A stretch of 61,921 nt of DNA from an archaeon (GTDB lineage Archaea; Nanobdellota; Nanobdellia; Woesearchaeales; UBA9642): assembly GCA_043806035.1 (NCBI GenBank), contig JAZDHK010000019.1, forward strand, positions 1-61,921. Direction: 5' to 3'. Made by a program: the position numbers and the translations under genes. The notes below the pieces were generated by a model that ran no database searches, was not told where the DNA came from, and worked only from the letters and a program-made list of their open reading frames with translations. How positions within the stretch are numbered: position 1 is the first letter of the stretch; each line of letters opens with the position of its first letter. This document shows positions 1 to 61,921 of this stretch, piece by piece.

Positions 1-2
1 AT

Positions 3-89
3 GGCGTAGTCGTCATCGACGACCGACAACAAAAACTGAAAGTCTTTACCGCCGACGTGGATGCGACAAGCCCTCCGCAGAGGGCTTGA
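3..89 (+). mobile_element. tnpA: Probable 3' end of an IS200/IS605-family Y1 transposase gene, cut by the window edge
   Basis: The open frame GVVVIDDRQQKLKVFTADVDATSPPQRA* resembles a TnpA C-terminal tail and is followed by GC-rich hairpins. A recognisable TnpA core lies at the other window end. Confidence 0.45.
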
Positions 90-135
90 CGAGGAAGGAG
101 GCGGAACGGGGTCATAGGGGGTCGCAACCCCCTAT
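67..135 (+). repeat. Two 9-bp-stem hairpins with identical CGCA loops (candidate IS200 right-end structure)
   Basis: CAAGCCCTC-CGCA-GAGGGCTTG (67-88) and ATAGGGGGT-CGCA-ACCCCCTAT (114-135). Confidence 0.8.
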
Positions 136-168
136 CTCACATATTAACCAATAACCATCTTTAATAGT

Positions 169-489
169 ATGAAGAGACTAAAATTTTCAGAGCCTTTACC
201 TGATTTAGTTTTGTCAAGAGAAAAAGATTCAACTTGGAGAATCAATGATGATAAAAACATCACTCTTGATGATGTCCTCTCCCTATGCAGAAATGATGGT
301 GCTGAATTTGCCAGAGCAAAAGTTAAATGGATCAAATTAACAAAATTTCGTTATTTAACTGAGGAAGATAAGCAAGGGCATGAATCTTTTTCTACGAATG
401 AAGAAATGTATAGAACTTTTTCTGAATACTATACTATTAATGTTACTCCTGATACACCTCTGAAGATTATCAAGTATGAGTTGATATAG
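169..489 (+). CDS. ASCH/PUA-like domain protein
   Basis: LKF..LVLSREKDSTWR N-terminus, LTEEDKQGHESF motif, 106 aa; AT-rich relative to its neighbours. Confidence 0.75.
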   Translation: MKRLKFSEPLPDLVLSREKDSTWRINDDKNITLDDVLSLCRNDGAEFARAKVKWIKLTKFRYLTEEDKQGHESFSTNEEMYRTFSEYYTINVTPDTPLKIIKYELI

Positions 490-509
490 TCCGAGCCAGT
501 GACTTCTTC

Positions 510-530
510 AGAATTTTTTGCAAAAATTCT
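510..530. terminator. Hairpin between convergent genes
   Basis: AGAATTTTT-TGC-AAAAATTCT perfect 9-bp stem between the stops at 489 and 553. Confidence 0.4.
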
Positions 531-552
531 TCGACCACGTTGTACTTTTACT

Positions 553-1716
553 CTACTTCGTCTTCTTCTGCTCTTTCTTGATGATGTCGAGAATGTGCTT
601 TTCGAGCTTGAGCGCCTTGTCAATGTAACCTTTTATCTCATCGAGATCTTTTTGTTTTTTTTGTACATCCTTCTGTTCTGAATTGAAGACGTCCTCTAAC
701 TTGTACATGATATACGCGATGATCTTGCGCTGGAAGAGCAACGTGTTGTCCTTGTCTGCGAGCAACTGCTTTGTCTCAGCATTCGCGAATCCTGTCAATT
801 CCTGCATCTTCTGCTGCTTTAATGTCTCGTCCTTCTCGATGAGGCTCTCTATCTCCTCATCCTTGCGAATCTTCTGCATCGTGTTATTGAGAATCTGCAT
901 TGACGGCCGAGTTTGGCTCTTTTTGTACGTGTCAACATCCTTTTTGAGCATGTTCAGGTTCTTTTCCATATCCCGAGAAACCTGCTCCTCCTGCCTTTCC
1001 TCCGTCTTCTCTTCCGTTTTGACGTCTTCCTCCTTCCTCTCCGTATCCTTGATCTCTGACTCGAGCTTCCGGTCGTCGCTCGACTTGGGAACGTCCACTG
1101 CATCGAAGCTTCCCGATGACCTCTGCCTGTTTGCAAACATCTTGATGATGTGCCAGAATCCCAGGATGATGAAGACGACCACGATGATGCTGATTATTCC
1201 AGAAATGCTCATGTCCTTGAAGCCCGGGATGAGCTTCTCAAGCTGGTCCATCATGCCCGACATCATGCCAAGGATGTACGCTGCCAAGAAGTACGCTATG
1301 GCAAGCATGCCGTTGACCATGGCCGGATGTCCCTTGATCCAGGTCTTGAGATTGTGTGCAAGCCAAAGAAACCCAACGACAGGTGCAAGCACCATGAGGA
1401 TGCCGATGACGATCGTATACGTACTGAAGATGAGATTGAGAAAATCATCAGGGAGAAGCACGGCGCTACCGAATGCAATGCCAAGTGAAATCGTTGTCGC
1501 AACGCCTTTCTGGTTCTTGAAGAGCATGCTCGCGACAAAATACAGCAGCGAGAACACCATGATGGCGTAAATGCTCTTGAGCACGTACGTCTCAGGCACG
1601 TTCAGGAAGATGCTCTTGAACACATCTCCCACTATGCCGGGCAGCTGCCAGGCAAAAACGAAGGGAAGACTGAGCAGTACTGCAACTCCCCAACTAATCT
1701 GCCTTCCCCTGACCAT
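553..1716 (-). CDS. Multi-pass membrane protein with charged coiled-coil C-terminal tail; paralog of 6556..7761
   Basis: Signal/TM-rich N-half and E/K-rich helical C-half. The N-terminal region aligns by eye with the 6556 gene. Confidence 0.8.
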   Translation of the reverse strand: MVRGRQISWGVAVLLSLPFVFAWQLPGIVGDVFKSIFLNVPETYVLKSIYAIMVFSLLYFVASMLFKNQKGVATTISLGIAFGSAVLLPDDFLNLIFSTYTIVIGILMVLAPVVGFLWLAHNLKTWIKGHPAMVNGMLAIAYFLAAYILGMMSGMMDQLEKLIPGFKDMSISGIISIIVVVFIILGFWHIIKMFANRQRSSGSFDAVDVPKSSDDRKLESEIKDTERKEEDVKTEEKTEERQEEQVSRDMEKNLNMLKKDVDTYKKSQTRPSMQILNNTMQKIRKDEEIESLIEKDETLKQQKMQELTGFANAETKQLLADKDNTLLFQRKIIAYIMYKLEDVFNSEQKDVQKKQKDLDEIKGYIDKALKLEKHILDIIKKEQKKTK

Positions 1717-1727
1717 GAACTATCTCC

Positions 1728-2147
1728 TTAATGTTCTGTAAGCCCGCCGATGATGAGCAGAACGCCCTCGACCGCGATGACAATGTAGTAGACGATCAAG
1801 CTATTGATGAACGCAGGCATGGCGAATTTGAGCATGCCGAAGTTGATGAGGATGGGCAGCAAGCCTATAATCAACAGCACGATTCCTGCGGCGATGAGCA
1901 GCCAGTGCAGGGAATGTTGCGGTGGCTCGATGAAGCCGTCGATGACCACGTACATGCCGAACGCTGCAACAAGCCAGACGATGATGTTCAATGGAAGGCT
2001 GGTGAACAGCCCTGCGAGGATGTTCAATTTCCCCAGAACGTTCAATGCACCGACTGCTCCAAAGATGGCAATGATTACGCCTGCAAAAAAGCTTAAGGTA
2101 TCTCTTGGAGCGGTAAAGACTAATCCTTTCTTGTTCATGTTCGTCAC
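1728..2147 (-). CDS. Small 4-TM membrane protein
   Basis: Four hydrophobic segments; GAGGTG RBS upstream; operon-coupled. Confidence 0.8.
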   Translation of the reverse strand: MTNMNKKGLVFTAPRDTLSFFAGVIIAIFGAVGALNVLGKLNILAGLFTSLPLNIIVWLVAAFGMYVVIDGFIEPPQHSLHWLLIAAGIVLLIIGLLPILINFGMLKFAMPAFINSLIVYYIVIAVEGVLLIIGGLTEH

Positions 2148-2160
2148 CTCGACTTATCCT

Positions 2161-3186
2161 TTACGTCTTTTTTTTGAATTTTCTTATCGCAGCTTCTGTG
2201 CTGTTTTCCATCGCAGGAATTTTTCGCTGCGTCTGCTGCAGGATGGCCCGTGCCCTATCCACATCTTCCTCGAGCCGCGTTTGCACTTCATGCACGACAT
2301 TGTCAATGGCCTTCAGCATGTCCTCTGCAATGGTTGAGGGGAAGTCTTCAGCTTTCAGTGTTTCAATTCCTTTCTTTTGCTGATGCACTTTCTCATAGAA
2401 GTACACCATCGCCAGCACGAGATCGGACATCTCGCGTGCGGCAAGCTTCTCGAATTTGTAATTCTCCTCGATGTACTCATCGATCTGCTTGAGGATATCC
2501 TCGTGTTCCTTGATATGGGTCTCGTGCTCGAGCCGCTTTTCGAGACGTTTTTTCTTTCTGGATTCTACGCGTTCATGATAGACGACGTACTTCATGTCAT
2601 TGCCCAACGCACCGATGTCCATCCTGGCGAAGTTCTTCAGTCCTGGAGGCATGGTCTGGTTCTTCTCCAGCCAGTACAATTCGTTGAGCTCGAAATTGAC
2701 TTCGTCCTCGAGCAGCTTGACGATTTTAAGAAGTCTGTTCCTCAAATCGTTTAAGCGTTCCTGCAATTGGGATTGCGGAAGGAAGGGTTTTTTTTCAGCG
2801 GCAAGCTTTTCATTCTCCTTGTTGAAGAGGTTTATCTCGACATTGATGAAATTCTTCGGGTTATTGGGATTCATGAGCTCAGCAATGGCGCGTATCCGCA
2901 ATGCTTCGACGAGCTCTTGCCGGCGTACTGCCTCGAGAATGTCTTGCTCTTCCTTCTTGAGCAGGTCCAGTTCCTTATGGAAGTCTTTGTGGATGCGTTC
3001 TAGGCTGCCTATATTGGCGACGTCCTCGTGGAGCTTGTTGCCTATTTCCACGAGTTTCGGTTCGAGATTCACTGCTCTCCTGATGAATCGTCGTTCCTTG
3101 TTCTCTTCCCGCTTCTCAGGGTTGATTGAGAGAAACTTTGCTTTCCATTCTTCCAACTTTAGTCTTGTCAATCCAAAAAGTGCCAT
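2161..3186 (-). CDS. Hypothetical all-helical/coiled-coil protein
   Basis: 341 aa E/K/L-rich ORF; 4-nt gap to the upstream gene. Confidence 0.8.
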   Translation of the reverse strand: MALFGLTRLKLEEWKAKFLSINPEKREENKERRFIRRAVNLEPKLVEIGNKLHEDVANIGSLERIHKDFHKELDLLKKEEQDILEAVRRQELVEALRIRAIAELMNPNNPKNFINVEINLFNKENEKLAAEKKPFLPQSQLQERLNDLRNRLLKIVKLLEDEVNFELNELYWLEKNQTMPPGLKNFARMDIGALGNDMKYVVYHERVESRKKKRLEKRLEHETHIKEHEDILKQIDEYIEENYKFEKLAAREMSDLVLAMVYFYEKVHQQKKGIETLKAEDFPSTIAEDMLKAIDNVVHEVQTRLEEDVDRARAILQQTQRKIPAMENSTEAAIRKFKKKT

Positions 3187-3190
3187 GTTC

Positions 3191-6100
3191 TCAACCGTAG
3201 TATTCCGCTACCCTCTTAATGGTTTCTATGTTTGTGATGATGTCATCATAGGATAATCCCTTGAGTTTTGTCTGAGCAGCATCATGCAAGCTTGTTTTAG
3301 CATTTGTCGTCATGTACGTTTCCGCATCCTTCAGCAGTTGGTAGGTATCGTCGAACGTCTTGTATGCAGTCCCTCCCACCACTTGTGGAGGTAGCGTGTG
3401 GCTGTTCAGATAGCCCAGTACGGTCTTGCTGACTTTAGTCTTCACAGCATCGAGCTGCTTGATGAGCGTTTGGATGAAGTTCAGATCGTCTTTGTCCCAG
3501 AAGCGTGCGGACATTTTTTGACCTGGTTTCATGCGCGTTTTGATGTGTGTAATCTCCTTTTCCACACGGTCGTGGATGTGCGTCATGAGTTCATGCACTT
3601 TCTGTTTGCTCGCGGGCGTGCTTGCCTTGTAATCGACATCCACCTTTTCCGTGACTGTTACTAAGCTGGTTGTTGCATCCTTTGCGTTGATGCGTACCTT
3701 CAGCACGTACTTGCTGGATGGCAGTGTGCCGTTGCCTAGAAGAGCCAGTTTTATTGTTTCCTTCTTGCCTTTTTTCAGTGTCATTGCACGCTTATCTCTG
3801 GTGATGTTGTTTCCTTTCTCCAATCGTTTCGGGTCAAAGGGATCAAAACAGAGTGCGAGGAAGTGTTGTTTCTGCACTGCATTCTGAGGATTAACCGCAT
3901 ATACTTCCCCATATATGCTGATTTCGCAGGCAATATCCGTGCTTGACGTGACTTCCAGCGTGTAATTGTTCTTGTCGAGCACGATATCATCAGGGGATTG
4001 GCTCTTGTTGATGATGCTCAACGCTGCTTTCTTCTGCTTGAGCACAAGGCCAATTGCAGCCTGCTTGTCAGACAGCTCGATATAGTTGTAATCCCAAAGA
4101 TTGCCGCTTCCATACGCGTGAGGCACGCCTTTTGCTGCCAGGTCTTCCTTCTTCGCAAAGCAGTAGAGCCGGTACGTCTTCCCTGGTTTCATTGCCGCAA
4201 GGATTGCTGCATCATCAATCATGGCCGCGACCGTTTCGTCCTTTGGCTTCACTGGTTTTGCATCAAGAATGGATGTTGACTTGCCATTGATGCTCACTTC
4301 CTTGATGAATCCCGTCGGATGGCCTTGCAATTGCACCTCGTGTGCTGGATCGAACCCCTCGTTTGCATGGTCGACCTCATGGATTAAGACGTCATAAAAC
4401 AGTGCGCTCTTGCCGATGCTTGTCTTCTTGACATGGAATGCGTGATCATTCACCCCTACCTTATGGACGAGCTGCGGAGCGTTCGTGCCGAATGGTGCTT
4501 TTAGCGGAGCGGTGTGTTTCTTCGTGTCTGAAGCAGGAATGACAAGCAGTTTCTGCTTCGCAGGTGATTTGTTTTCCATGAAGATGATGACGGGGCTCAC
4601 TTCAGGCTTGTCGCCAGGAATTTTCAATGACACAGGATACGCATGCTCGCTATCATGATACCCTGACATCATGCCGCGCACGATGATAGGGACTTCCGTC
4701 GGCATCTTCGTGAGCGTAAACCTTCCTTCACTACCTACTGCCGTCTTGTTTTCTGGAGGCGTCGGTTTTGCTTTGTTCTGCTTGCCCGCAACATCAGTAT
4801 AGTCGTATTCGAGATCCACACCCTCTAAGCCTATGAGTGTGCTGTCGTTCTTGATGGCTTCAGCGATCTCTTGCGTGAGCGTCGCCTTGGAAGTGACAAT
4901 GGTGTGCAATTTTCCATTGACGACGATATCAATGGGCAATTCGACAACCCTGCCTTTCACCGTGCCTGTCAGTTGGCTGATCTTGCCTCCCGTTGGCGAC
5001 CACTTTGCCCACTTCCATGCCAGTTTGGTGACGTTGAAGGACATGAGCTTAGAGAAGGTCAATCCCCGCACTTCTCTCCTCGTCCAGTCCCACTTTTTTG
5101 CTCGAGCAGCGCCTAACGCAATGACTTCTCCTGGCTTGAGCTCGACGTAGGGCACGGTCCTTTGTATTGCTTCCATCCTGCCCACCATGCCCAAAGCAAG
5201 GAAATTTCCGTACACTTTGCCTTCGTGTTTCTTGCCTGCCAACGCTTCCTCGACGTTCTTGTTTCCCAGAACTTCATAGTTCATCTTGTAATCGCCGATG
5301 TATCGGGGGTAGTTGTGTGGATTGCCTGCAACCTCCTCGAACTGCTGCTCGCTGTCGAACTTCCACCACACGTAATAGTAGCGATGCTGGAGCCAGTTTG
5401 TGTTGTTCTTCGTGTTCTCTGGCAAGGCATCGACGTTTACCATGTCAGGATATGTCGTGCCTGGCTCTGCATGCTCTATCCTGTCGACATTATCAGGAAT
5501 GATGCCGAGGTCGACAAGCAGTTTTTTCCTTAATTCTATTCCTTCATAGAGCTGATTTCCGCCAAGCAAAGACTTATAGTATGAGACCAGAGCGTAATCA
5601 GGAGTCGCTCGTGTACCATCATAACCAATGCCGAGCGGATCCTGCACTTCTCCGCTGATGTAGCCGTTGATGTGCCTCACGAGCCTGTAGTATGCCTTGT
5701 ATGCGTCCACGCAATCTTGTGAGGTGGGAGGTGTGTTGTTTGGTATTTTGAGTATGTCATTGATGAGTTGTGGGGGTACTTTTGACGGCTTCTTGGAGAG
5801 CTGATGCGTAAATGTCTTGATCCAGTTAACGGCATCTATCAAGTATCTATCACGCTCAAGGAGGGTGCTTCTCAAGTATTCGGCATATGCTGATTCGCAA
5901 TACTTTTCTGCCTGCTCTTTGCTCTTTTTGATGTATGCAGGAGTGGCTATCGCCTGCTCAACGCCATCATATTTTTTGCTGATATTTGCCTGCAGCTGAT
6001 CGTAATTTGTTATTTGTGCAGGTTCTATCTCGAGCAGGAAAACTGGATGAGTGTCTGCAAAGAGAGGCGTCGACGAATTCTGAAGCGTATTATTGATCAT

Positions 6101-6556
6101 GTGTGCAAAGTCAGTCTTGCTTGGTGATTCGTTGAAGAATGACGTGAATTGGCTTTTCTCGAGCGGCCAGGCCAGCTTGTATTCGGACTCCATATCGAGA
6201 TATTCTTTGAGCTGCTCTCTTACTCGCTGCTCATAATCTTTGGTGTGCTGGATGATTTTCGGGTCTATCTTGATGATGAACAAAATGCCCGTAGTCGTTA
6301 TTCTCTTGGCGCCTGCATGGTAGCTTATGACTGCGGATTTCTGACCTTTTGAATTTACATTTAAGTCTGCAAGGATTGGTTTTGATGGTCTTGTTGCTGC
6401 ATACACTGGTTTTTTTATGGTTCCGCCCCACCAATGGCTGCCATAACTGCGTTCGCTGAGTTCTTTGAGTTTGTCCGTGCCTTTCTCATTATGGAGCAGG
6501 TAGTGATAGAAGAGGATGTACTCGTCGTGCGGCGTCGCTGTGGGCATAGTCGGCAT
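3191..6556 (-). CDS. Large hypothetical multidomain protein (1121 aa)
   Basis: Long ORF whose start overlaps the upstream stop (TAATG). The central beta-rich segment (GTVKGRVV...GRFTLTKMP) resembles prealbumin/carboxypeptidase-regulatory-like folds. Confidence 0.8.
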   Translation of the reverse strand: MPTMPTATPHDEYILFYHYLLHNEKGTDKLKELSERSYGSHWWGGTIKKPVYAATRPSKPILADLNVNSKGQKSAVISYHAGAKRITTTGILFIIKIDPKIIQHTKDYEQRVREQLKEYLDMESEYKLAWPLEKSQFTSFFNESPSKTDFAHMINNTLQNSSTPLFADTHPVFLLEIEPAQITNYDQLQANISKKYDGVEQAIATPAYIKKSKEQAEKYCESAYAEYLRSTLLERDRYLIDAVNWIKTFTHQLSKKPSKVPPQLINDILKIPNNTPPTSQDCVDAYKAYYRLVRHINGYISGEVQDPLGIGYDGTRATPDYALVSYYKSLLGGNQLYEGIELRKKLLVDLGIIPDNVDRIEHAEPGTTYPDMVNVDALPENTKNNTNWLQHRYYYVWWKFDSEQQFEEVAGNPHNYPRYIGDYKMNYEVLGNKNVEEALAGKKHEGKVYGNFLALGMVGRMEAIQRTVPYVELKPGEVIALGAARAKKWDWTRREVRGLTFSKLMSFNVTKLAWKWAKWSPTGGKISQLTGTVKGRVVELPIDIVVNGKLHTIVTSKATLTQEIAEAIKNDSTLIGLEGVDLEYDYTDVAGKQNKAKPTPPENKTAVGSEGRFTLTKMPTEVPIIVRGMMSGYHDSEHAYPVSLKIPGDKPEVSPVIIFMENKSPAKQKLLVIPASDTKKHTAPLKAPFGTNAPQLVHKVGVNDHAFHVKKTSIGKSALFYDVLIHEVDHANEGFDPAHEVQLQGHPTGFIKEVSINGKSTSILDAKPVKPKDETVAAMIDDAAILAAMKPGKTYRLYCFAKKEDLAAKGVPHAYGSGNLWDYNYIELSDKQAAIGLVLKQKKAALSIINKSQSPDDIVLDKNNYTLEVTSSTDIACEISIYGEVYAVNPQNAVQKQHFLALCFDPFDPKRLEKGNNITRDKRAMTLKKGKKETIKLALLGNGTLPSSKYVLKVRINAKDATTSLVTVTEKVDVDYKASTPASKQKVHELMTHIHDRVEKEITHIKTRMKPGQKMSARFWDKDDLNFIQTLIKQLDAVKTKVSKTVLGYLNSHTLPPQVVGGTAYKTFDDTYQLLKDAETYMTTNAKTSLHDAAQTKLKGLSYDDIITNIETIKRVAEYYG

Positions 6557-7761
6557 TATTCTACCCTCCCTGTCAACTCAGTCGCTTTCTGCCCGTTAGA
6601 GCCCATGACATCTCGCACGTAATGGATTTTTGGCTCGAACCACTCATCCTTCTCTCCCTTTTTCTTGAGTACGACATTCAAGGAAACGAATTCTCCGCCT
6701 GTAGGGAAGAGATCCTCTTCGTGCGATGAGAATGCACCTGCTGAGACGATGAGCTTGTACTTGCCGCTTGGTATGCTTTTTGCTTTCGTATTGTCAGGCC
6801 AGAAGCCGTCAGGATTCGTCATACCCGTTATTTCCATGTAGTACTTGTTCTTCTTGAACACGCCTGTCCGCTTGTCAATCCCTGTCGGGATGAGACGGAT
6901 GTTCGCCCCCTTGACGGGATTCTGGTCATTGTCTTCCACATGAATCTGGATGGTGCACGGATTTTTTGGATCGAAGAGAGAAGGATCGTCGGGCAGGCCT
7001 GTCTTCTTGCTTTTTCCCTTCTTGCCATCTTCACCATCGCCGCCATTCTTTCCGTCATTGCCATTCTTTCCTGATCCGTCAGAACCATCATTCTTATCTT
7101 TCCCTGAGCCTTCTGTCCCTGCTCCCCGTTCTGTATTCGTGCCGCCCCACAATGCGAGGATGGTGTTCCAAACGGCAAGGCAGAGGAAGATGAAGCTTGC
7201 GAATAATGCAATTTCGTCGAGCTTGACCACTTCAGGGCTTACCCCGAGAAAGTTCAGCTCGGCAAGTGAGTAGCCGATCATGCCCATGATGTACGAGCCG
7301 AGAATGAATATTGTTGCTCTGAAGCCGCGCTGCCATCGCGTGTATGATTTTTTGTCCTCTGTCTTCCAGATGCTGCCCAAGTACGTCAGTCCGATGACCG
7401 GGCCGAGGACGAGCACAATTCCTATTACTCCGCCGTAGATCTGGAAGATGCTCATCACCCAGAGTGCGGGAAGCAGGATGGCGCTTGTCAATGCAAGTGC
7501 AATAGAAATGATGATGGCGACGCTTTTGTTCCGTGCCTCTTTTTGGACCTGGAACACTTTGTATGCCGAATAGTAGAAGAGGGCGAAGACGATGATGAAC
7601 AGTACAAACCTGAACACCCATTCTTCAGGGATGGTGATGAAGAAACTCCTGAGACTGTTCGTGATGATGCCGGGAACGATAAGCGCATGAACGTCAGGCA
7701 AGAGCAAAAGTGCCAGAAAGCCAAGTAAGTAACTCAGACCCTTTTTCTGCAGTACTGACAT
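6556..7761 (-). CDS. Multi-pass membrane protein with G/D/K linker and C-terminal beta-sandwich (carboxypeptidase-regulatory-like) domain
   Basis: Start moved to MSVLQKKG (TATA-like element at ~7787). TM N-half; IHVEDNDQNPVKGANI...GMTNPDG...PSGKYKLIVSA motif. Confidence 0.75.
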   Translation of the reverse strand: MSVLQKKGLSYLLGFLALLLLPDVHALIVPGIITNSLRSFFITIPEEWVFRFVLFIIVFALFYYSAYKVFQVQKEARNKSVAIIISIALALTSAILLPALWVMSIFQIYGGVIGIVLVLGPVIGLTYLGSIWKTEDKKSYTRWQRGFRATIFILGSYIMGMIGYSLAELNFLGVSPEVVKLDEIALFASFIFLCLAVWNTILALWGGTNTERGAGTEGSGKDKNDGSDGSGKNGNDGKNGGDGEDGKKGKSKKTGLPDDPSLFDPKNPCTIQIHVEDNDQNPVKGANIRLIPTGIDKRTGVFKKNKYYMEITGMTNPDGFWPDNTKAKSIPSGKYKLIVSAGAFSSHEEDLFPTGGEFVSLNVVLKKKGEKDEWFEPKIHYVRDVMGSNGQKATELTGRVE

Positions 7762-7937
7762 ATGAGTGCCTTCCTGCACAGCGAGGTTTAAATATCTTTC
7801 TAAAAATTGGCTGTGGGTTCGCAACGGGTTTATGCGTGGAAATAGGCACATTCTCCTCTTGTCACAAAATAGACTGGCAAAGAAAGTCATCACTCAAGAA
7901 AAATAAAGCTTATAAATGAGCGTACATTCTTAGGAGG

Positions 7938-8300
7938 ATGTCACTCCTCGAGGATGGCTATTTAGAAATGTGTATTGGCACGTTGATGCATACGCTCACC
8001 ATCATTCCTGACTACAGACGATATGATGAGGTTGGGCGATTCTATGCGAGTGTCGCAGATCAGCAATTCCCGCTCAATCAATTCAGGCAGGTCGAGCAGC
8101 TCTTCGGTGAACTCTTCAGCGTCTATCCATCCTCTTTCCTCGAAAAAAAGCTCAAGAACGCGTCCCGCGCCTATCGTGAACTGCACCAGGAACGTACCGT
8201 GACCTTGCGTGAACTCGTACAAATAGGTAGAGAGAACGCACAGTATCGGGCACGGGAAAAAGTGACGGAACTGCAGGACTATTACGAGCAGCTCAGGTGA
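7938..8300 (+). CDS. Hypothetical protein
   Basis: AGGAGG RBS and TATA upstream, 120 aa. Confidence 0.65.
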   Translation: MSLLEDGYLEMCIGTLMHTLTIIPDYRRYDEVGRFYASVADQQFPLNQFRQVEQLFGELFSVYPSSFLEKKLKNASRAYRELHQERTVTLRELVQIGRENAQYRAREKVTELQDYYEQLR

Positions 8301-8304
8301 TATC

Positions 8305-8925
8305 ATGAAAAAAGTAGCGCTTTTGCTTGCTGGACTCGCCCTTGCACTGCCTGCACAAGCAGACCTGCACGGCAACATCAAATATCTGCAAGCGATAGAG
8401 AAAAAATCAACGCTATGCTCCTATCCAGAAACCAATCTCTTCTACACTGCAGGCAAGATCGATGGCTATACGTATCTTGACGTGTACAACGTCGACGTGT
8501 ACAGTGATGGAAGCTATTATGGCAGAACGAGCCTCACTCGTGAGCTGGTTCCTTACCTATGTGCGAAAGTGGAAGGAGAGCATGACAGCAAACCGCTGAC
8601 AGATGCGGGCGTCGGTGTCACGGGAAAGTACGCGTATGGAACTGGTGATGCTAGTATGAGTCTTATGCCCTATTATCTTGGAGAGCACGGTCATGTTGGG
8701 AAGAAAGTGCTGCTGCAATTCACGTACGACCAGCGCTTGCCGTTTGGTTTTGCTTTTTCAACATTCGGAGAATGGAATGTGAAGACAAAGCAGTGGGGGT
8801 ATGGCGAGGCGGAACTCAGCAGGCGCTTCGGCATGCTCGGCGTTGGAATAAATGCTGCCCTGCTCAATAAGGCAAATCTTGTCCCGGACAAAGAACTTCG
8901 TGCTGTGCTGTCGCTCAACTTCTGA
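8305..8925 (+). CDS. Secreted protein with outer-membrane beta-barrel-like features
   Basis: Sec signal (AQA|D), alternating aromatic/Gly strands, C-terminal LRAVLSLNF ending in Phe. Confidence 0.55.
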   Translation: MKKVALLLAGLALALPAQADLHGNIKYLQAIEKKSTLCSYPETNLFYTAGKIDGYTYLDVYNVDVYSDGSYYGRTSLTRELVPYLCAKVEGEHDSKPLTDAGVGVTGKYAYGTGDASMSLMPYYLGEHGHVGKKVLLQFTYDQRLPFGFAFSTFGEWNVKTKQWGYGEAELSRRFGMLGVGINAALLNKANLVPDKELRAVLSLNF

Positions 8926-8935
8926 ATGAAGAACA

Positions 8936-9331
8936 CTAAAGTTTTCCCTGTCCGTGAATGGAATTGCCATCGAAATCAATGACGTTTGTGTAGCCAATGC
9001 GCAGATTGCCGTTTTGTTCAGGGACGAGATCAGCGACTTCCTTGCATCGAGATGTGAATCGCAAGTTTTCAAACGTCAATTCTGGTTTTGCTGCAAAAAG
9101 TACTGCGGTATAATCGATTTTTGGAGATTCGACTTGTATTGTGGAGTTGGGCTCCATGCCTATTGTCTGTCGTGATGCCATGAGGGCAGAAACGGAATGT
9201 CCCTTGATAAGATAGGGATCAAACCCTTCTTTTCGAATTGCATCAAATGCTTTTTTCGTGGTCGCATCAAGATTGTTCTCAGCGTGAGCGATGTACTCCA
9301 GTTTTTCTTCAGGAGAGATATTCATAATCAC
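8936..9331 (-). CDS. Hypothetical protein
   Basis: 131 aa ORF with AGGTG RBS. Confidence 0.6.
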   Translation of the reverse strand: MIMNISPEEKLEYIAHAENNLDATTKKAFDAIRKEGFDPYLIKGHSVSALMASRQTIGMEPNSTIQVESPKIDYTAVLFAAKPELTFENLRFTSRCKEVADLVPEQNGNLRIGYTNVIDFDGNSIHGQGKL

Positions 9332-9406
9332 CTGTGAGTGGTTATATTAATATAAATTTTTTGGTTCACCTGTAATTGACGGAAAAAAGAGTTCAGAGAA
9401 ACAACA

Positions 9407-10018
9407 TTACCTGCTCGAGTCCGCCTGTCTCTCGGTTTCGAGCTTCTTGGTTATTGCCAAAGAATTAGGAGAGAGCATGAATGCGTTTATGATTTCGTCT
9501 GCGATGCAGTCTTGGATCTTTCGTTTGCTTGAGAACGTCTTTTCGTACGCGCCCTGCACCATGAGCCGCAATACGAGATCTATCCTTCGCTGCGGGCTTG
9601 ATTCCACTGCTTTCGGATACCGTGCGCCACCATACTCGATCGTGATGATTTCTTCTCTCGTCGCCGCATTTTCTATTGCCTTGACGAAGACCTCGATGGG
9701 GTTCTTTTTCGTCTTCCGCTCGACAATCTCGAGCGCCTTTTCCATGATCTTGTAGAGTGTCGTCGCTTTACCCGAGCAGTGTCCTGAGGAGATCTTGTGT
9801 TTCTTTCCCTTATGGCCAGGAATCATCATCTTGTTCAGCAGTCGTTCGATGATGAACACTTTGGATTTGTAGAAACGATAGCCTGCATATCTTGCGCCCG
9901 TCTTGGGCACGAACACTGGCTTTGTGGTGATGTACCTTTCCAGACCGGGATCCTCAACCTTGATGTGGGTTGTCGGCCATCGATTGAATGCAAGAACTTC
10001 ATTCATCATATCACTCAT
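9407..10018 (-). CDS. rps7: 30S ribosomal protein uS7 (archaeal type)
   Basis: IIERLLNKMM, NPIEVFVKAIENA, YGGARYPKAVESSPQRRID and ERQADSSR motifs. Start set at the ATG overlapping the eL41 stop. Confidence 0.96.
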   Translation of the reverse strand: MSDMMNEVLAFNRWPTTHIKVEDPGLERYITTKPVFVPKTGARYAGYRFYKSKVFIIERLLNKMMIPGHKGKKHKISSGHCSGKATTLYKIMEKALEIVERKTKKNPIEVFVKAIENAATREEIITIEYGGARYPKAVESSPQRRIDLVLRLMVQGAYEKTFSSKRKIQDCIADEIINAFMLSPNSLAITKKLETERQADSSR

Positions 10019-10116
10019 TTGCTCGCACGCTTTTTCTTCTCTTTCTTCATGCGCTTGCGTTGCCACTTCCAGCGCATCTGACCCTTTTTCTTCCAGCGTC
10101 GGCTACTTCTCTTCAT
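10015..10116 (-). CDS. rpl41e: Ribosomal protein eL41 (L41e/eS32), not in the ORF track
   Basis: Translates MKRSSRRWKKKGQMRWKWQRKRMKKEKKKRASK*. ATGA overlap with rps7; TATA at ~10141. Confidence 0.88.
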   Translation of the reverse strand: MKRSSRRWKKKGQMRWKWQRKRMKKEKKKRASK

Positions 10117-10168
10117 TGAGGTGGCGGAATTAGGAGCGGTTTATAAATCTTACGACTTCACGAACGGG

Positions 10169-10491
10169 TCACACGTCTAAATTTTTGGCTGCTGCTTCGG
10201 CAATCCGCAGCAATTGTGATTTGTCACTTTCCGAGAACGTTTCCGTGATGCTGTGCACGAACAAATCTTTTCTGAGACGTTCAATGTATTGCCTTGCCTC
10301 CTCATCGAGATGCTCAGGATTATGATAGAGCGCACCACACCCATAGCATGAATACGTTGGTTGACTTTCGTGATGGACAATGACTAATTTAGTCTTGTCT
10401 ATGGGGCAGGCATATTGTGTTTGCGTGACTCATCAACGAGAGATGCTAATCGGCTCGGGTCTTCCAGAATGACAGGATTTCCATACTCCAC
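10169..10491 (-). pseudogene. Frameshifted zinc-ribbon protein gene
   Basis: A GTG start after GGAGGTG reads VEYGNPVILEDPSRL... A second frame without its own start continues YACPIDK...YSCYGCG...AKNLDV*. Confidence 0.55.
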
Positions 10492-10562
10492 AAGGACACC
10501 TCCAACAAAAAAAGGAATGGCATATTCTTTATGTAGTTTTCGCTAAACGCTGCTCAAGCTCG

Positions 10563-10952
10563 TCATTTCTTTACTGCTTGCAAGAAATCACATCCTTTGA
10601 ATGACTGGGTGACAGCTTCCTTCCGGCCGTCGCCATCGATATCTTCCAGACGGGTTTTGTACTTTTCCCTATATGCGATGTCGACGCTGTCTCCTTCGGA
10701 CATGCGGTTATAGAGTTCTCTATCGTTGATACTGAATGAGATTTTTCCTGAGAAGTGGACGATGTGCCGTGCAGGATGGGTGATGTATGTGGTTGTCTTG
10801 CCCATAGGTACGGGTTGCATCCACATACCGTGATACTCTTTTCTTTCGACACGAGCGGGTTCGTGCATGACTGCAGAATAGTCCGTTCTCGTCGATACGC
10901 AACCCTGCAAGCTGAGCCCTGCGAGCAAGATTAGCGGAAGTGCGCATTTCAT
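10563..10952 (-). CDS. Putative lipoprotein, hypothetical
   Basis: Lipobox-like LSLQGC after a hydrophobic stretch. Confidence 0.7.
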   Translation of the reverse strand: MKCALPLILLAGLSLQGCVSTRTDYSAVMHEPARVERKEYHGMWMQPVPMGKTTTYITHPARHIVHFSGKISFSINDRELYNRMSEGDSVDIAYREKYKTRLEDIDGDGRKEAVTQSFKGCDFLQAVKK

Positions 10953-11056
10953 GATCTGTATAATATCAGTTCATTTATAAACTTTTCTAATAGTTGTCAC
11001 TGGTTGGTAAATACAAATAGGAAGATTTAAATATGCGCTTACCTTAGCTGAATACC

Positions 11057-11287
11057 GTGATGAACATGAACACTACGGTTAATGTGCAAAAGGAAGGCAT
11101 CCAGGCAGTGGACGCTGCATGTGCAGAACTCGAGTATGAGTTCCAGCTTATGCGAGCATCAGGCACACTTCCCAAGACAGAATCCATCTACAGCCCACGG
11201 CAAGCTGCACTCGTCTCAGGCATACTCACCGCAGCATACATCAATGCCCTCCATGATCTGAAAGATGCATACGTTCTTCAGAAGTAA
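11057..11287 (+). CDS. Small hypothetical protein
   Basis: 76 aa; TTTAAATA upstream. Confidence 0.5.
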   Translation: MMNMNTTVNVQKEGIQAVDAACAELEYEFQLMRASGTLPKTESIYSPRQAALVSGILTAAYINALHDLKDAYVLQK

Positions 11288-13089
11288 TACCAGATAGACT
11301 TATACGCTTCAATCTGTTCTCCATCACTCGCCAATCTCGTAAGATAGTCGTGGATGGACACATCCGTATAGATGTAATCATCAACCAAAGAGACTTTTGA
11401 CTCCCAGGGAAAGAAACGGTACACGCGCTGTCCTGAACCAAGGATCATGATAAGCGCATGGTCTTGCCCTGCGCGCAAGTGCGACTTGCCCAGCAATGGC
11501 ACATTAAAAACAGACTCGTCCGTTCTCACTAATCCTGGCAAGAAACGAGCTTCCTCTTTTCTCTCCTGCTGGATGCGCGCGAGAGGAACTCTAAAATCTA
11601 TCGTCTCCTCCTTCCCTTTCGTATTGAACGTATAGTACGGATCGATGCCTGCGAGCTTCAAGGATTTTCTCAACAATGCCGTCTCGAATTTAAGGCTGTT
11701 GTAGTAGGTGAATACCTGCTGATTGTAGACGCTCATGCCCGACTCACGCACCTTCCGTACGGCATCGACGAGCTCGGGCGTGATCTCTGCAGGATGTTCG
11801 ACATGCGTGACGAGGCAGACCTCCCGCTTGCCCCATTCGTGATAACGCTTGAGCATGGCGACGAGATCGTCCGTGAAGCGGAACGGCAAGGTAACAAATG
11901 TCCTCGTTCCTATTCTGATGCGTTCAATGTGGGATATGGCTGATACTGCTTCAAGTACGTTTTCTAGATTATTGTCTGCAAGCAGTAGTGGATCACCGCC
12001 AGTCACCAACACTTCGGTGATGTGCTTGTTGTCGGCAATCCAGGAAATAGCACTGCTGATGATGTCGTGTGTGATATGCCCTTCGTCAATGGTTTTCAGC
12101 TCCCAATTACGTTGGCAGTACACGCAGATTTGCGGGCAGGCATTGATGGGCTTGAGGATGACTATCTCAGGATACCTTCTCGTAATGCCAGCAATGGGTG
12201 TCGTCGATTTCTCACCCATGAAATCCATGTCAATATCCTCTGTCCTGTTATGCAACACCTGTTGTGCATAGGTAAGACTGGGTAGCACTTGCGCTCGCAC
12301 TGCCTTATCCGTGCGTGTCCGTCCTTGCTCGTGGAACAACGAGAGATAATAGGGAGTGATGTGGACGGGGATGCCGTGCTGCTCTGCAAACAGAACACCT
12401 GCTCTTTCGTCATCGTTGAGCTGCACTAGCGATGTGAGCGTTTTTACGTCCTTGATGATGTGCGTGAGATGCCAGCGATAGTCCTGCCAGTCCTGCTCAT
12501 TTGCGCCAAAGTGAGCACGTATCTTTTTTTCCAATACGGCACGCTCCTCGATGAGAGCAGGATGCATGCCCGTGCGGAACCTGCTGAACTGCTTCTGCTG
12601 CAATGCAGCATACGCATCGAGTTTCTGAGAGCGCAAGGCAGCTGCCTCTTCGCCATTCGCGGGCATGACAAAAATGTCATCGCGCATGTTCGATGTGCCA
12701 TTGATTCCTCTGAAGAGATGAATGAACTCGTGCAAGAATCCTTCATGCACATACTCAGGGACTCGCCTTCCTTTCGCCAGATTGCGCAAATCATGGAGTG
12801 CCGAATAGGAGGTTATGCGTTCATTCTCCGTCCTGATGATGTTCTTTAAAGCCGTAATGCACTCTTTCGCATTGGCACGCTCGCAGATGTGCAATTCCTT
12901 GAACGGCTCGGGCGAATGTATGTTGAAGTACTGCCTCTCGAGGACATCAAGATAGGAAAAGATGTTATCCCTCGCTTCAGGCAGTGACGTTGACTGTCCG
13001 AGTATCTCCCAGATACGAAAATCAGAGCGTCGCAACTCCTCGACGAGTTCTTCCTTTTTTGCAAAGAGCAAAGTATCTATGCCCGACAT
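11278..13089 (-). CDS. KamA-family radical SAM protein (lysine 2,3-aminomutase-like, long form)
   Basis: RRYP..CPQICVYCQR, VLVTGGDPL, IRIGTR, HVEHPAEIT, YNQQV motifs. Confidence 0.92.
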   Translation of the reverse strand: MSGIDTLLFAKKEELVEELRRSDFRIWEILGQSTSLPEARDNIFSYLDVLERQYFNIHSPEPFKELHICERANAKECITALKNIIRTENERITSYSALHDLRNLAKGRRVPEYVHEGFLHEFIHLFRGINGTSNMRDDIFVMPANGEEAAALRSQKLDAYAALQQKQFSRFRTGMHPALIEERAVLEKKIRAHFGANEQDWQDYRWHLTHIIKDVKTLTSLVQLNDDERAGVLFAEQHGIPVHITPYYLSLFHEQGRTRTDKAVRAQVLPSLTYAQQVLHNRTEDIDMDFMGEKSTTPIAGITRRYPEIVILKPINACPQICVYCQRNWELKTIDEGHITHDIISSAISWIADNKHITEVLVTGGDPLLLADNNLENVLEAVSAISHIERIRIGTRTFVTLPFRFTDDLVAMLKRYHEWGKREVCLVTHVEHPAEITPELVDAVRKVRESGMSVYNQQVFTYYNSLKFETALLRKSLKLAGIDPYYTFNTKGKEETIDFRVPLARIQQERKEEARFLPGLVRTDESVFNVPLLGKSHLRAGQDHALIMILGSGQRVYRFFPWESKVSLVDDYIYTDVSIHDYLTRLASDGEQIEAYKSIWYYF

Positions 13090-13231
13090 GTACTAGGAGA
13101 ATCCGCCGGCTTATTTTAATGTTTCCCTTACGTCATTTGTTGACGAGGACGCAGATACGTACACAATCGAACGCACGCCGAATACACAACACATATAAAT
13201 TCGTCCGCTGCGTATTCTTTCGGGGTGAGCT

Positions 13232-13825
13232 ATGAAACTGCGTTTGTTTATTCTGTTGCTGGTCATGCTTTTCGTCGTCGCTCAAGCCGTGATCGCCGAG
13301 CGCGTCTTCGTCAGGAGCAGCGTCCCTCAAGAGCAGATCAACGACAGATTCTTCCTCCAGCTCGGCAACGAGCTCATGCGGCAAGGCAATCAGGACCTCG
13401 CCCTCAAGGCATACCAGAAAGGGCTTGAGTACGACCAGAACCCTGCACTCTATTATAACATCGGCTACTATTACTACTTGCATAATGAGGTAAGCAAGGC
13501 AGCGGATCAGTTCTTCAGAGCGGCATCGCTCAATACTGCCTATGCCTCCCCCCGTATGGCGTTGATGAAACTCTACCAGGAACAGGGAAATCTCGACGCT
13601 GCTCTCACATATGCGAAGCAATTGTTGGCGATTGATCAGAACAACGCTGAATACTGGTTCAACTACGGTGTCTTGGTCGTCGATATCTTCAGAATGAATG
13701 GGAACGCAGACCTCGATGAGGCAATCAACGCATTTTCTGCTGCAGAACAGCTCAGTCCAGGATTTCCGCACGCAAAGGAGAATGCAATGTGGCTGCATGG
13801 ACTGCTCGCCAGAAACGTGCAGTAG
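13232..13825 (+). CDS. Secreted/anchored TPR-repeat protein
   Basis: N-terminal hydrophobic signal; TPR patterns (ALKAYQKGLEYD, YYNIG, YWFNYG). Confidence 0.85.
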   Translation: MKLRLFILLLVMLFVVAQAVIAERVFVRSSVPQEQINDRFFLQLGNELMRQGNQDLALKAYQKGLEYDQNPALYYNIGYYYYLHNEVSKAADQFFRAASLNTAYASPRMALMKLYQEQGNLDAALTYAKQLLAIDQNNAEYWFNYGVLVVDIFRMNGNADLDEAINAFSAAEQLSPGFPHAKENAMWLHGLLARNVQ

Positions 13826-13832
13826 GAAAACA

Positions 13833-14468
13833 TTACTTCTTTGCGAAGAGTACGTATGAGTAGATGACCGAGATACCTGCTGCCAACAACACGGGGATGA
13901 GCACGAAGAAGAATGCTGCGCTTGCAAAAAATAGTCCGCCTAGCGAGATGATTGCAGCAAGCTTGAACAATTTCCCTGAGAGTATGTGCGTTTTTTTCCA
14001 GACGTGCGTGCTGCTCAACGTCCATGGTGTTCTAATGCCTATCGACCAGTTCTGCTCTGCATGCTCGATGAGCACGCCTGCGTAGAAGAAGAGCACGGCA
14101 AATGCGGGAATCATGACCTTGCCTATATTGACCGCTATTCCGAAATTCCAGAGAAGAGAGAGAGTGTAGATGTAGAAGATGAACAGGATGATGAGCAGGA
14201 TGAACCTATCAAAGAATGTCTGGAATTTTTTAATGTTTTTCCTCTTCGGATCAATGAGTGGCAGAAGCAGGAATACGATGAACAATGCGACAGCGATGAT
14301 CGGCATGAGGAAAGCACCCCAGAACTTGGACATGGTGCCGTTCGGGTTGCCGCGCATATCCCAATGGCTCACGGTCTGATCAGGCAGGTGGAAAAAGGCA
14401 AAACCGCCGATGACGAACGATACGACTATGATGATGCATATGCTGACATGTGCAGGTCTTATGTCCAT
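13833..14468 (-). CDS. sdpI: SdpI/DUF1648 family membrane immunity protein
   Basis: LPD..SHWDMRGNPNG, NWSIGIRTPWTLSS..VWKKTH..GKLF motifs. Confidence 0.9.
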   Translation of the reverse strand: MDIRPAHVSICIIIVVSFVIGGFAFFHLPDQTVSHWDMRGNPNGTMSKFWGAFLMPIIAVALFIVFLLLPLIDPKRKNIKKFQTFFDRFILLIILFIFYIYTLSLLWNFGIAVNIGKVMIPAFAVLFFYAGVLIEHAEQNWSIGIRTPWTLSSTHVWKKTHILSGKLFKLAAIISLGGLFFASAAFFFVLIPVLLAAGISVIYSYVLFAKK

Positions 14469-14695
14469 CGTTTCAACTTGCTGATCAGGGTCTTTGCTTT
14501 CTCCTTCGACAGCATTCCAGGGGTCATCTTCGCGACACGCGCTATCATTTCCTCTCTCTTGAGGTCGGGCTGTGTGAACTTTCCTTGCTGGAAGCAGAAG
14601 TTGCAGTACTCAAAATTTCTCGAACCGTCATTGTTTGTTCCAAAATCGCTCGATTTCTCCATCGGCATGCCACAGCTTTGGCAAATTCGTTGCAT
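14459..14695 (-). CDS. Putative zinc-ribbon domain protein
   Basis: CQSCGMPM...GTNNDGS..EYCNFCFQQGKFT...LKRW. Confidence 0.88.
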   Translation of the reverse strand: MQRICQSCGMPMEKSSDFGTNNDGSRNFEYCNFCFQQGKFTQPDLKREEMIARVAKMTPGMLSKEKAKTLISKLKRWT

Positions 14696-14733
14696 GAATT
14701 CATTGCTTGGAGTCTTTGCTTAAATAGTTTATC

Positions 14734-15450
14734 TTATTTCAAGAAAAGCACTTTCTGGGTGAGCGCCTGTTCGGGGGTAGTTGCCTTGACGAAATACATG
14801 CCCGTCGCTGCATTAGTTGGCGTGAACAGGATAGTGTGCGTTCCCACGGGTGTTTGTCCATGATAGAGATTGGCGACCTTCCTTCCAGTAATATCGTACA
14901 CATCCAGATCGAGTTGCGTTGGCTTGTTTGCCGTGAAACTGATGCGTGTGCTCGCATTGAACGGGTTAGGATACGGCATGTTGAGCTGCAGGTCTTTTGG
15001 CAGTGCCGTCTGCCTGTCGTCAGCAGCATCATAGTGCACTTCCCCCTCAATCCAGATTGCCAGCTGCACGTATTGGGCGTGTGTCATCGTATACGTGGGA
15101 ATGATGAATACCCTGCCTGGCCCGACGCCGTTCTCCATGCCGTTCTGTATGGTCTCGTAGAAGAGGCTGTCGAATGTTGCACTGTTCGTATCGAGCGCAC
15201 AGCCTGCAGGCTCGAGGAATGCCCAGGCGTAGCGCATGGGATTGTGTGGCTGCATGTCGTTCGTCGTCACTGCTCCGGGCACCCAGGTCGTATCCCAGAT
15301 GGCGTTTTGGTTCTCGAGGTATACTTCGTGCTGCTGCAGCCAGGGCCGGACGCTGTTCGTTACGACGCTGTCGATGTTGGCATGCTGGTCGGCAAGAGCG
15401 CTGCTTGCGAGAATACAGATTCCTGCTATTACTTTTGTCGCCAAGCCCAT
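14734..15450 (-). CDS. Secreted protein with T9SS type A C-terminal sorting (Por secretion tail/FlgD-Ig) domain
   Basis: Signal peptide; C-terminal YPNPFN..TRISF...VYDITGRKV...GMYFVK...TQKVLFLK. Confidence 0.85.
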   Translation of the reverse strand: MGLATKVIAGICILASSALADQHANIDSVVTNSVRPWLQQHEVYLENQNAIWDTTWVPGAVTTNDMQPHNPMRYAWAFLEPAGCALDTNSATFDSLFYETIQNGMENGVGPGRVFIIPTYTMTHAQYVQLAIWIEGEVHYDAADDRQTALPKDLQLNMPYPNPFNASTRISFTANKPTQLDLDVYDITGRKVANLYHGQTPVGTHTILFTPTNAATGMYFVKATTPEQALTQKVLFLK

Positions 15451-15510
15451 CGTAGTATGTCACTACTGTTCAGTATTATAAAAATGTTTCGTTTTTTTCG
15501 ACGAGCACAA

Positions 15511-15633
15511 GGCCTTGTTGAACGTCTCCAGTCCACGCTCCATACCGTAGGAAAAACAGTTGCACATATCGAGGGCAATCGCAATAGCCGTGTCCTCGAA
15601 TGACTGCGCTAGGTGGACTTTTTCAACAAGGCC
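15511..15633. mobile_element. 123-bp MITE with IS903-like (IS5 family) terminal inverted repeats
   Basis: Perfect 12-bp TIR GGCCTTGTTGAA (15511-22 / 15622-33) flanked by a perfect 9-bp direct repeat CGAGCACAA (15502-10 / 15634-42). Confidence 0.88.
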
Positions 15634-15699
15634 CGAGCACAATAAAAACATTTATATGCCTGCGTTGCATTCCGACGAACTAGCGTTGGGGGAATGTGA

Positions 15700-18600
15700 G
15701 TGCGCTCTAGACAAAACAGGAATGGCCACGGACTCTTGGCCGTACTGCTGGTGTTCTTCTTAGCTGCGGTCATTGCCGTCCATGCTCGATCCGCAGAAAT
15801 TATGCCAGTGACGTTTGACGATAAGCGTCCCATCGATGTGCTGCTCAACAACAACGATACGCCCATCGAGCAAGACCCAAAAATCTACGATTATTATTCC
15901 CCGAGAAACGTCTTCATCGTCTCTGATAATGACTGGAAGAATGTTCTTCCACTCGTTCCCGTGACGACGTGGACGTACGGCAGCATCATCCACGCCTATC
16001 CCACCCTGCTCCTGCACGACGAAGACAACAGGACATTGCTCATCAATTACGCCAGTGCACGCAACGGCGGCAGTGCCTACGCGCCGAGCAGCGCCCAAGG
16101 CTCATCCCCAAGTAATGTAATTGATGAGAATCCCAGCACGATATGGAACAACGGCAGGCTTGACAATGACACCATCACTATAGATTTGGGTGTTGTCAGG
16201 ACAGTAGACGAACTGCGCATCATGCAAGCCTGCGATTTGTACGGCTATAACATCAGCATCTCAACCGATAATATAACGTATGTTGCGCTCACGAGCGGCT
16301 ATTTCGACTATGGGCTGCTGCAGTACTTCGTCAGCCCGCAACGCCAAGCAAGATATATAGCCATCACGCTCAACGACCCCATCGAACGGCCGAACTGGAA
16401 GTGTCTGGGAGATGTTTCCGTCTATAATAATGCAGACAGGGTGAGCGTGCGGGGATTCGACCCTGACAGCCTCATCCAATTCCTGCAAATGTACGAGCCT
16501 GACCGCGTCACCATCGTCGGTGATACCGTGCAGGAATTTGACGACCTTCTTGTCGCCCCGCAACCCTTAGGTGCAGGATTGCAGGAGGACCAACTCGAGC
16601 GCATCTATCCTGCAGACCTCCCCAATTATTGGCGGCCTGCGCTGCTCACGCAAGTCATTCTTGTTGACAACAATTACGCTCGTGCACTGATCGCCAGCAC
16701 GTACGCCAGCTTGCTCAACGTTCCGCTCGTCATCAACGTCACGCCACCTGATCCGCGACGGCGAAGAGATGCGCTTGATGCCCTTGATACAATCACTGAT
16801 CCTGTACGAGTAGTGCCGTCAAACGTGAAACCTGTCACGGCAGTTACCGTAAGACCTGTGACGGCGAAGGAAACAGTAAGCGCACCAACACCACCGCCAG
16901 GAAATCCGCTCGACGACGTCTTCTACCCGAACACCCCTGCGATCTTCACCGATCGAGAGGTCATTCTCGTCGGAAATGTCAACTGTCCAGCAACGGCAAG
17001 TTCCTGCAGGCACATGACACTTGCCGAGATACAACAAGAATATGTAACCAGGACACAGACGGACAAAGTACTGCTGGTCAACAGCAGAGACTATTCCAGT
17101 GTTGACATGGATCAGGACTTCTTCACGGATAAGGGCACGTATCCCATCCACACATTATTCATCAAGCACAGCCTTGCAGCACCCTTCCTCGCCGGAGCAA
17201 AGCAGGAATTGCTCGTCAACAATCCTATCCTCACAGGGCTTGACGACAGCGCGTGCAACACCTCACCGGCATTCCTTGACGCCATAAGCACCACAGACCA
17301 CTTCATGGACGAGGTCATGACAACAATCATGGACAACAGAGGAAACTACCTCACCATCCTCTCCAGCCCGAAAGCAATCCCTGACTCAAAATTGAACTTT
17401 TGCGCAGGGGACCCGCTCCATCCAGAACGGGACAATACCCAACTCCGCATACCCCTCGACTACCAGTATGGCGTCAAAACATTCCCCTTCATCATCCCCA
17501 CGACGAGATTGCCTGAATACAGCCTCTACACGGGACGCATCTACGGCATCTCATCGACGGATGCGAGCAGCTACATCGCCAGAAGCATTTTTTACGATGA
17601 CCTCATGGACAGACTATATTCTGGCAGTTTCACCTCATTCAGCATAGGAACCTTCTGTTATAGCAACAATCCTGCCCAGCGTGCGCTGAATACGAGAAAT
17701 TATTTCCTGGAACACGACTACACGGCCATCTGCTCGAGCAACACGCCGCAGTACGCCTGTGACAGAGTGAGCGAGAATTCTGACGATTGGTTCAGCACAG
17801 AAGACCTCCAACTGCTCAACCACCAACAATTCATTACTTTCGAGGATCACGGCTGCACCGACTGTTGGGCAGAAGTCCTGCACACCTATCAGACGCCGGA
17901 GATGCAGCTTCCCATCGTCATCAGCCAGAGCTGCCTCACCAGCAACTTCTGGACGCCAAACAAGTATGGAACGTACACGATGAGCCATTACTTCTTGAGA
18001 AAAGGGGCAATGGGCTATTTTGGAGCGGTAGGGCTGACGTATGCAAACGGGATAACGTCCAGTTTCGGCCAGAGACTGACGCAGAATACCCGCCTGGACA
18101 GCCTTGGCATGCTTGGTTATTACTTGTTCAACTCTTGGGACGATACTACAACAATAGGTGATCCAACGCTCATCTTCAGGAAAAACCCGACAGAGGATTT
18201 TGTTCGGGAATGCAATGACGGCATTGACAATGACGGCGACGGCCATATTGATTATGAGTGGGACTGCGGCTGCACCAACGGCCCTATGAGTATCAGCGAA
18301 AGCCCAGGCAACAGGCCGGAAGCGCAATGCAATGACGGCATAGACAATAACGGCAATGGCCTTATTGACACGCAGGACAGGGCATGCACCATCATCGTCT
18401 GCTACAACAATGAGACGCTTCCGGTGAACAACTGCACAGATCTTATAGACAATGACAATGATGGCGGGATCGATTTCGAATCTGATCCTGCATGTCACGT
18501 CTCCTATACGGGAGGCGTCGGCTTCAACATGTATACTGATGAGGGTCCCGAATGCGATGATAACATAGACAATGATGGCGATGGCGACATCGATTGGGAC

Positions 18601-19359
18601 GGTGCAGGGCTTGCTGGTGCCGACGCGGCATGTGTCGAGCCATACTTAGCGCATGAAGGTCCCGAATGCGACGATGGCATCGACAATGACGGCGATGGCG
18701 ACACTGATTGGGAAGAGGACGCAGCCTGTTTTGGCTATGCGACATTCTACTTCGAAGGACCACCGTGCGATGACGGCATCGACAATGACGGCGATGGCAA
18801 CATTGACTGGGACGGCGCGGGGCAAGGACCTCCTGATGCAGCCTGCCGTGGACAACCGCAAGGAGAAGAATTCAGCATATGTGATGATGGCATTGACAAT
18901 GATGGCGATGGCAGCATTGACTGGGACGGAAAGGACGGGACAACTCCTGACGTGGGATGCAGAAATGCGTTAAGCACAAAAGAGGATCCTCAATGCAGCG
19001 ATGGCATAGACAATGATGACGATGATGATATCGACTATGAAGGAAGAAGCGCTGATCCGGCTTGCATCCACCCGTACGATGACCTGGAAGGAACGCCTTG
19101 CGACAACAGCATCGATGATGACGACGACGGCGATATTGACTGGGACGGCGTGTACAGGACGCTCGACCCCTACGCTCCCGATCCTGGCTGCAACGGCGAT
19201 CCAAATGGCATAGAGTGGACACAGTGCGATGACAATATCGATAATGACGAAGACGAAGGCGTCGACTGGGACGGCGTGAACGGCCAATTCCCCGTTGACA
19301 CGAGCTGTACCCATCCGTGGGATAGCGAAACAGGATGGCCATCAGGAGGTGATGGATGA
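15700..19359 (+). CDS. Secreted multidomain protein: cell-wall-binding-2-like, F5/8 type C (discoidin), peptidase C25 (gingipain)-like, Cys/Asp repeats
   Basis: SNVIDENPSTIW..ITIDLG..ARYI (discoidin); GRIYG, EDHG, SQSCLT, FLRKGAMGYFGA, IGDP (C25-like His/Cys dyad). Confidence 0.7.
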   Translation: MRSRQNRNGHGLLAVLLVFFLAAVIAVHARSAEIMPVTFDDKRPIDVLLNNNDTPIEQDPKIYDYYSPRNVFIVSDNDWKNVLPLVPVTTWTYGSIIHAYPTLLLHDEDNRTLLINYASARNGGSAYAPSSAQGSSPSNVIDENPSTIWNNGRLDNDTITIDLGVVRTVDELRIMQACDLYGYNISISTDNITYVALTSGYFDYGLLQYFVSPQRQARYIAITLNDPIERPNWKCLGDVSVYNNADRVSVRGFDPDSLIQFLQMYEPDRVTIVGDTVQEFDDLLVAPQPLGAGLQEDQLERIYPADLPNYWRPALLTQVILVDNNYARALIASTYASLLNVPLVINVTPPDPRRRRDALDALDTITDPVRVVPSNVKPVTAVTVRPVTAKETVSAPTPPPGNPLDDVFYPNTPAIFTDREVILVGNVNCPATASSCRHMTLAEIQQEYVTRTQTDKVLLVNSRDYSSVDMDQDFFTDKGTYPIHTLFIKHSLAAPFLAGAKQELLVNNPILTGLDDSACNTSPAFLDAISTTDHFMDEVMTTIMDNRGNYLTILSSPKAIPDSKLNFCAGDPLHPERDNTQLRIPLDYQYGVKTFPFIIPTTRLPEYSLYTGRIYGISSTDASSYIARSIFYDDLMDRLYSGSFTSFSIGTFCYSNNPAQRALNTRNYFLEHDYTAICSSNTPQYACDRVSENSDDWFSTEDLQLLNHQQFITFEDHGCTDCWAEVLHTYQTPEMQLPIVISQSCLTSNFWTPNKYGTYTMSHYFLRKGAMGYFGAVGLTYANGITSSFGQRLTQNTRLDSLGMLGYYLFNSWDDTTTIGDPTLIFRKNPTEDFVRECNDGIDNDGDGHIDYEWDCGCTNGPMSISESPGNRPEAQCNDGIDNNGNGLIDTQDRACTIIVCYNNETLPVNNCTDLIDNDNDGGIDFESDPACHVSYTGGVGFNMYTDEGPECDDNIDNDGDGDIDWDGAGLAGADAACVEPYLAHEGPECDDGIDNDGDGDTDWEEDAACFGYATFYFEGPPCDDGIDNDGDGNIDWDGAGQGPPDAACRGQPQGEEFSICDDGIDNDGDGSIDWDGKDGTTPDVGCRNALSTKEDPQCSDGIDNDDDDDIDYEGRSADPACIHPYDDLEGTPCDNSIDDDDDGDIDWDGVYRTLDPYAPDPGCNGDPNGIEWTQCDDNIDNDEDEGVDWDGVNGQFPVDTSCTHPWDSETGWPSGGDG
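18208..19308 (+). repeat. Ten intragenic CxDGIDNDGDGxIDW...C repeats (putative Ca-binding)
   Basis: Counted in the translation of 15700..19359. Confidence 0.9.
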
Positions 19360-20000
19360 TGAAATATCTTCTTGTTGCGTTCCTGCTCCTCTTGCCCCTT
19401 GCACACGCACTATCCGTCACTATAACGACTCCTGAACTGGTTAGTGATGGCGAGCACATCCGCTTCAGCTATACCATTCTCAACAACGCAACAGAGACCA
19501 TGACCATACGGCCATACATTGTCTGCAAGGATAATCCCGTTGGATATATCGTCGAGCAGAACATAACCGTAGAAGCAAATACAACATATTCGGGCACCCT
19601 TGTCGATTATGCCGTCACCAACCACATCCAACCAGGACCCTGCACGGCAATCCTGGAGCTTCCCCAATACAATCTCACGACGACCCACTCATTCCTCATC
19701 GATACGCAGCCCGTCATACGTACGCAGGTGATGACGTGCGCTGATTCCTCATGCGCTAGCCCGAGAAAAGTGTTCTTTCCCGGCGAAACCGTCTACGTCA
19801 GCGTAAGTACTCCTGACGGGTATGATCTTGACGTCCAAGGACTTGAAGTGTTGCATGGCATGGCGCAACTTGATGCAACGCTCGGCTATTATGCACTGCC
19901 TATCGAAAGCACAAGCCCATACTACAAGGGCGTTGCGCATGACAAAATAGAATATGCGGTCATTCCACAGCATCCCCGCATAGCACTCAAACGATTCTGA
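19356..20000 (+). CDS. Secreted hypothetical (Ig-like) protein
   Basis: Signal peptide (AHA|L); ATGA overlap with the upstream gene. Confidence 0.75.
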   Translation: MMKYLLVAFLLLLPLAHALSVTITTPELVSDGEHIRFSYTILNNATETMTIRPYIVCKDNPVGYIVEQNITVEANTTYSGTLVDYAVTNHIQPGPCTAILELPQYNLTTTHSFLIDTQPVIRTQVMTCADSSCASPRKVFFPGETVYVSVSTPDGYDLDVQGLEVLHGMAQLDATLGYYALPIESTSPYYKGVAHDKIEYAVIPQHPRIALKRF

Positions 20001-20901
20001 TATGTGCAATGATAGCCTGCTTGACTGCCTGCTCGTCATGGAATGATCCTAGGATAGGGAGCGGTTCTGCGATGTCCGTCTTGCTCTGGTAGATGAGGAT
20101 GGGCTTGTCGAACTTTTCCAAAGCATGCAGCAACGCCGTATTCTTTTCTGCGTCATCCGTGCAGTCCATCACGAGCACGATGAGTTCAGCCACGTATTTC
20201 ATCGCCAGATGCGCCTGCATCTCGACCTTGTTCATCTTCTCAGGCCTGTTCAGCGTTCCCGGCGTGTCGATGCACTGGATTTTCAGATGATGTGCGGTAA
20301 AATAGCCGATGTTCAACCTTTTTGTCGTGAATGCATACGCTGCTATCTCCACGTTCGCCCCCGTCAGTTTCTTGAGCAGGGTGCTCTTGCCCGCATTGGG
20401 AAAACCAGCGATAGCGATGGTGAACAATCCTTCCTTGATAGTAGGATAGTCCTGCATCACATAGCGTACCCGTTCTAGATAGACGAGATGTTTCTTGATC
20501 TGCTTGAAGACGCTGGCAAACCTTCCCAGATGCTCCCGCCGCAGCGCATATGCCTCCTTTTCTTCAGTACAGCGCAGGACTTTCCTCTTGTAGTCTTTTG
20601 CGAAAGACTCTTCTTTCTTCGCCGCCCAGTTGAGGCTGGCGAGCGATTTCTTGAGCAGATCATAGTCTACCGTTGACCTGATGAGCTCCTGATAGAATTC
20701 GTTCAGGTTGTCGATGCTCGGAAAATTCTTTATGATATTGCCGAGCAAGGATTTCGCCTTTTGGGTCATTCGATCAATGGCTGAGATGTGGCGTTGCTTG
20801 AGCAACCGCTTGTCCTTCTTCGTATTCTGGTCCTTGCCCGCCTTGATGCACTGATCCAGATAGAACTGTGCAGTCTCTATCTTAGCCATGACGAATGACA
20901 T
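19987..20901 (-). CDS. Nog1-family (Obg/HflX-like) GTP-binding protein
   Basis: GFPNAGKST, YAFTT, DTPG, SKTD; N-terminal FPSIDNLNEFYQEL helical domain. Confidence 0.9.
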   Translation of the reverse strand: MSFVMAKIETAQFYLDQCIKAGKDQNTKKDKRLLKQRHISAIDRMTQKAKSLLGNIIKNFPSIDNLNEFYQELIRSTVDYDLLKKSLASLNWAAKKEESFAKDYKRKVLRCTEEKEAYALRREHLGRFASVFKQIKKHLVYLERVRYVMQDYPTIKEGLFTIAIAGFPNAGKSTLLKKLTGANVEIAAYAFTTKRLNIGYFTAHHLKIQCIDTPGTLNRPEKMNKVEMQAHLAMKYVAELIVLVMDCTDDAEKNTALLHALEKFDKPILIYQSKTDIAEPLPILGSFHDEQAVKQAIIAHIRIV

Positions 20902-20925
20902 AAAAAAAAGAAAGCAAAGAACGAT

Positions 20926-22308
20926 TTATAAATGCTTCTTTCGCGCGTAGATGAACGAGATCATGCCGATGATGATGGCTAACGCAATGAGGATGTACAG
21001 CCCCCACGTCCCGACCACCTTCGCCGTTCCGCCCTCCGTCGTCACTACCTTTCCTGGCGGTACGGCAGCTTCTCCCAACTGTCCTATGAGCAGTTCGCTC
21101 TGTATGTCATTCAGCAAGTCTCGCTTGTCTCCCGCAACAGCGAACGTGTAGCTTTTCTGCTCGTTAGGAGCCAGTTCAGCGAATGCAATGACGTACTCCG
21201 GGTCAGTGTTTGCAATGACAACCTGGCCTTCGGTGCTGACCTGGACCATGCTGGCATGTTCGGCAACGGTTTTTGGAATGGTGTCGTGCATGATGACCGT
21301 ATACAGTGTTCGTGTTCCTTTGTTGTGTATGGCCGTGGTGAAGAGGGTGAGACCTTCTGCAAATTCGGCGGTGCGTCTTGTTTCAAGCTCGCCAGCGGCT
21401 GCTGCTGCATTTTCCCGCAGGACAGCCACCTTTTGTTCGTCGATGGATCCAAGAACGCTTTCCAGCGATGCCATGAAGCCAGGAGCCTGCTGTACTTGTT
21501 CCAGCACACTGGGCAATGGAGTCATTTGCGTTGCATTCGTGACGTTCGTCGTTGCATTCGTGGCATTGCTTGGGACGGCAGCACCGCCTCCTCCCCCTCC
21601 AGTTCCTCCTTCCTCCTCATCTGTGCAGGTTGGGCAGGTTACCGAGAGCGTATCGCTTTCCGTATCCACGTTTGAGCTTGTCACCGTGATGGTTATTGTT
21701 TTTGTCGTGGTGAAGCTGCTTGCCGTTACTTGCCAACTCACGCCTGCACTCGAGCCTGCGTTGATGCTGCCTATGGTCTGGGATGCATCATCGGATGTGC
21801 TCAGGCCGCTCGGCAAGCTCAGCGTTGCTATCACGTTCTGGGCAGTTGTCTCACCTGTGTTCTGCACACTCACGCTCACGTCGAACGTCTCGCCATTCGT
21901 TGCTGTTTCCGATGCTGGTGACGCTGTAGCGGACAGTGCAGGAGCGAGGACTACGTTGAACGAGTTCGTGGTTGCCGTGCTCGGGCTGCCTGCGATGCTG
22001 ATCAGAACGCTCAATGTTTGGCTGGTGAGTTTCTCATTGGCAACAAACGTCGTCCATGAGACCGAGCTTCCGCTAAACGATTTTGAGCTTTGTTCGCTGA
22101 GGCTGAATCCTGAAGGAACGGTGACGGTTGCCGTGCCGCTTCCTGAAAGTCCAGAAACTGTCAAGGTGAAGGTGTTTCCCTTCATGACCGTTCCCGAATC
22201 CGCACCTGACTGCGTTATGGTTGCCGTGGCCGCAAGTGCGGTGGGCAGCAGGCAGAGAACGAAAAGGAGGGTGCAAACAATGCTTGTTTTTGTAGCGGTC
22301 ATCTTCAA
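20926..22308 (-). CDS. Surface glycoprotein-like protein with Ig/CARDB-like domains and C-terminal TM anchor
   Basis: Signal peptide, S/T-rich, VQNTGETTAQNV..LSLPSGL, poly-Gly linker, TM followed by RKKH. Confidence 0.8.
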   Translation of the reverse strand: MKMTATKTSIVCTLLFVLCLLPTALAATATITQSGADSGTVMKGNTFTLTVSGLSGSGTATVTVPSGFSLSEQSSKSFSGSSVSWTTFVANEKLTSQTLSVLISIAGSPSTATTNSFNVVLAPALSATASPASETATNGETFDVSVSVQNTGETTAQNVIATLSLPSGLSTSDDASQTIGSINAGSSAGVSWQVTASSFTTTKTITITVTSSNVDTESDTLSVTCPTCTDEEEGGTGGGGGGAAVPSNATNATTNVTNATQMTPLPSVLEQVQQAPGFMASLESVLGSIDEQKVAVLRENAAAAAGELETRRTAEFAEGLTLFTTAIHNKGTRTLYTVIMHDTIPKTVAEHASMVQVSTEGQVVIANTDPEYVIAFAELAPNEQKSYTFAVAGDKRDLLNDIQSELLIGQLGEAAVPPGKVVTTEGGTAKVVGTWGLYILIALAIIIGMISFIYARKKHL

Positions 22309-25300
22309 TTACCTCCGCACGACTGCCCAATCTGCATATACTTGTCTACTGTCTCGTTGCCAGTCGTGGTGTTAATGCGTATTCTGAACAAGTACTCCCC
22401 TCGCTCCCATGCTATTGTCGGCGTTATGGTGATGATACCATACCCTTCTTGGTCCGTGTCTTCTGCGCTGACGCTGTAGTCAGTATATGGTCTTGTCCCG
22501 AAGAAGCCGAACTGCAGTACCCTCGTTGCGTTTAGTCCAGCGCCGATGATGGGGCTCTGGTTGAATGCGTACGCTCTAATGGTGATGGCAATGGGTGTGG
22601 TGTTTGCAATACCGCACCACACGTCCTTGCTGAGGAGCATGTCCGTCGTGTTGAACGTTTGAATGTTCCATCCTGGAGAGGTCTGCCAGTCCGTGTCGTC
22701 CGTTTCCTCATAGAATCTGAGGTTCCCTTCCCAGATGCCTGCAGGCGTGCTGCCCCACTGCTCGGACATGCCCGTTTCGTTGCCATAAATATCGTAGTAC
22801 GTCGGAGGCTCGTCCTGGCTTCTCCAATCCGAGGTGATCTCCAGGTCGTCATCAGTAAGGATCCTGGTGAGGCTTTGCTGCCCGTTCTGCCGGTCATCAA
22901 ACGCAAGGATATAGTACGTGTTATTCTGGCTCGCATTCAAGTCAATGTCATATCCTTCCAAGGACTCATTGAATTCCCTGATGGAAAGGGGAGTGTTGTC
23001 CTGTATGTTGATGTCGCCAACAAGAGGCTTTATGCCGGAGCTGTTGCCAAAGGTGACACCTGCCCACGTCTGTGGTCCAATACCAGCCAGATAGACCTGT
23101 CCAGTAATGGTTTCTCCGGCATGGATTATGTCTCCATACGTGCCTGTTGTGGTGAATCGTGCTCCGGTAACGCATTCCTGGGAGTTCCATGCCGTGCAGA
23201 CGGGCATCTCCTCATCTGAAGAGTTCAGCAGTATCGCATTGTAGAACGTTCCTGAATAGTTGAGACTCATCATCGCCCAGATGGGCATGTTGTCATACCC
23301 GTCATACCTTGGTGGAGGATATGCTGTGGTGTTGGTGATGTTCAGGCCGATTGCTGCATAGTTGCTGCTGCTGTTCACAAAGAGCACGGTCAGGAAGAAC
23401 GGCGCATTGCCGAGAGTGAGATTGATGGGCTGTCCTGCAGTGTAGTTGCTTGTTCCGCTAAAGTTGCAGCTGTTGTTCTGTATCCAAACTCTTCCAGCGT
23501 CAGTGTCATTATGGCTGAAGTAGAAGTAGTATCGTGGATTGCTGAACCGCCAATTGCTTGACATGCGCACCTCGAAATCATCACCTGAAACGTCTTCGGG
23601 CGCCTGGAAGGTGCAGGAATCATTCATGGTGTACGTGTTTTCTGCAACTCCGAGAATGACTCCTTCATTGTCCTGGTAGCCGTTCCAGGAGGCATTCTCT
23701 GCCCGCACTTCCACTGCGGGTGTTGTATCCCTCCTGAATTGAGTCGTGGGAATGAGGGAGAAATTGCTGATCCGCTTTGCATAACCAGAACGTTCCGTGG
23801 TGAGGAATTTTCTCAGATTGACCCTTGGCCAGAGCCACTGCTCAAGGTAATACGTCTCCCCATCGACTGTTGCACTGATTTCGAAGAAGTGCTGCCCTGC
23901 AGAGAAGGTAGTGTTTGCTGCACTCTCATTAATGACAAGCTCTCCTCTTCCGTTAATAGGCATGGTTACTTCCGTAAAGCTGATCATTGCTGAATTCACG
24001 TTGTCATTGTACATTGCAGATTTTGTGCTGACATTTGCTGCAATTGCCACGCCCGCAGGGCTTCTGATGATGACAGGGACGCGGATGTTGGCTGTCGCTG
24101 CAACATCACCGAGATCTGACCAGTCACCTGTCTCCCTGCTGTAAAAGTTGATCCTGTCTGCCCGCGGATCGATACTCAGCAAGGTCAGCTGACCGTTACC
24201 TATCGTCCGTGTACTCCGGTTGGCGTTGATACTTATTGGCTGGGAGAAATTGCTGTTACCTGAGAAATAGAACGTGTCATACACGCCAGCCGTTTCGTTG
24301 TCCAGCAGGGCATAGTAGAATGTGTCGTTGGCGAGGCCGTTGTTGTTTAGGTCCATGCCAGACCTTCCTCCCTGCTTGAAGTAGCCGAGCTCTTCTTCTC
24401 GTATCCTTCCGATACGGACGACTCCTGATTGGGAGCTGGCCATGTCAATATACGTGCCCATCGTGCCGCCGACATTATTGCCCAAGAGGGTGATGGAGCT
24501 CTGTGCCAGTGTCTGAATCGTCCAGTTCCCTCCCGTCGGGTCGAGGATGGTTGCTCCTCTCGCGGCAGTTTGTCCAGAAGAAAAGTCATCTTCGGAAACA
24601 TTCATCATCCACAGGTCGGTCGTGTTGTGATAAATGTACACATACCTTTCTGTCGGGAAGGCAGGGAATTCTTCCTCGTTCCAGTTTCTGTTGATCAAGT
24701 TAACCCTGTCAAAGTAGAACGTACTGTCACTCTGCGGAGCCTTAAGCGTGTACATGGAGCGGTTGCAGCTGTGCTGATTGCACGTCCAGGACTCTCCGCA
24801 GATCCTGTTCTCTCCTAACTTAACGCTGAATTCTTGGCCGGTGATATTGACAACCGTCCAATTGTAATTGTTGATGAGTTCCTCAGACGTTCCTCCTATG
24901 AGTATAGGCGTGCTGTCCGTAAGGTCGTTGTCATCTCCAACGCCCAGCCAGATTGCAGTGCCATTGCTGAAGACAAACACTCTCGTCTGGTTCTCATTGC
25001 AATCTCCCTGATTGTCCCATTGGTACGGCCCTGCAGGCCCTTGCGAGGCATTCTCGTTGCCGACGCAGAAAATCCTGCCGTACATGGCGGGGAAGTAGTC
25101 TGGCAGGGTGAAGTTCGACAGATTTCCTTCCGAGCCTTGAGGCGTGAATACGTCCAGAGCGTCACGGGGAACAATAAGCACGTTCTGCTGCGTGAAGTTT
25201 CCTTGCGCGTCATATCCCACTTTAGCAATAGCCATCTGCTCAACGCCAACAGTTCCTGTCTCTATCCAGGAACCGTTGAGCTCATATCCTGTGGCAGAAG

Positions 25301-28300
25301 AGGTTGTGGTGAGCCTAGCGTGTGTTCCGTTCATGACAACGTATAGTATATTTCCTGGCGAGCAGTCCCCGTCAGTATTGGTGATGTCCCCAAATCCATT
25401 GAAGCAGAACCTATCAACGGTAATCGTTCCCGGCTTCTCACTGACGGCCAAGGTGTCGTAGTTGGGGCCGTCCCGTAGGTATCGCAGAGCCAGTGAGTCA
25501 TAGAAGAGCATCTGCTTCTCTGTTCCCGTATCATTGTAGGCAAGGGTAATATTCCACGAGCTTGAGTTAAGAGGTATGATGCCGTCGGTGATTGCGGTAG
25601 CGCCGCCCATGTCATACATGCCTGTGCTATTATCGTACGTGCCATTCTGTTTTATCCAGATGTGCGTCGTGTTGGTGGCAACGCCAACATATATACCTGT
25701 GCCGATATCACAGGGGTACAGATCAGTATTCAGGCTGCTTATGGTGTCTCCATTCTGTACGCAATAGAGTGCACCATAGACTTCTGCGTATTCTGACTTG
25801 TTGAACCCGCTCATGTTCGTGAGGTTTCTCTCTCCGGAAGGGTTTTGTATGTTGATGCGTATGCTGAAGTTGTCTTCCTCATCCAGTGTATCATTCAGGT
25901 ATGTGAGGGTGTAGGGAACATCGCTGTTGACTATCTCCAGGTAGGAATTAGCCATGTTGTTGTAGTATGGGTCGTTCGAGAGCGAACGTTGCCTGTTATT
26001 GCATCTGTCTTCCGAACCCCAGATGTTGAGGTCTCCCGTGCTTGCCGTGTCGCTCAGCCAGTTCCAGCTCTGAAGTATTTGTGGGATGGCAAAGACCACG
26101 TTCTTGATCTGGAACTCGACGTACGCTGACTGTTCGATGCTTTCGTTGTTCAAGACGATGATATCGATGGCATACCTTCCCGCCTCAAACGTTGATAGGT
26201 TGATGTGCACCGTGCAGAGATTGCCTGTACAGGTGGTGTCGCTCTCATTCCATACGCTCGCGTTGATTCTCTTCGGCTTACCCTTATTCTTGTCAGAGAT
26301 GAATTCTGGCGTGGCGTTATCAAGAGTGACATTGTTCCCTGAGAAGTCGGTGGCGGTAATATTGATCTCAAGTACTTCATCACTGGCAAAGAGCGGATCC
26401 CAAAAGTCAGAACCTCTATACGTCGTCTCGATCTGGTAACTGGAGACGGTAGCATAGCTTGTCCCAATATCCGATCCCTCGTCAGTATACGCTCGGACAT
26501 TGATGACATACCATCCTTCATTGTCAATAACGTTGCTGCAGCTGATGTTGGCAAGGAGGGCATTCGTCATTTCATCAACGCAGTTGTCCTCATAATCACA
26601 CGTTGTCTTGTTGTAGTTATCTATGCTCACGATTGCCGCTTCTGCACAATCCATAGCTATGGGCCGTTCGTACTCATCATTAAGGATGTTCACGATTTCC
26701 GTGCTGGTGATGTTCAGGTCTTCGGTGCCCTGTGGGCTGGGGATGAGTGCTTGAACAATGAGCTGGAGTGGTTGTCCTCGCTCAAATTGTGCATCCTCCT
26801 GTCGTTGATCGTTGTCTGAATCTACATAGTAGAAGTCATTCGTCTCGTCATAGTTTGCCTTCTCCAGCTTGACGAAGAAACTTCTGATCTCAAAATAGCC
26901 CCAGCCGAAGTACTGCTCTGCGGGATCGTCTGGATTGGTCAAGATAACGTCCACACTATAGAAGCCGGAGTCGAAATCCTCTGCAGGATTGATGAGAAGG
27001 GTTGCCCCGCTGGTCGAGTTAATAATGCTCCCGTTCACGAGGGTGTAGTTGGAAGGATCGATTTCCTCAAATAGTTGCTCGTTTCTGATTGTAGAGATGG
27101 TCGCGATGAAGCCGCTACATCCCGTGCAGCTCATCTGGGAGCTTCCTCCAGAATAGCCTATGTCGAAGAGGCCGCCCTTGTCAATGTCCACAACGTTCAC
27201 GTTGAGGGTGATGTTCTCTCCTGGCTTGATGAATGCCGTTCCCTCCATGTCGGACTGTGGTTCTGCAAAGATGATGTATTTCTTGAGCTCGAAGAATGCC
27301 GAGCCAACTCCTTCGTAGATAGTGCCCGACATGTTTGCCTTGAAGCGGAATTGCATGCTGTAGAATCCCTCGCTTGAGGGAGCAGTAAAGCTGATGATGC
27401 CGCTGCTCGAGTTGAAGCTTTCGTTGCTTATGTCAGTCGTTGCGTCTGCGAAGGAGGGATACTGCTGTTGCACCTCCACGATTCTCGTTTCCAGTATCTG
27501 CGATGTATTCACTTCCTCGTCCGTCGTCATATCCATCAACGCTACCTTGACGTTCACTACCCCCAGAGGAGAGAAGAAACCGAAGCCTTGCCCGTTCTGG
27601 TCAACAGTAGAGCCGGTTGCGAGGAGCCGTTGGATGCTGAACGAGGTGCTGCCGTATTTTGTTGTGCTCGTCTGCAATTTTGCTTTCAGCGTGTAGAATC
27701 CTGCGGGAAGGCTGGTGTTGGTGATAACGATCATGCACTGCTGCATCATTTCTTGAGGAGGATTCACGTCAGAGAGAAATCCCTCGTTCGTCAAGTTTTC
27801 TAGGCTTCTGATCATGACCTCGTTCGAGATCGAGAAGGTTCTTCCCTTGTCATCTTTCAGTTCAACGACAGATACGGCATCGCTGCACGTCCTGTTCTCG
27901 TTCTCGATGGCAACGGTTGCCCCGTTCATGAAGCCGCCCAGGGAAAGATCGCTCTGCGTTGCCATCACCGTAATGTTCTTTCCTGGAGCAAATACAGTAA
28001 CAAAAACTCCCTCGCCACCCTGCTCGACCTCATCAAGATATGCCGTGTTGATGCTGAACAGCTCAAAACTCGTTGATTCGGCGATGAAGCCAGAAGTGAC
28101 GGTCTGATTGTTTCCTTCGTACGCCCCCACGATGCGGATGGCGTAACTGCCCTGTAGGGTGCTGGGAATGGTGAAGTCATACATGTACTCTCCTGCTGCA
28201 GTGTGGTTCATGCTGGGTCGCACGATTGTTCCATTCGGGTAGGTGATTGCCAGGCTGATGCTGTCGAGGGTGATGATGGTTCCTGTCGCTTTTGCCAGTG

Positions 28301-29330
28301 CACTGATGCGTGCGGTAGCGCCGGGCATGAACGAGCTTGTGGGATTGCTCGAGACGTCGGTCGTTTTTGCGATGAGGCTGAACGATTCGACATTGACGAA
28401 CTCGACTGCCTGGTCGTTGACCCTGATGTCATAGCTGCCAATGGTGCCGGCGGAGATGTTGCCGAGATAATAGCCATCATCGTTCGTATGCGTGTTTACC
28501 TGGGTTATGCTGCCGTTGGGAGAAGTGATGCTGATGTTGAGGGTCTTGCTGCCAACCATGTTGCCTGCAGCATCCTCCGTAATGATGAGGTAGTGGGCGG
28601 TTTGTCCGCTTGAAAAGCTGCTGGCGTTCATGGCCTGTGCAATAAGCGCATGCATGCCATCAGTGTTTGCAGCGGCTATGAGGAATTCTTGACTTGAGGC
28701 GTTTCTTCGGAAGATGTCTCCAGCACTGAATGTCTTTTCCGTCACGCCCGTAGTGTCCTCGTCATTGTTGTAGAGGCTGAAGTTCGCATCATCGTCGACA
28801 TAGAGTGTGTCATAGATGCTCGCTGCGTTGCTGTCCACGAGAGCAAGGTGCATGAGCCCGTCAAGCGTAACGTTGCCGTAGCTGATGTTCTGGGAGAGGG
28901 AAACGGAGGTAGCGAGCAGGTCAGCAAAACCGGGTGTGTTGGGGTCGTCAATGCTGGACGTGTTGACGAGGTAGGTGGTGCTTTCGGGAATGATATAGAT
29001 GAGGTAGGTGAGTTCTTCAGCGACGACCGAAAAGGGGAGGGTGATGCTTCGTGATGCGTTCTCCGTAATGATGAGCGTGTAGTCTCCTGCAGCATAGTCG
29101 GTAAGGGTGAAGGAGAGGCTGAACGTGCCGTCACTTGCTGTGCCGTTGCCTGCGAGTGTGGTGCCTGCTCCCGTGGAGATGCTTGCATTGATGGTAGCAT
29201 TGCCCTCCGTGATTCCACTCACGACCAGGGTTGCGTTCGTCACGTAGACGTTCTTATCCAGCTCTGCCTGGAATGCAAGACAGAACGGCAGCAGTGCAAG
29301 CAAGAAGAGAACAGAAAAGATTTTTCGCAT
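22305..29330 (-). CDS. Giant secreted surface protein (~2340 aa)
   Basis: Start set at MRKIFSVLFLLALL after GGTGAGG; many N-x-S/T sequons; beta-rich. Confidence 0.85.
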   Translation of the reverse strand: MRKIFSVLFLLALLPFCLAFQAELDKNVYVTNATLVVSGITEGNATINASISTGAGTTLAGNGTASDGTFSLSFTLTDYAAGDYTLIITENASRSITLPFSVVAEELTYLIYIIPESTTYLVNTSSIDDPNTPGFADLLATSVSLSQNISYGNVTLDGLMHLALVDSNAASIYDTLYVDDDANFSLYNNDEDTTGVTEKTFSAGDIFRRNASSQEFLIAAANTDGMHALIAQAMNASSFSSGQTAHYLIITEDAAGNMVGSKTLNISITSPNGSITQVNTHTNDDGYYLGNISAGTIGSYDIRVNDQAVEFVNVESFSLIAKTTDVSSNPTSSFMPGATARISALAKATGTIITLDSISLAITYPNGTIVRPSMNHTAAGEYMYDFTIPSTLQGSYAIRIVGAYEGNNQTVTSGFIAESTSFELFSINTAYLDEVEQGGEGVFVTVFAPGKNITVMATQSDLSLGGFMNGATVAIENENRTCSDAVSVVELKDDKGRTFSISNEVMIRSLENLTNEGFLSDVNPPQEMMQQCMIVITNTSLPAGFYTLKAKLQTSTTKYGSTSFSIQRLLATGSTVDQNGQGFGFFSPLGVVNVKVALMDMTTDEEVNTSQILETRIVEVQQQYPSFADATTDISNESFNSSSGIISFTAPSSEGFYSMQFRFKANMSGTIYEGVGSAFFELKKYIIFAEPQSDMEGTAFIKPGENITLNVNVVDIDKGGLFDIGYSGGSSQMSCTGCSGFIATISTIRNEQLFEEIDPSNYTLVNGSIINSTSGATLLINPAEDFDSGFYSVDVILTNPDDPAEQYFGWGYFEIRSFFVKLEKANYDETNDFYYVDSDNDQRQEDAQFERGQPLQLIVQALIPSPQGTEDLNITSTEIVNILNDEYERPIAMDCAEAAIVSIDNYNKTTCDYEDNCVDEMTNALLANISCSNVIDNEGWYVINVRAYTDEGSDIGTSYATVSSYQIETTYRGSDFWDPLFASDEVLEINITATDFSGNNVTLDNATPEFISDKNKGKPKRINASVWNESDTTCTGNLCTVHINLSTFEAGRYAIDIIVLNNESIEQSAYVEFQIKNVVFAIPQILQSWNWLSDTASTGDLNIWGSEDRCNNRQRSLSNDPYYNNMANSYLEIVNSDVPYTLTYLNDTLDEEDNFSIRINIQNPSGERNLTNMSGFNKSEYAEVYGALYCVQNGDTISSLNTDLYPCDIGTGIYVGVATNTTHIWIKQNGTYDNSTGMYDMGGATAITDGIIPLNSSSWNITLAYNDTGTEKQMLFYDSLALRYLRDGPNYDTLAVSEKPGTITVDRFCFNGFGDITNTDGDCSPGNILYVVMNGTHARLTTTSSATGYELNGSWIETGTVGVEQMAIAKVGYDAQGNFTQQNVLIVPRDALDVFTPQGSEGNLSNFTLPDYFPAMYGRIFCVGNENASQGPAGPYQWDNQGDCNENQTRVFVFSNGTAIWLGVGDDNDLTDSTPILIGGTSEELINNYNWTVVNITGQEFSVKLGENRICGESWTCNQHSCNRSMYTLKAPQSDSTFYFDRVNLINRNWNEEEFPAFPTERYVYIYHNTTDLWMMNVSEDDFSSGQTAARGATILDPTGGNWTIQTLAQSSITLLGNNVGGTMGTYIDMASSQSGVVRIGRIREEELGYFKQGGRSGMDLNNNGLANDTFYYALLDNETAGVYDTFYFSGNSNFSQPISINANRSTRTIGNGQLTLLSIDPRADRINFYSRETGDWSDLGDVAATANIRVPVIIRSPAGVAIAANVSTKSAMYNDNVNSAMISFTEVTMPINGRGELVINESAANTTFSAGQHFFEISATVDGETYYLEQWLWPRVNLRKFLTTERSGYAKRISNFSLIPTTQFRRDTTPAVEVRAENASWNGYQDNEGVILGVAENTYTMNDSCTFQAPEDVSGDDFEVRMSSNWRFSNPRYYFYFSHNDTDAGRVWIQNNSCNFSGTSNYTAGQPINLTLGNAPFFLTVLFVNSSSNYAAIGLNITNTTAYPPPRYDGYDNMPIWAMMSLNYSGTFYNAILLNSSDEEMPVCTAWNSQECVTGARFTTTGTYGDIIHAGETITGQVYLAGIGPQTWAGVTFGNSSGIKPLVGDINIQDNTPLSIREFNESLEGYDIDLNASQNNTYYILAFDDRQNGQQSLTRILTDDDLEITSDWRSQDEPPTYYDIYGNETGMSEQWGSTPAGIWEGNLRFYEETDDTDWQTSPGWNIQTFNTTDMLLSKDVWCGIANTTPIAITIRAYAFNQSPIIGAGLNATRVLQFGFFGTRPYTDYSVSAEDTDQEGYGIITITPTIAWERGEYLFRIRINTTTGNETVDKYMQIGQSCGGN

Positions 29331-29420
29331 AACCTCACCCACTTCCTTTCTGCAGCTGGCAGTGTTCCTATCGTTTATAAAGTTTTTTAAATAGTCGCGC
29401 AACACGCTAATTGCTATAAT

Positions 29421-29585
29421 GGACTCTTAGGCAAATGATTGCGCCTTAAGGTCAAACCGCCAACAAGCGAACGACTCAAGTGCGTTGTGAGATGGTGCTT
29501 CCTACGGGAACACAGCGCATTCATAGATGAGTTGCCTGCGTTTTGAAGGCGCAATATCGAGCATGGCAAGATTTTCCTAAGAGCC
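29421..29585 (+). mobile_element. 165-bp highly structured element: aged MITE and/or ncRNA
   Basis: Imperfect TIR GG(A)CTCTTAGGcAAAT / ATTTTCCTAAGAGCC, flanking 8-bp near-direct repeat GCTATAAT / GCTGTAAT, nested stems and a C-UACG-G tetraloop. Confidence 0.6.
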
Positions 29586-29685
29586 GCTGTAATGATAATG
29601 TTTATATATTGGCTACAGTTGCCCTGATTACCGCATGACTGAGCGTCAGACGTGGAATGTTTGATTGCTCCGGGAGGTACACACG

Positions 29686-30081
29686 ATGGATCTGAGAATA
29701 ACCTTAGGCGACCCGAAGACGGGGCATTCTTTCAAGAAAGAAGTCAAGGACGACGCTGCAAAACCATTTCTTGGCATGAAAATCGGCGACAGCATCAAAG
29801 GAGAGCTCATCGACATGCCTGGCTACGAATTTCTCATTACGGGCGGCAGTGATATTGCTGGATTCCCCATGAGGAATGACGTGCACGGCACGGGCAGGAG
29901 GAAAATCCTCATGGTGAAAGGCGTAGGACTGCGGCCGAGCAGACCGGGCATGAAGAAACGAAAAAGCGTTTCGGGAAACACCATTGCTGAGCACACGGCA
30001 CAGCTCAACCTCAAGATAACGAAGTATGGCAAGGATCCGCTGCCTGAACCGGTGAAGAAAGAAAAGAAAAAGGAAGAGTAA
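29686..30081 (+). CDS. rps6e: 30S ribosomal protein eS6
   Basis: FLGMKIGD..GELIDMPGYEFLITGGSDIAGFPMR...RKSVSGNTI..AQLNLKI; start at the ATG after GGAGGT. Confidence 0.96.
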   Translation: MDLRITLGDPKTGHSFKKEVKDDAAKPFLGMKIGDSIKGELIDMPGYEFLITGGSDIAGFPMRNDVHGTGRRKILMVKGVGLRPSRPGMKKRKSVSGNTIAEHTAQLNLKITKYGKDPLPEPVKKEKKKEE

Positions 30082-30108
30082 TTTTTTCGTTTATCCTGCG
30101 TATTCGTT

Positions 30109-30630
30109 TTATTCTATTTTTTTGAGCACGGCATCGATGTAGGCTCCTTTCTCGACCAAGCTTTTCTTGGGCAGCCGACATGCCATCTGGGTCATGCCCA
30201 CGATTCCACCGCCAGCAATGGACAGTGGAAGGGCAAGTCCGAGACGGGCGGAACCGAAGGGAACGCCTATCAGCGCTTCTATGGGATAGCTTACCAGATA
30301 CGTGAACAGAGCGACACTGCCCATAATACCTACGACGTTATCGGGAACGAACACACCCCTCGTAAGATAGCAATCATCAATGGGGAGTAATGCCTGTGCA
30401 TGCGTGACGAGCTTGTTATGCTCTACGTTTTTTGGCAAGGGAAGCAACGTCTCCAATCCCGAGACGCCTTCATTGATTTTTTCCGCGATGCTCGCACAGG
30501 TCGTTCTTCCTGCAAGCACTTCTTTCATGAGCGGGTTCTGTATGTAGTTTACAACGATGTTTCTCACGGCATCGAGGGATGCATTCTCTTTTTCGGCAGC
30601 GACCAATTTTGCATACAATGTTTGTTCCAT
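30109..30630 (-). CDS. Hypothetical membrane protein
   Basis: 173 aa with two C-terminal hydrophobic segments. Confidence 0.65.
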   Translation of the reverse strand: MEQTLYAKLVAAEKENASLDAVRNIVVNYIQNPLMKEVLAGRTTCASIAEKINEGVSGLETLLPLPKNVEHNKLVTHAQALLPIDDCYLTRGVFVPDNVVGIMGSVALFTYLVSYPIEALIGVPFGSARLGLALPLSIAGGGIVGMTQMACRLPKKSLVEKGAYIDAVLKKIE

Positions 30631-30809
30631 GCTTTCACCCGGTCATGAATGTGACATCAATCCTGCAGGGATTTATATGCTTTTCTTTATTTTCCACTCT
30701 TGAGTGAGTATAATGTGTGTTTTTTTCTGTGTCGTCCTGCAAGGTATGCCGTCATCTTTTCCTCATGTTCAGGGCAAATTATTTAAACGGCAGCAGTCTG
30801 CCTAAGCAA

Positions 30810-32477
30810 ATGTTCCGTGCAGACCTCGTGCAATTTCTCGCAAAACAGCTCTCTCAGAAAGAAGAGGTCATAGACGGCCTGCTTGAAATTCCCGATTTCA
30901 AACTGGGGCATTATGCACTGCCCTGCTTCTTCCTTGCCAAAGAGAAAAAACAGGCACCGCAAACGCTCGCAGCAACGCTCGTTGCAGCATTGGCAGAGCA
31001 GCAGCCCTCTTTCGTCGAGAAGATCGTCGCCGTAGGCTCCTACGTCAATATCTTCATCAAGCAGGACCTTTTCTCCAAAGCATTGCTTGCCAGCATTTTC
31101 TCGCCAAAGCAGAGGAAGAATGGCAAACGCATCATGGTTGAATTCTCGAACCCGAACACGCACAAGGAATTTCATGTGGGACATCTCCGAAATGCATTCC
31201 TTGGCCAGGCCATTATCAACCTGCTCAGGCATCAGGGGCATGTCGTGATTCCCGCAAACTACATAGGGGATATTGGGACGCACGTCGCCAAAAGCATCTG
31301 GTGCTACAAGAAATTCCACCTCAACGACATAACTCCTGTACACAAAGGGCAGTATCTGGGCAGGCTGTACGTTGAGGCGTCAGCTCTCGTCGAGAATGAT
31401 GCGCAAGCAAAGCAGGAAGTGTCCGAAGTCCTGCAATTGATCGAGCAGCGCGATCCCGAAATGACTGCGCTCTGGAAAGAAACGAGGCAATGGAGTCTTG
31501 ACGAACTGCACGCCATCTATGATGAGCTCGGCATCCACTTCGACGTGTGGTATTTTGAGAGCGATGTGGACGAGGAAGGACGGCACATCGTCGATATGCT
31601 GCTCAAAAAGAACATTGCGGAGAAGAGCGATGGTGCCATCATCGTCGACCTCAAACAGTACGGGTTGGATGTCTTCCTCATTCTGAAGTCAGACGGCACG
31701 ACACTCTATAGCACGAAGGATCTCGCGCTTGCGCAGCGGAAATTCAATGAGTACAAGCTCGATATGAGCATCTACATCGTAGACATTAGGCAACGCATGC
31801 ACTTCCAGCAACTCTTCAAGACATTAGAGCTCATGGGATTCCACAAGCCACTCTACCATATCAGCTATGAATTCGTGGGCACGAAAGAAGGACCCATAGC
31901 GTCAAGGACGGGAAACGTCTACCTGTACGAGAACATCCGCGACCGGATGCTGCACAAGCTTGTTGTGGAAACGAGAAAGCGCCATCCGGACTGGGATGAG
32001 TCGAGAATACAACGCAATGCCATGACCCTCACGATAGGTGCGCTGAAGTTCGGCATGCTGAAGCTGGACAACAACCGCACCATCATCTTCGACGAGGACG
32101 AATGGCTGGACTTCGAGGGAGAGACAGGGCCGTACGTGCAATACGCATACGCGCGCCTCAATAGTATCCTGGGCAAGGCAAAAGACAGCACTGACGCTCC
32201 GCTTCTCCCAACGACCGTTCCTGAGCAAAAACTCGTCAGCCTGCTCGCTGCTGCCGAGAACATGGTTGAGCAGGCCGCGCGGCAGTACAAGCCGAATATC
32301 CTGTGCAGGTATGTGCTCGACCTCGCCCAGGCGAGCAATGAGTTCTACCATGCCTGTCCCATCATCACGGCTGACGACCAGACAAGGGATGCACGCATCG
32401 TCCTTGTGAAAGCGGTCATGCGTGTCCTCAAGGATTCACTTGCACTGCTGGGCATTGCTGTCGTCGATGCCATGTAG
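30810..32477 (+). CDS. argS: Arginine--tRNA ligase
   Basis: VEFSNPNTHKEFHVGHLRN (HIGH), KSDGTTLYSTKDLA, GETGPYVQYAYAR. Confidence 0.97.
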   Translation: MFRADLVQFLAKQLSQKEEVIDGLLEIPDFKLGHYALPCFFLAKEKKQAPQTLAATLVAALAEQQPSFVEKIVAVGSYVNIFIKQDLFSKALLASIFSPKQRKNGKRIMVEFSNPNTHKEFHVGHLRNAFLGQAIINLLRHQGHVVIPANYIGDIGTHVAKSIWCYKKFHLNDITPVHKGQYLGRLYVEASALVENDAQAKQEVSEVLQLIEQRDPEMTALWKETRQWSLDELHAIYDELGIHFDVWYFESDVDEEGRHIVDMLLKKNIAEKSDGAIIVDLKQYGLDVFLILKSDGTTLYSTKDLALAQRKFNEYKLDMSIYIVDIRQRMHFQQLFKTLELMGFHKPLYHISYEFVGTKEGPIASRTGNVYLYENIRDRMLHKLVVETRKRHPDWDESRIQRNAMTLTIGALKFGMLKLDNNRTIIFDEDEWLDFEGETGPYVQYAYARLNSILGKAKDSTDAPLLPTTVPEQKLVSLLAAAENMVEQAARQYKPNILCRYVLDLAQASNEFYHACPIITADDQTRDARIVLVKAVMRVLKDSLALLGIAVVDAM

Positions 32478-32484
32478 GGATATC

Positions 32485-33153
32485 ATGGAACTTGCTGCCT
32501 ATCAGAAAAAGATCCCTTCTGCAGTCTATGCGGTGTTGCAAGAGCGAAATTTTTTGACATTACGGCCTGCACAGTACAAGAGCATCGACGCAGGGCTTTT
32601 TGATGACAAGAACCTGCTCGTGTGCACGCCGACAGCATCAGGGAAGACGCTCGTCGCAGAGCTGGCAATGCTCAATGCCATCTTCCACGATAGAGGAAAG
32701 TGCGTGTACGTCGTACCGCTCAGGGCGTTGGCGAATGAAAAATATAAGGACTTCACGGCACGCTATGGCGCGAAGTTCAAGATCGCGATAACCTCGGGAG
32801 AGATTGACAGCGATGATGCCTATCTCGACAAGTATGACCTCATCATCACCACGTCAGAAAAATTCGATTCCCTGATACGGCATCACACGCCCTGGCTGCC
32901 AAAAGTGAAAGTGGTAGTTATTGATGAGATTCATCTCCTGAATGATGTCGAGCGCGGGCCAACGCTAGAAGTGCTCATCACCATTCTTCGTGAGAGCCTG
33001 CCGAAATTGCAGCTCATCGGCCTGTCAGCGACCATCGGCAATCCGAAAGAATTGGCTGGCTGGCTTGATGCAAAGCTCGTCCAGGACTCCTGGCGGCCCG
33101 TGCAGCTGGACAAAGGCATTTATTTCGAAGGAAAAATAGAATTCAGCAGATAG
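32485..33153 (+). CDS. Ski2/Hel308-like DEAD/DEAH helicase, first RecA domain only
   Basis: PTASGKT, PLRALANEK, DEIH, RGPTLE, LSAT, WRPV; stops at ~222 aa. Confidence 0.85.
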   Translation: MELAAYQKKIPSAVYAVLQERNFLTLRPAQYKSIDAGLFDDKNLLVCTPTASGKTLVAELAMLNAIFHDRGKCVYVVPLRALANEKYKDFTARYGAKFKIAITSGEIDSDDAYLDKYDLIITTSEKFDSLIRHHTPWLPKVKVVVIDEIHLLNDVERGPTLEVLITILRESLPKLQLIGLSATIGNPKELAGWLDAKLVQDSWRPVQLDKGIYFEGKIEFSR

Positions 33154-33274
33154 GTATAATGAACACTTGTACCTTTCAGGAATTGCACTAGAAAGTGAGC
33201 TTCGAGGATTCTCCGAAACTGCGCATTACATATTGCGCGGACAGAAATAAGAAATACAACACTCACGAACCTCA

Positions 33275-33847
33275 TTACTTCTTGAACTTTTCCTTCACTG
33301 CCTTCTCAGAAATAATTGCTGAATTGCCGTTCGGATCCTCGATGATGAGTCTCTGTTTTTCCTGTCCCCAGACAATCCTCGTGATCTTCTTGATCATGTT
33401 CTTTGCCTTTTTCCTGTTCTCCTCTTCTTCCTCATCGTTATCGCGGATGTCTTCAAGGATTTTTTTCATGCGGTTCAGGATGCCTTCTACGTTCGTAATG
33501 TAGCCGTTGCTCGCCTCTCCCGGCTCGATATTTCCAAGATGCGGCAGCTTGACAGTGGCTGCACTGCTCTTCACGATCCGGATATGCATATCTTTCTCGT
33601 CACTGATGTCGAGCGTGTACTTGCACGGCTCTTTCTGCTCGTCTGCCTCGACGTCGGAGAGGTGGTAGCCGCAGTCTTTGCAATCCATGCCAAAAAGATG
33701 GCAGATGCCGAAGAAGGGCACTTCCGTCTGGGATTCCATGAGTGTCAGTGTCTTTTTGTGGCAGATGGGGCAGAGCTCTCCCTCGATGATCTCGGGCTTG
33801 CTCTCTTTTGCGTCTTTTTTGTTTTTTGCCACGAATTCTCCTTTCAC
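33275..33847 (-). CDS. ZPR1-type zinc finger protein
   Basis: CPIC..VPFFG..CKDCGY..DV, EPG...GYITNVEGIL, IEDPNGNSAI. Confidence 0.93.
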   Translation of the reverse strand: MKGEFVAKNKKDAKESKPEIIEGELCPICHKKTLTLMESQTEVPFFGICHLFGMDCKDCGYHLSDVEADEQKEPCKYTLDISDEKDMHIRIVKSSAATVKLPHLGNIEPGEASNGYITNVEGILNRMKKILEDIRDNDEEEEENRKKAKNMIKKITRIVWGQEKQRLIIEDPNGNSAIISEKAVKEKFKK

Positions 33848-34047
33848 TATCTCTTTTAAAAAGTTTGTGAAAGGCGAGGTTTTGCTGGATTAGTCCACAT
33901 TGCGAAGTCTGCTGAGCACACGGCTATTGCTGGGCACGTTCTTTATAGGCGATATCGTTTCTTTGCAATCGAACACCGCCCCCACACGGCAGATTGTCAC
34001 TACTAGATAGTAAAGTATTTAAATGGAGAGGTATTAGTCTCTCTACC

Positions 34048-34605
34048 ATGGTATTCGGCATGAGCAAAGCGGAAAAAGAACGGGCGGCGAAGGAACTCGC
34101 TGACAAAATACCTCTCGAGGTTTTAGTTAAGGCGTTAGAGCCAAAGCTCAAAGAGGTCGCACAAGAAGCGGCAGGAGGGAGATACGCTGAAGCGGTCGCC
34201 CAGGCAGTTGCCGAATTCGTGAAGACGCCCGAGTTCGAGAACGTCTATACGGAAGCAGTCAAAGCGGCAGTTGCCGAACATCTCAAAACTGCACCACAGC
34301 TCAAGGAAGACGATATCATCATTCTCTACCAAAAAGACTTTCCAAAATATACTGAGAAACATCCTGTTTTCGGACCAGTTGTCACGCTCACTATCAAGGA
34401 ACATAAATCCATAAACGGTGATGGTGCAGTAACTGCAGAAGCGGCACTTCAGACAGCATATGTACGACTCAAAGAGAAAGCAGCTTCGAGGAACTGCAAG
34501 ATTGTGGAAATAGTCAAAGAGGAAACAACGCCCTACCATTCAGTTGGTGCAGACAATTACGCAGCAGCATTCCTCCTGGCTAATCTTTACATTCCAGACA
34601 ACTAA
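34048..34605 (+). CDS. Hypothetical protein, tandem paralog 1
   Basis: Shares AY..L...A.SRNC.I.EIV.E...ANLYI with the next gene. Confidence 0.75.
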   Translation: MVFGMSKAEKERAAKELADKIPLEVLVKALEPKLKEVAQEAAGGRYAEAVAQAVAEFVKTPEFENVYTEAVKAAVAEHLKTAPQLKEDDIIILYQKDFPKYTEKHPVFGPVVTLTIKEHKSINGDGAVTAEAALQTAYVRLKEKAASRNCKIVEIVKEETTPYHSVGADNYAAAFLLANLYIPDN

Positions 34606-34616
34606 TTGGTGAAATC

Positions 34617-35168
34617 ATGGGCATCAAAGAAAACTTAGCAAAATCATACCTGGACAAGCTCACGACAGAAGAACTCGTGGCGTTCATTGAAGGGAAAGTA
34701 GGAAAGACGCTCAGCGCAGAAGTGCGACGCATTGCCCAAGACAGCATGGGCGGTGACCTTGCAGCGTTGCTCGCAGCCTATCTGAGAACTGATGAGTTCA
34801 AGGGCGATTTCAACACTGCACTGCAAAAAATACTCCAAGAACGGCTTTCCCGACCCCGACTCGAGGACAAGGATATCGTCATGCTTAGTCCAGAACGGTT
34901 CAAGGAATATAAGGCAGAGTATCCTGTCTCCAAAATCCAGACAACCGTTGACATTTATGTCGACACAAACAAGGGTGGTTGTGAGACGTTCAAGAAGCAC
35001 GAACTCCAAGAAAAAGCATATGATGAATTGAGAAAACAAGCACGCTCACGGAACTGTGACATTGCAGAGATTGTCAGTGAAGACTGCAAACAAATATCGG
35101 ACAGGAACAAGAATCAAACCCTGCTGCTCGTGGCCAATCTCTACATCATTCCCAAGACGGAAAAATGA
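34617..35168 (+). CDS. Hypothetical protein, tandem paralog 2
   Basis: Shares the same motifs as paralog 1; GGTGA RBS. Confidence 0.75.
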   Translation: MGIKENLAKSYLDKLTTEELVAFIEGKVGKTLSAEVRRIAQDSMGGDLAALLAAYLRTDEFKGDFNTALQKILQERLSRPRLEDKDIVMLSPERFKEYKAEYPVSKIQTTVDIYVDTNKGGCETFKKHELQEKAYDELRKQARSRNCDIAEIVSEDCKQISDRNKNQTLLLVANLYIIPKTEK

Positions 35169-35169
35169 G

Positions 35170-35916
35170 CTAGCGCAACTGTCGTATTTTGCCGAAGTGT
35201 AGGATTTTGTCGCTGACGACATACACGTCAAAGTTTTCTATACTACCCTGCAGGAACGGGCTGAGCCTTCTCTCTTTGAGCATGTCTGTCCCCTCATTTA
35301 TGAGCTGCATGCTCGGCATGACAATCAATGTTTTGTTCTTCCATTTGCCGACAAGAAAGCACTTGAATTTCTCTACTCTGCTCAATTCCCTGATGCCCAC
35401 AGCAGGATGCTCATGCCCGATGATGATGGTCTTTGCCTTTCTTAGGACTGCAGGCTTAGGGATGACATCGCCATGGCAGATGAACGTGCCGTCTATACGC
35501 ACGTAGGGCTCGACAGGAACGTCAAGTGCCTTGGCAATGGGAAAGATTTGCTTGTCATGATTGCCTGCGATGATGATGACCTTGCCAAATTCTTGCAGGA
35601 ATGTGATGAGCGCGCGTGCATCACGCCATTCCACTTCTGAGATCTTCCCGAACTCGTGCTTGATGTCTCCGTTGAGGACAATGGTCAGTTCTCCTGTCTT
35701 TTTTGACGTGCCAATGTGTGACTTGACCATTTCAAGGGTTGTTTTGAGCTGCTGAAGGATTTCCTTGAAACTGAATGTAGGGATGAGCAGACCTTCGTTC
35801 CTTAACGTTGTTTCTATACCGAGATGGAGATCAGAAAAGACGAGCGCATGCTGCAAGGGGAGGAACACTGTATTTCCAAGAAAGTGTATCTGCTTGTTTA
35901 CTATAAACTGGGTCAT
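35170..35916 (-). CDS. Calcineurin-like metallophosphoesterase (ICC-like)
   Basis: SDLHLG, NGDIKH, GNHD, HG, GHEHPA motifs. Confidence 0.92.
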   Translation of the reverse strand: MTQFIVNKQIHFLGNTVFLPLQHALVFSDLHLGIETTLRNEGLLIPTFSFKEILQQLKTTLEMVKSHIGTSKKTGELTIVLNGDIKHEFGKISEVEWRDARALITFLQEFGKVIIIAGNHDKQIFPIAKALDVPVEPYVRIDGTFICHGDVIPKPAVLRKAKTIIIGHEHPAVGIRELSRVEKFKCFLVGKWKNKTLIVMPSMQLINEGTDMLKERRLSPFLQGSIENFDVYVVSDKILHFGKIRQLR

Positions 35917-36009
35917 GAACCTTAAAAGGTATGCTGCTTTAAGAGTTTTTGCAATGTGGATTCGTGGAAGCCAAGACAGTGTAGATACACAACACATCAA
36001 CATTCTTCT

Positions 36010-36420
36010 TTATTTGTTTTTCATTTCTTCCCTTCGTCCATTAATAAGGGGAATATACTCTGCTCTTGCTTTCGCGAGCAGATAATCACCTTTCTCGAAT
36101 TGGAGAACATGTGCCGCATAGTCATTTTGCCGTTTTAACGTCACATATGAACCATGCTGATACACGAATATTTCTGTCACGTTGCCTTGTTCTGAGTCGG
36201 AACTCTTATAGACAGTACGGTTACTCAGACCGCCTAGTCGTAATTCATCCTCAGTTATACTATGTGCAAAAGATTTTCTGGGAGAAATAATGACTTTTCC
36301 GTCGTATGCGGATACTTGGACAGTGGGTGTAAGCATAACCTTAGCACATATACCCACGGTTCCAGCAATAATAATCCCCCCAACAAGTGTTGGTAGCCAA
36401 TTTCCTTTGTTCAAAGACAT
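36010..36420 (-). CDS. Hypothetical protein with N-terminal TM
   Basis: AGGTGA RBS; hydrophobic N-terminus. Confidence 0.65.
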   Translation of the reverse strand: MSLNKGNWLPTLVGGIIIAGTVGICAKVMLTPTVQVSAYDGKVIISPRKSFAHSITEDELRLGGLSNRTVYKSSDSEQGNVTEIFVYQHGSYVTLKRQNDYAAHVLQFEKGDYLLAKARAEYIPLINGRREEMKNK

Positions 36421-36535
36421 AGTATCACCTTGTAAGCCGTGATGAGAGAAAATCAATGACGTTTATAAAAGTTTCGATATTAACCACTGACAAATAGTGA
36501 ATATTTGCATTTTGTTTCAATAATTGCGACGACAA

Positions 36536-37057
36536 TCATGTTTTCGTTTTCGCAATCTCTTTCTTGAGTTCTTCAATGCTCTTCTGCAGGAATTCGACGG
36601 TTTTTTCGTTGTTCTGCTCGTTCATGAGCTGGCCGCATTCGGGGCATTTGAAGTTGAACTCTGCCGACCTGTCAAAATTCATCCTCGTGCAGGCGTTCTT
36701 GCACATGTAGAAGTAATTATTGTGCTCTTTGCTCAGCCGTTCCTCGAGCTTTGTCAACTTTGTCCTTTTCATCTTCGTCTCGAGATGCGGGATTGCCTCT
36801 TCATTGTAGTCCCAGTAGCAGATGTACCATCCCTTGACCTTGTCCTTTTTCCTGATGAATGTGACGAGATTGTGTTCGAGAAGCCTATACAGCACATTTC
36901 TTGTGTAGTGGATCTCTTGCTTGAGCATCTCAGCGATCTTGAATTCGGAAGCGTGCTTGTTCTTCTTGAGGAATTCGATGATGGTTATGGCTTCATCTCC
37001 CACGAGCTCTCGGATGATGTCATCCGCCAATTTTTTGGATATTTTTGCCTTTACCAT
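36536..37057 (-). CDS. tfe: Transcription factor E (TFIIE-alpha homolog)
   Basis: wHTH (SEFKIAE..RNVLYRL..KGWYICYW) plus Zn ribbon (C..C..F.CPECG). Confidence 0.93.
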   Translation of the reverse strand: MVKAKISKKLADDIIRELVGDEAITIIEFLKKNKHASEFKIAEMLKQEIHYTRNVLYRLLEHNLVTFIRKKDKVKGWYICYWDYNEEAIPHLETKMKRTKLTKLEERLSKEHNNYFYMCKNACTRMNFDRSAEFNFKCPECGQLMNEQNNEKTVEFLQKSIEELKKEIAKTKT

Positions 37058-37453
37058 TATATTCCCAAATCGTCTATAAAAGACTAGTTTGAACCTCTTT
37101 TCCCCCCAGTCGTCCGAAAATGGCTCCTTTGCCCTTGTCGGCGTATGCCCTTTTTAGTGAAGTTTCTTTATATGTTTTTCGTTGTATATGTTTGACTAGA
37201 ATAGCGAGGAGGAACTGCCTGACGAACGTTGCCCTTTCTTTTTCTCTACTATTTACGTTCGGCTGGCTTGTGTGTTGATTTCTGTCATTCATAAGCTCAA
37301 ACCCTTTATTTGTTACTTTATGGTAGTCACACTATATAAATATTTCGCTCCTTTAGTGAAGATATCGAAACATATATATTGACCACTCATTAGTAAATAC
37401 AATTCGCTAGGTTTAAAAATGATGACGCATTCTTTCTTTATAGAGGGATACAC

Positions 37454-38086
37454 GTGAAAATTGAACTCATCCACAATAACGGACTGTACAGCATCAATCC
37501 TGTCGATGACGACACTCTTCGACCTGTCGACAAGGAACGCAAAATACTTGAAGCATGGCCGAACATCTTCCCTGACGACATCAAGGACAGGCCTCAAGAG
37601 TTCACGAATGCTCTAGACTATGTCGTGAGTAGAGTCATGCTTGCGGGGCACAATCTCGAGGAGCTCAGATGCATAGGCCCGGGAACGCCTGGAGCAGAAG
37701 CGACGCTTGCCGCACGAATCTGGAACTATTATAACGCGGAAAGAACGACTCTTTTTGGCCAGGGCAACATCAAGCTCGCCCTGGAAAAGAAGGACGGCCA
37801 GTATCGTGGCTGGCTCGATGACAATGAGCTCGGCAAGCTCAACAGGGACGTTGAAGAATTGCGCACCACAGGAACGTTTGCTGAGCTTCTTGTCGATCTT
37901 GACAAAAAACTCGAACCGTACATCATAGGCATGACTCCGTTCAAGAGAGATAACGTGCAGCCGCTCATCTCACTCGTCCTTGGCGATGGGCTCAAGCCGA
38001 GCGAACGCAGCGTCGCAAGCCTCTATGTAGGATTGTGGAACAGCAACATGGCAAACTTGTTCAGGCATCTTCGTACTGATTACTAA
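37454..38086 (+). CDS. Hypothetical protein
   Basis: 210 aa ORF with host-like composition. Confidence 0.7.
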   Translation: MKIELIHNNGLYSINPVDDDTLRPVDKERKILEAWPNIFPDDIKDRPQEFTNALDYVVSRVMLAGHNLEELRCIGPGTPGAEATLAARIWNYYNAERTTLFGQGNIKLALEKKDGQYRGWLDDNELGKLNRDVEELRTTGTFAELLVDLDKKLEPYIIGMTPFKRDNVQPLISLVLGDGLKPSERSVASLYVGLWNSNMANLFRHLRTDY

Positions 38087-38153
38087 TATCTCGCGTCACG
38101 TGCTATTCACGTAAAGCGAAACTTTTATATACTACTTAATAGTTACTACAATT

Positions 38154-38918
38154 ATGGCTGTTGGGCAATGGATGTATTATCTGGATAGGAATCTTGGTGA
38201 TAAAGGAGATCCTCCGCTTGTTGCCGTTCCCGCTGTGCCTCAAGAGACCCGGCAGGTGCAAGCGACTATTGACGACAAGTCCATATCCGATTATGAATTG
38301 CCACTTTCTCTCTCTGACCTTGTCAGCATAGGCAGTCCCGTGCGTATCAAGGGAAAATATGAAACTGATCCTCTTCAAGACTTTCAACACGTCCAGCTAT
38401 TGATAATTGAAGGAGTCATACCCCCGAATGCAAACTGTTATGCAAAATTGCAGACAATGAGCAATCTTGGCACACCACAGAGCATGGGTCATCTCATTCA
38501 ATTCTATTTTGCGAAAAAATTAGCGCAAGAAAGAACAGCAATGCCGTCCTTGCCCGTCGTCACTGTCCTGGGAGGCAGAACGGAAAGAAACATAAATCTT
38601 GAGTCAGAAATCATTCTTTCCCATTATCTCAAGGGGAAAGTTGCAGAAGTAAACGTCCACCACCAATGTACGTATTCTTGTACTGAGGACGAGCTCATTC
38701 GACATGTTGTGCTCGGAGAAAAACCTGAACATTTTCAAAAAAGGATCAGCGCTTCCGATATCTTCATTGCAGTAAAAGGATGGACGCATAATCTTGCAGG
38801 ATGCACAGGCGATTTGAGCGAGAAAGCATACGCATTCGCTGCAGCAAGAGGCGTACGCTCATTCCTCCTGGACAGCTATTCTCCTGAGGCAATTGTCAGC
38901 ATAGTGAATGGTTTTTGA
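38154..38918 (+). CDS. Hypothetical protein
   Basis: 254 aa; TATA upstream. Confidence 0.7.
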   Translation: MAVGQWMYYLDRNLGDKGDPPLVAVPAVPQETRQVQATIDDKSISDYELPLSLSDLVSIGSPVRIKGKYETDPLQDFQHVQLLIIEGVIPPNANCYAKLQTMSNLGTPQSMGHLIQFYFAKKLAQERTAMPSLPVVTVLGGRTERNINLESEIILSHYLKGKVAEVNVHHQCTYSCTEDELIRHVVLGEKPEHFQKRISASDIFIAVKGWTHNLAGCTGDLSEKAYAFAAARGVRSFLLDSYSPEAIVSIVNGF

Positions 38919-38953
38919 CAACATTTTTATATCGCTTCTTCTGCCAGACAGTC

Positions 38954-40087
38954 ATGGCTACGCACGATGCATACATGGACCCGCAAGACCGTTTGCAGCT
39001 CGTCACGCAAGTAGGTGAGGAGATCATTTCCCAGGATGAGCTCAAAACGTTGCTTGAGGAGAAAGAACATCCTATCGCGTATGACGGCATAGAACCATCG
39101 GGAACACTGCACATCGCGCAAGGCCTGCTCCGCGCCATCAACATCGAAAAAATGCTCAAGGCAGGCATCCAGTTCAAAATACTTCTCGCAGACTGGCACG
39201 CCGCCGCCAACAACAAATATGACGGCGACCTGGAAAAAATACACACGGTCGGCGAGTACTTCATCGAAGTATGGAAGGCATGCGGATTGTCGACGGACAG
39301 GATGGACTTCCTCTGGGCTAGCGACCTCGTCAAAGACCCCGACTACTGGGAACTCGTCCTGCGCGTGTCACGAGCGAACACCGTCCAGCGGATAATCAGA
39401 TGCAGCCAGATCATGGGCAGAAGCGAAGGGGATTCGCTCTCTGCAGCGCAAATTCTCTACCCCTGCATGCAGGCCGCAGACATATTCTATCTGAAGGCAG
39501 ATATCTGCCAGCTTGGCATGGACCAAAGGAAAGTGAACGTCCTTGCCAGAGAGATCGCTGAGAAGCTCGGGCACAAGAAACCCATCATCGTCAGCCATCA
39601 CATGCTCATGGGACTGCAACAAACCTCATCTACAGAAAGAAAAGAAAAAATGGAACATGGAAAAATAGCCGAAATGTCAACTGTAGATAGAGCAATTGCA
39701 ATGAAAATGTCAAAGTCTAACCCTGCAAGTGCTATTTTTATGACTGATTCTGAAGAAGAGGTAAAATCAAAGATAAGCAAAGCGTACTGCCAAGAAGGAC
39801 AGGTGCAGGACAATCCCATTCTCGAGTATTGCAAGTACATCATCTTCGAAAGATTCCCTACTCTGGAGATCAAACGCCCGGAGAAGTACGGCGGGAATCT
39901 AAGCATTAGCAGCTACGACGAACTCGAGAGCGTCTTTGCAGCAGGACAATTACACCCATCAGACCTTAAGACAGCAGTAGCTGCCTGCATCAACGCACTG
40001 CTTCAGCCTGTGAGAGACCATTTCACCAATGACAGGCATGCAAGAGAACTTCTAGAAAAAGTGAAAAGCTTTAAAGTCACCAGGTAA
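38954..40087 (+). CDS. tyrS: Tyrosine--tRNA ligase (archaeal/eukaryal type)
   Basis: YDGIEPSGTLHIAQG, YPCMQAADI, GMDQRK, KMSKS, LHPSDLK. Confidence 0.97.
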   Translation: MATHDAYMDPQDRLQLVTQVGEEIISQDELKTLLEEKEHPIAYDGIEPSGTLHIAQGLLRAINIEKMLKAGIQFKILLADWHAAANNKYDGDLEKIHTVGEYFIEVWKACGLSTDRMDFLWASDLVKDPDYWELVLRVSRANTVQRIIRCSQIMGRSEGDSLSAAQILYPCMQAADIFYLKADICQLGMDQRKVNVLAREIAEKLGHKKPIIVSHHMLMGLQQTSSTERKEKMEHGKIAEMSTVDRAIAMKMSKSNPASAIFMTDSEEEVKSKISKAYCQEGQVQDNPILEYCKYIIFERFPTLEIKRPEKYGGNLSISSYDELESVFAAGQLHPSDLKTAVAACINALLQPVRDHFTNDRHARELLEKVKSFKVTR

Positions 40088-40127
40088 TGCTATTCTAAGC
40101 GCCTAATAGGGGAGGACTGCGGAAAAC

Positions 40128-40679
40128 ATGAAAAAACATAAAAAGGGCAAGGTGCAGGTAGCTTTGTGGGTGATTGCAGCACTACTGCTGTCCGCATGCA
40201 GTTCGCAATCGCAACAAATCATAACAAAGGCAAATACGACTGATACCATGAAACTCACCTCGCCCGCATTCAGCGAAGGACAACCCATTCCTGCGAAATT
40301 CACCTGCATGAGTTTTGACGTCAATCCGCAACTCACTGTCTCTGACCATCCTAAAGGGACGAAGAGCTTCGCCTTGCTCATGGACGACCCTGATGCGCCG
40401 ATGGAGACGTGGACGCATTGGATAGTGAAAGACATTCCTGCAGACACGGCGCTCATCCACGAGAATTCTGTTCCTGGAGAGCAGCTCGAGAACAGCTTCG
40501 GCAAAGAGGATTATGGCGGGCCATGCCCTCCCCGAGGTAAGCCTCATCGTTACTTCTTCAAGCTGTACGCGCTCAAAGTGGACAAACTTGATGCGCAGAA
40601 TGCGCGAGAATTTGCCCAGGAAGTTCAGAAGCAGAAGCTCGCAGAAGCCACGCTCATGGGAACCTTTCAAAAAGAATGA
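40128..40679 (+). CDS. YbhB/YbcL (PEBP) family lipoprotein
   Basis: LTSPAF, MDDPDAP..WTHW, YGGPCPP..HRYFFKLYAL; lipobox LLSAC. Confidence 0.93.
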   Translation: MKKHKKGKVQVALWVIAALLLSACSSQSQQIITKANTTDTMKLTSPAFSEGQPIPAKFTCMSFDVNPQLTVSDHPKGTKSFALLMDDPDAPMETWTHWIVKDIPADTALIHENSVPGEQLENSFGKEDYGGPCPPRGKPHRYFFKLYALKVDKLDAQNAREFAQEVQKQKLAEATLMGTFQKE

Positions 40680-41232
40680 TGTGATTGTTCTTTCTAGAAC
40701 ATCCTATGGAAAAAATTCGGAAATCTGGTTCGTCAGGCCTATCGCGGAATATCAGTTCGGTTTGTTCTGCATACAGCTCCTTGAGGTAGTCAGTGATGGG
40801 CGTGAATGATTCAAAACAGGCACGGCTGATATCAACGTAAGGAAGGGCCAATATCGCCATGTTTTTTTGAAGGTCTTCAGAAACGGCACATTCATCTCGT
40901 GTTCCTTCAACCACCGTGCAGTCTATGCTACCGAAGGTAATCTTGCCAGTCTTTATCTCAACCGTTTTTGGGTAGGGAATATTTCTGTAGGGGAAAAGAG
41001 TCAGTTTTCTCGACCACACATCCTTTCGTCGAATGCCATTGCACGTAACGGTTGCTCTTCCTCGTATGTAGAGTTTGTCCTTTTCGCGGAGGAAATACAG
41101 TCTTTTTGCTTGCGCAACGTATTTGACGATGCGTTCGTCCTCAGTCCTGTAACTGGTGCAGCGCAGCCACAATCGCATGCTCAGCCGTTCCGACAACAAT
41201 TCAAGTTGTGATTCCATGTTATCGTTGCTCAT
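40654..41232 (-). CDS. Tandem paralog 5 (B type) of an unknown family
   Basis: RGRAT..W..K...PY..IP.PKT and F.PI..L..LY shared with its neighbours. Confidence 0.7.
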   Translation of the reverse strand: MSNDNMESQLELLSERLSMRLWLRCTSYRTEDERIVKYVAQAKRLYFLREKDKLYIRGRATVTCNGIRRKDVWSRKLTLFPYRNIPYPKTVEIKTGKITFGSIDCTVVEGTRDECAVSEDLQKNMAILALPYVDISRACFESFTPITDYLKELYAEQTELIFRDRPDEPDFRIFSIGCSRKNNHIILFERFP

Positions 41233-41732
41233 GCATTCTCGACCTGTATTTTTCCATCGTTATAATCGGCAAGGATGAGTTTGTCGAGCGGGGAGAAGAC
41301 CTCATCTAGTACTGCACGAGTGACTGATATATTTTTATCCTGTGCTCTCACCCATATGCCTCCTTTATAATGTGCCCAGCAATCAATACCATTAGTTGTT
41401 TTGCCGCGAGAGATGAAATATTCGTGATTGTACGAACCTGACGCGATAGACCACAGCGGCGTATCTTTCACGTTTGTTTTCGGGCAGGGAATGATGGTGA
41501 ACGGATGCCATTGTATCTTGTTTTTCCAAACTCTCTTTGTCTCCCGTTCGTACGCAGTAAGTGTCGCCCTTCCACGGACAGCATCATCTTCCCTATAGAG
41601 TTGGATTGTCTCGCCGACATAAACGACAGATTTCTCGTCCTCCTCGGTCACAAGAATGCTGCGGAATCCCTCCTTGATGGTCTCCACTCTTGATTCGATC
41701 GGGAGCACGTTCTTGAGAATTTTGAGGATCAT
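41229..41732 (-). CDS. Tandem paralog 4 (B type)
   Basis: YER..RVWK..HPF..CP..W..SG..YKGGI..EVFSPLD. Confidence 0.75.
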   Translation of the reverse strand: MILKILKNVLPIESRVETIKEGFRSILVTEEDEKSVVYVGETIQLYREDDAVRGRATLTAYERETKRVWKNKIQWHPFTIIPCPKTNVKDTPLWSIASGSYNHEYFISRGKTTNGIDCWAHYKGGIWVRAQDKNISVTRAVLDEVFSPLDKLILADYNDGKIQVENA

Positions 41733-42202
41733 TTGGTTAATACCTTCGTGTAGATGTCAAGCAGTTTCGCTTCAAGCGGGCCGAAGACAAGCTCGAAGAG
41801 CTCTACAGAAAGGTTGACGCCTGCGTTGGCCGCATCGATATTGATTTTGCTACGATATGACTCTCTGTCTTTGAGGTCATTTTGCATGATTCCTTCTCTG
41901 ACGAGACAGATATACTCAGCGCTGAAGCTTTGCACATTTCCTGCATTGAATGTCCAAATTCTGTTTTGTGATGCGGGAATGATAATCGTCTTATTTCCGC
42001 CAAAACGTTTCTTCTCATACGTTGCGTATTCGTGCTGCATTTCAAGCTTTCTCAAGCAGACTACGCCGTAGATGTTGCAGTCGCTTTGAAAGTGAGCTGC
42101 ATCGATACTGCCCCGATACAGAACATCTTTCTCCTTCCCGGGAATGACGAAGTCATTGCAAAGGTTTTTCATGTCCAGTTTGGTTTCAAAGCCATCTTTC
42201 AT
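41729..42202 (-). CDS. Tandem paralog 3 (A type)
   Basis: LRK.E..EKK.FG..IP..Q..IW.F..G.MQN..SYR..VFGPLE. Confidence 0.75.
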   Translation of the reverse strand: MKDGFETKLDMKNLCNDFVIPGKEKDVLYRGSIDAAHFQSDCNIYGVVCLRKLEMQHEYATYEKKRFGGNKTIIIPASQNRIWTFNAGNVQSFSAEYICLVREGIMQNDLKDRESYRSKINIDAANAGVNLSVELFELVFGPLEAKLLDIYTKVLTK

Positions 42203-42223
42203 GTGTTCTCCTCCTAAGCTGCA

Positions 42224-42766
42224 TTATGTTCTAAGAATCCGCAAGTTGTCCATTAGGTACAGGCCGTTCCACACCACGGGCTTGCCCTCGTATATCCTTA
42301 AAAGCACGTCATCAATCGGTCCGAACACCTCTTCGAAGAGCTGCGGGGAAATGCCTGTGCCTTTTTCTTTTGCATGGAGACGTATGCCTCCTCTGTATTC
42401 GTAGTAGCGATCGTTGCCTATTACGGGTGTACTGTCGTGAATGAATACTGCACTGGGTCCTGATGAGAACGACCACACCTGCTCATCAGTTATCTTTTTT
42501 GTTGGACACGAGAGCATTTTGAAAGGAAACAAGCTGTATCTCGTCTTCCAGAGCAGTCTCTCTGTGCGCTCGTATTTTGCTAATATCGCCTGTCCAAAAA
42601 CAACTCTCGGAAATAGCCTGCTGCTGTGCAGAGAACATGCTCTTCCCTGATAGGCATAATTCTTTCCTTCTTCCTTCACGATAATGGCATTGCTTATCTC
42701 TTCAAGCAGGCCGGGATGCTTTGCATTCGTGACGATGCCCAGTTCAAGCGTTATCGGGTGTTTCAT
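42224..42766 (-). CDS. Tandem paralog 2 (B type)
   Basis: YER..LWK..FPF..CP..W..SG..YRGGI..EVFGPID. Confidence 0.75.
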   Translation of the reverse strand: MKHPITLELGIVTNAKHPGLLEEISNAIIVKEEGKNYAYQGRACSLHSSRLFPRVVFGQAILAKYERTERLLWKTRYSLFPFKMLSCPTKKITDEQVWSFSSGPSAVFIHDSTPVIGNDRYYEYRGGIRLHAKEKGTGISPQLFEEVFGPIDDVLLRIYEGKPVVWNGLYLMDNLRILRT

Positions 42767-43241
42767 GGTCGTCCTTCTTCATGGCAGCATTGTATGTTGC
42801 TACTAATCGTTCTTCGAGCGGATGAAAGACTTGGTCGAACAATGCAGCAGAAATGTTGATGCCCTTGTTGAGAGCAGATATGTTCAGTATACCTCTATAG
42901 GAACCAGGTTCGTAACCATTCTGCATCTTGCCACGCTCTATAATGCGCGTGGTCGACCGGTTTTTGTTATACTCCTCCGTATCAAACACCCAGATAGTCC
43001 GTTGTGCATCGGGAATGTACTTGGTCCTTGTGCCGAAGATGGTTTTCTTTTTCTCAACAAGTGTTTCATGATGCTCGTCTTTGCGGAGCACGACCCTGCC
43101 ATACAGACCATCCTCTTTAAATCGTAGATTTGTCATGGTGCCTGTATAGATGATCTTCTTATCTTTGCCGTCGGCGACCAATGTGTTCGTTAAATCTTCC
43201 AACTGTAATGTGCTTTCCAGCAATACTGAGACTTCTGTCAT
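42744..43241 (-). CDS. Tandem paralog 1 (A type)
   Basis: LRK.E..EKK..FG..IP..Q..IW.F..G.MQN..SYRG..VFHPLE. Confidence 0.75.
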   Translation of the reverse strand: MTEVSVLLESTLQLEDLTNTLVADGKDKKIIYTGTMTNLRFKEDGLYGRVVLRKDEHHETLVEKKKTIFGTRTKYIPDAQRTIWVFDTEEYNKNRSTTRIIERGKMQNGYEPGSYRGILNISALNKGINISAALFDQVFHPLEERLVATYNAAMKKDDHETPDNA

Positions 43242-43340
43242 GCTTCTTCACCGACAGAGAGGAATACCCTCACATTTAAATAGGTTTTCGTTTATTACCA
43301 CTGTTCAGTTAATATTATGTGGTGTTGTGCAACATCCTGA

Positions 43341-43511
43341 TTGACGCTAGTCTACACAAGTGTTGCAGTCACGAAATCTCACCCCAACACAGCACTCGAG
43401 AAGTACATTGCGCGTGCTACCGAGCTTGGCTATTCTCACGAGGAAATAACCAGGATGCTGCTCGATGTTGGGTGGAAACGGGAAGACATCGACAACGCCT
43501 ACAGATCATGA
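43341..43511 (+). pseudogene. Short ORF or gene remnant with a YI..GYS.EEI..L..GW..DI..A helical motif
   Basis: Translates ..LEKYIARATELGYSHEEITRMLLDVGWKREDIDNAYRS*; weak TTG start. Confidence 0.5.
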
Positions 43512-43939
43512 AATGCTTTCGCCAGTTTCTTGCTTAAGGCAACAAATTTTTTTTCACTCAGTTTCTTCTCCTTCCAGACCTCAATACGAATACCATCTCC
43601 CCTGTTACGTGGTATGATATGGAAGTGGACGTGCGGAATGCATTGGCCTGCAGCACTGCCGTTATTGAGAAGGATGTTGCTGCCCGGATGGCTTTTTTTG
43701 AGTACCGCACAGGCAAGCCGCACTTCCTGCGCGAGCACGGCAAGCAGTCTTGGAGGAATGTCCGTGATGTTGTTGTAATGCTTCTTGGGAATGACAAGCA
43801 TGTGCCCATCCTCCCTGGCAGGAAATGCCGTAGCGAGAAACGTGAGTGTTTTTTCCGTTTCTCGCAAGGGAATGAAGGGGAATCCGTTGGTGTTCTTCTT
43901 TCTCTTTCCGCTGGCGAATGCGCAAAAGACACAAGGCAT
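43499..43939 (-). CDS. HIT family hydrolase
   Basis: CVFC, GHMLVIPKKH, AGQCIPHVHFHIIPR. Confidence 0.95.
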   Translation of the reverse strand: MPCVFCAFASGKRKKNTNGFPFIPLRETEKTLTFLATAFPAREDGHMLVIPKKHYNNITDIPPRLLAVLAQEVRLACAVLKKSHPGSNILLNNGSAAGQCIPHVHFHIIPRNRGDGIRIEVWKEKKLSEKKFVALSKKLAKAFHDL

Positions 43940-44118
43940 GCATATTCTGGCAAACGCGTGTTTATAATTCTTTTGGCGAGTTTCGCATCCCCTAGCGGAG
44001 CAATCGCTCGTGTACAGCAGCTACTCCCTCTGCAATGCAGAGTGTAATGCGAGGAGATAATGGGGCTGTAGCTGCACGTTTCCGTTATTTTTTTAAAGGA
44101 GAGGACTACTGCACATGC

Positions 44119-45573
44119 ATGGCTGAGGAAAAGAAGCACCAACTGGGCATCCAAGTCGACAAGGATGAGGACATCCAGAAGTGGTACACGGACATCATCG
44201 GCAAGACGAACCTTATCGAGTACACGGACGTGTCTGGTTGCTACATCCTCAAGCCCAAAGCTCAGTTCATGTGGGACACCATACACACAGCCATGGACGT
44301 GCTGCTCGCAAAGCGTGGCGTCAAGAACGCCAGCTTCCCCCTGCTCATCCCGGAAAGCCTCTTGCTCAAGGAGAAGGAACATGTCGAGGGATTCGCTCCG
44401 GAAGTCGCCTGGGTAACGGAAGGCGGGTCTACAAAGCTCAGCGAGCGCCTCGCCATACGCCCAACGTCAGAAACAATCATGTATCCTGCCTATGCAAAAT
44501 GGATACGCTCCCATAAGGATTTGCCGCTCAAAATCAATCAGTGGTGCTCTGTCGTCCGTTGGGAGTTCAAGAATCCCGTGCCGTTCTTGCGGAGCAGGGA
44601 ATTCCATTGGCAGGAAGGCCACACGGTCTTTGCGACGAAGGCAGAAGCGGACAAGGAGACAAAAGACATTCTTGTTAATGTGTACAAGCGCATCTATGAG
44701 AAATTGCTGGCAATCCCCTGCATGGTGGGAAGAAAAAGTACGAAGGAGAAGTTTGCTGGAGCGGACTACACGAATTCCTGCGAAATCTTCCTACCTATAG
44801 GGAAAGCGATCCAGGGCTGCACGACACACTGTCTCGGCCAGAACTTCGCAAAAGCGTTCAACATCACGTTCATGGACAAGGACCAGCAGCAAAAGCATGC
44901 CTGGCAGAACTCCTGGGGGTTCTCGACGAGAAGCCTGGGCATCGTCATCATGATGCACTCTGACAGCAAGGGCCTGGTCATCCCCCCACGGATAGCAGAG
45001 CATAAGATCATCGTCATCCCCATACTCTCGAAAGAGGACAACGCACCCGTCCTTGCCTATGCGAAAGAAGTGATGAAAGCACTGCGGACGTTTAGCCCGT
45101 TGCTCGACGAACGTATCGACTACAGCGTTGGCTACAAATTCAATGACGCAGAGCTCAACGGCTATCCCATCCGCATTGAGCTTGGCAAGAAGGAATGTGC
45201 AGAACGGAGCCTGACGGTTATCCGACGGGACACGCTGGAGAAGCAACAGATTTCTTTCGTCGGAGCGAAGAAGACAATAGCTCGACTGCTTGACGACATC
45301 CATGATGCCATGTTCACCAAGGCAAAGGCGTTCTTGGAAGGGAGCATTGTAGAAGAATATCAGGATGCGGAGAAGATTGCCCTGCTCGTGAAGGACAAGA
45401 AGATCGTCAAGACGTACTTTTCTGACAGCCCAGAGACCGACGAACTCATTAAAGAAAAGACGGGTGCAAAGACCCTCAACATCCCGTTCAATGAAAAGAT
45501 TCCTGCAGGAGCAACCTGTCCTTTCTCAGGAAAGCCTGCAACGAACATCGTCTTCGTCGCGAAGTCACTCTAG
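44119..45573 (+). CDS. proS: Proline--tRNA ligase (archaeal/eukaryal type)
   Basis: HVEGFAPEVAWVT, RPTSET, RWE..PFLRSREFHWQEGHT, GQNFAKAF. Confidence 0.97.
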   Translation: MAEEKKHQLGIQVDKDEDIQKWYTDIIGKTNLIEYTDVSGCYILKPKAQFMWDTIHTAMDVLLAKRGVKNASFPLLIPESLLLKEKEHVEGFAPEVAWVTEGGSTKLSERLAIRPTSETIMYPAYAKWIRSHKDLPLKINQWCSVVRWEFKNPVPFLRSREFHWQEGHTVFATKAEADKETKDILVNVYKRIYEKLLAIPCMVGRKSTKEKFAGADYTNSCEIFLPIGKAIQGCTTHCLGQNFAKAFNITFMDKDQQQKHAWQNSWGFSTRSLGIVIMMHSDSKGLVIPPRIAEHKIIVIPILSKEDNAPVLAYAKEVMKALRTFSPLLDERIDYSVGYKFNDAELNGYPIRIELGKKECAERSLTVIRRDTLEKQQISFVGAKKTIARLLDDIHDAMFTKAKAFLEGSIVEEYQDAEKIALLVKDKKIVKTYFSDSPETDELIKEKTGAKTLNIPFNEKIPAGATCPFSGKPATNIVFVAKSL

Positions 45574-46424
45574 GATTTCGGCTCGACATGGATGGTTATG
45601 TCCTTGACGTTCCTGTTCGCAGCCATGATCTTTCTTTTGACATCCATGGATAGTGCGTGTGCTTTCTTTATGCTGTATCGTGAGTTCACCTGAATGTGCA
45701 CTTCAGCAAATATCTTGTTGCCTGCACGCCTTGCTTTGAGCTTGTGATACGTTATCCCTCTGTATGTCTTAAGTATGGCGCGCATCTCCTCCATGGCCGT
45801 GTTTGTTGGCGTGTAGTCCATGAAGACATAGAACGCCTCCTTCATGAGATGCACGGAGATGTAGATCATGATCGCTGCAACGGCGTATGCGGCAAGGACG
45901 TCGCCAAGCGGCCAGCCCAGCCAGGCGAGGAACAAGCCGATGAGGACAGCTATGCTTCCGAGAACGTCTGTCGTAAAGTGTGCACTATCTGCTTCGAGCG
46001 CATGGCTTCCCCCTTCTTGCGCAGCGATTTTAGCGAGGTATTTTGAGGTGAACAACGTTATGGGGATGGTGAGTATCATGAGTGCTATGCCTATCTCAGA
46101 ATTCTTGACAATGACGGGATGAAGGAGTTTCTCCGTCGCCTCGTAGATGATGAAAAGCGCAGTGAGGATGATGAAGAGCGCCTGTAACAGAGAACTGAGA
46201 CTTTCGTACTTGTCATGACCGTACAAGTGCGTGTCGTCAGATGGCTTCTCTGCCATCCTGATGCCGAAATAGGCGAGCAGACTCGAGAACAAATCAAAAA
46301 GAGAATGCGCACTCTCCGCAAACAAGCCGACGCTTCTCGTGAGGATTGCCGCGACGATTTTGCTCAACAACAGCCCTACGTTGACAGAGATGGAGAGCGA
46401 TGCAGCTTTCAGCTTGGTTGCCAC
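45570..46424 (-). CDS. Cation diffusion facilitator (FieF-like)
   Basis: HSLFD, H.YGH.KYE, ADSAHFTTD, IHVEP. Confidence 0.93.
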   Translation of the reverse strand: MATKLKAASLSISVNVGLLLSKIVAAILTRSVGLFAESAHSLFDLFSSLLAYFGIRMAEKPSDDTHLYGHDKYESLSSLLQALFIILTALFIIYEATEKLLHPVIVKNSEIGIALMILTIPITLFTSKYLAKIAAQEGGSHALEADSAHFTTDVLGSIAVLIGLFLAWLGWPLGDVLAAYAVAAIMIYISVHLMKEAFYVFMDYTPTNTAMEEMRAILKTYRGITYHKLKARRAGNKIFAEVHIQVNSRYSIKKAHALSMDVKRKIMAANRNVKDITIHVEPKS

Positions 46425-46542
46425 GTCTTTTTGCTGGTTTCATGGTTTATTAATGTTTAGGAAACAGTTCTTGAGAAGGACTGGAAAAGCAATAGGTATA
46501 AATAGTCAAGAACAAATAACTACTAAGATTGCCGGGGGTAAC

Positions 46543-47403
46543 ATGTCTGATTATTTTAAGCAGCTTTTTGACCAAGCGCCCGTAGCCTATCAGAGCCTGG
46601 ATGCTGCAGGTTGTTTCTTGGATGTCAATAAGACCTGGCTCGACATTCTCGGTTACAAAAAAGAAGAGGTCATTGGAAAATGGTTCGGCGACTTCATTTC
46701 TCCTCGTCTCGTTGACGCATTCCGGGAACGATTCTCACGATTCAAAAAGAACGGAGAAGTTGAAGTGGATGTTGAGGTAAAGTGCAAGAACGGCACGTTA
46801 CGAACAGTGCACTTTATCGGAAAGGTAGGACATGATGAACACGGAAAGTTCAAGCAGACGCACTGCGTCTTCTTCGACATGACAGAACAGAAGAAGAAAG
46901 AGCAAGCCCTGATAGAGAGCGAGAAAAAGTATCGTACTATTGTCGAGACTGTGGCGGAAGGCGTGTGGGTCATCGATGAGAACGCAAACACAACGTTCGT
47001 GAATACGAAGATGGCAGTCATGCTCGGCTACACATACGAAGAAATGATGGGCAAACCGTTGTTCTCATTCATGGACGATCTTGCGAAAAAGGACGCAGAA
47101 TATTACTTTGAACGAAGGCGTCAAGGGATTGCAGAACAGCACGACTTTCGATTCAAGCACAAGAACGGCAAAGATGTCTGGACAATACTAAATACGAATC
47201 CTCTCTTCGACGACTCAGGAAATTTTCTTGGGGCGCTCGGCATGATAACTAACATAACAGAGCGCAAGCGTGCAGAACGGGAGATGCAGCAGAAGAATGA
47301 AGAACTCACTCGCTTCAACAAGCTAATCATCAACAGAGAGCTGAAGATGATCGAGCTGAAGGACAGAATACGTGAACTCGAACGGCAACTAGGCCAGCGA
47401 TAA
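46543..47403 (+). CDS. Tandem PAS/PAC protein with coiled-coil tail and no output domain
   Basis: Two PAS-PAC units (LGYKKEEVIGK; LGYTYEEMMGK..NITERK); ends RELKMIELK. Confidence 0.88.
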   Translation: MSDYFKQLFDQAPVAYQSLDAAGCFLDVNKTWLDILGYKKEEVIGKWFGDFISPRLVDAFRERFSRFKKNGEVEVDVEVKCKNGTLRTVHFIGKVGHDEHGKFKQTHCVFFDMTEQKKKEQALIESEKKYRTIVETVAEGVWVIDENANTTFVNTKMAVMLGYTYEEMMGKPLFSFMDDLAKKDAEYYFERRRQGIAEQHDFRFKHKNGKDVWTILNTNPLFDDSGNFLGALGMITNITERKRAEREMQQKNEELTRFNKLIINRELKMIELKDRIRELERQLGQR

Positions 47404-47415
47404 TCCAGAGCACGT

Positions 47416-47781
47416 CTAGTGCAATTTGTACTCGACAGGGATGAACACGGTAGACTCCACGGGATTTCCTTGGTGCATGGCTGGACTGAACACGTATTGG
47501 CAGGCGCAATCCATCGCCGAACTATCCAGGTCAGCCCTTCCTGATGACTCTTCGATAGAGACATCCGTCACTATGCCGTTCGTGTCGATAAGCGCGCACA
47601 CCACAACCCTGCCTTCCACATTTTCTTCAAGAGCACTTCTCGGATACGTGCACTCCACACTCGTCAGTAGTTGCGGAGCGGGCTCATACGTTGTCAGTTC
47701 ATGGCCTGCCTGCTGCGCATACGCGCCCATCGCGGTTATGCCAGCAAGCATACCACCAACCAAGACATCAAGCATCTTCAT
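47416..47781 (-). CDS. Secreted TonB C-terminal domain protein
   Basis: YPRSALEENVEGRVVV..IDTNG.V....ESSG..LD..A......FSPA...G.PV....PVEY; signal peptide AYA|Q. Confidence 0.88.
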   Translation of the reverse strand: MKMLDVLVGGMLAGITAMGAYAQQAGHELTTYEPAPQLLTSVECTYPRSALEENVEGRVVVCALIDTNGIVTDVSIEESSGRADLDSSAMDCACQYVFSPAMHQGNPVESTVFIPVEYKLH

Positions 47782-47871
47782 GTTCTCACCACAAAAAATC
47801 TAGGGAAGGGGAAATAAAAAACTATCGTTTTAGGACTCGTTTCGCATGCATACGTAGACGTATTGCACACA

Positions 47872-48882
47872 TTAGACAACACGATTGATACTGCCGCGAC
47901 TCCGACATAACAGGTGCCTCAACACATCGGATGGTGATTCATTCAAGTACACGATGCGATAAATGGCATCAACACACGGCGCATCAATGTGGTTTTCGTC
48001 AGTAATGCGCTTTGCTGCCTGAATGGTATAATACCCTTCCACGGTCTTGTGTTCTTCCTGCATTCTCTGCAAGACCTCCACAGGCTTGTCCGCACAAATT
48101 CGTCGGCCATATTCGCGGTTTCTTGTCGGTCCAAAGGAGGACAGCATGATGTCACCCCAGACAGACGCACTTCCTGGAAGAAACGTGTCATCGTTCGCAC
48201 CAAGCGCCTTTGCAATCTTATAGATATCCCGCGTCGCACGCGTGATGAATGACGCTTGGGTGCCAATCTCGTAACCCAAGCCTTCACAAATACCTGCACC
48301 GAGCGACACCACATTCTTGAGAGCACTCGCAAGTTCAACTGAGATGATATCGGGATTCGTGTACATGCGCAGCGTCGTGCTGTGAAAAAGGTCTGCAACG
48401 CGCTCCCGTGTCGTAGCGTCTGTACTGGCAACTTCCGCTATCAAAGGAACTCCTCTCACGATATCAGCGGCTACAGTCCCTCCAGCGAACACAGCCACAC
48501 GTGCATCTCGCAATTCTTCTTCAACAACCTGACTTAGGCGTTTGTTCGTTCCCAACTCAAGACCCTTGGAAACAATGATCATTGTCTGCCCGTGGTAGTA
48601 GGGTGCCAATTCACGCGAGGCTCTCCGAATTTCCTGCGCGGGAACTCCGAGGATGACATACTGTCGTCCCTCGAGCAAGTCCTGCAAATTTGTTGCGGCA
48701 TCCATGCGCGAACTGAAGGTAATGTCTGGAAAGTGAAAAGGATGACGATTATGCGTGTGCATATACTCGCGGATCTCCTGCCGTATATCCCAGCAGCGCA
48801 TATCCGCTAACTTTACACGGTCGAAATATGCAGCAAACGCCGTATTGAACGCACCAAAACCGCAGAAGGCAATCCTCTCCAT
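47872..48882 (-). CDS. gpsA: NAD(P)H-dependent glycerol-3-phosphate dehydrogenase
   Basis: GFGAF, VSKGLE, ALKNV..GAG, GD....TRNREYG, TVEGY. Confidence 0.88.
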   Translation of the reverse strand: MERIAFCGFGAFNTAFAAYFDRVKLADMRCWDIRQEIREYMHTHNRHPFHFPDITFSSRMDAATNLQDLLEGRQYVILGVPAQEIRRASRELAPYYHGQTMIIVSKGLELGTNKRLSQVVEEELRDARVAVFAGGTVAADIVRGVPLIAEVASTDATTRERVADLFHSTTLRMYTNPDIISVELASALKNVVSLGAGICEGLGYEIGTQASFITRATRDIYKIAKALGANDDTFLPGSASVWGDIMLSSFGPTRNREYGRRICADKPVEVLQRMQEEHKTVEGYYTIQAAKRITDENHIDAPCVDAIYRIVYLNESPSDVLRHLLCRSRGSINRVV

Positions 48883-49043
48883 ACGGTAGGAAATGCATGA
48901 GGTGTATATATGATTTGCGAGTCAGGGATTACGTTGACGCCTCACGACGCAAAAAACGCCGTGTGCAGTATTGATGTTCCGTGTCTTATTTCTCACGATG
49001 TGCCGAAAGATTTATAAATAAGTATTTACTTCTTGGTGGTAAC

Positions 49044-50318
49044 ATGGACATCTCGCAAATTATCGAGGTCATAAAGCATCCAGGTATCGCCCACCTGCAG
49101 ACGTACATCCTTGCAGGAATAGGCATGGTTATCAGTGCGACGGGATCAATCCTGCACGAAAGGGAACAGGCAAAGACCATTCCCCTCGCGTATGCAGAGA
49201 TAGAGACCATCCAAAAACAGCTACACGAAGAGAAGCCACTCACCCAAATGCTTGCATGCACAAACGACTTCTGTATGAATATTTTCGAGGCGTATAATGC
49301 TTCACACAACAAAACGCAATTCCTTCAAAATGGATTTGGCGAATCCCTCCGTGAACGAACTTCTGACTATCAAGGCCAGCTTGGCATACGCACCTTAGCA
49401 ACCGAAGCCGTACGCTATGCAAAAGAAGTCAAAGAAAAGCTGACAACGCATATTGCCGCAATAAAAATGCTTGAAGAAGCCATCAGTAACTTCGATGATG
49501 CCTGGGATGAATCACACATTGATCACTACCGTACAGAAATCTATTGGGACACGGAAGTATACACCGACAGCCAAGGACATACGCAAACACGACAAGTGAT
49601 GCGCACCCGACAAGTATATGATCACACCACGCACACATACGAATACAACCCTGATGCAGGAATACGCGCAGCAACTAGCATGCATGAACTCCTCACGAAC
49701 ATTCCCAAGCTCAATCCTTTCGAAACCATCGAGACGGCAGCGAGCATGAGCGAGCACGGAAGAATAGCAGCCAGCCGCAGCAGAAAGAAAGCACTGCTCC
49801 TCCCTGAAGAATGTGAACACATAAGCACATTATGGAAGGAAGGAACTGCACATGATGATCACCTTGATGCCGTTGTTGGCAGTTATGCAACGTTGCCCGA
49901 CCTAACCGCTGTATGGGATGAAGAAGAAGTAAATGCAAAACCACACTACTGCTACGACACCTACTCATCGTACGACGATGGACCCGAACCATACCGTGCA
50001 GCAAAGCACGTGCAAGCAACAGCAGAGGATATCACCGAAAAGATAGGATCCCTGCTCAGCGATATTGAGCTGATCACCAATCGCATTCCCAAACTGCAGG
50101 AAAACATAGAAAAGTATGTACTCATGATACAACAGCCGAAAGAGCTCAAGAAACTACGCAAGGAAATCATGCATGATGCCAAGGACGTGTACACCACCGT
50201 GTTCAGCCAAGGCATTGATGTCGACAGGTTCAAGGAATGGCACGTCGGCCTCTGGACCCTTCTCGGCACGACGGCAGGAGCCGGTCTTGGAGTATTGGGC
50301 GAATACCTCCTGCAATAA
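49044..50318 (+). CDS. Hypothetical membrane-anchored protein
   Basis: N- and C-terminal hydrophobic segments, central YTDSQGHTQTR hairpin motif. Confidence 0.75.
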   Translation: MDISQIIEVIKHPGIAHLQTYILAGIGMVISATGSILHEREQAKTIPLAYAEIETIQKQLHEEKPLTQMLACTNDFCMNIFEAYNASHNKTQFLQNGFGESLRERTSDYQGQLGIRTLATEAVRYAKEVKEKLTTHIAAIKMLEEAISNFDDAWDESHIDHYRTEIYWDTEVYTDSQGHTQTRQVMRTRQVYDHTTHTYEYNPDAGIRAATSMHELLTNIPKLNPFETIETAASMSEHGRIAASRSRKKALLLPEECEHISTLWKEGTAHDDHLDAVVGSYATLPDLTAVWDEEEVNAKPHYCYDTYSSYDDGPEPYRAAKHVQATAEDITEKIGSLLSDIELITNRIPKLQENIEKYVLMIQQPKELKKLRKEIMHDAKDVYTTVFSQGIDVDRFKEWHVGLWTLLGTTAGAGLGVLGEYLLQ

Positions 50319-50719
50319 GTACGCCATTCTGCAAGCACTAAACATGACGAATAATGATGATTTGCCATATACGTGTTTCGCTGTAAACTCGGAAAAAAAG
50401 CGGCGAATATGCGTTGTGCGTTTATTCCTGTTAAACTCAATAAAAAAAATCGGCTAAATGTAGAATTGATTTGAGAATTAGAACGTAAATTTCAATACCT
50501 TTTTCTGATTTCTTGCATCAACATAGGATAAAACGAGTTTGAATAATTCCATCAGAATTTAATTCTTCCATTCTTAACTGAAAATCTTCTCTTTTCATTC
50601 TGCCGTAGTTTTGCGGACATCTGTAGTGAGTAATATCTTCCATAACTGCAAGTAATGATTTTCTCTCTGAATCACGAAAATGCGAAATATTTATACACTA
50701 TTCGCAATTACATACACTT

Positions 50720-51586
50720 ATGATGTTATCAATAACTGAGCTAAAGGCTATTTCCGAGCTAGGCAACGGGAAATCAAGTATTACTGAACTGGCCACAACT
50801 CTTAAGATCAGCAAGTCGCAGGTTTACAGGATTGCGGAGAAGCTAAACCGTAAAGGCATTGTGGCTCTTTCAGAAGGAGAGTTGCAGCCCGAGAAGAAGA
50901 CTCACGTAAGCATGTTGCTTAAACTTCTTGCAAAGGCATCAAATCTCGCAAACCCATTATCAGGTACTGGCATGCAAATCTATCAAGCCATTATAGAACC
51001 AAAAACAGTCAAAGAGATAGAAACAGAGACTTGTCTTCATAAATCAACAGTTCTAAAAAAGATCAGACAAGGAAGAAAAATGAGCCTTTTGCTATTGAAA
51101 AATAGAACATGCCAGCTTAACGATAAAATATGGCCAGACGCAATTCAATTCTTTATTGAATTGCAAAAATACGAGTATTCACTAGACCAAAGAATTCCCA
51201 TAAACTCTATAATTTATTCAAAAAACTCAAAAGAGATTATCTTCTCAAACAACCAAGACATTGATGCTCAAAAAACGGCATTCTCAGCATATGAAAACTA
51301 TGGCATAAAACTATTGCTATTAACGAACTATTATTACTTGCCAAAAAAGTCACTAACAAAAAAAGAAGTATTCATTCATTCCATCTATGTCACAGAAAAA
51401 AGCCAAGACATGCGACATTTAATTTATGTTGCCCTGTATTTTGCAAAATACAAAAATGAACTTTCAAAAATAAGGCATCCAATCGTGGAAAACCTAAAAA
51501 AAATATTGTTAGGAGAAAAAATAGCAAAATATCCATCATTAGAAGAAATCAAGGACCGCGCCCAAGTCTATAATGTAGGGTTATAA
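50720..51586 (+). CDS. Winged-HTH protein, putative antitoxin/regulator of the downstream nucleotidyltransferase
   Basis: SITELATTLKISKSQVYRIAEKL HTH; coupled to the NTase gene. Confidence 0.75.
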   Translation: MMLSITELKAISELGNGKSSITELATTLKISKSQVYRIAEKLNRKGIVALSEGELQPEKKTHVSMLLKLLAKASNLANPLSGTGMQIYQAIIEPKTVKEIETETCLHKSTVLKKIRQGRKMSLLLLKNRTCQLNDKIWPDAIQFFIELQKYEYSLDQRIPINSIIYSKNSKEIIFSNNQDIDAQKTAFSAYENYGIKLLLLTNYYYLPKKSLTKKEVFIHSIYVTEKSQDMRHLIYVALYFAKYKNELSKIRHPIVENLKKILLGEKIAKYPSLEEIKDRAQVYNVGL

Positions 51587-51587
51587 G

Positions 51588-52040
51588 ATGATCACATCAT
51601 TTAAAGAAATAGAAAAACTATTGACCGATATCAATACTGCAATGACCACGAAAGCAAGCATGTACATCATTGGTGGCGCTGCACTTCTGAGACGGGCAAT
51701 GAAATCATCGACAAAAGACATAGACGTAGTTGTAAGAACAAAAACTGAATTCTTAGCAATTCAAAACACTCTAATCAAAATAGGATTTACAGCTCACACT
51801 CCCGGAACAGAATACGCTCACTTGAATCTTTCTCAATTATTTCAAAGAGATGATTTTAGGATAGACTTATTTGAGAAAGAAGTTTGTGGTAAATTTTCAT
51901 TAACTGACACAATGACGAAACGTGCAGAAAAAATAATTGAATTAAGCCACCTGAAAATCTTGCTTTGTTCGAACGAAGATATTCTTTTATTTAAGACGAT
52001 GACTGAACGAGAAGGAGATATTCCACGACAAACTGCTTGA
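51588..52040 (+). pseudogene. DUF6036/AbiEii-like nucleotidyltransferase, C-terminally truncated
   Basis: IIGGAAL..STKDID, RIDLF, FK...REGD then an abrupt stop; compare the intact paralog at 55617. Confidence 0.75.
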
Positions 52041-52470
52041 GAATATCGACAACCGAAAGGGATTCAGAAACCATGACATCCACATTCTTGGACAGCCGTT
52101 CAAGCCGACACCTGCGCGTTATGTTCGAGCAGATGTGCAGCTCCTGCTCAAATGGTACGATGAACATAAGGGTGCGCTGCACCCATTCACACTTGCGGTG
52201 CTGTTCCATCACAAATTCGAGAGCACCCATCCATTCAGCGAAGGCAATGGCAGGACGGGCAGAATGCTCATGAATCACATCCTGCTGCTGCACACCTATC
52301 CTCTTGTAGTTGTGAACCGCAAGGACAGGAAAGACTACCTAGATGCCATGAATGCTGCGGACAAAGCCATAAAGAAAAGCCTTATTGCGCTCAGCCCAGA
52401 ATACGAAGAGCTGCTGCACTTCATGATATTGCAGCTCCAGCAGTCCTACTGGGACGTGTTCTTTTTTTGA
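52021..52470 (+). pseudogene. Fic-domain gene lacking its 5' part
   Basis: The frame opens at FHDKLLENID..GFR and contains HPFSEGNGRTGR; no start precedes it. Confidence 0.8.
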
Positions 52471-52477
52471 GGAGATT

Positions 52478-52574
52478 TCCGCCGACGTCATAAACGAACA
52501 CGTCAGAAAGCAGACCTTTCCGAGCATCATCAGGAACCACAGTTCCTGAGAGGTCACAACACAGAGCGTCTTTC
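52478..52574 (+). repeat. Island repeat, partial copy G
   Basis: TCCGCCGAC..., hairpin TCAGGAAC-CACA-GTTCCTGA, and AGGTCACAACACAGAGCGTCTTTC (matches the end of copy A). Confidence 0.65.
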
Positions 52575-52586
52575 TCGGAGGACATC

Positions 52587-53087
52587 TTACTTTTTGAGCA
52601 TTTCTTCTGCTTTGTTGATGAATAGAATGGATTCTTCTCGGAGTTTTCTCACGCGTTCGGTCCTGAAGAGTGTGCCTGTGGCGTAGCTTGCACTTCTTCT
52701 CTGTTCTTTAAGCGTCGCGTAGAATTCAGCATCCTCTTTGGTGAGATGAAGTTGTTCAATAAGTTCCGCTTCTTCCTTACTGATTCCGTATTCTTTAATG
52801 AGCAGGAGCAATGTTGCGTTGTGATCTTTTGAGATGTAGCCTTTATTGGCGAGAAGGGCAAGGCTTGCGTGATAGACTGCATAGTAGAGTCCAACAATTG
52901 TCCAGTCGTTGAACTCCTCATCGGTGATGTTCTTTGCGACGAATCGAAGGTTGTGCTTTGCCTTATCCAGGTGTGCCTTATCGAGAGTGGATGCAATGGC
53001 GCTTTGCCGTATTGCTTTCTCCTTTTTGAATCTGGCTATTTCCTTTTCAAGTAGTGTTTTGTTGTTGTACAATTGGTCAATGTTCAA
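52587..53087 (-). CDS. HEPN domain protein (MNT-HEPN toxin)
   Basis: KAKHNL, W..VGLYYAVYH, SKDH, RRSASY; TTG start after GAGGTG. Confidence 0.85.
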   Translation of the reverse strand: MNIDQLYNNKTLLEKEIARFKKEKAIRQSAIASTLDKAHLDKAKHNLRFVAKNITDEEFNDWTIVGLYYAVYHASLALLANKGYISKDHNATLLLLIKEYGISKEEAELIEQLHLTKEDAEFYATLKEQRRSASYATGTLFRTERVRKLREESILFINKAEEMLKK

Positions 53088-53688
53088 TGAGCACCTCGTA
53101 GTATTGTTGCTGATTGTATATTGGGAATCCTGTGTCTCTGGCTTGGATGAGCAGGTGGTCTTTATCTTCACGAAGCTGTTGCGTGGTTGTGATTGCTGTG
53201 CTGATACGATGGAGGGATATGGCTTGCGCGTCCTGTCTTGCATTTTCTATTTTTGTCAGCATCTCTTGTTCGTAGTGTTTCTGAAGCTGACGGGTGCTGA
53301 AGCTATGCAAGACGATGAGAATGTCAATATCGCTTTTTTTCTCTTCAGTTTTTCTTGCAGCGGAGCCGAAGAGAAGCACAGTAACTACACTTCTTGGGAT
53401 GTTTTTGATGAATTCAATAAGTGGCAGACGGATATTTCTATGAAGGTTATCGAATCGGAGGATGTCAAGCTGCGCGAAACGAACATGTGTGGCAGGTGAT
53501 GCTGGCAGTATATAGAAGGTGTTTGCTTTCGTCTCTTCTTTTTTTATGAGTCCATTCTTTTCGAGTTTTTCGAGTGCGTTCTGCAGGGAGCTATTCGATA
53601 GCTTGGTTGCGTCCTTGATCTGGCTGAAGTAAAGCTTTGCCTGCCGAGATTCGTGGAATGCGCTAAAAACTTTATCTTCTGCCCTCAT
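53077..53688 (-). CDS. wHTH plus minimal nucleotidyltransferase (MNT antitoxin)
   Basis: LFGSAAR..SDIDILIV; N-terminal HTH. Confidence 0.88.
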   Translation of the reverse strand: MRAEDKVFSAFHESRQAKLYFSQIKDATKLSNSSLQNALEKLEKNGLIKKEETKANTFYILPASPATHVRFAQLDILRFDNLHRNIRLPLIEFIKNIPRSVVTVLLFGSAARKTEEKKSDIDILIVLHSFSTRQLQKHYEQEMLTKIENARQDAQAISLHRISTAITTTQQLREDKDHLLIQARDTGFPIYNQQQYYEVLIEH

Positions 53689-53764
53689 GGAATCAGAAAA
53701 GCGAGCGCCATTTATATACTTTGCCAAAATATGGCATTAACTTGCCAATAAATGGCACATTCAA

Positions 53765-53800
53765 GACGATGTCGGAAACGGTCAGGTCATACTCCAGAGC
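53765..53800 (+). repeat. Island repeat, short partial copy H
   Basis: CGATGTCGGAAACGGTCAGGTCA..CAGAGC vs CGATGACGGATACGGACAGGTCA in copy C. Confidence 0.55.
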
Positions 53801-53801
53801 A

Positions 53802-53924
53802 CTACTGTGGGTAGATGCCCATAGAGATGAGTTCTTGTTGCTTTCCAGGCGGGAGCAAATGCCAGCCGTAAAGCAGGATGGCCTTGAACGTGTCTACATT
53901 AAGTGTTATTGTGTGCTCGCTCAT
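53802..53924 (-). CDS. 40-aa small ORF between two repeats
   Basis: MSEHTITLNVDTFKAILLYGWHLLPPGKQQELISMGIYPQ* fills the inter-repeat interval. Confidence 0.45.
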   Translation of the reverse strand: MSEHTITLNVDTFKAILLYGWHLLPPGKQQELISMGIYPQ

Positions 53925-53947
53925 ATGAGAAGTAGCGTCTTAAGTCT

Positions 53948-54133
53948 GATAAAAATCTTGTCATTCCCCCGGGTCTAATGCTCTGCCAAAAATGGTAATG
54001 CTCGTCTAGAGATTTGCACACGAGAATAATACGAAAACTTGCGTTATAGGCTTTGAGAACGCAGAATATAGAAAGAGATACGATGCTCCCGCCGACTGCG
54101 ATAACGGACAGGTCACATCACAGAGCGTCTTTC
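53948..54133 (+). repeat. Island repeat, copy A
   Basis: GATAAAAATC.TGTCATTCCC..GGT.TAATGCTCTGC.AAAAATGGTAATGCTC shared with copy C; GATGCTCCCGCCGA..ACGGACAGGTCAC. Confidence 0.8.
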
Positions 54134-54201
54134 AGGCATGACGCCCATAGCAACCAGTCCTATTGATTGCACATGATTCAGCGACTGTGTCGAGTTGTTT
54201 C

Positions 54202-54705
54202 TTAAGAGCCGCTCGAGCCAGTGTTGCAGTCACGTGTAATTGAGCAATCTTCAATATAGTAAGCACTACAACAACAACCATGGCCGCCGCAGCCGGTGCA
54301 ACCAGTACGAATGGCATAAGTTCTCCCTGGAGGTGTACAATGATATATGCAATATTTACCCAAACAGGGTCTTGACTTCGGGGCAGGATCATCATTTTGA
54401 CCATAGTCTAGTTCAGAAATAGATTCTAAGGTTTTTGCATCTTTTGCAATGAATATCGCGTCTGCACGTTCGTAACTATTCTTGGCGTTTTTCTTGTATA
54501 TCTCTATCAGTTCGTCATTTACTCTTATCGTGATTTCATCCGTTCCAGGAACATACACGTTTCCATCATAGGCTCCATTGAGTGTTATTCCTTCAGCAGT
54601 ATCATCATTGACATAGACTGCCGCCCCCTTACCAACGTTCTGGTTGCATCCCGAGAGAACAAATAAGCATAGGGCAACCCCCACGAAAAGAAACAAAATT
54701 TTCAT
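54202..54705 (-). CDS. Putative lipoprotein with Cys-rich C-terminal domain
   Basis: VLSGC lipobox-like; Cys-dense tail including CTGC and CCC; GGAGGTG RBS. Confidence 0.7.
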   Translation of the reverse strand: MKILFLFVGVALCLFVLSGCNQNVGKGAAVYVNDDTAEGITLNGAYDGNVYVPGTDEITIRVNDELIEIYKKNAKNSYERADAIFIAKDAKTLESISELDYGQNDDPAPKSRPCLGKYCIYHCTPPGRTYAIRTGCTGCGGHGCCCSAYYIEDCSITRDCNTGSSGS

Positions 54706-54787
54706 AACACACCTCCAGATAAAGTGTCATCGTTTTTATTGTCTTTGTATCCCTGAATATTTAAATGTTGTTTTTTATTTTCGTGCG

Positions 54788-55003
54788 CAGAGCACTGCAC
54801 CTGTCCGGTCAAATGCTCTACGTGGTTTCCCGACCGGGTTTTGGGTGAAACCGCAGAATTTGGGCGACAGAAGCCGCGTAGAGCTATCGCTACGGGGTTG
54901 GATGCTCCCGCAGATGTCGGGACCTCTCAAGAACAATGGTTCTTGACGATGATCAGAAATTCGCAAATTTCTGACACGACAGGTCACTAACCAGGATCAG
55001 TCT
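54788..55003 (+). repeat. Island repeat, copy B (with two inserted hairpins)
   Basis: CAGAGCACTGCACC-TGTCC-GGTCAAATGCTCT..GTAGAGCTATCGCTAC..GATGCTCCCG..GACAGGTCAC..CCAGGATCAGTC. Confidence 0.88.
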
Positions 55004-55004
55004 T

Positions 55005-55038
55005 AGGTGACTACAAATACTGCAAAATGTAGTCACCT
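55005..55038. promoter_or_regulatory. Perfect 11-bp inverted repeat (operator or hairpin)
   Basis: AGGTGACTACA-N12-TGTAGTCACCT upstream of a wHTH gene. Confidence 0.45.
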
Positions 55039-55140
55039 GCTCACGTCTGGTGATTCACTCTGCGTTCATATATGCTTGCGACAGGGAAAATAAGTATATT
55101 TAGATACTCAAAAAATAGCAATATTTATATATCAGTTAAT

Positions 55141-55620
55141 ATGGATAATACTATGAATATCCTTCCGGGCAAATATACGGTGGAGCGCTTTGCGCAAGAG
55201 CATAAGCTTGGTAGGCAGTCTGCCATCAATGCTCTTTCCCGGCTGAAAAAACAAGGATTTGTGGAAGTCAGTGGCGGAGGTTCACAGAAAAGGATATACG
55301 CAGTTTCTGCGCTGCCAAGAAAACAGCAGAACGGCTTTTATGCGCTGGTCAACAAGTTCAGTCCCGAGAAACTCCAGCCCAGATTTGAACATTATGTGCA
55401 TGGCAAGTACACGGTAGAGCAAGCCATTATTGATGGATTGCGAATAGGAGATGCACGAACGAAACAAGCAACGATGCATCTTTTCAACCACGTTACCAAC
55501 TGGAAGCGGCTCATGGATGCTGCAAGAAAAAATGGTATGGCTCATGACGTGATAGTACTCTATCAACAGGCAAGAAAAACGATGAAATGCCGGCGCATGC
55601 CGCAGAGGTATCTCGTATGA
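55141..55620 (+). CDS. Winged-HTH protein, putative antitoxin
   Basis: RQSAINALSRLKKQGFVEVSGGG..RIY; ATGA overlap with the NTase gene. Confidence 0.75.
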   Translation: MDNTMNILPGKYTVERFAQEHKLGRQSAINALSRLKKQGFVEVSGGGSQKRIYAVSALPRKQQNGFYALVNKFSPEKLQPRFEHYVHGKYTVEQAIIDGLRIGDARTKQATMHLFNHVTNWKRLMDAARKNGMAHDVIVLYQQARKTMKCRRMPQRYLV

Positions 55621-56270
55621 TAAACACGCAAGATCAGGAGGAATTGTTCAGGCTTATCGCTGATTATCTTGAAAAAGACGTAGAATGCCTGGCCATAGGT
55701 GGCACGGCCATGATGTTCCACGGCTACAAGACGACAACAAAGGATATTGATCTTGTGTTCAAAAGCGAACAGGACAGAGGAATTTTTATCAAGGCATTGC
55801 TGCAACTTGGATATACAGAACGGTCAATTAGGAGCGTTTATGACGAAAAACGGGCAACAGACAAGAACAAGCCGAAGATGTATTCGAGAGGCGAAGAACG
55901 ATTCGATCTCTTCGTCATGAACGTATTCGGAGTCGATGTTCCATTCGAGAACATCGTGCAGAGGCATGATTTCATAGGAAAAAAAGAGCTTATAGTTCTC
56001 ACCCTTTCGAAGGAATTGCTCATTCTGCTCAAAAGCGTCACCAACCGAGAAAAAGATTACGAGGACATAGAGACCATAGTCAAGATTGAAAAGAACATAG
56101 ACTGGAAATTAATAGTCAACGAAGCCTTGAGAAACAGACAGAACAAACAATGGATGCTCTACGATCTTGAAGAAAAGCTTCAAAAATTAAAGAAGATAAC
56201 ATTCATCAAAAAAGAAATATTTGACGCTATCTACAAATCTGAAAGTGACTACGAAAAGAAGAAGATGTAG
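55617..56270 (+). CDS. DUF6036/AbiEii-like nucleotidyltransferase
   Basis: AIGGTAMM..TTKDIDLV, RFDLF, LK...REKDYEDI. Confidence 0.85.
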   Translation: MINTQDQEELFRLIADYLEKDVECLAIGGTAMMFHGYKTTTKDIDLVFKSEQDRGIFIKALLQLGYTERSIRSVYDEKRATDKNKPKMYSRGEERFDLFVMNVFGVDVPFENIVQRHDFIGKKELIVLTLSKELLILLKSVTNREKDYEDIETIVKIEKNIDWKLIVNEALRNRQNKQWMLYDLEEKLQKLKKITFIKKEIFDAIYKSESDYEKKKM

Positions 56271-56324
56271 ACCCTAATCCCCTTACATTTCAAAATCTTG
56301 CTTGTAAGGGTAATTCATGTCGAA

Positions 56325-56368
56325 CGCCGATGTCGGGACCCGTCGGGTCATCCGCCAGGATCAGTCTT
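56325..56368 (+). repeat. Island repeat, partial copy F (right part only)
   Basis: CGCCGATGTCGGGACC-CGTCG-GGTCA..CCAGGATCAGTC; abuts the HEPN stop at 56369. Confidence 0.8.
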
Positions 56369-56875
56369 TCAGAGCTGTTCTAGTATTTCCTCTGCCCTGT
56401 CTACGAACCTGCGGGAGTCTGTTTTGGTTTTTTGTGCGAGTTCTCTGGTGACTCTTTTTGTGACGGAATATTGGGCGATTTCTCGGCTGTCCTTGGCGTC
56501 TCTCAGAGTCTCAATATCCTCTTTTTTCATCTTGATGTTCTTGAAGTTCTGGAAGTGTGTCTTCTCCAGGAGTCCGTCCTTGACGAATAGCTCTTCGAGG
56601 GCGGCTGCCGTTGCAGTATGGGATTTGCTTTTGTAGCCCGCTTTTGCCACTAGACTTAAGGCTGCCATGTACATTGCATAATAGGCGACCACTATAACCC
56701 ATTCGTCGTTGCTGTGGTCTTTGGGTATGGCAAGGAGGTCTTTGTGCTTCTCTGCTTCGTTGAGTATTTCCATCGTGACAAGATTCGATTTTGCTTTTCT
56801 GAGATAGGGTTCGGCAAGATTCTTCACGGTGGGGTCTTTTGCTAGCTGTTTTAGCTGGATGAATCGTTCAATCAT
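56369..56875 (-). CDS. HEPN domain protein
   Basis: KAKSNL, EWVIVVAYYAMY, KSHTAT, REIAQY. Confidence 0.87.
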   Translation of the reverse strand: MIERFIQLKQLAKDPTVKNLAEPYLRKAKSNLVTMEILNEAEKHKDLLAIPKDHSNDEWVIVVAYYAMYMAALSLVAKAGYKSKSHTATAAALEELFVKDGLLEKTHFQNFKNIKMKKEDIETLRDAKDSREIAQYSVTKRVTRELAQKTKTDSRRFVDRAEEILEQL

Positions 56876-57470
56876 TGATATACACCTCCTTGAAGAATCG
56901 GTCAACACCATCGAGGATTACTCCATATGTGAGGATGTCATTCCAGAACTGCGGATTATCCTTCTTCATGTTCATAAAGTCAGACGTTCGTACGAGTACT
57001 GGCTGGATGTTCATGGCATACTTGGTCTTGTATACTTGCAAGGCTGAGCGTACGTTTTTCTTGTTCGTGACGAGCAAAAGATCAATGTCGCTTTCTGCCG
57101 TCTGTGTGCCTTTGGCGTAGGAACCAAAGAGGATTGCTGGACCCTCCGGATTAACATCATTGAGGCACTCGTACAATCTCTTATAGCGCAAGGCATGTTT
57201 TTGCCTGAAATCCAGTCTTTTCTTGTTCATATGATAGATGAACACTTGGTACTTGAGATCCCGATCATTGACGAACTCATAGACGTTGGTTTTGCCGACT
57301 TTTTTCTCAATGAGGCATTTTTTGTTCACCAGCCCTTTCAGTATCCTGAAGGTGGTTTCGTGGGAGAATCCTGATTTCTTCTCAATCTCTTTGGAGGCCA
57401 AATCCTTCAAGTGCGGGAAGAAGCACTCCAGGAGTTCTAGTTCATTCTGCATCAATAGTTGGTTCATCAA
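56868..57470 (-). CDS. wHTH plus MNT antitoxin
   Basis: LFGSYAKG...ESDIDLLLV; N-terminal HTH. Confidence 0.9.
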   Translation of the reverse strand: MMNQLLMQNELELLECFFPHLKDLASKEIEKKSGFSHETTFRILKGLVNKKCLIEKKVGKTNVYEFVNDRDLKYQVFIYHMNKKRLDFRQKHALRYKRLYECLNDVNPEGPAILFGSYAKGTQTAESDIDLLLVTNKKNVRSALQVYKTKYAMNIQPVLVRTSDFMNMKKDNPQFWNDILTYGVILDGVDRFFKEVYIND

Positions 57471-57656
57471 CTACATAGTTGGCATAACAACTATATAAAT
57501 GTTTCGACTAATTTCTCGGAAAGATGTCAAGTTCTATCAATTCTTGCTGTTTGGCGGGAGGCAGAAGATGCCAACTATGCAAGAGGACAGCCTTAAAGTC
57601 TTCCAATGGTGGCGTGATTGTATGTTCGTTCATGCCAAGTTTATCGTCACGGGTGG

Positions 57657-57828
57657 GATAAAAATCGTGTCATTCCCAGGGTATAATGCTCTGCGAAAAA
57701 TGGTAATGCTCTGCCAGAGTATCTGACCGGGTTTTTGAGAAATTGCAGAATTTGGCCGACAGAAGCCGTGTAGAGCTATCGCTACCAGGTATAATGCTCC
57801 CGCCGATGACGGATACGGACAGGTCACT
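57657..57828 (+). repeat. Island repeat, copy C
   Basis: GCAGAATTTGG.CGACAGAAGCCG.GTAGAGCTATCGCTACCAGGTATAATGCTCCCGCCGATGACGGATACGGACAGGTCAC. Confidence 0.88.
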
Positions 57829-57904
57829 ATTGTTCTTGGAGAAGACGCGAGGCCGCGCAGTTGAGGACGCAAAATTTATAAGCTTGATTTCTCTAAAATG
57901 AGTT

Positions 57905-58639
57905 GTGGCTGAAGACAAGGTTTCACCTAAGAAAAATTGCATGATTCTTAGTCTCAGTTCTGTCGGTTCATTCATTCTGGGCATGTTCTTCATCTTTATT
58001 TTTCCGTTTGAACTCCTCAAACAATCTCCATCAATTCAACAAGTTTTCTGGGTACTGGCAATAGTACTGTTCTTTATTTCCATAACTCTGGCAATATCGG
58101 CCATCAGCTCTTGTAAAAAAAACTATCCTGGTTATCGTTGGCTGATAAACGGTTGGTTTCTTTCCAGCTGCATTGTCATTCTTCTGATTACTGCACTGTT
58201 CTTTCTCTACTTTATGCCTGGTATGAAACCGCAAGGAACTCCTTTGGATAAAACGCTCTTTGCCGCACCTATTCAGAGCACAGACATGGCCACAATCACC
58301 TGCGGTTCTGCAACTAGTGGAGGCAACATAGCCATACCGCTTATAAATCAGAGAAACAGTAGCATCATCCTTGATGCTGTGAGCTTGACTTCCTCAAGTG
58401 AGAACGCGTGCACAGGGAGGGATTCCCAACTGCGCCTTGATAAAGGAGAATGGGCTCCGCTCAATACGGTAGTGATTCCATCGGGGAGTGATTTTGTTAT
58501 GCGATTTTTTTGCAGACCTGGCTTTCCGATAGATGAACAAAGAATACATGCCGACATAAACATCACGTATCATACTCTTCAATCTCCTCAGGAGCATCAA
58601 GTCAGAGGAATTGTCTCTATGAAAGCTGCATGTACCTAG
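57905..58639 (+). CDS. Hypothetical 3-TM protein with extracellular beta domain
   Basis: Three hydrophobic segments followed by a Cys-containing beta-rich domain. Confidence 0.7.
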   Translation: MAEDKVSPKKNCMILSLSSVGSFILGMFFIFIFPFELLKQSPSIQQVFWVLAIVLFFISITLAISAISSCKKNYPGYRWLINGWFLSSCIVILLITALFFLYFMPGMKPQGTPLDKTLFAAPIQSTDMATITCGSATSGGNIAIPLINQRNSSIILDAVSLTSSSENACTGRDSQLRLDKGEWAPLNTVVIPSGSDFVMRFFCRPGFPIDEQRIHADINITYHTLQSPQEHQVRGIVSMKAACT

Positions 58640-58693
58640 CGAGTGCAAAAAATTACGACACCTGCTCGTACATAAAAAAAGGTTGTTTTGTTT

Positions 58694-58893
58694 CAGAGCA
58701 TTGTACCCGTCGGGTCAGAATATCTGGGATGATTTTTCCTGATTTTCGTGAAACGGCAGTTTTCGGGCACGAGAAGGCGTGTAGAGCTATCGCTACCGGG
58801 TATGATGCTCCCGCCGATGTCCGGACCCGACGGGTCACAACCCATGATCAGTCAGGGTGCCAAACGTATCACAAAAAACATACGATGCAATAC
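58694..58893 (+). repeat. Island repeat, copy D
   Basis: Colinear with copy E over ~200 bp; terminal IR ACCCGTCGGGTC (58705-16) / GACCCGACGGGT (58824-35). Confidence 0.92.
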
Positions 58894-59000
58894 AATGTCA
58901 TAGAAATAAAACACCATGTTTGTGCCTGAGATGTTCATAGTTAGCAGCTTAGAATAGAACCGCGCATAAATGTTATAAATGAGCCCCACAAATAGGCAGT

Positions 59001-60107
59001 ATGGCACAATTCATGAAGGGGAAACGATTAAGTGTGTTGTTCTTCAACGAGGCAGTTAAACCGCTACTTCACACATCATTTCCCAATCTTAAGTACTCTG
59101 TAGGCTTAATAGGCCCGGGTTCTGATGTCCTAGATTTTGATACGAAACGATCCATTGATCACGATTGGGGTCCACGTGTGGTGTTATTTTTACCAGAAAA
59201 AGAGTTTCATACTCAGAAGGAAAAAATATCGAGGCATTTAAGCAATAATCTGCCGCATACATTTAGAGGTTTTACAACAAATTTTGGCCTTCCTGACGAG
59301 AAGGGTGTGAAAGTTTCTAGGAAAATCACTTCAGGACCTATTAATCACGGAGTAAAAATATACACTATGCGCTCATTTTTCAGAGAATATTTAGGACTAG
59401 ACTTGAGGAAGGAAATTTCTACTATTGATTGGCTTACATTCTCAGAACAGAAACTATTGAGCATACGAAAATCTGAAATTTTTCATGATGACTTAGGCTT
59501 GAGAAAAGTAGTCAACGAATTGCATTATTATCCCGAAGATGTGTGGTTATATCTCTTAGCATCGCAATGGTCGAGGATTGCGCAAGAAGAGTCATTCATG
59601 GGTCGCTGCGGAGAATTGGGCGATGAACTCGGATCTATGATTGTCGCATCCCGTCTATGCAAAGATATAATGAAACTCTGTTACCTGATGGAAAAAGAAT
59701 ATTCTCCCTACATGAAATGGTTCGGAACTGGTTTTTCAAAACTAGCATCATCAAAGAAATTGACGCCATTACTAAGAAAAACGTTGGAGTCAAAAAATTG
59801 GAAACTTCGTGAAAAATACCTCTCACAAATGTATGAATATGCTGGCAGACGACATAACGAGCTAGGAATAACTAGAACCATCAAGCCAAAAGTCAGCAAT
59901 TTTCACGACCGTCCTTTTCTCGTTATTCACGGAGAACTCTTTGCTCAAGAATTGAGAAAACGTATTAAAAATCCTGAACTTAGTTCATTGCCCTTGATAG
60001 GATCAATTAACCAATTCTCAGATTCAACTGATGTGCTGGAAAATGACACTACAAACTTCAAATTAGCCTACAAGCCAAAGCAAGCAGCGTACAGAACGCC
60101 GCAATAG
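59001..60107 (+). CDS. DUF4037-domain (nucleotidyltransferase-like) protein
   Basis: GLIGPGSDVLDFD...S.DHDWGPR, YYPEDVW, PYMKW.G motifs. Confidence 0.85.
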   Translation: MAQFMKGKRLSVLFFNEAVKPLLHTSFPNLKYSVGLIGPGSDVLDFDTKRSIDHDWGPRVVLFLPEKEFHTQKEKISRHLSNNLPHTFRGFTTNFGLPDEKGVKVSRKITSGPINHGVKIYTMRSFFREYLGLDLRKEISTIDWLTFSEQKLLSIRKSEIFHDDLGLRKVVNELHYYPEDVWLYLLASQWSRIAQEESFMGRCGELGDELGSMIVASRLCKDIMKLCYLMEKEYSPYMKWFGTGFSKLASSKKLTPLLRKTLESKNWKLREKYLSQMYEYAGRRHNELGITRTIKPKVSNFHDRPFLVIHGELFAQELRKRIKNPELSSLPLIGSINQFSDSTDVLENDTTNFKLAYKPKQAAYRTPQ

Positions 60108-60201
60108 AAAATCGCCTAAAAAGTTTTGAGCCACTGAACATTTGCGGTGCACGTTTTTAATTTGCAAGAGCAAGATTATCATCATAGGTCTGTTACATAT
60201 C

Positions 60202-60429
60202 TTATCATTTCCTCAGGTATGATTCTCTGCCAGAGTACTGTACCCGTCGGGTCAAATGCTCTGCGATTGTTATTTCCAGATTTTCGTGAAACCGCAGATT
60301 TCGGGCACGAGAAGCCGTGTAGAGCTATCGCTACAGGGTATGATGCTCCCGCCGATGACCAGACCCGACGGGTCAGAGTCCAGGATCAGTCCTGCGCAAA
60401 TGTATCACACAAGACATACAATGCAATAC
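60202..60429 (+). repeat. Island repeat, copy E
   Basis: Terminal IR ACCCGTCGGGTC (60242-53) / GACCCGACGGGT (60362-73); conserved core GTGTAGAGCTATCGCTAC.GGGTATGATGCTCCCGCCGATG. Confidence 0.92.
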
Positions 60430-60550
60430 TGTGTTGGGAACTAGACACGATTGCAGCTGCTGGACTGACTGATACGACTGAATGCTTCTTTGGCGAGGGT
60501 AACAAGGACTAGGGTATCAACGTAGGTGATTACTGAAGCTACAATAACGT

Positions 60551-61561
60551 TTAATAACGTAAGTACATCATCCCTAAGGAGATGCCTGACCCTCCGCCGG
60601 ATAGGAGCATGCTGTCACCCCTTTGGACTCTATGCGTTGAAATAGCCTCGTCGATTCCCAGCGGAATAGACACTGAAAGCATATTTCCGAAGGTGCGGGT
60701 AAGATCGAGAAGTTTATCATTGGGAAAATTCATTCTTCGTTTCAGAAGATCGATAAAACTAGGACTCACTTGGTGGGGGATTATCGCTTTCACTTCTTCA
60801 ACTATCTCTTTCAAAGCAATATGATGGTCTTTCAAAGCACGAGCAAAAAAGCCTTTGCATTCCTCGAAGACCACTCTGCCCATAGCAGTCCCGTGTAATT
60901 CATAGACGAAATTATCATGAGTTTCATTGCTATACTCCATTGCGGTCAGTTTATTCCCTCCTCCTCTAATCTCTGAGAGATGAGCACCTCTCGAGAACGT
61001 TTCAATATGGGATAGGTAAATTCCACTGCTTCCCGTTTCGTCTTTTCTAAGCACCAGCGCTGCAGCGCCATCACCGAACAATGGTGCACTTTTTATGTCC
61101 TTGCGGTTTATGCCAACAGACGTAATGTCTGATGAGCACACCAGTGCAGTGGTGTAGCGTCCATGTTCTAGCATGTAGGAAATAGTGTCAAGTCCCTGAA
61201 GAAAACTCATGCATGAAGAATTGATATCAAAACAAGGAATGTGCGTCTTTTGTAGACCTAATTGTTCTGACAACAAACATCCGCCTGTCGGTATTGGTTG
61301 CTGATTGACGCCGTTCGTAGATACAATGACATCAAGATCTTCCGGATGAAGTCCTGCTCGCTCTAACGCTTGACGCGAAGCGAGTTCAGCCATTTCAGAA
61401 GACGTTTCATCCTCAACCCAATATCTAGTGCTCACACCAGTTGATTGTAAACACGTACCGTTTGGTACATCTAGTATGCGATCCAACTCGTCCGCTTCTA
61501 TTTTTCGCTTAGGTATGTATCTTCCCGTTCCTACAATTTTAATATGCCTGTCGAACTTCAT
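60551..61561 (-). CDS. 3-oxoacyl-ACP synthase III (FabH-like thiolase fold)
   Basis: FDINSSCMSF (Cys), LFGDGAAA, PHQ (His), FGN (Asn), GSG.S.G. Confidence 0.9.
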   Translation of the reverse strand: MKFDRHIKIVGTGRYIPKRKIEADELDRILDVPNGTCLQSTGVSTRYWVEDETSSEMAELASRQALERAGLHPEDLDVIVSTNGVNQQPIPTGGCLLSEQLGLQKTHIPCFDINSSCMSFLQGLDTISYMLEHGRYTTALVCSSDITSVGINRKDIKSAPLFGDGAAALVLRKDETGSSGIYLSHIETFSRGAHLSEIRGGGNKLTAMEYSNETHDNFVYELHGTAMGRVVFEECKGFFARALKDHHIALKEIVEEVKAIIPHQVSPSFIDLLKRRMNFPNDKLLDLTRTFGNMLSVSIPLGIDEAISTHRVQRGDSMLLSGGGSGISLGMMYLRY

Positions 61562-61655
61562 GCGACACCCTCAAGGAATAACAAGAACAATAATAGTTAC
61601 TACTTAATAAAGGTGTGGTTCGCACTTCGAGTTGTCTTATCCAGAAATTATTTCC

Positions 61656-61919
61656 CTACGGTGACTTTGCTACAGCTATGAAATTCACTCGAGGGTAGCG
61701 TTTGCGAAAACCAGGATGTTTTTCAAACATCCTGCGCGCACTACGCGATTTGAGCAGGATCTCAGCGTCGATAATTGAGTATTTCTTTGGCACGTTCACA
61801 AGGAAGTGCACGTGCGTTCCTGCAAAGCCGAACGTGCCGAATTCGAAGCCTTGCGTTTCGAATTCTCGAAACGCTGCCGTGCACGTGTCGATGTGCGATT
61901 GTTTGCCAAAACAGTTGTA
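61656..61919 (-). mobile_element. tnpA: IS200/IS605-family Y1 (HUH) transposase, 3'-truncated and cut by the window edge
   Basis: YNCF..THVHFLVNVPKKYS..LKSRSARRMF..P.FRKRYPR then a premature stop; lacks FWS and the catalytic Tyr helix. Confidence 0.8.
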
Positions 61920-61921
61920 TC

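Follow-up and report, generated by a model that had tools for sequence, protein, structure and literature searches.

Genes for three proteins with envelope modules of diderm-bacterial type on a contig of a Woesearchaeales-type DPANN archaeon

The three genes and their surroundings

The window, i.e. the whole stretch of DNA that was analysed, comprises 61,921 nucleotides and is an entire contig of a metagenome-assembled archaeal genome (G000). It encodes an outer-membrane-type β-barrel (P0001), a secreted protein ending in a T9SS type A CTD (P0002) and a TonB C-terminal domain directly preceded by a signal peptide (P0003). In bacteria, these three modules belong to a two-membrane envelope. The relevant features are:

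About 7911-7918, plus strand: TATA-like box TTATAAAT, read from the sequence and followed after about 20 nt by AGGAGG and the ATG at 7938
7938..8300, plus strand: P0058, a 120-aa open reading frame with no Pfam family and only a sub-threshold NCBIfam match
8305..8925, plus strand: P0001, predicted exported OMP-like β-barrel (AlphaFold2 and Foldseek), 206 aa, with leader MKKVALLLAGLALALPAQA and C-terminal ...LSLNF
14734..15450, minus strand: P0002, 238 aa, signal peptide, orphan passenger of about 135 aa and T9SS type A CTD (profiles)
14749..14973, minus strand: CTD of P0002, residues 160-234, ending 4 residues short of the stop (PF18962, 41.4 bits on the genome)
15476..15485, minus strand: TATA-like box ATTTTTATAA, putative promoter element 26-35 nt upstream of the P0002 ATG
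47416..47781, minus strand: P0003, 121 aa, signal peptide (…MGAYA/QQ) and then directly the TonB C-terminal domain (profiles)
47786-47790, minus strand: GGTGA Shine-Dalgarno-like site of P0003, read from the sequence
47812..47820, minus strand: T-rich TATA-like stretch, putative promoter element 31-39 nt upstream of the P0003 ATG

The original prediction had placed a barrel-like protein at 8305, a T9SS-CTD protein at 14734 and a signal-peptide TonB C-domain at 47416, and both the structural model and the profile scores agree with it. It had also described the modules as lying among archaeal-type genes; a profile search identified S7p/S5e (9407-10066), NOG1 (19987-20901), S6e (29665-30081) and TFIIE-α (36536-37057) on the contig, and archaeal markers flank each of the three genes on both sides. 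The AT-rich TATA-like sequence reported upstream of P0002 (15476-15485) and P0003 (47812-47820) is present as well, and a similar box precedes the barrel unit. All three combine Sec-type leaders and TATA-like boxes with native composition: the 3-kb windows around their genes fall between the 5th and 50th percentile of tetranucleotide distance to the remaining genome and, in a rerun against the whole genome, at the 6th, 46th and 9th percentile. Nothing in this fully native composition points to a recent import. None of the four same-family loci compared was syntenic with the window, so that the case for long residence is made by family spread and composition. The window further contains lipid genes of bacterial type, namely GpsA and a FabH-like gene. 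Elsewhere in the genome, another contig encodes a VanY/M15-type peptidase, a type associated with bacterial wall peptides, while no match to the SLT domain was found in the genome.

The barrel gene follows P0058 at a distance of 4 nt, and its Shine-Dalgarno-like site, GGTGA, is overlapped by the P0058 stop. Because of this spacing, the two genes are probably co-transcribed, and TTATAAAT is likely the promoter of the two-gene unit at 7938-8925. P0001 matches no Pfam family (0 families at E<=1) and no NCBIfam family. Its AlphaFold2 model, built from a 79-row alignment, has a pLDDT of 92.4 and a pTM of 0.83 and contains 12 strands; a closed antiparallel barrel is predicted behind the Sec leader, with an aromatic residue at the terminus. 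Foldseek returned 26 PDB matches at E<=1e-3. Outer-membrane barrels make up the great majority of the rows examined (Tsx 1tlw, PcoB, KdgM, NanC and the intimin/invasin β-domain), and two designed transmembrane barrels are also among them. Structural neighbours in the Atlas are DUF5020, DUF481 and KdgM, with TM values of 0.69-0.84. Charged residues are distributed unevenly over the strand faces (3/65 on one side vs 23/65 on the other), and the hydrophobic face would presumably form the outside of the barrel. The family comprises 125 cluster representatives, the closest being 38% identical to P0001, and the terminal F is invariant in the 17 nearest members (17/17). At the sequence level, none of the 79 family members matched KdgM/NanC (PF06178), Tsx, DUF5020 (PF16412), DUF481 (PF04338) or other porin families at E<=1; the only barrel-related matches come from single members above E 0.1 (LptD at 0.17 and Phage_OMP at 0.3).

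P0002 exceeds the cut-offs of both Por_Secre_tail PF18962 (residues 160-234, 38.8 bits, cut-off 27) and TIGR04183 (44.2 bits, cut-off 23). It combines the features of T9SS type A cargo, with a Sec leader, an above-cut-off profile match at the extreme C-terminus and a predicted β-sandwich fold, and in the CTD alignment PNPFN, G189, G217 and Y219 are invariant. The AlphaFold2 model of residues 150-238 (pLDDT 91-98) resembles the T9SS-bound CTDs 8glk_D (TM by target 0.69) and 8gl6_D and the RgpB CTD 7pq4, although unrelated Ig-like folds match it as well as or better than the solved CTDs, so that the fold match is non-specific. With this qualification, the models of P0001 and the CTD correspond to what had been named for them, a β-barrel and a T9SS CTD. 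Homologues of P0002 align to the tail only, covering 33-76% and mostly 37-45% of the query, and the passenger has no relatives and yielded no usable model or confident fold. The neighbouring C25-like P0057 was considered as a PorU and rejected, as it does not match PorU NF033707; C25 proteins and CTDs do not co-occur across the genomes surveyed.

P0003 matches TonB_C PF03544 over residues 44-120 with 65.2 bits (cut-off 24.6) and TIGR01352 with 52.3 bits, and aligns in sequence to the solved TonB2 domain 2k9k (E 2.7e-6), including the YP motif. A proline-rich arm and a membrane anchor are absent, with about 20 residues separating the leader from the domain. A same-family genome encodes a 165-aa short form that is 40% identical to P0003, and contig C1 encodes a paralogue, P0059, in which a membrane anchor, a proline-rich arm and TonB_C make up a complete TonB-like protein.

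Family spread and bacterial machinery

The barrel family was found in 19/401 genomes of the archaeal phylum, in 6/101 of the order and in 7/11 of the archaeon's own family, and in none of the genomes of three FCB phyla (0/301, 0/151 and 0/79, together 0/531). Of 20 members looked up, a single one is listed under a named taxon (Nanoarchaeota archaeon), and a TrmB-type archaeal regulator adjoins the barrel gene in 4/9 loci of relatives. CTDs exceed the cut-off in 13/101 genomes of the order; in the own family they occur in 15/19 genomes at E<=1e-3 and in 11/19 over the cut-off. No published description of such family-wide CTD tails without a T9SS was found. TonB_C is rarer, with 2/101 genomes in the order and 2/19 in the own family. 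That the modules are present by chance can be set aside, because the HMM scores beat curated cut-offs and the families recur in related genomes. The co-occurrence envisaged in the original prediction did not materialize: among the 101 genomes of the order, all three modules come together only in G000, while the barrel and an over-cut-off CTD are otherwise combined only in G060, and TonB_C and a CTD only in G042.

Searches for the corresponding bacterial machinery covered the genome, which is 93.7% complete, with controls for Omp85, ExbB, ExbD and TonB-dependent receptors that were positive in 7, 9, 8 and 3 of 14 named genomes, respectively. Of the components named in the original prediction, BamA, the bacterial assembly factor for barrels such as P0001, gave no match (0 to Omp85/BamA, PF01103, against controls positive in 7/14); ExbB likewise gave none (0 MotA_ExbB matches), and ExbD is represented solely by a broken, sub-threshold match (E 0.03) with two stops. 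The TonB-dependent receptor barrel also gave 0 matches. P0003 supplies the TonB_C domain of a TonB energy transducer, and the anchor and arm, the ExbB/ExbD motor and the receptors were not found with it. The T9SS search covered SprA, GldM and GldL. SprA was detected in 0/5 CTD-bearing archaeal genomes vs 5/5 FCB control genomes, and GldM and GldL gave nothing over the cut-off in the same five archaeal genomes (G000 and four relatives), i.e. no resident T9SS with a SprA/Sov translocon and a PorL/M motor was identified.

Separate native genes as the most probable explanation, and its competitors

Overall, the three genes are, on balance, best explained as unrelated and intact genes that have long resided in a tiny, probably partner-dependent DPANN archaeon of Woesearchaeales type. 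Very probably they are genuine and native, each with its own history and none with its own machinery. As no bacterial machine was found for any of the three proteins, each most likely works alone, outside the cell, and free-standing extracellular use is fairly probable. Once exported, the barrel would hardly be tolerable in the energised membrane of the archaeon itself; without BAM, it would enter a different lipid layer at the surface of the cell, with the membrane of an attached partner as the most plausible candidate, where it may form a small Tsx/KdgM-like solute channel. The CTD would persist as an Ig-like tail at the terminus, by which the passenger is fixed or presented at a surface. 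It is terminal (<=16 aa from the stop) in 20/24 archaeal proteins examined. Its presence across the family and its almost invariably terminal position suggest that it probably still serves as a tag, for a reader other than a resident T9SS; in the remaining 4/24 a CTD-like domain lies internally, near the N-terminus, as would rather be expected of a plain structural Ig domain than of a tag. The bare TonB_C domain may be secreted as a head that binds a strand and thereby docks onto a partner protein. Use against the envelope of a bacterial partner is possible, and that this target is a diderm bacterium can be proposed only tentatively.

A second, outer lipid-containing layer of the archaeon's own would give the barrel a role as its porin, with the CTD and TonB_C proteins located between the layers. 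The presence of barrel genes in 7/11 same-family genomes, their position beside TrmB regulators in 4/9 loci, as for housekeeping envelope genes, the full-length TonB-like P0059 and the bacterial-type GpsA and FabH-like genes in the window are all compatible with such a layer. It is nevertheless unlikely, given that neither an Omp85 insertase nor an ExbB motor was found and ExbD is broken and sub-threshold, that the patchy distribution of the barrel over order and phylum (6/101 and 19/401) would be unexpected for an essential component of the envelope, and that a limited literature search, covering sources in part, turned up no outer membrane described for this group.

The original prediction derived all three genes from one FCB-like diderm donor. 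Carried further, this would have them deployed as one toolkit against the same kind of host, in which the host BAM folds the barrel, the host T9SS handles the CTD and TonB_C engages the host's TonB-dependent receptors. Its premise holds in that the modules are of diderm-bacterial type and native to an archaeal chromosome, and the CTD tail indeed has its closest named relatives in FCB-group bacteria (Calditrichaeota, Marinimicrobia, Ignavibacteria, Chlorobi and 'FCB group', 26-43% identity). The lack of own machinery in the genome and the VanY/M15-type peptidase on another contig would suit such a strategy too, as would the bacterial hosts already proposed, in the passages available, for Woesearchaeota (PMC8204110; PMC9723730). 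The donor, on the other hand, does not emerge from the distributions, which differ strongly between modules: the barrel family is missing from all 531 FCB genomes yet present in 19/401 genomes of the archaeal phylum, the modules do not travel together, with all three in G000 alone of 101, and the P0002 passenger and P0003 are without bacterial near relatives. Composition is native and without a trace of recent import. Moreover, a cell on the outside has no access to the periplasmic side, from which BAM, T9SS recognition and TonB boxes all operate. Separate histories and the lack of co-occurrence thus fail to support a single FCB donor or a coherent toolkit, and the proposal appears quite improbable.

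Inert leftovers, i.e. domains gained by gene transfer and carried without function, would account for the orphan passenger of P0002 without a confident fold and for the rarity of TonB_C (2/101 and 2/19). The reading frames are intact, however, with the profiles covered at positions 2-73/75 (PF18962) and 3-79/79 (TonB_C) and a full-length barrel, and family-invariant residues, leaders and promoter-like elements are all kept. Family-wide retention of CTDs (15/19) and barrels (7/11) argues for selection, making decay without function very improbable.

A chimeric assembly or contaminated bin is extremely improbable as the source of the three genes, even though the genome is metagenome-assembled in 42 contigs with 2.03% contamination and its depth is low in the sole sequencing run that contains it, since archaeal genes flank each module within one contig, the gene windows are typical for the genome in composition, a 383-base contig from another assembler spans 8084-8466 with zero differences (although it probably derives from the same sample, which would make it no independent evidence), and closed relatives carry the same families. 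Among these relatives, single-contig or near-complete genomes encode a barrel (G097) and four CTDs (G016), and a 100% complete genome in 6 contigs (G121) encodes five CTDs; the CTD-rich G442 and G444 are bins with 4-6% contamination.

Comparison with known systems

As separate native genes, the three can each be set beside a bacterial counterpart. P0001 is similar to Tsx (1tlw), KdgM (4fqe, 4pr7), NanC (2wjr) and PcoB (7pge), with query-normalised Foldseek TM values of 0.53-0.62, and shares with small outer-membrane channels a signal peptide, a length of about 200 aa, 12 antiparallel dyad-amphipathic strands and a terminal Phe. It differs from the solved barrels in sequence (8-13% identity) and in its host, an archaeon without an Omp85/BamA match. 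P0002 is built like T9SS type A cargo (RgpB CTD 7pq4; NucA and RemA CTDs 8glk and 8gl6), with a Sec leader, a passenger and a terminal 75-aa CTD that contains PNPFN, GxY and a K-x-hydrophobic-K end; unlike Bacteroidota/FCB cargo, it occurs without a SprA, GldM or GldL match in G000 or in four related CTD-bearing genomes. P0003 has a complete C-terminal domain with the YP motif, as in E. coli TonB and Vibrio TonB2 (2k9k), whereas a cleavable-looking leader replaces the anchor helix and the proline-rich arm is lacking.

A bacterial host for Woesearchaeota has already been proposed in print on other grounds. According to the passages available, large extracellular proteins with murein transglycosylase domains in Woesearchaeota and Pacearchaeota (PMC8204110) and 'vampiristic' gene sets in Woesearchaeota (PMC9723730) were taken by their authors to suggest bacteria as partners or prey. 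As described there, these proteins are wall-cutting enzymes and a TlyC-type haemolysin, unlike the envelope modules presented here; the passages of the latter paper contain none of the terms 'porin', 'outer membrane', 'TonB' or 'beta-barrel', and those of the former neither 'outer membrane' nor 'secretion'. A further parallel is PopA, a porin-like barrel of the predator Bdellovibrio that is reported, in the part of the source available, to enter the prey membrane (PMC12228718). As a pentameric bowl that a diderm produces with the help of BAM, PopA has no tie to P0001 in sequence or architecture, yet it sets a precedent for a barrel that acts in the membrane of another cell.

Genomic context of the three genes

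Textbooks treat outer-membrane barrels, the sorting tails of type IX secretion (T9SS) and TonB heads as hallmarks of bacteria with two membranes. In one DPANN archaeon of the Woesearchaeales, all three marker types are natively encoded as intact proteins with export-type leaders, and none of the machines searched for turned up. To our knowledge, the Woesearchaeales have no cultured members and no known hosts. The genome (G000; 1.50 Mb in 42 contigs, 93.7% complete, 2.03% contaminated) contributes the whole of its contig C19 as the window, and a Pfam scan of 63 ORFs shows archaeal and eukaryote-type markers all along it. The original prediction had placed the three modules among archaeal-type genes, and this description holds: the modules were recovered by Pfam and NCBIfam matches and by a structural model of the barrel, in the company of S7p/S5e, NOG1, S6e and TFIIE-alpha.

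The three genes and marker genes (Pfam) of contig C19
8305-8925, plus strand: barrel protein (P0001)
9407-10066: ribosomal protein S7p/S5e
14734-15450, minus strand: protein with a T9SS-type tail (P0002)
19987-20901: NOG1-type GTPase
29665-30081: ribosomal protein S6e
36536-37057: TFIIE-alpha
47416-47781, minus strand: TonB_C protein (P0003)
On C19: Arg-, Tyr/Trp- and Pro-tRNA synthetases

The composition of the gene regions is native. Measured by tetranucleotide distance to the remaining genome, the 3-kb windows at the three genes fall at the 5th-50th percentile (6th, 46th and 9th percentile against the whole genome), the paralogue regions on contigs C1 and C31 lie at the 29th-59th percentile, and atypical composition in C19 is confined to the last 12 kb (81st-98th percentile). 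Chimerism, which had been raised as a possible source of the three genes, is argued against by this composition, and more strongly because the same families recur in closed relatives. Among public reads, one study carries the stretch (X1, 0.55 of words) at low depth and in contigs of at most 833 bases, and is probably the source sample. One public contig, probably from that sample as well and too short for long-range joins, spans 8084-8466 with no differences. No RNA data set is listed as containing the stretch.

The atypical end of the contig (49500-61900; GC low, 0.37-0.46) holds two pairs of HEPN and nucleotidyltransferase genes (52587-53727 and 56369-57470), two DUF6036 nucleotidyltransferases, a DUF4037 protein and a TrmB-like HTH gene, and resembles a toxin-antitoxin or defence island. 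At 20926-29405 (minus strand), a leader-bearing giant of 2366 aa with weak MG2 and Big_1 matches, followed by a 460-aa DUF11/CARDB protein, forms a surface-protein cluster. A 243-aa ORF at 32422-33153 (plus strand) consists of a DEAD/RecA1-type helicase domain alone and overlaps the end of the ArgRS gene, and five consecutive ORFs of 157-192 aa at 40654-43241 (minus strand) lack a Pfam family over cut-off, with one sub-threshold EELM2 match among them. Directly upstream of the TonB_C gene lies GpsA, a bacterial-type NAD(P)H glycerol-3-phosphate dehydrogenase (47872-48882, minus strand; 242 bits against NF000942, just below the 257-bit cut-off), and a FabH-like KAS III gene stands at the contig end (60551-61561, minus strand). 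Such bacterial-type lipid genes in an archaeon are consistent with passages of PMC8204110.

The barrel protein and its family

P0001 is a protein of 206 aa with the N-terminus MKKVALLLAGLALALPAQA and the C-terminus LSLNF, for which profile scans found no Pfam or NCBIfam family. An exhaustive HMMER search yielded 125 cluster representatives at E<=1e-3, of which 68 reach E<=1e-10. With few exceptions they measure 190-240 aa and align over their whole length, and the best has 38% identity; the terminal Phe is invariant in 17/17 nearest members. AlphaFold2, run with a 79-row alignment, predicts 12 strands with a pLDDT of 92.4 and a pTM of 0.83. A Foldseek search of this model against the PDB gave 26 matches at E<=1e-3, and the rows inspected are overwhelmingly outer-membrane barrels, together with two designed transmembrane barrels. 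Tsx tops the list (query TM 0.60-0.62), and PcoB, KdgM, NanC and the beta-domains of intimin and invasin are also present, while the ESM Atlas model has its neighbours in the DUF5020, DUF481, TorF-like and KdgM clusters (TM 0.69-0.84). None of the 79 aligned family members matches these structural-neighbour Pfam families, even at E<=1, so P0001 would work like a small 12-strand porin, yet by sequence it lies outside the named families.

The two faces of the predicted strands differ in character. On the first, hydropathy averages +1.22 over the family and 3/65 residues of P0001 are charged; on the second, the values are -1.18 and 23/65. From the predicted strands, rather than from coordinates, we infer that the hydrophobic face would form the outside of the barrel, because a helix-less lumen of 12 strands cannot be filled by the many Gly and Ala residues of that face.

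The gene starts 4 nt after a 120-aa ORF of no family (P0058), and this two-gene unit is preceded by a TTATAAAT box and an AGGAGG site. In 4/9 loci a TrmB-family regulator stands beside the barrel gene, three times as the divergent immediate neighbour and once a gene away; it is missing at the window's copy. No synteny with the window was found by tblastn of 16 window proteins against four barrel loci of the same family: the sole match was the barrel itself, at 1/4 loci and with 23% identity, and synteny was set aside as proof of vertical descent.

Three leader-bearing proteins without a Pfam family also end in an aromatic residue and are possible additional barrels. One (L044:7100-8215, genome G121, ending …SYKF) adjoins a barrel-family gene, and two are encoded in G000 itself (C15:26398-27297, ending …GIKF, and C42:18157-18603, ending …HVNF).

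The spread of the family was surveyed with a profile of the 79-row alignment, the archaeal samples serving as positive control. The order sample comprised 101 genomes of 0.6-2.7 Mb, one per family, of which six carry the barrel (five strong matches and one weak), including the single-contig genome G097. In the phylum sample 19/401 genomes are carriers. The archaeon's own family accounts for 7/11, and three carriers belong to other orders of the class. The same profile found the family in 0/301, 0/151 and 0/79 genomes from the phyla of three CTD-bearing FCB bacteria, sampled around loci titled Ignavibacteriaceae, Fidelibacterota and Caldithrix. These counts, set against the 19/401 of the archaeal phylum, do not support the FCB donor that the original prediction had proposed for the barrel, and no sign of a recent bacterial import was seen with these three phyla as the bacteria sampled. 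An exact-sequence look-up of 20 family members returned one with a taxon name, Nanoarchaeota archaeon. As far as searched, the family is found only in the archaeal phylum, a distribution which argues for an old and patchy family.

Sorting tails, TonB heads and the machinery searches

P0002 (238 aa, with a leader ending SSALA/DQ) carries a T9SS type A C-terminal sorting domain (CTD; Por_Secre_tail) at residues 160-234, with 38.8 bits against PF18962 (cut-off 27) and 44.2 bits against TIGR04183 (cut-off 23). Its database relatives (n=53) share the tail only, mostly covering 33-46% of the query and in a few cases up to 76%, and those with names come from Calditrichaeota, Marinimicrobia, the FCB group, Ignavibacteria and Chlorobi. 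The passenger (residues ~21-159) is an orphan: BLAST against related archaeal CTD proteins found no relatives for it, the Atlas gave no usable match, and its AlphaFold2 pLDDT is <50. The tail is predicted as a beta-sandwich (pLDDT 91-98) that matches the solved T9SS CTDs 8glk_D (TM by target 0.69), 8gl6_D and RgpB 7pq4; a sequence search of solved structures gave no match for P0002. Since many other Ig-like domains match this fold equally well, the link to T9SS rests on sequence motifs, namely PNPFN, G189, G217 and Y219, which are invariant in 56 aligned tail rows.

Canonical T9SS tails are a family-wide trait. In the archaeon's own family 15/19 genomes match (11/19 over cut-off), with five tails in the near-complete genome G121 (6 contigs, 100% complete); G442 (15) and G444 (8) top the counts, but these two bins are 4% and 6% contaminated and their values are to be discounted. 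Across the order, 26/101 genomes match at E<=1e-3 and 13/101 over cut-off, the closed genome G016 having four matches, and G000 itself has a second CTD protein of 414 aa on contig C31. In 24 distinct archaeal CTD proteins, examined with a profile built from 55 tails, the domain ends within 16 residues of the stop in 20 cases, whereas in the other four it sits close to the N-terminus, preceded by a small CarboxypepD_reg-like segment. The latter (loci L009, L011, L013 and L058 of G060, G014, G031 and G286) are leader-bearing and continue for 400-500 more residues after the domain. The best match of 11 archaeal tails is a bacterial-type seed in 9/11 and another archaeal tail in 2/11, the seeds having been picked as P0002 relatives; such a seed set cannot separate one transfer from many, and the count of CTD transfers by best match was abandoned.

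P0003 consists of a leader (…TAMGAYA/QQ) followed almost immediately by a full TonB_C domain (121 aa in all; 65.2 bits against PF03544 and 52.3 bits against TIGR01352). It aligns with the solved TonB2 structure 2k9k (E 2.7e-6) including the YP motif, but has neither the anchor nor the proline-rich arm that a true TonB has, and no near relatives, at near or longer lengths, were found in a word-indexed database. A second TonB_C gene of G000 (P0059, contig C1) encodes 270 aa with a membrane helix, a proline-rich arm and a TonB_C domain with 32% identity to that of P0003. TonB_C is rare: in the order 2/101 genomes carry it, the second being G042 (86% complete), with tandem TonB-like genes on a contig of putative archaeal origin. 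In the family 2/19 do so, and the short form of G446 (165 aa) resembles P0003 in its leader and is 40% identical to it over the domain. On C1 (48891-51308, locus L015), genes for a sigma-70-family protein (regions 2, 3 and 4), MgtC and the full-length TonB-like protein adjoin in native-looking composition, and a D-Ala-D-Ala ligase and an LPG_synthase_C-like gene lie farther on; sigma-70 is already described as a bacterial feature of Woesearchaeota in passages of PMC8204110.

The search for the corresponding machines, some of which the original prediction had named as a check, gave a largely negative outcome in G000. Omp85/BamA and MotA_ExbB had no match (controls positive in 7/14 and 9/14 genomes), and ExbD left a single broken, sub-threshold match (E 0.03, two stops; control 8/14). 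The TonB-dependent receptor barrel likewise had no match in G000 (control 3/14). SprA, GldM and GldL gave nothing over cut-off in G000 and four other CTD-bearing order genomes, and the SprA control was positive in 5/5 CTD-carrying FCB genomes. A crude rule picked 215 leader-bearing ORFs, and the 28 of them scanned with Pfam included no member of an outer-membrane, Lpt, Lol or Tol family; the rule is leaky, since it overlooked P0002 and P0003. An SLT murein transglycosylase had no match in G000; a VanY/M15-type peptidase is present.

Divergent from the CTD gene lies P0057 (15700-19359, plus strand), an exported protein of 1219 aa in which an F5/8 type C domain and a gingipain-type match to Peptidase_C25 are combined with a long run of acidic CxDGIDNDGDGxIDW double-disulfide repeats. 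A role for C25 proteins as resident CTD readers of the PorU sortase kind was considered and dropped, because the two do not co-occur and P0057 is not PorU-like: it has the Peptidase_C25 match but no match to PorU NF033707, C25 (11/101) and CTD over cut-off (13/101) overlap only in G000 and G100, and the closed genome G016 has four CTDs without C25.

Three probably independent items and a possible partner

Carriers of each module among the 101 order genomes
Barrel: G000, G005, G021, G060, G097 (G080 weak)
CTD over cut-off: G000, G014, G016, G031, G036, G041, G042, G044, G060, G061, G069, G087, G100
TonB_C: G000, G042
All three: G000 only

The spreads of the three modules differ by more than one order of magnitude. 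As only G000 combines all three and the spreads are so unlike, the barrel, the CTD and TonB_C are read as three independent items; the single envelope toolkit of the original prediction is not supported by this survey of co-occurrence.

A full-text literature search found nothing joining Woesearchaeota with T9SS or TonB, nor DPANN with type IX secretion. In excerpts of the literature on DPANN and beta-barrels or outer membranes, the only relevant remark concerns a possible distant PopA relative in Altiarchaeales. Relative to the literature found, family-wide T9SS-type tails without a T9SS appear to be new, and the protein-family tables of PMC8204110 may already list these families. The stand-alone, putatively secreted TonB_C also appears to be new, as does the test that finds the barrel family in the archaeal phylum and not in the searched FCB genomes. 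The idea of a bacterial partner for Woesearchaeota is already published; bacterial partners or prey are proposed in passages of PMC8204110, PMC9723730 and PMC12352652.

These modules raise a testable question, namely which membrane and which reader serve them. The answer bears on how Woesearchaeales touch other cells, on barrel insertion without BAM and on CTD recognition without a resident T9SS. Once released beyond the cytoplasmic membrane, a barrel with a hydrophobic belt would do harm if it entered the energised membrane of its own cell. It would more likely insert into another lipid layer, either the membrane of a partner or an outer layer so far undescribed. The CTD tails may still be read as tags, because their position is near-universally terminal, and the domain can also act as a plain Ig-like module, as the four internal copies suggest. 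The leader and the bare TonB_C of P0003 would make a secreted strand-binding head.

That the partner is a bacterium is plausible, and passages on PopA of Bdellovibrio (PMC12228718) provide a precedent for a barrel that acts in the membrane of another cell. It is improbable, in our estimate, that the modules form a kit for contact with FCB bacteria and for feeding on them, made from address labels of the partner itself. In such a kit the tails would be read by the partner's surface-exposed T9SS attachment complex (PorU sortase and PorV), fixing archaeal proteins covalently on the partner surface. The barrel would insert by itself into the outer membrane of the partner and serve as a feeding pore, and the TonB_C head, once secreted, would bind strands of the TonB-box type in envelope proteins.

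Follow-up and report, generated by a model that had tools for sequence, protein, structure and literature searches.

Direct repeats that exactly match part of a tRNA gene flank foreign DNA in archaeal chromosomes. The SSV-type and pNOB8-type elements found there are complete viruses or plasmids and bear an integrase gene, which is partitioned in the SSV type; such integrase elements at tRNA genes were reportedly described by She et al. in 2001 as “gene capture in archaeal chromosomes.” Integrase-less, att-flanked modules that arise by serial tRNA integration are already known as well (PMC5704250; 10.1101/2020.12.28.424599; PMC6563490). In the CIME accretion islands of streptococci (ICESt1/ICESt3 type), integrase-less att-flanked modules stand in tandem at one site, and their movement is expected to depend on another element's integrase (PMC5704250). 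The tRNA-seeded islands of Prochlorococcus are built by tycheposons, which encode a tyrosine or serine recombinase of their own as well as replication genes (10.1101/2020.12.28.424599). Integrons and integrase-less attC clusters (CALIN) have been found in Archaea including Nanoarchaeota/DPANN, and toxin-antitoxin cargo is common in them (PMC9668308).

Here, we analyzed a stretch of 61,921 nt (the window; contig C19) from a genome of 1,502,269 bases (G000). The host is a tiny symbiotic-type archaeon (DPANN). The window holds an array of small modules delimited by copies of one repeat (sites A to H, Table 1), whose core copies the 3′ end of a tRNA-Glu gene. The array is like CIME islands in that its att-like sites include the target gene's end, in that integration and transfer genes are lacking and in that the modules stand in tandem at one site; it differs in the size of its modules, which measure 0.2-1.5 kb and hold one or two genes, whereas CIME islands are multi-kilobase and decayed, in its at least nine sites in a row (eight in the window and one on contig C40, presumably linked), in its DPANN host, and in that the searches turned up neither an autonomous element residing alongside nor a cognate integrase. 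With tycheposon-built islands it shares a tRNA gene as seed, scattered partial tRNA copies and remnants, adaptive or defensive cargo and, on our reading, serial integrations that would push older material distally; unlike tycheposons, its modules carry no recombinase or replication genes, and at its junctions the tRNA-derived core is still flanked on either side by a long conserved arm. SSV-type and pNOB8-type elements differ from it in their integrase gene, of which a six-frame search of C19 and C40 found neither half nor pseudogene. Finally, it resembles integrons and CALIN in that its cargo is small and unrelated, each module has one site, toxin-antitoxin systems are enriched and no integrase neighbors the array (PMC9668308), but its sites lack R″/R′ boxes, their conserved centre consists of a tRNA 3′ end, a tRNA gene rather than attI serves as anchor, and the cargo faces both ways with its own upstream regions.

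Table 1. Repeat copies, cargo genes and associated features. Positions refer to the window unless a contig, locus or relative is named; R1, covariance model of the repeat.
Feature	Position	Strand	Evidence
Leftmost module, decayed	50720..52470	+	Pfam
wHTH protein	50720-51586	+	Pfam
DUF6036 nucleotidyltransferase, shortened	51588-52040	+	Pfam; 150 aa vs 227 aa for paralog
Fic C-terminal fragment	52135-52470	+	Pfam
Site G, short copy	52469..52583	+	R1 52469-52526, E 2.9e-7
HEPN + wHTH-MNT nucleotidyltransferase pair	HEPN 52587-53243, MNT 53077-53727	-	Pfam
Site H, short degenerate copy (core remnant + right arm)	53753..53810	+	R1 E 1.5e-6; alignment
40-aa ORF	53802..53924	-	no Pfam match
Site A, mosaic	53948..54142	+	R1 54079-54136, E 1.7e-10
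Cys-rich secreted or lipoprotein-like ORF, 167 aa, single-gene module	54202..54705	-	ORF; no Pfam family
Site B, long copy	54786..55040	+	R1 54898-55002, E 2.1e-4
182-aa protein	55072-55620	+	no Pfam match
DUF6036 nucleotidyltransferase	55587-56270	+	Pfam; 29% identical to 51588-52040
Site F, short copy (core from ..CGCCG onward + right arm)	56314..56371	+	R1 E 1.6e-10
HEPN + MNT pair	HEPN 56369-56911, MNT 56868-57470	-	Pfam
41-aa ORF, same module as second HEPN/MNT pair	57508-57633	-	paralog of 40-aa ORF
Site C, long copy, A-type 5′ part	57657..57850	+	R1 57790-57840, E 7.8e-10
244-aa membrane protein (“3-TM protein” of the preliminary description), single-gene module	57905..58639	+	ORF; no Pfam family
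Site D, full copy	58692..58898	+	R1 from 58801, E 1.4e-13
DUF4037 protein, 368 aa, single-gene module between two full sites (D, E)	59001..60107	+	Pfam E 1.6e-30; GC 0.39
Site E, full copy	60229..60434	+	R1 from 60339, E 2.1e-14
FabH-like ketoacyl synthase III, beyond last site, cargo or resident	60551..61561	-	Pfam
IS200-type Y1 transposase gene (Y1_Tnp fragment), runs off contig	61656..61919	-	Pfam Y1_Tnp
tRNA-Glu(UUC)	C40 1642-1766		Rfam 45.6 bits
C40 site	C40 3290-3347	-	R1 match
Sites in relative G015	L044 4857-4914 and 7716-7773		
62-nt repeat in G015 (98%), includes tRNA end	7671-7732 and 9926-9987		
Sites in relative G016, near tRNA at 10000-10077	L040 8331-8387 and 9365-9421		

A repeat search, blastn of the eight copies against the genome, an nhmmer profile and R1 concur on the repeat family and its copy set. 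R1 gives nine matches across the genome, eight of them in the window, co-oriented between 52.4 and 60.4 kb, and one on C40, with no match in the rest of the window or genome. The preliminary description had listed the same eight copies at coordinates that agree with ours within tens of bases, and its observations that every inter-module gap holds a copy, that no gene pair is split and that stop codons lie very close to repeats are borne out by R1 and the ORF map: there is one copy per intergenic gap longer than ~70 nt between 52.4 and 60.5 kb, a HEPN stop codon (56369-56371) abuts site F, whose end lies at 56366, and the stop codon of the 40-aa ORF (53802-53804) lies in the tail of H. Instead of the genome-wide scatter expected of a MITE or REP, we found copies confined to the island and the tRNA contig, which supports the view that the repeats are recombination sites.

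The copies differ in length and likeness. The long copies (B, C, D and E; ~190-220 nt) have left arms 64-87% alike, the short copies (G, H and F; ~58-115 nt) have a common start point inside the core, and A is a mosaic; pairwise likeness is only 60-87%, and the similarity of the two arms is partly uncoupled (B-E left 0.80, right 0.53; E and the C40 copy, X40a, left 0.66, right 0.79). Site D is laid out as a 33-nt palindrome, a conserved centre, the tRNA-Glu 3′-end core, a right-arm palindrome and a terminal motif, and site E is 86% alike to it across ~200 nt. In full copies the left arm measures ~110 nt, while the conserved right arm (~45 nt) contains the GACCYGNCRGGTC palindrome and a CAGGATCAGTC-like end. 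Site B carries a ~60-nt insert in its right arm, followed by a palindrome (55003-55040) that also brackets the Fic module of the relative G016. Site A has its 5′ part in common with C and the core and right arm at its other end, with a middle (54032-54094) that shows 87% likeness to the sequence flanking tRNA-Glu(UUC) immediately downstream on C40; site G, which starts at the stop codon of the Fic fragment, consists of core and right arm with an extra hairpin-bearing insert, and its tail is 83% alike to that of A. The centre of the site, not its ends, is most conserved, and most cassette junctions, like the tRNA junctions in three genomes, have dyad half-sites (CRGGT/ACCYG) placed ~12-18 nt to the left and right of one common centre; these are absent from C and partial in B.

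The core corresponds, in reverse complement, to the 3′ end of tRNA-Glu(UUC), a gene that is intact on C40; the preliminary description had missed this. Over 11-13 nt it is identical to the end of this resident tRNA; the 11-mer TGCTCCCGCCG has seven exact matches in the genome, namely sites A, C, D and E, X40a, the tRNA-Glu 3′ end and one unrelated place, and the core of B has one mismatch to it. Each site forms a direct repeat with the tRNA end, and the right arm aligns with the tRNA's T-arm region, of which, on this alignment, it is a diverged copy. The C40 tRNA, with anticodon loop CUUUCGC (that is, UUC), is a paralog of the tRNA-Glu(CUC) on C13. On this 3.6-kb contig it is adjoined by two more modules, in the order tRNA-Glu, P-loop kinase-like gene, PIN/AbrB pair and full site. 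The window's array has no adjacent tRNA in this assembly, its right end overlapping C35 by 141 nt and leading to an EndoIII-like gene, and a search with the ends of C40 found no overlap with the assembly; it is therefore sequence identity that connects the array with tRNA-Glu(UUC), and from this identity we infer that array and C40 are physically linked.

The modules consist of one or two genes, mostly toxin-antitoxin-like or defense-like, in either orientation. They are compositionally heterogeneous, as had been suspected, with cargo GC of 0.35-0.50 against 0.48 for the window; most modules lie at 0.35-0.45 against 0.48 for the genome, and the first two genes of the leftmost module (wHTH and DUF6036) at 0.35. 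The Fic fragment aligns with residues 212-300 of the 306-aa Fic protein of G016. The 40-aa ORF is 63% identical to its paralog at 57508-57633 and has a 47% identical homolog in the relative G008, outside any array; judging from these homologs, it is a real small protein family. Two blocks follow a common plan, a DNA-binding-type protein with DUF6036, a short site, a HEPN and MNT pair, a small ORF and a long site, with no detectable likeness between their first-gene proteins (E 0.16). Considering this shared architecture, G and F, both short, may lie inside some larger unit rather than mark cassette borders.

By R1, the site occurs in 4 of the 19 genomes of the family, G000 included, and in none of 150 other genomes of the same order. 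The three relatives (G015, G016 and G013) are all distant, and in each the site consists of a core that matches the genome's own tRNA-Glu 3′ end plus the conserved arm. In G015 and G016, small modules are delimited directly downstream of tRNA-Glu, while G013 has a single scar, one site 53 nt from the tRNA. The relatives' modules span 0.6-2.9 kb and encode a cupin, Fic with a 120-aa ORF, a methyltransferase with GT4 and a membrane protein, a flavodoxin-like protein and Fic, with no integrase among them. A search of viral contigs for an autonomous element with the site gave no match; in scans of genome and metagenome contigs, 27 of the 29 loci per scan were high-GC chance matches and the other two were the G015 contig.

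A six-frame search for tyrosine recombinases gave seven places in G000, with no integrase or remnant on C19 or C40. Tyrosine recombinases are likewise absent from the G015 and G016 arrays, and G013 has no PF00589 match at all. A cognate recombinase was not found: none of six tyrosine recombinases tested against the NCBIfam IntI and XerA models reaches the cut-off, in line with the absence of IntI stated earlier; the protein on C20 attains 181 bits on the integron-integrase model (cut-off 265) and scores higher as XerA. Since no array holds a recombinase gene or remnant, an enzyme acting in trans, as the preliminary description proposed, is the natural reading. Public reads, in the form of 3-5x contigs from one study, revealed neither a circle nor an empty site. 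In one such contig, 57563 is joined to 57794, where the core of site C has its left edge, and two of the loose ends, 55110 and 52463, do not coincide exactly with the core, the latter being 15-20 nt left of that of G.

We think it probable, from the sequence comparisons above, that the repeats are attP-like junctions of small integrative modules that target the tRNA-Glu 3′ end, integrate serially and are serviced in trans. A circular module composed of cargo and one site would be recombined either with the tRNA end or with one of the sites that the array already contains, by a recombinase whose gene lies elsewhere or on a visiting element. Every insertion would displace older modules from the tRNA and leave left arm, core and right arm between neighbors; short copies (core and right arm) would be distal-end-type junctions or deletion scars, and the cargo genes would carry their own promoters. 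The array, which shows partial decay, may no longer be active.

An unlikely alternative, though one with precedents, is that the modules were never cassettes, but full integrase-bearing proviruses or plasmids at tRNA-Glu that deletions have reduced to att scars and a few genes. Archaeal elements are known to form arrays by using one integration site repeatedly (PMC6563490), and tRNA-seeded islands with scattered partial tRNAs and remnants are known too (10.1101/2020.12.28.424599). The array here is partly decayed, with three truncated sites and two gene fragments (Fic and the shortened DUF6036 gene); moreover, integrases stand beside other tRNA genes of G000, on C24 (tRNA-Gln) and C30 (tRNA-Trp). 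However, such a relic would require total integrase loss from about a dozen modules in three genomes, without a remnant in the arrays searched, yet with 160-200-nt junctions left intact 0.2-1.5 kb apart, and in D-[DUF4037]-E a single gene stands intact with a full site on either side.

Segmental duplication of a toxin-antitoxin block, with an immobile intergenic element kept for a cis function (a small RNA, an operator or a tRNA-end-mimicking processing signal), would account for the common gene order of the two blocks and is consistent with the public contigs, which gave no evidence of movement; the palindrome after B, recurring around a Fic gene in G016, could be an operator. We nevertheless regard it as improbable: cargo paralogs such as the two HEPN/MNT pairs are only ~30% identical, against 60-87% likeness of the sites; the sites have no fixed orientation relative to neighboring genes; an Rfam search of them gave no match, and covariation in the arm hairpin is weak (one pair changed on both sides); and in three genomes the same site separates unrelated cargo, in every case downstream of tRNA-Glu if the assembly includes that tRNA.

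It is very improbable that the repeats are a MITE- or REP-like transposon, non-autonomous and hairpin-ended, which the IS200-type Y1 (HUH) transposase encoded at the edge of the island would have spread, even though in full copies a palindrome lies near each end and the two share one stem (ACCCGNCGGGT) on one strand. All nine copies lie in two short stretches and none in the remaining intergenic regions of the 1.5-Mb genome; all five genome matches of the site palindrome are in the array, which means that transposase genes outside the island lack it; and a transposon would leave the match of the core to each genome's own tRNA-Glu unexplained. Y1_Tnp, of which G000 has a second match on C8, exceeds the cut-off in one of the four site-bearing genomes and thus does not track the site. 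The adjacent HUH/Y1 protein, put forward in the preliminary description as a possible enzyme, belongs to a transposase gene that continues into C35 and is probably unrelated. Lastly, a true integron-type array (CALIN), whose attC sites an IntI encoded elsewhere would recombine in the form of folded single strands, is hardly credible despite the archaeal precedents, the C20 score given above and the folding of D, E and B as single-stranded DNA, which is more stable than that of shuffles (z -2.4 to -4.0): the C20 protein falls short of the IntI cut-off, A and C fold no better than shuffles (z -0.15 to +0.8), the long-range stem of D and E is not kept in X40a or B, none of the eight copies holds an RYYYAAC...GTTRRRY pair on either strand, as already noted in the preliminary description, the most conserved part is the centre, cargo faces both directions, and there is no reason for an attC to be a copy of a tRNA end.

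On the favored reading of serial, trans-serviced integration at tRNA-Glu, the earlier proposal of a distinct site-specific cassette system stands insofar as the repeats are recombination-site-like, island-confined and free of a recombinase; “distinct” is too strong, considering that tRNA-serial integration without an integrase has precedents. The array resembles CIME accretion and tRNA-seeded islands, shrunk to the size of integron cassettes.

The window is an entire contig (C19) of the studied genome (G000; 1.50 Mb in 42 contigs), and a repeat search recovered eight co-oriented copies of one repeat family in it, between 52.4 and 60.4 kb. When all eight copies were used as blastn queries against the assembly, matches were found only in this stretch and on a second contig of 3,584 bases (C40), and the matches of an nhmmer profile of four long copies were confined to the same two places. 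A covariance model of the part common to the copies (R1, built from alignment A3) gave nine matches in the genome, eight in the window (sites G, H, A, B, F, C, D and E) and one on C40 (X40a; see table). R1, blastn and nhmmer thus agree with the preliminary description on the number and places of the copies and on there being none elsewhere in the window, and its observation that each intergenic gap of the stretch holds one copy, with no gene pair split, matches the gene map.

Positions of repeat copies and of other features named in the text
Feature	Sequence	Position	Strand	Model
Site G	window	52469	+	R1
Site H	window	53753	+	R1
Site A	window	54079	+	R1
Site B	window	54898	+	R1
Site F	window	56314	+	R1
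Site C	window	57790	+	R1
Site D	window	58801	+	R1
Site E	window	60339	+	R1
Site X40a	C40	3290-3347	-	R1
Sites, relative G015	L044	4857-4914; 7716-7773
62-nt direct repeat	G015	7671-7732; 9926-9987
Degenerate site	L119 (G015 contig C11)	~1500-1560		R1 (E 0.007)
Sites, relative G016	L040	8331-8387; 9365-9421
tRNA, G016	L040	10000-10077
Site, relative G013	G013	53 nt from tRNA
tRNA with ~24-nt intron	C40 (L001)	771-867
tRNA-Glu(UUC), ~55-nt intron	C40 (L001)	1642-1766
tRNA-Lys(CUU)-tRNA-Glu(CUC)	C13	4178-4405
40-41-aa protein genes	window	53802-53924; 57508-57633	-
Inverted core copies in these genes	window	53847-53857; 57553-57563	+
64-aa ORF, relative G008	L152	1441-1635
Palindrome after site B	window	55003-55040
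Same palindrome form, G016 Fic module	L040	8383-8425; 9303-9345
Five back-to-back ORFs	window	40654-43241	-
Gene-poor stretch	window	50319-50719
Serine recombinase	C28 (L134)	1180-1980	-
Tyrosine recombinase	C24	2692-4017
Tyrosine recombinase	C30	784-1770

Full copies of the repeat (B, D, E and X40a) consist of five parts: a 33-nt palindrome, a centre, a core (TGCTCCCGCCG), a right arm that holds the palindrome GACCYGNCRGGTC, and an end motif (CAGGATCAGTC). The centre is highly conserved among them, and it is this part, not the ends, that is best conserved in the site. Copies A and C have a 5' part in common that is unlike that of the full copies, while G, H and F are short, comprising part of the core and the right arm and starting at the identical point inside the core in all three. 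All five genomic occurrences of the palindrome ACCCGNCGGGT fall within the window array. The outer ends of the copies are fuzzy and not definable without empty sites. Single-strand folding compared with shuffled sequences gave z values of -2.4 to -4.0 for D, E and B and of -0.15 to +0.8 for A and C, and X40a and B have local hairpins instead of the long-range stem seen in D and E. Covariation in the right-arm hairpin is weak (one pair with changes on both sides), and RNAalifold on the four long copies gave 5 compensatory pairs of 29, with a covariation term of only -0.25 kcal/mol. No Rfam family exceeded its gathering score in the window, and none matched the array at E values up to 1.

The core is the reverse complement of the last bases of tRNA-Glu(UUC). 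Contig C40 carries two intron-bearing tRNA genes (Rfam), one of which is a paralog of the tRNA-Glu(CUC) gene on contig C13 with an anticodon loop that reads UUC. ARAGORN reported no tRNA on C40 at default settings and, with introns allowed, called the two genes tRNA-Ser(UGA) and tRNA-Lys(UUU), with loops reading UAU and UUC; the tRNA-Lys(UUU) call was rejected on the basis of the tRNA-Glu(CUC) paralogy and the loop sequence. The 11-mer core has seven exact matches in the genome, namely sites A, C, D and E, X40a, the tRNA end and one unrelated place. The right arm of the sites aligns, as a diverged copy, with the T-arm region of the tRNA, and about 63 nt of copy A are 87% alike to the flank directly downstream of tRNA-Glu(UUC). 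On C40, the tRNA-Glu(UUC) gene is followed by a P-loop kinase-like gene, a PIN plus AbrB/MazE-type pair and a full site; the arrangement is that of the window, with the tRNA at the end to which all window copies point. In this assembly, the window array itself does not lie beside a tRNA, its ends leading to non-tRNA DNA: the right end overlaps contig C35 by 141 nt and runs on to an EndoIII-like gene. Contig-end overlaps were absent for C40, C39 and C24.

The same sites were found in relatives, whose tRNA-Glu loci were taken from 12 places. R1 sites are present in 4 of the 19 genomes of the family (G000, G015, G016 and G013) and in none of 150 other genomes of the order. In each of the four, the core equals the 3' end of that genome's own tRNA-Glu, the right arm is conserved between genomes, and an intact tRNA gene stands at one end of the insertion in the three relatives and on C40 in G000, though not at the window array as assembled. 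In other words, the direct repeats correspond to the 3' part of the resident tRNA, as is typical of tRNA-targeting elements; in G015, a 62-nt direct repeat (98%) takes in the tRNA end. The modules between sites, i.e., cargo units of one or two genes in the window, measure 0.6-2.9 kb in G015 and G016, and those of the relatives hold a cupin, a Fic protein with a 120-aa ORF, a flavodoxin-like protein, another Fic protein, and a methyltransferase with a GT4 glycosyltransferase and a membrane protein. We conclude that the site family is real, restricted to this lineage and tied to tRNA-Glu. A degenerate site in G015 has no tRNA within 1.5 kb, showing that decayed sites occur away from tRNA-Glu too, as they do in the window. 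The distance between tRNA-Lys(CUU) and tRNA-Glu(CUC), compared between G000 (C13) and the loci L035, L036, L039, L043, L044 and L045, is 3 nt in G000 and reaches about 9 kb in relatives, and there may be a further insertion hotspot downstream of tRNA-Lys.

A pattern specific to the repeat centre of G000 had no match in genome, metagenome and viral contig collections, and BLAST of copy D against 40 relatives gave nothing besides one weak 26-nt match. A strict arm pattern had no match in 400 genomes of the order, a sample that held seven family genomes, G015 not among them. Scans of genome and of metagenome contigs with arm patterns returned 29 loci each, of which, judged by GC content and context, two overlapping loci on a G015 contig are real in each case; two arm patterns had no match in viral contigs. 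Comparison of 11 loci of relatives for synteny and empty sites met with too much divergence, one flanking gene being common to one locus, and no close strain of G000 was found in the collections.

Direct repeats of a tRNA 3' end whose sequence follows that of the host's own tRNA are the signature of site-specific recombination at that place, and an internal junction of left arm, core and right arm is the product of tandem insertions, that is, an attP-like hybrid between neighbouring elements. We regard the feature as tRNA-targeted integrative modules that are reduced to cassette size and carry a lineage-restricted family of sites. The short copies would then be distal junctions (foreign flank, core, right arm) or deletion scars. 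The similarity of the two arms is partly uncoupled, with scores of 0.80 (left) and 0.53 (right) for B and E, and of 0.66 and 0.79 for E and X40a. In addition, most cassette junctions, as well as the tRNA junctions of three genomes, have dyad half-sites (CRGGT and ACCYG) placed around a common centre at a distance of about 12-18 nt on each side; they are absent from site C and partial in B. The shared truncation point, the uncoupled arms and the half-sites hint at a crossover at the core.

The array contains no gene for the enzyme that such a crossover would call for. A six-frame search for tyrosine recombinases (PF00589) hit seven places in G000, none of them on C19 or C40, and the ORFs of the G015 and G016 arrays likewise lack an integrase of this family. 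The preliminary description had proposed a distinct cassette system served by an enzyme in trans; the site-like repeats and the lack of a recombinase in the array speak for it, but 'distinct' claims too much, tRNA-targeted integrative modules being known. We favour, as the probable reading, modules that never carried an integrase of their own and were moved in trans. The alternative that full, integrase-bearing elements were reduced later to a decayed relic seems unlikely to us, since every integrase would have had to disappear from about a dozen modules while junctions of 160-200 nt stayed intact. The window array is nevertheless partly decayed, with a Fic fragment, one shortened DUF6036 gene and three truncated sites. 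An autonomous relative with a cognate integrase at the same site was not found in G000 or in viral, genome and metagenome contigs, an absence that counts for little in data as incomplete as these.

Integrase-less modules would need a recombinase supplied from elsewhere. None of the six tyrosine recombinases tested reached the IntI or XerA cut-off (TIGR02249 or NF011946; best 181 against 265 bits), in line with the earlier statement that no IntI is present, and G013 has no tyrosine recombinase at all. Two tyrosine recombinase genes of G000, on C24 and C30, begin within the 3' ends of tRNA-Gln(CUG) and tRNA-Trp(CCA), or directly after them, and have the appearance of ordinary integrated elements; the pieces that bear them are very short or lie at contig ends. 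A candidate for a co-occurring recombinase, the search for which had been suggested at the outset, is a short serine recombinase (266 aa, Resolvase plus Recombinase domains) on contig C28: it has one copy in each of the four site-bearing genomes and occurs, as a single copy, in 13 of the 19 family genomes, and a protein query found it in 5 of 80 other genomes of the order. However, some family genomes that lack the sites have it too, and it never lies beside an array, the only resolvase-type gene of each site-bearing genome being located outside the arrays. Its enrichment in the family makes it a candidate enzyme as a lead only. The wide spacing of the dyad half-sites would be a better fit to a serine than to a tyrosine recombinase. 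The C28 gene and the end of a 473-aa ORF overlap; this ORF belongs to no known family. The identities among its homologs run against kinship (63% in another family vs 45% within the same family).

A more ambitious alternative is a dedicated integron-like platform, to which we give a small chance. Its cassettes would be free circles of one or two genes, every circle bearing an attachment site of some 200 nt in imitation of the tRNA-Glu 3' half, and a chromosomal recombinase, possibly the C28 serine recombinase, would insert them serially at tRNA-Glu in trans and could shuffle them. True integron sites are very unlikely: none of the eight copies holds a pair of R'' (RYYYAAC) and R' (GTTRRRY) boxes 47-160 nt apart on either strand, using the box consensus as worded in the preliminary description, which had already noted that the boxes are lacking. 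The adjacent HUH/Y1 protein, put forward there as a possible enzyme, is not supported in that role: Y1_Tnp exceeds its cut-off in one of the four site-bearing genomes and the ACCCGNCGGGT palindrome, confined to the array, accompanies no transposase gene elsewhere; the gene itself, at the window end, continues into C35. A plain MITE or REP family dispersed through the genome, which had been named as the refuting case, fails in the profile and covariance scans, all nine copies lying in two short stretches, and does so also on the sparse occurrence of Y1_Tnp.

Most gene labels of the preliminary description are backed by Pfam. The stretch encodes two HEPN plus MNT pairs and two DUF6036 nucleotidyltransferases, each after a probable DNA-binding protein (with wHTH matches before the first DUF6036 and no Pfam match before the second), as well as a C-terminal Fic fragment (residues 212-300 of a full Fic protein in an alignment), DUF4037, a FabH-like enzyme and, at the contig end, a Y1 transposase fragment. 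Two blocks have the same order, i.e., first gene and DUF6036, short site, HEPN and MNT, small ORF, long site, so G and F, the short sites, may lie inside a larger unit; the cargo of the blocks is about 30% identical and the small ORF 63%. Fic cargo across three genomes is 30-41% identical and therefore gives no sign of recent cassette exchange. The small ORFs form a family of 40-41 aa (63% identity in the window) and adjoin the A- and C-type sites; each contains, on the plus strand, an inverted, near-exact copy of the tRNA-end core, which encodes 'LLPP' on the minus strand. A 47% identical ORF in the relative G008 adjoins cupin-like and Lrp-like genes and is not near any site, and a role of the 40-aa ORF as excision factor was rejected on this ground. 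Site B is followed by a palindrome of the form AGGTGACTACA...TGTAGTCACCT, which also brackets the G016 Fic module; it could serve as an operator or mark a module end of a second kind. Elsewhere in the window, five ORFs of 157-192 aa with overlapping or abutting ends look by eye like mutual paralogs.

Among public runs, none of RNA is listed for this DNA; those of DNA consist of Logan contigs from a single biofilm study, with a depth of about 3-5x and none of them spanning the array. One single contig joins 57563, the end of the inverted core motif in a small ORF, to 57794, the left edge and start of the core of site C; this joint may be due to chance or to a library artefact, or it may reflect a real rearrangement. 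Contigs break, one each, at 52463 (just left of G), 55110, 50429 and 50465, two of the breaks not being at a core. The last two mark the left edge of the island, where GC content drops from 0.48 to 0.33, and a gene-poor stretch at this edge has a GC content of 0.33. Around 50442, the depth of a short piece is about tenfold that of its surroundings, and this piece may thus be common to other DNA in the sample.

With respect to known systems, the array resembles integrons and integrase-less attC clusters (CALINs), both known in archaea by the account in PMC9668308, in the size of its modules, in its cargo and in having no integrase as a neighbour. It differs from them in that R boxes are missing, its cargo genes point both ways and no IntI passes the cut-off; moreover, the conserved ends and variable centre of an attC-type hairpin are not seen, the tRNA-derived centre being best conserved and the stem varying among copies. 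Its att-flanked elements, which stand in tandem at the target site and lack genes for integration or transfer, are like those in the outline of CIME (cis-mobilizable element) accretion in PMC5704250, and the array also resembles tRNA-seeded islands grown by serial integration, as sketched in 10.1101/2020.12.28.424599. Arrays from re-use of one integration site have been noted in archaea (PMC6563490). Full-text searches of the literature brought up no title or abstract on tRNA-anchored arrays of one-gene modules in DPANN archaea, which is no proof of absence.

DPANN archaea have tiny genomes and few recognised routes of gene gain. If our reading holds, a tRNA-anchored row of integrase-less one-gene modules with complete attachment sites would show how these cells stock and exchange toxin-antitoxin and defence genes, and it would represent an independent, tRNA-based route to integron-style gene cassettes. 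The cassette site and the tRNA-Glu end offer a concrete, testable substrate in the search for the recombinase. Even if the array were only a decayed relic, it would still be a clear archaeal example of the growth of an island seeded at a tRNA.
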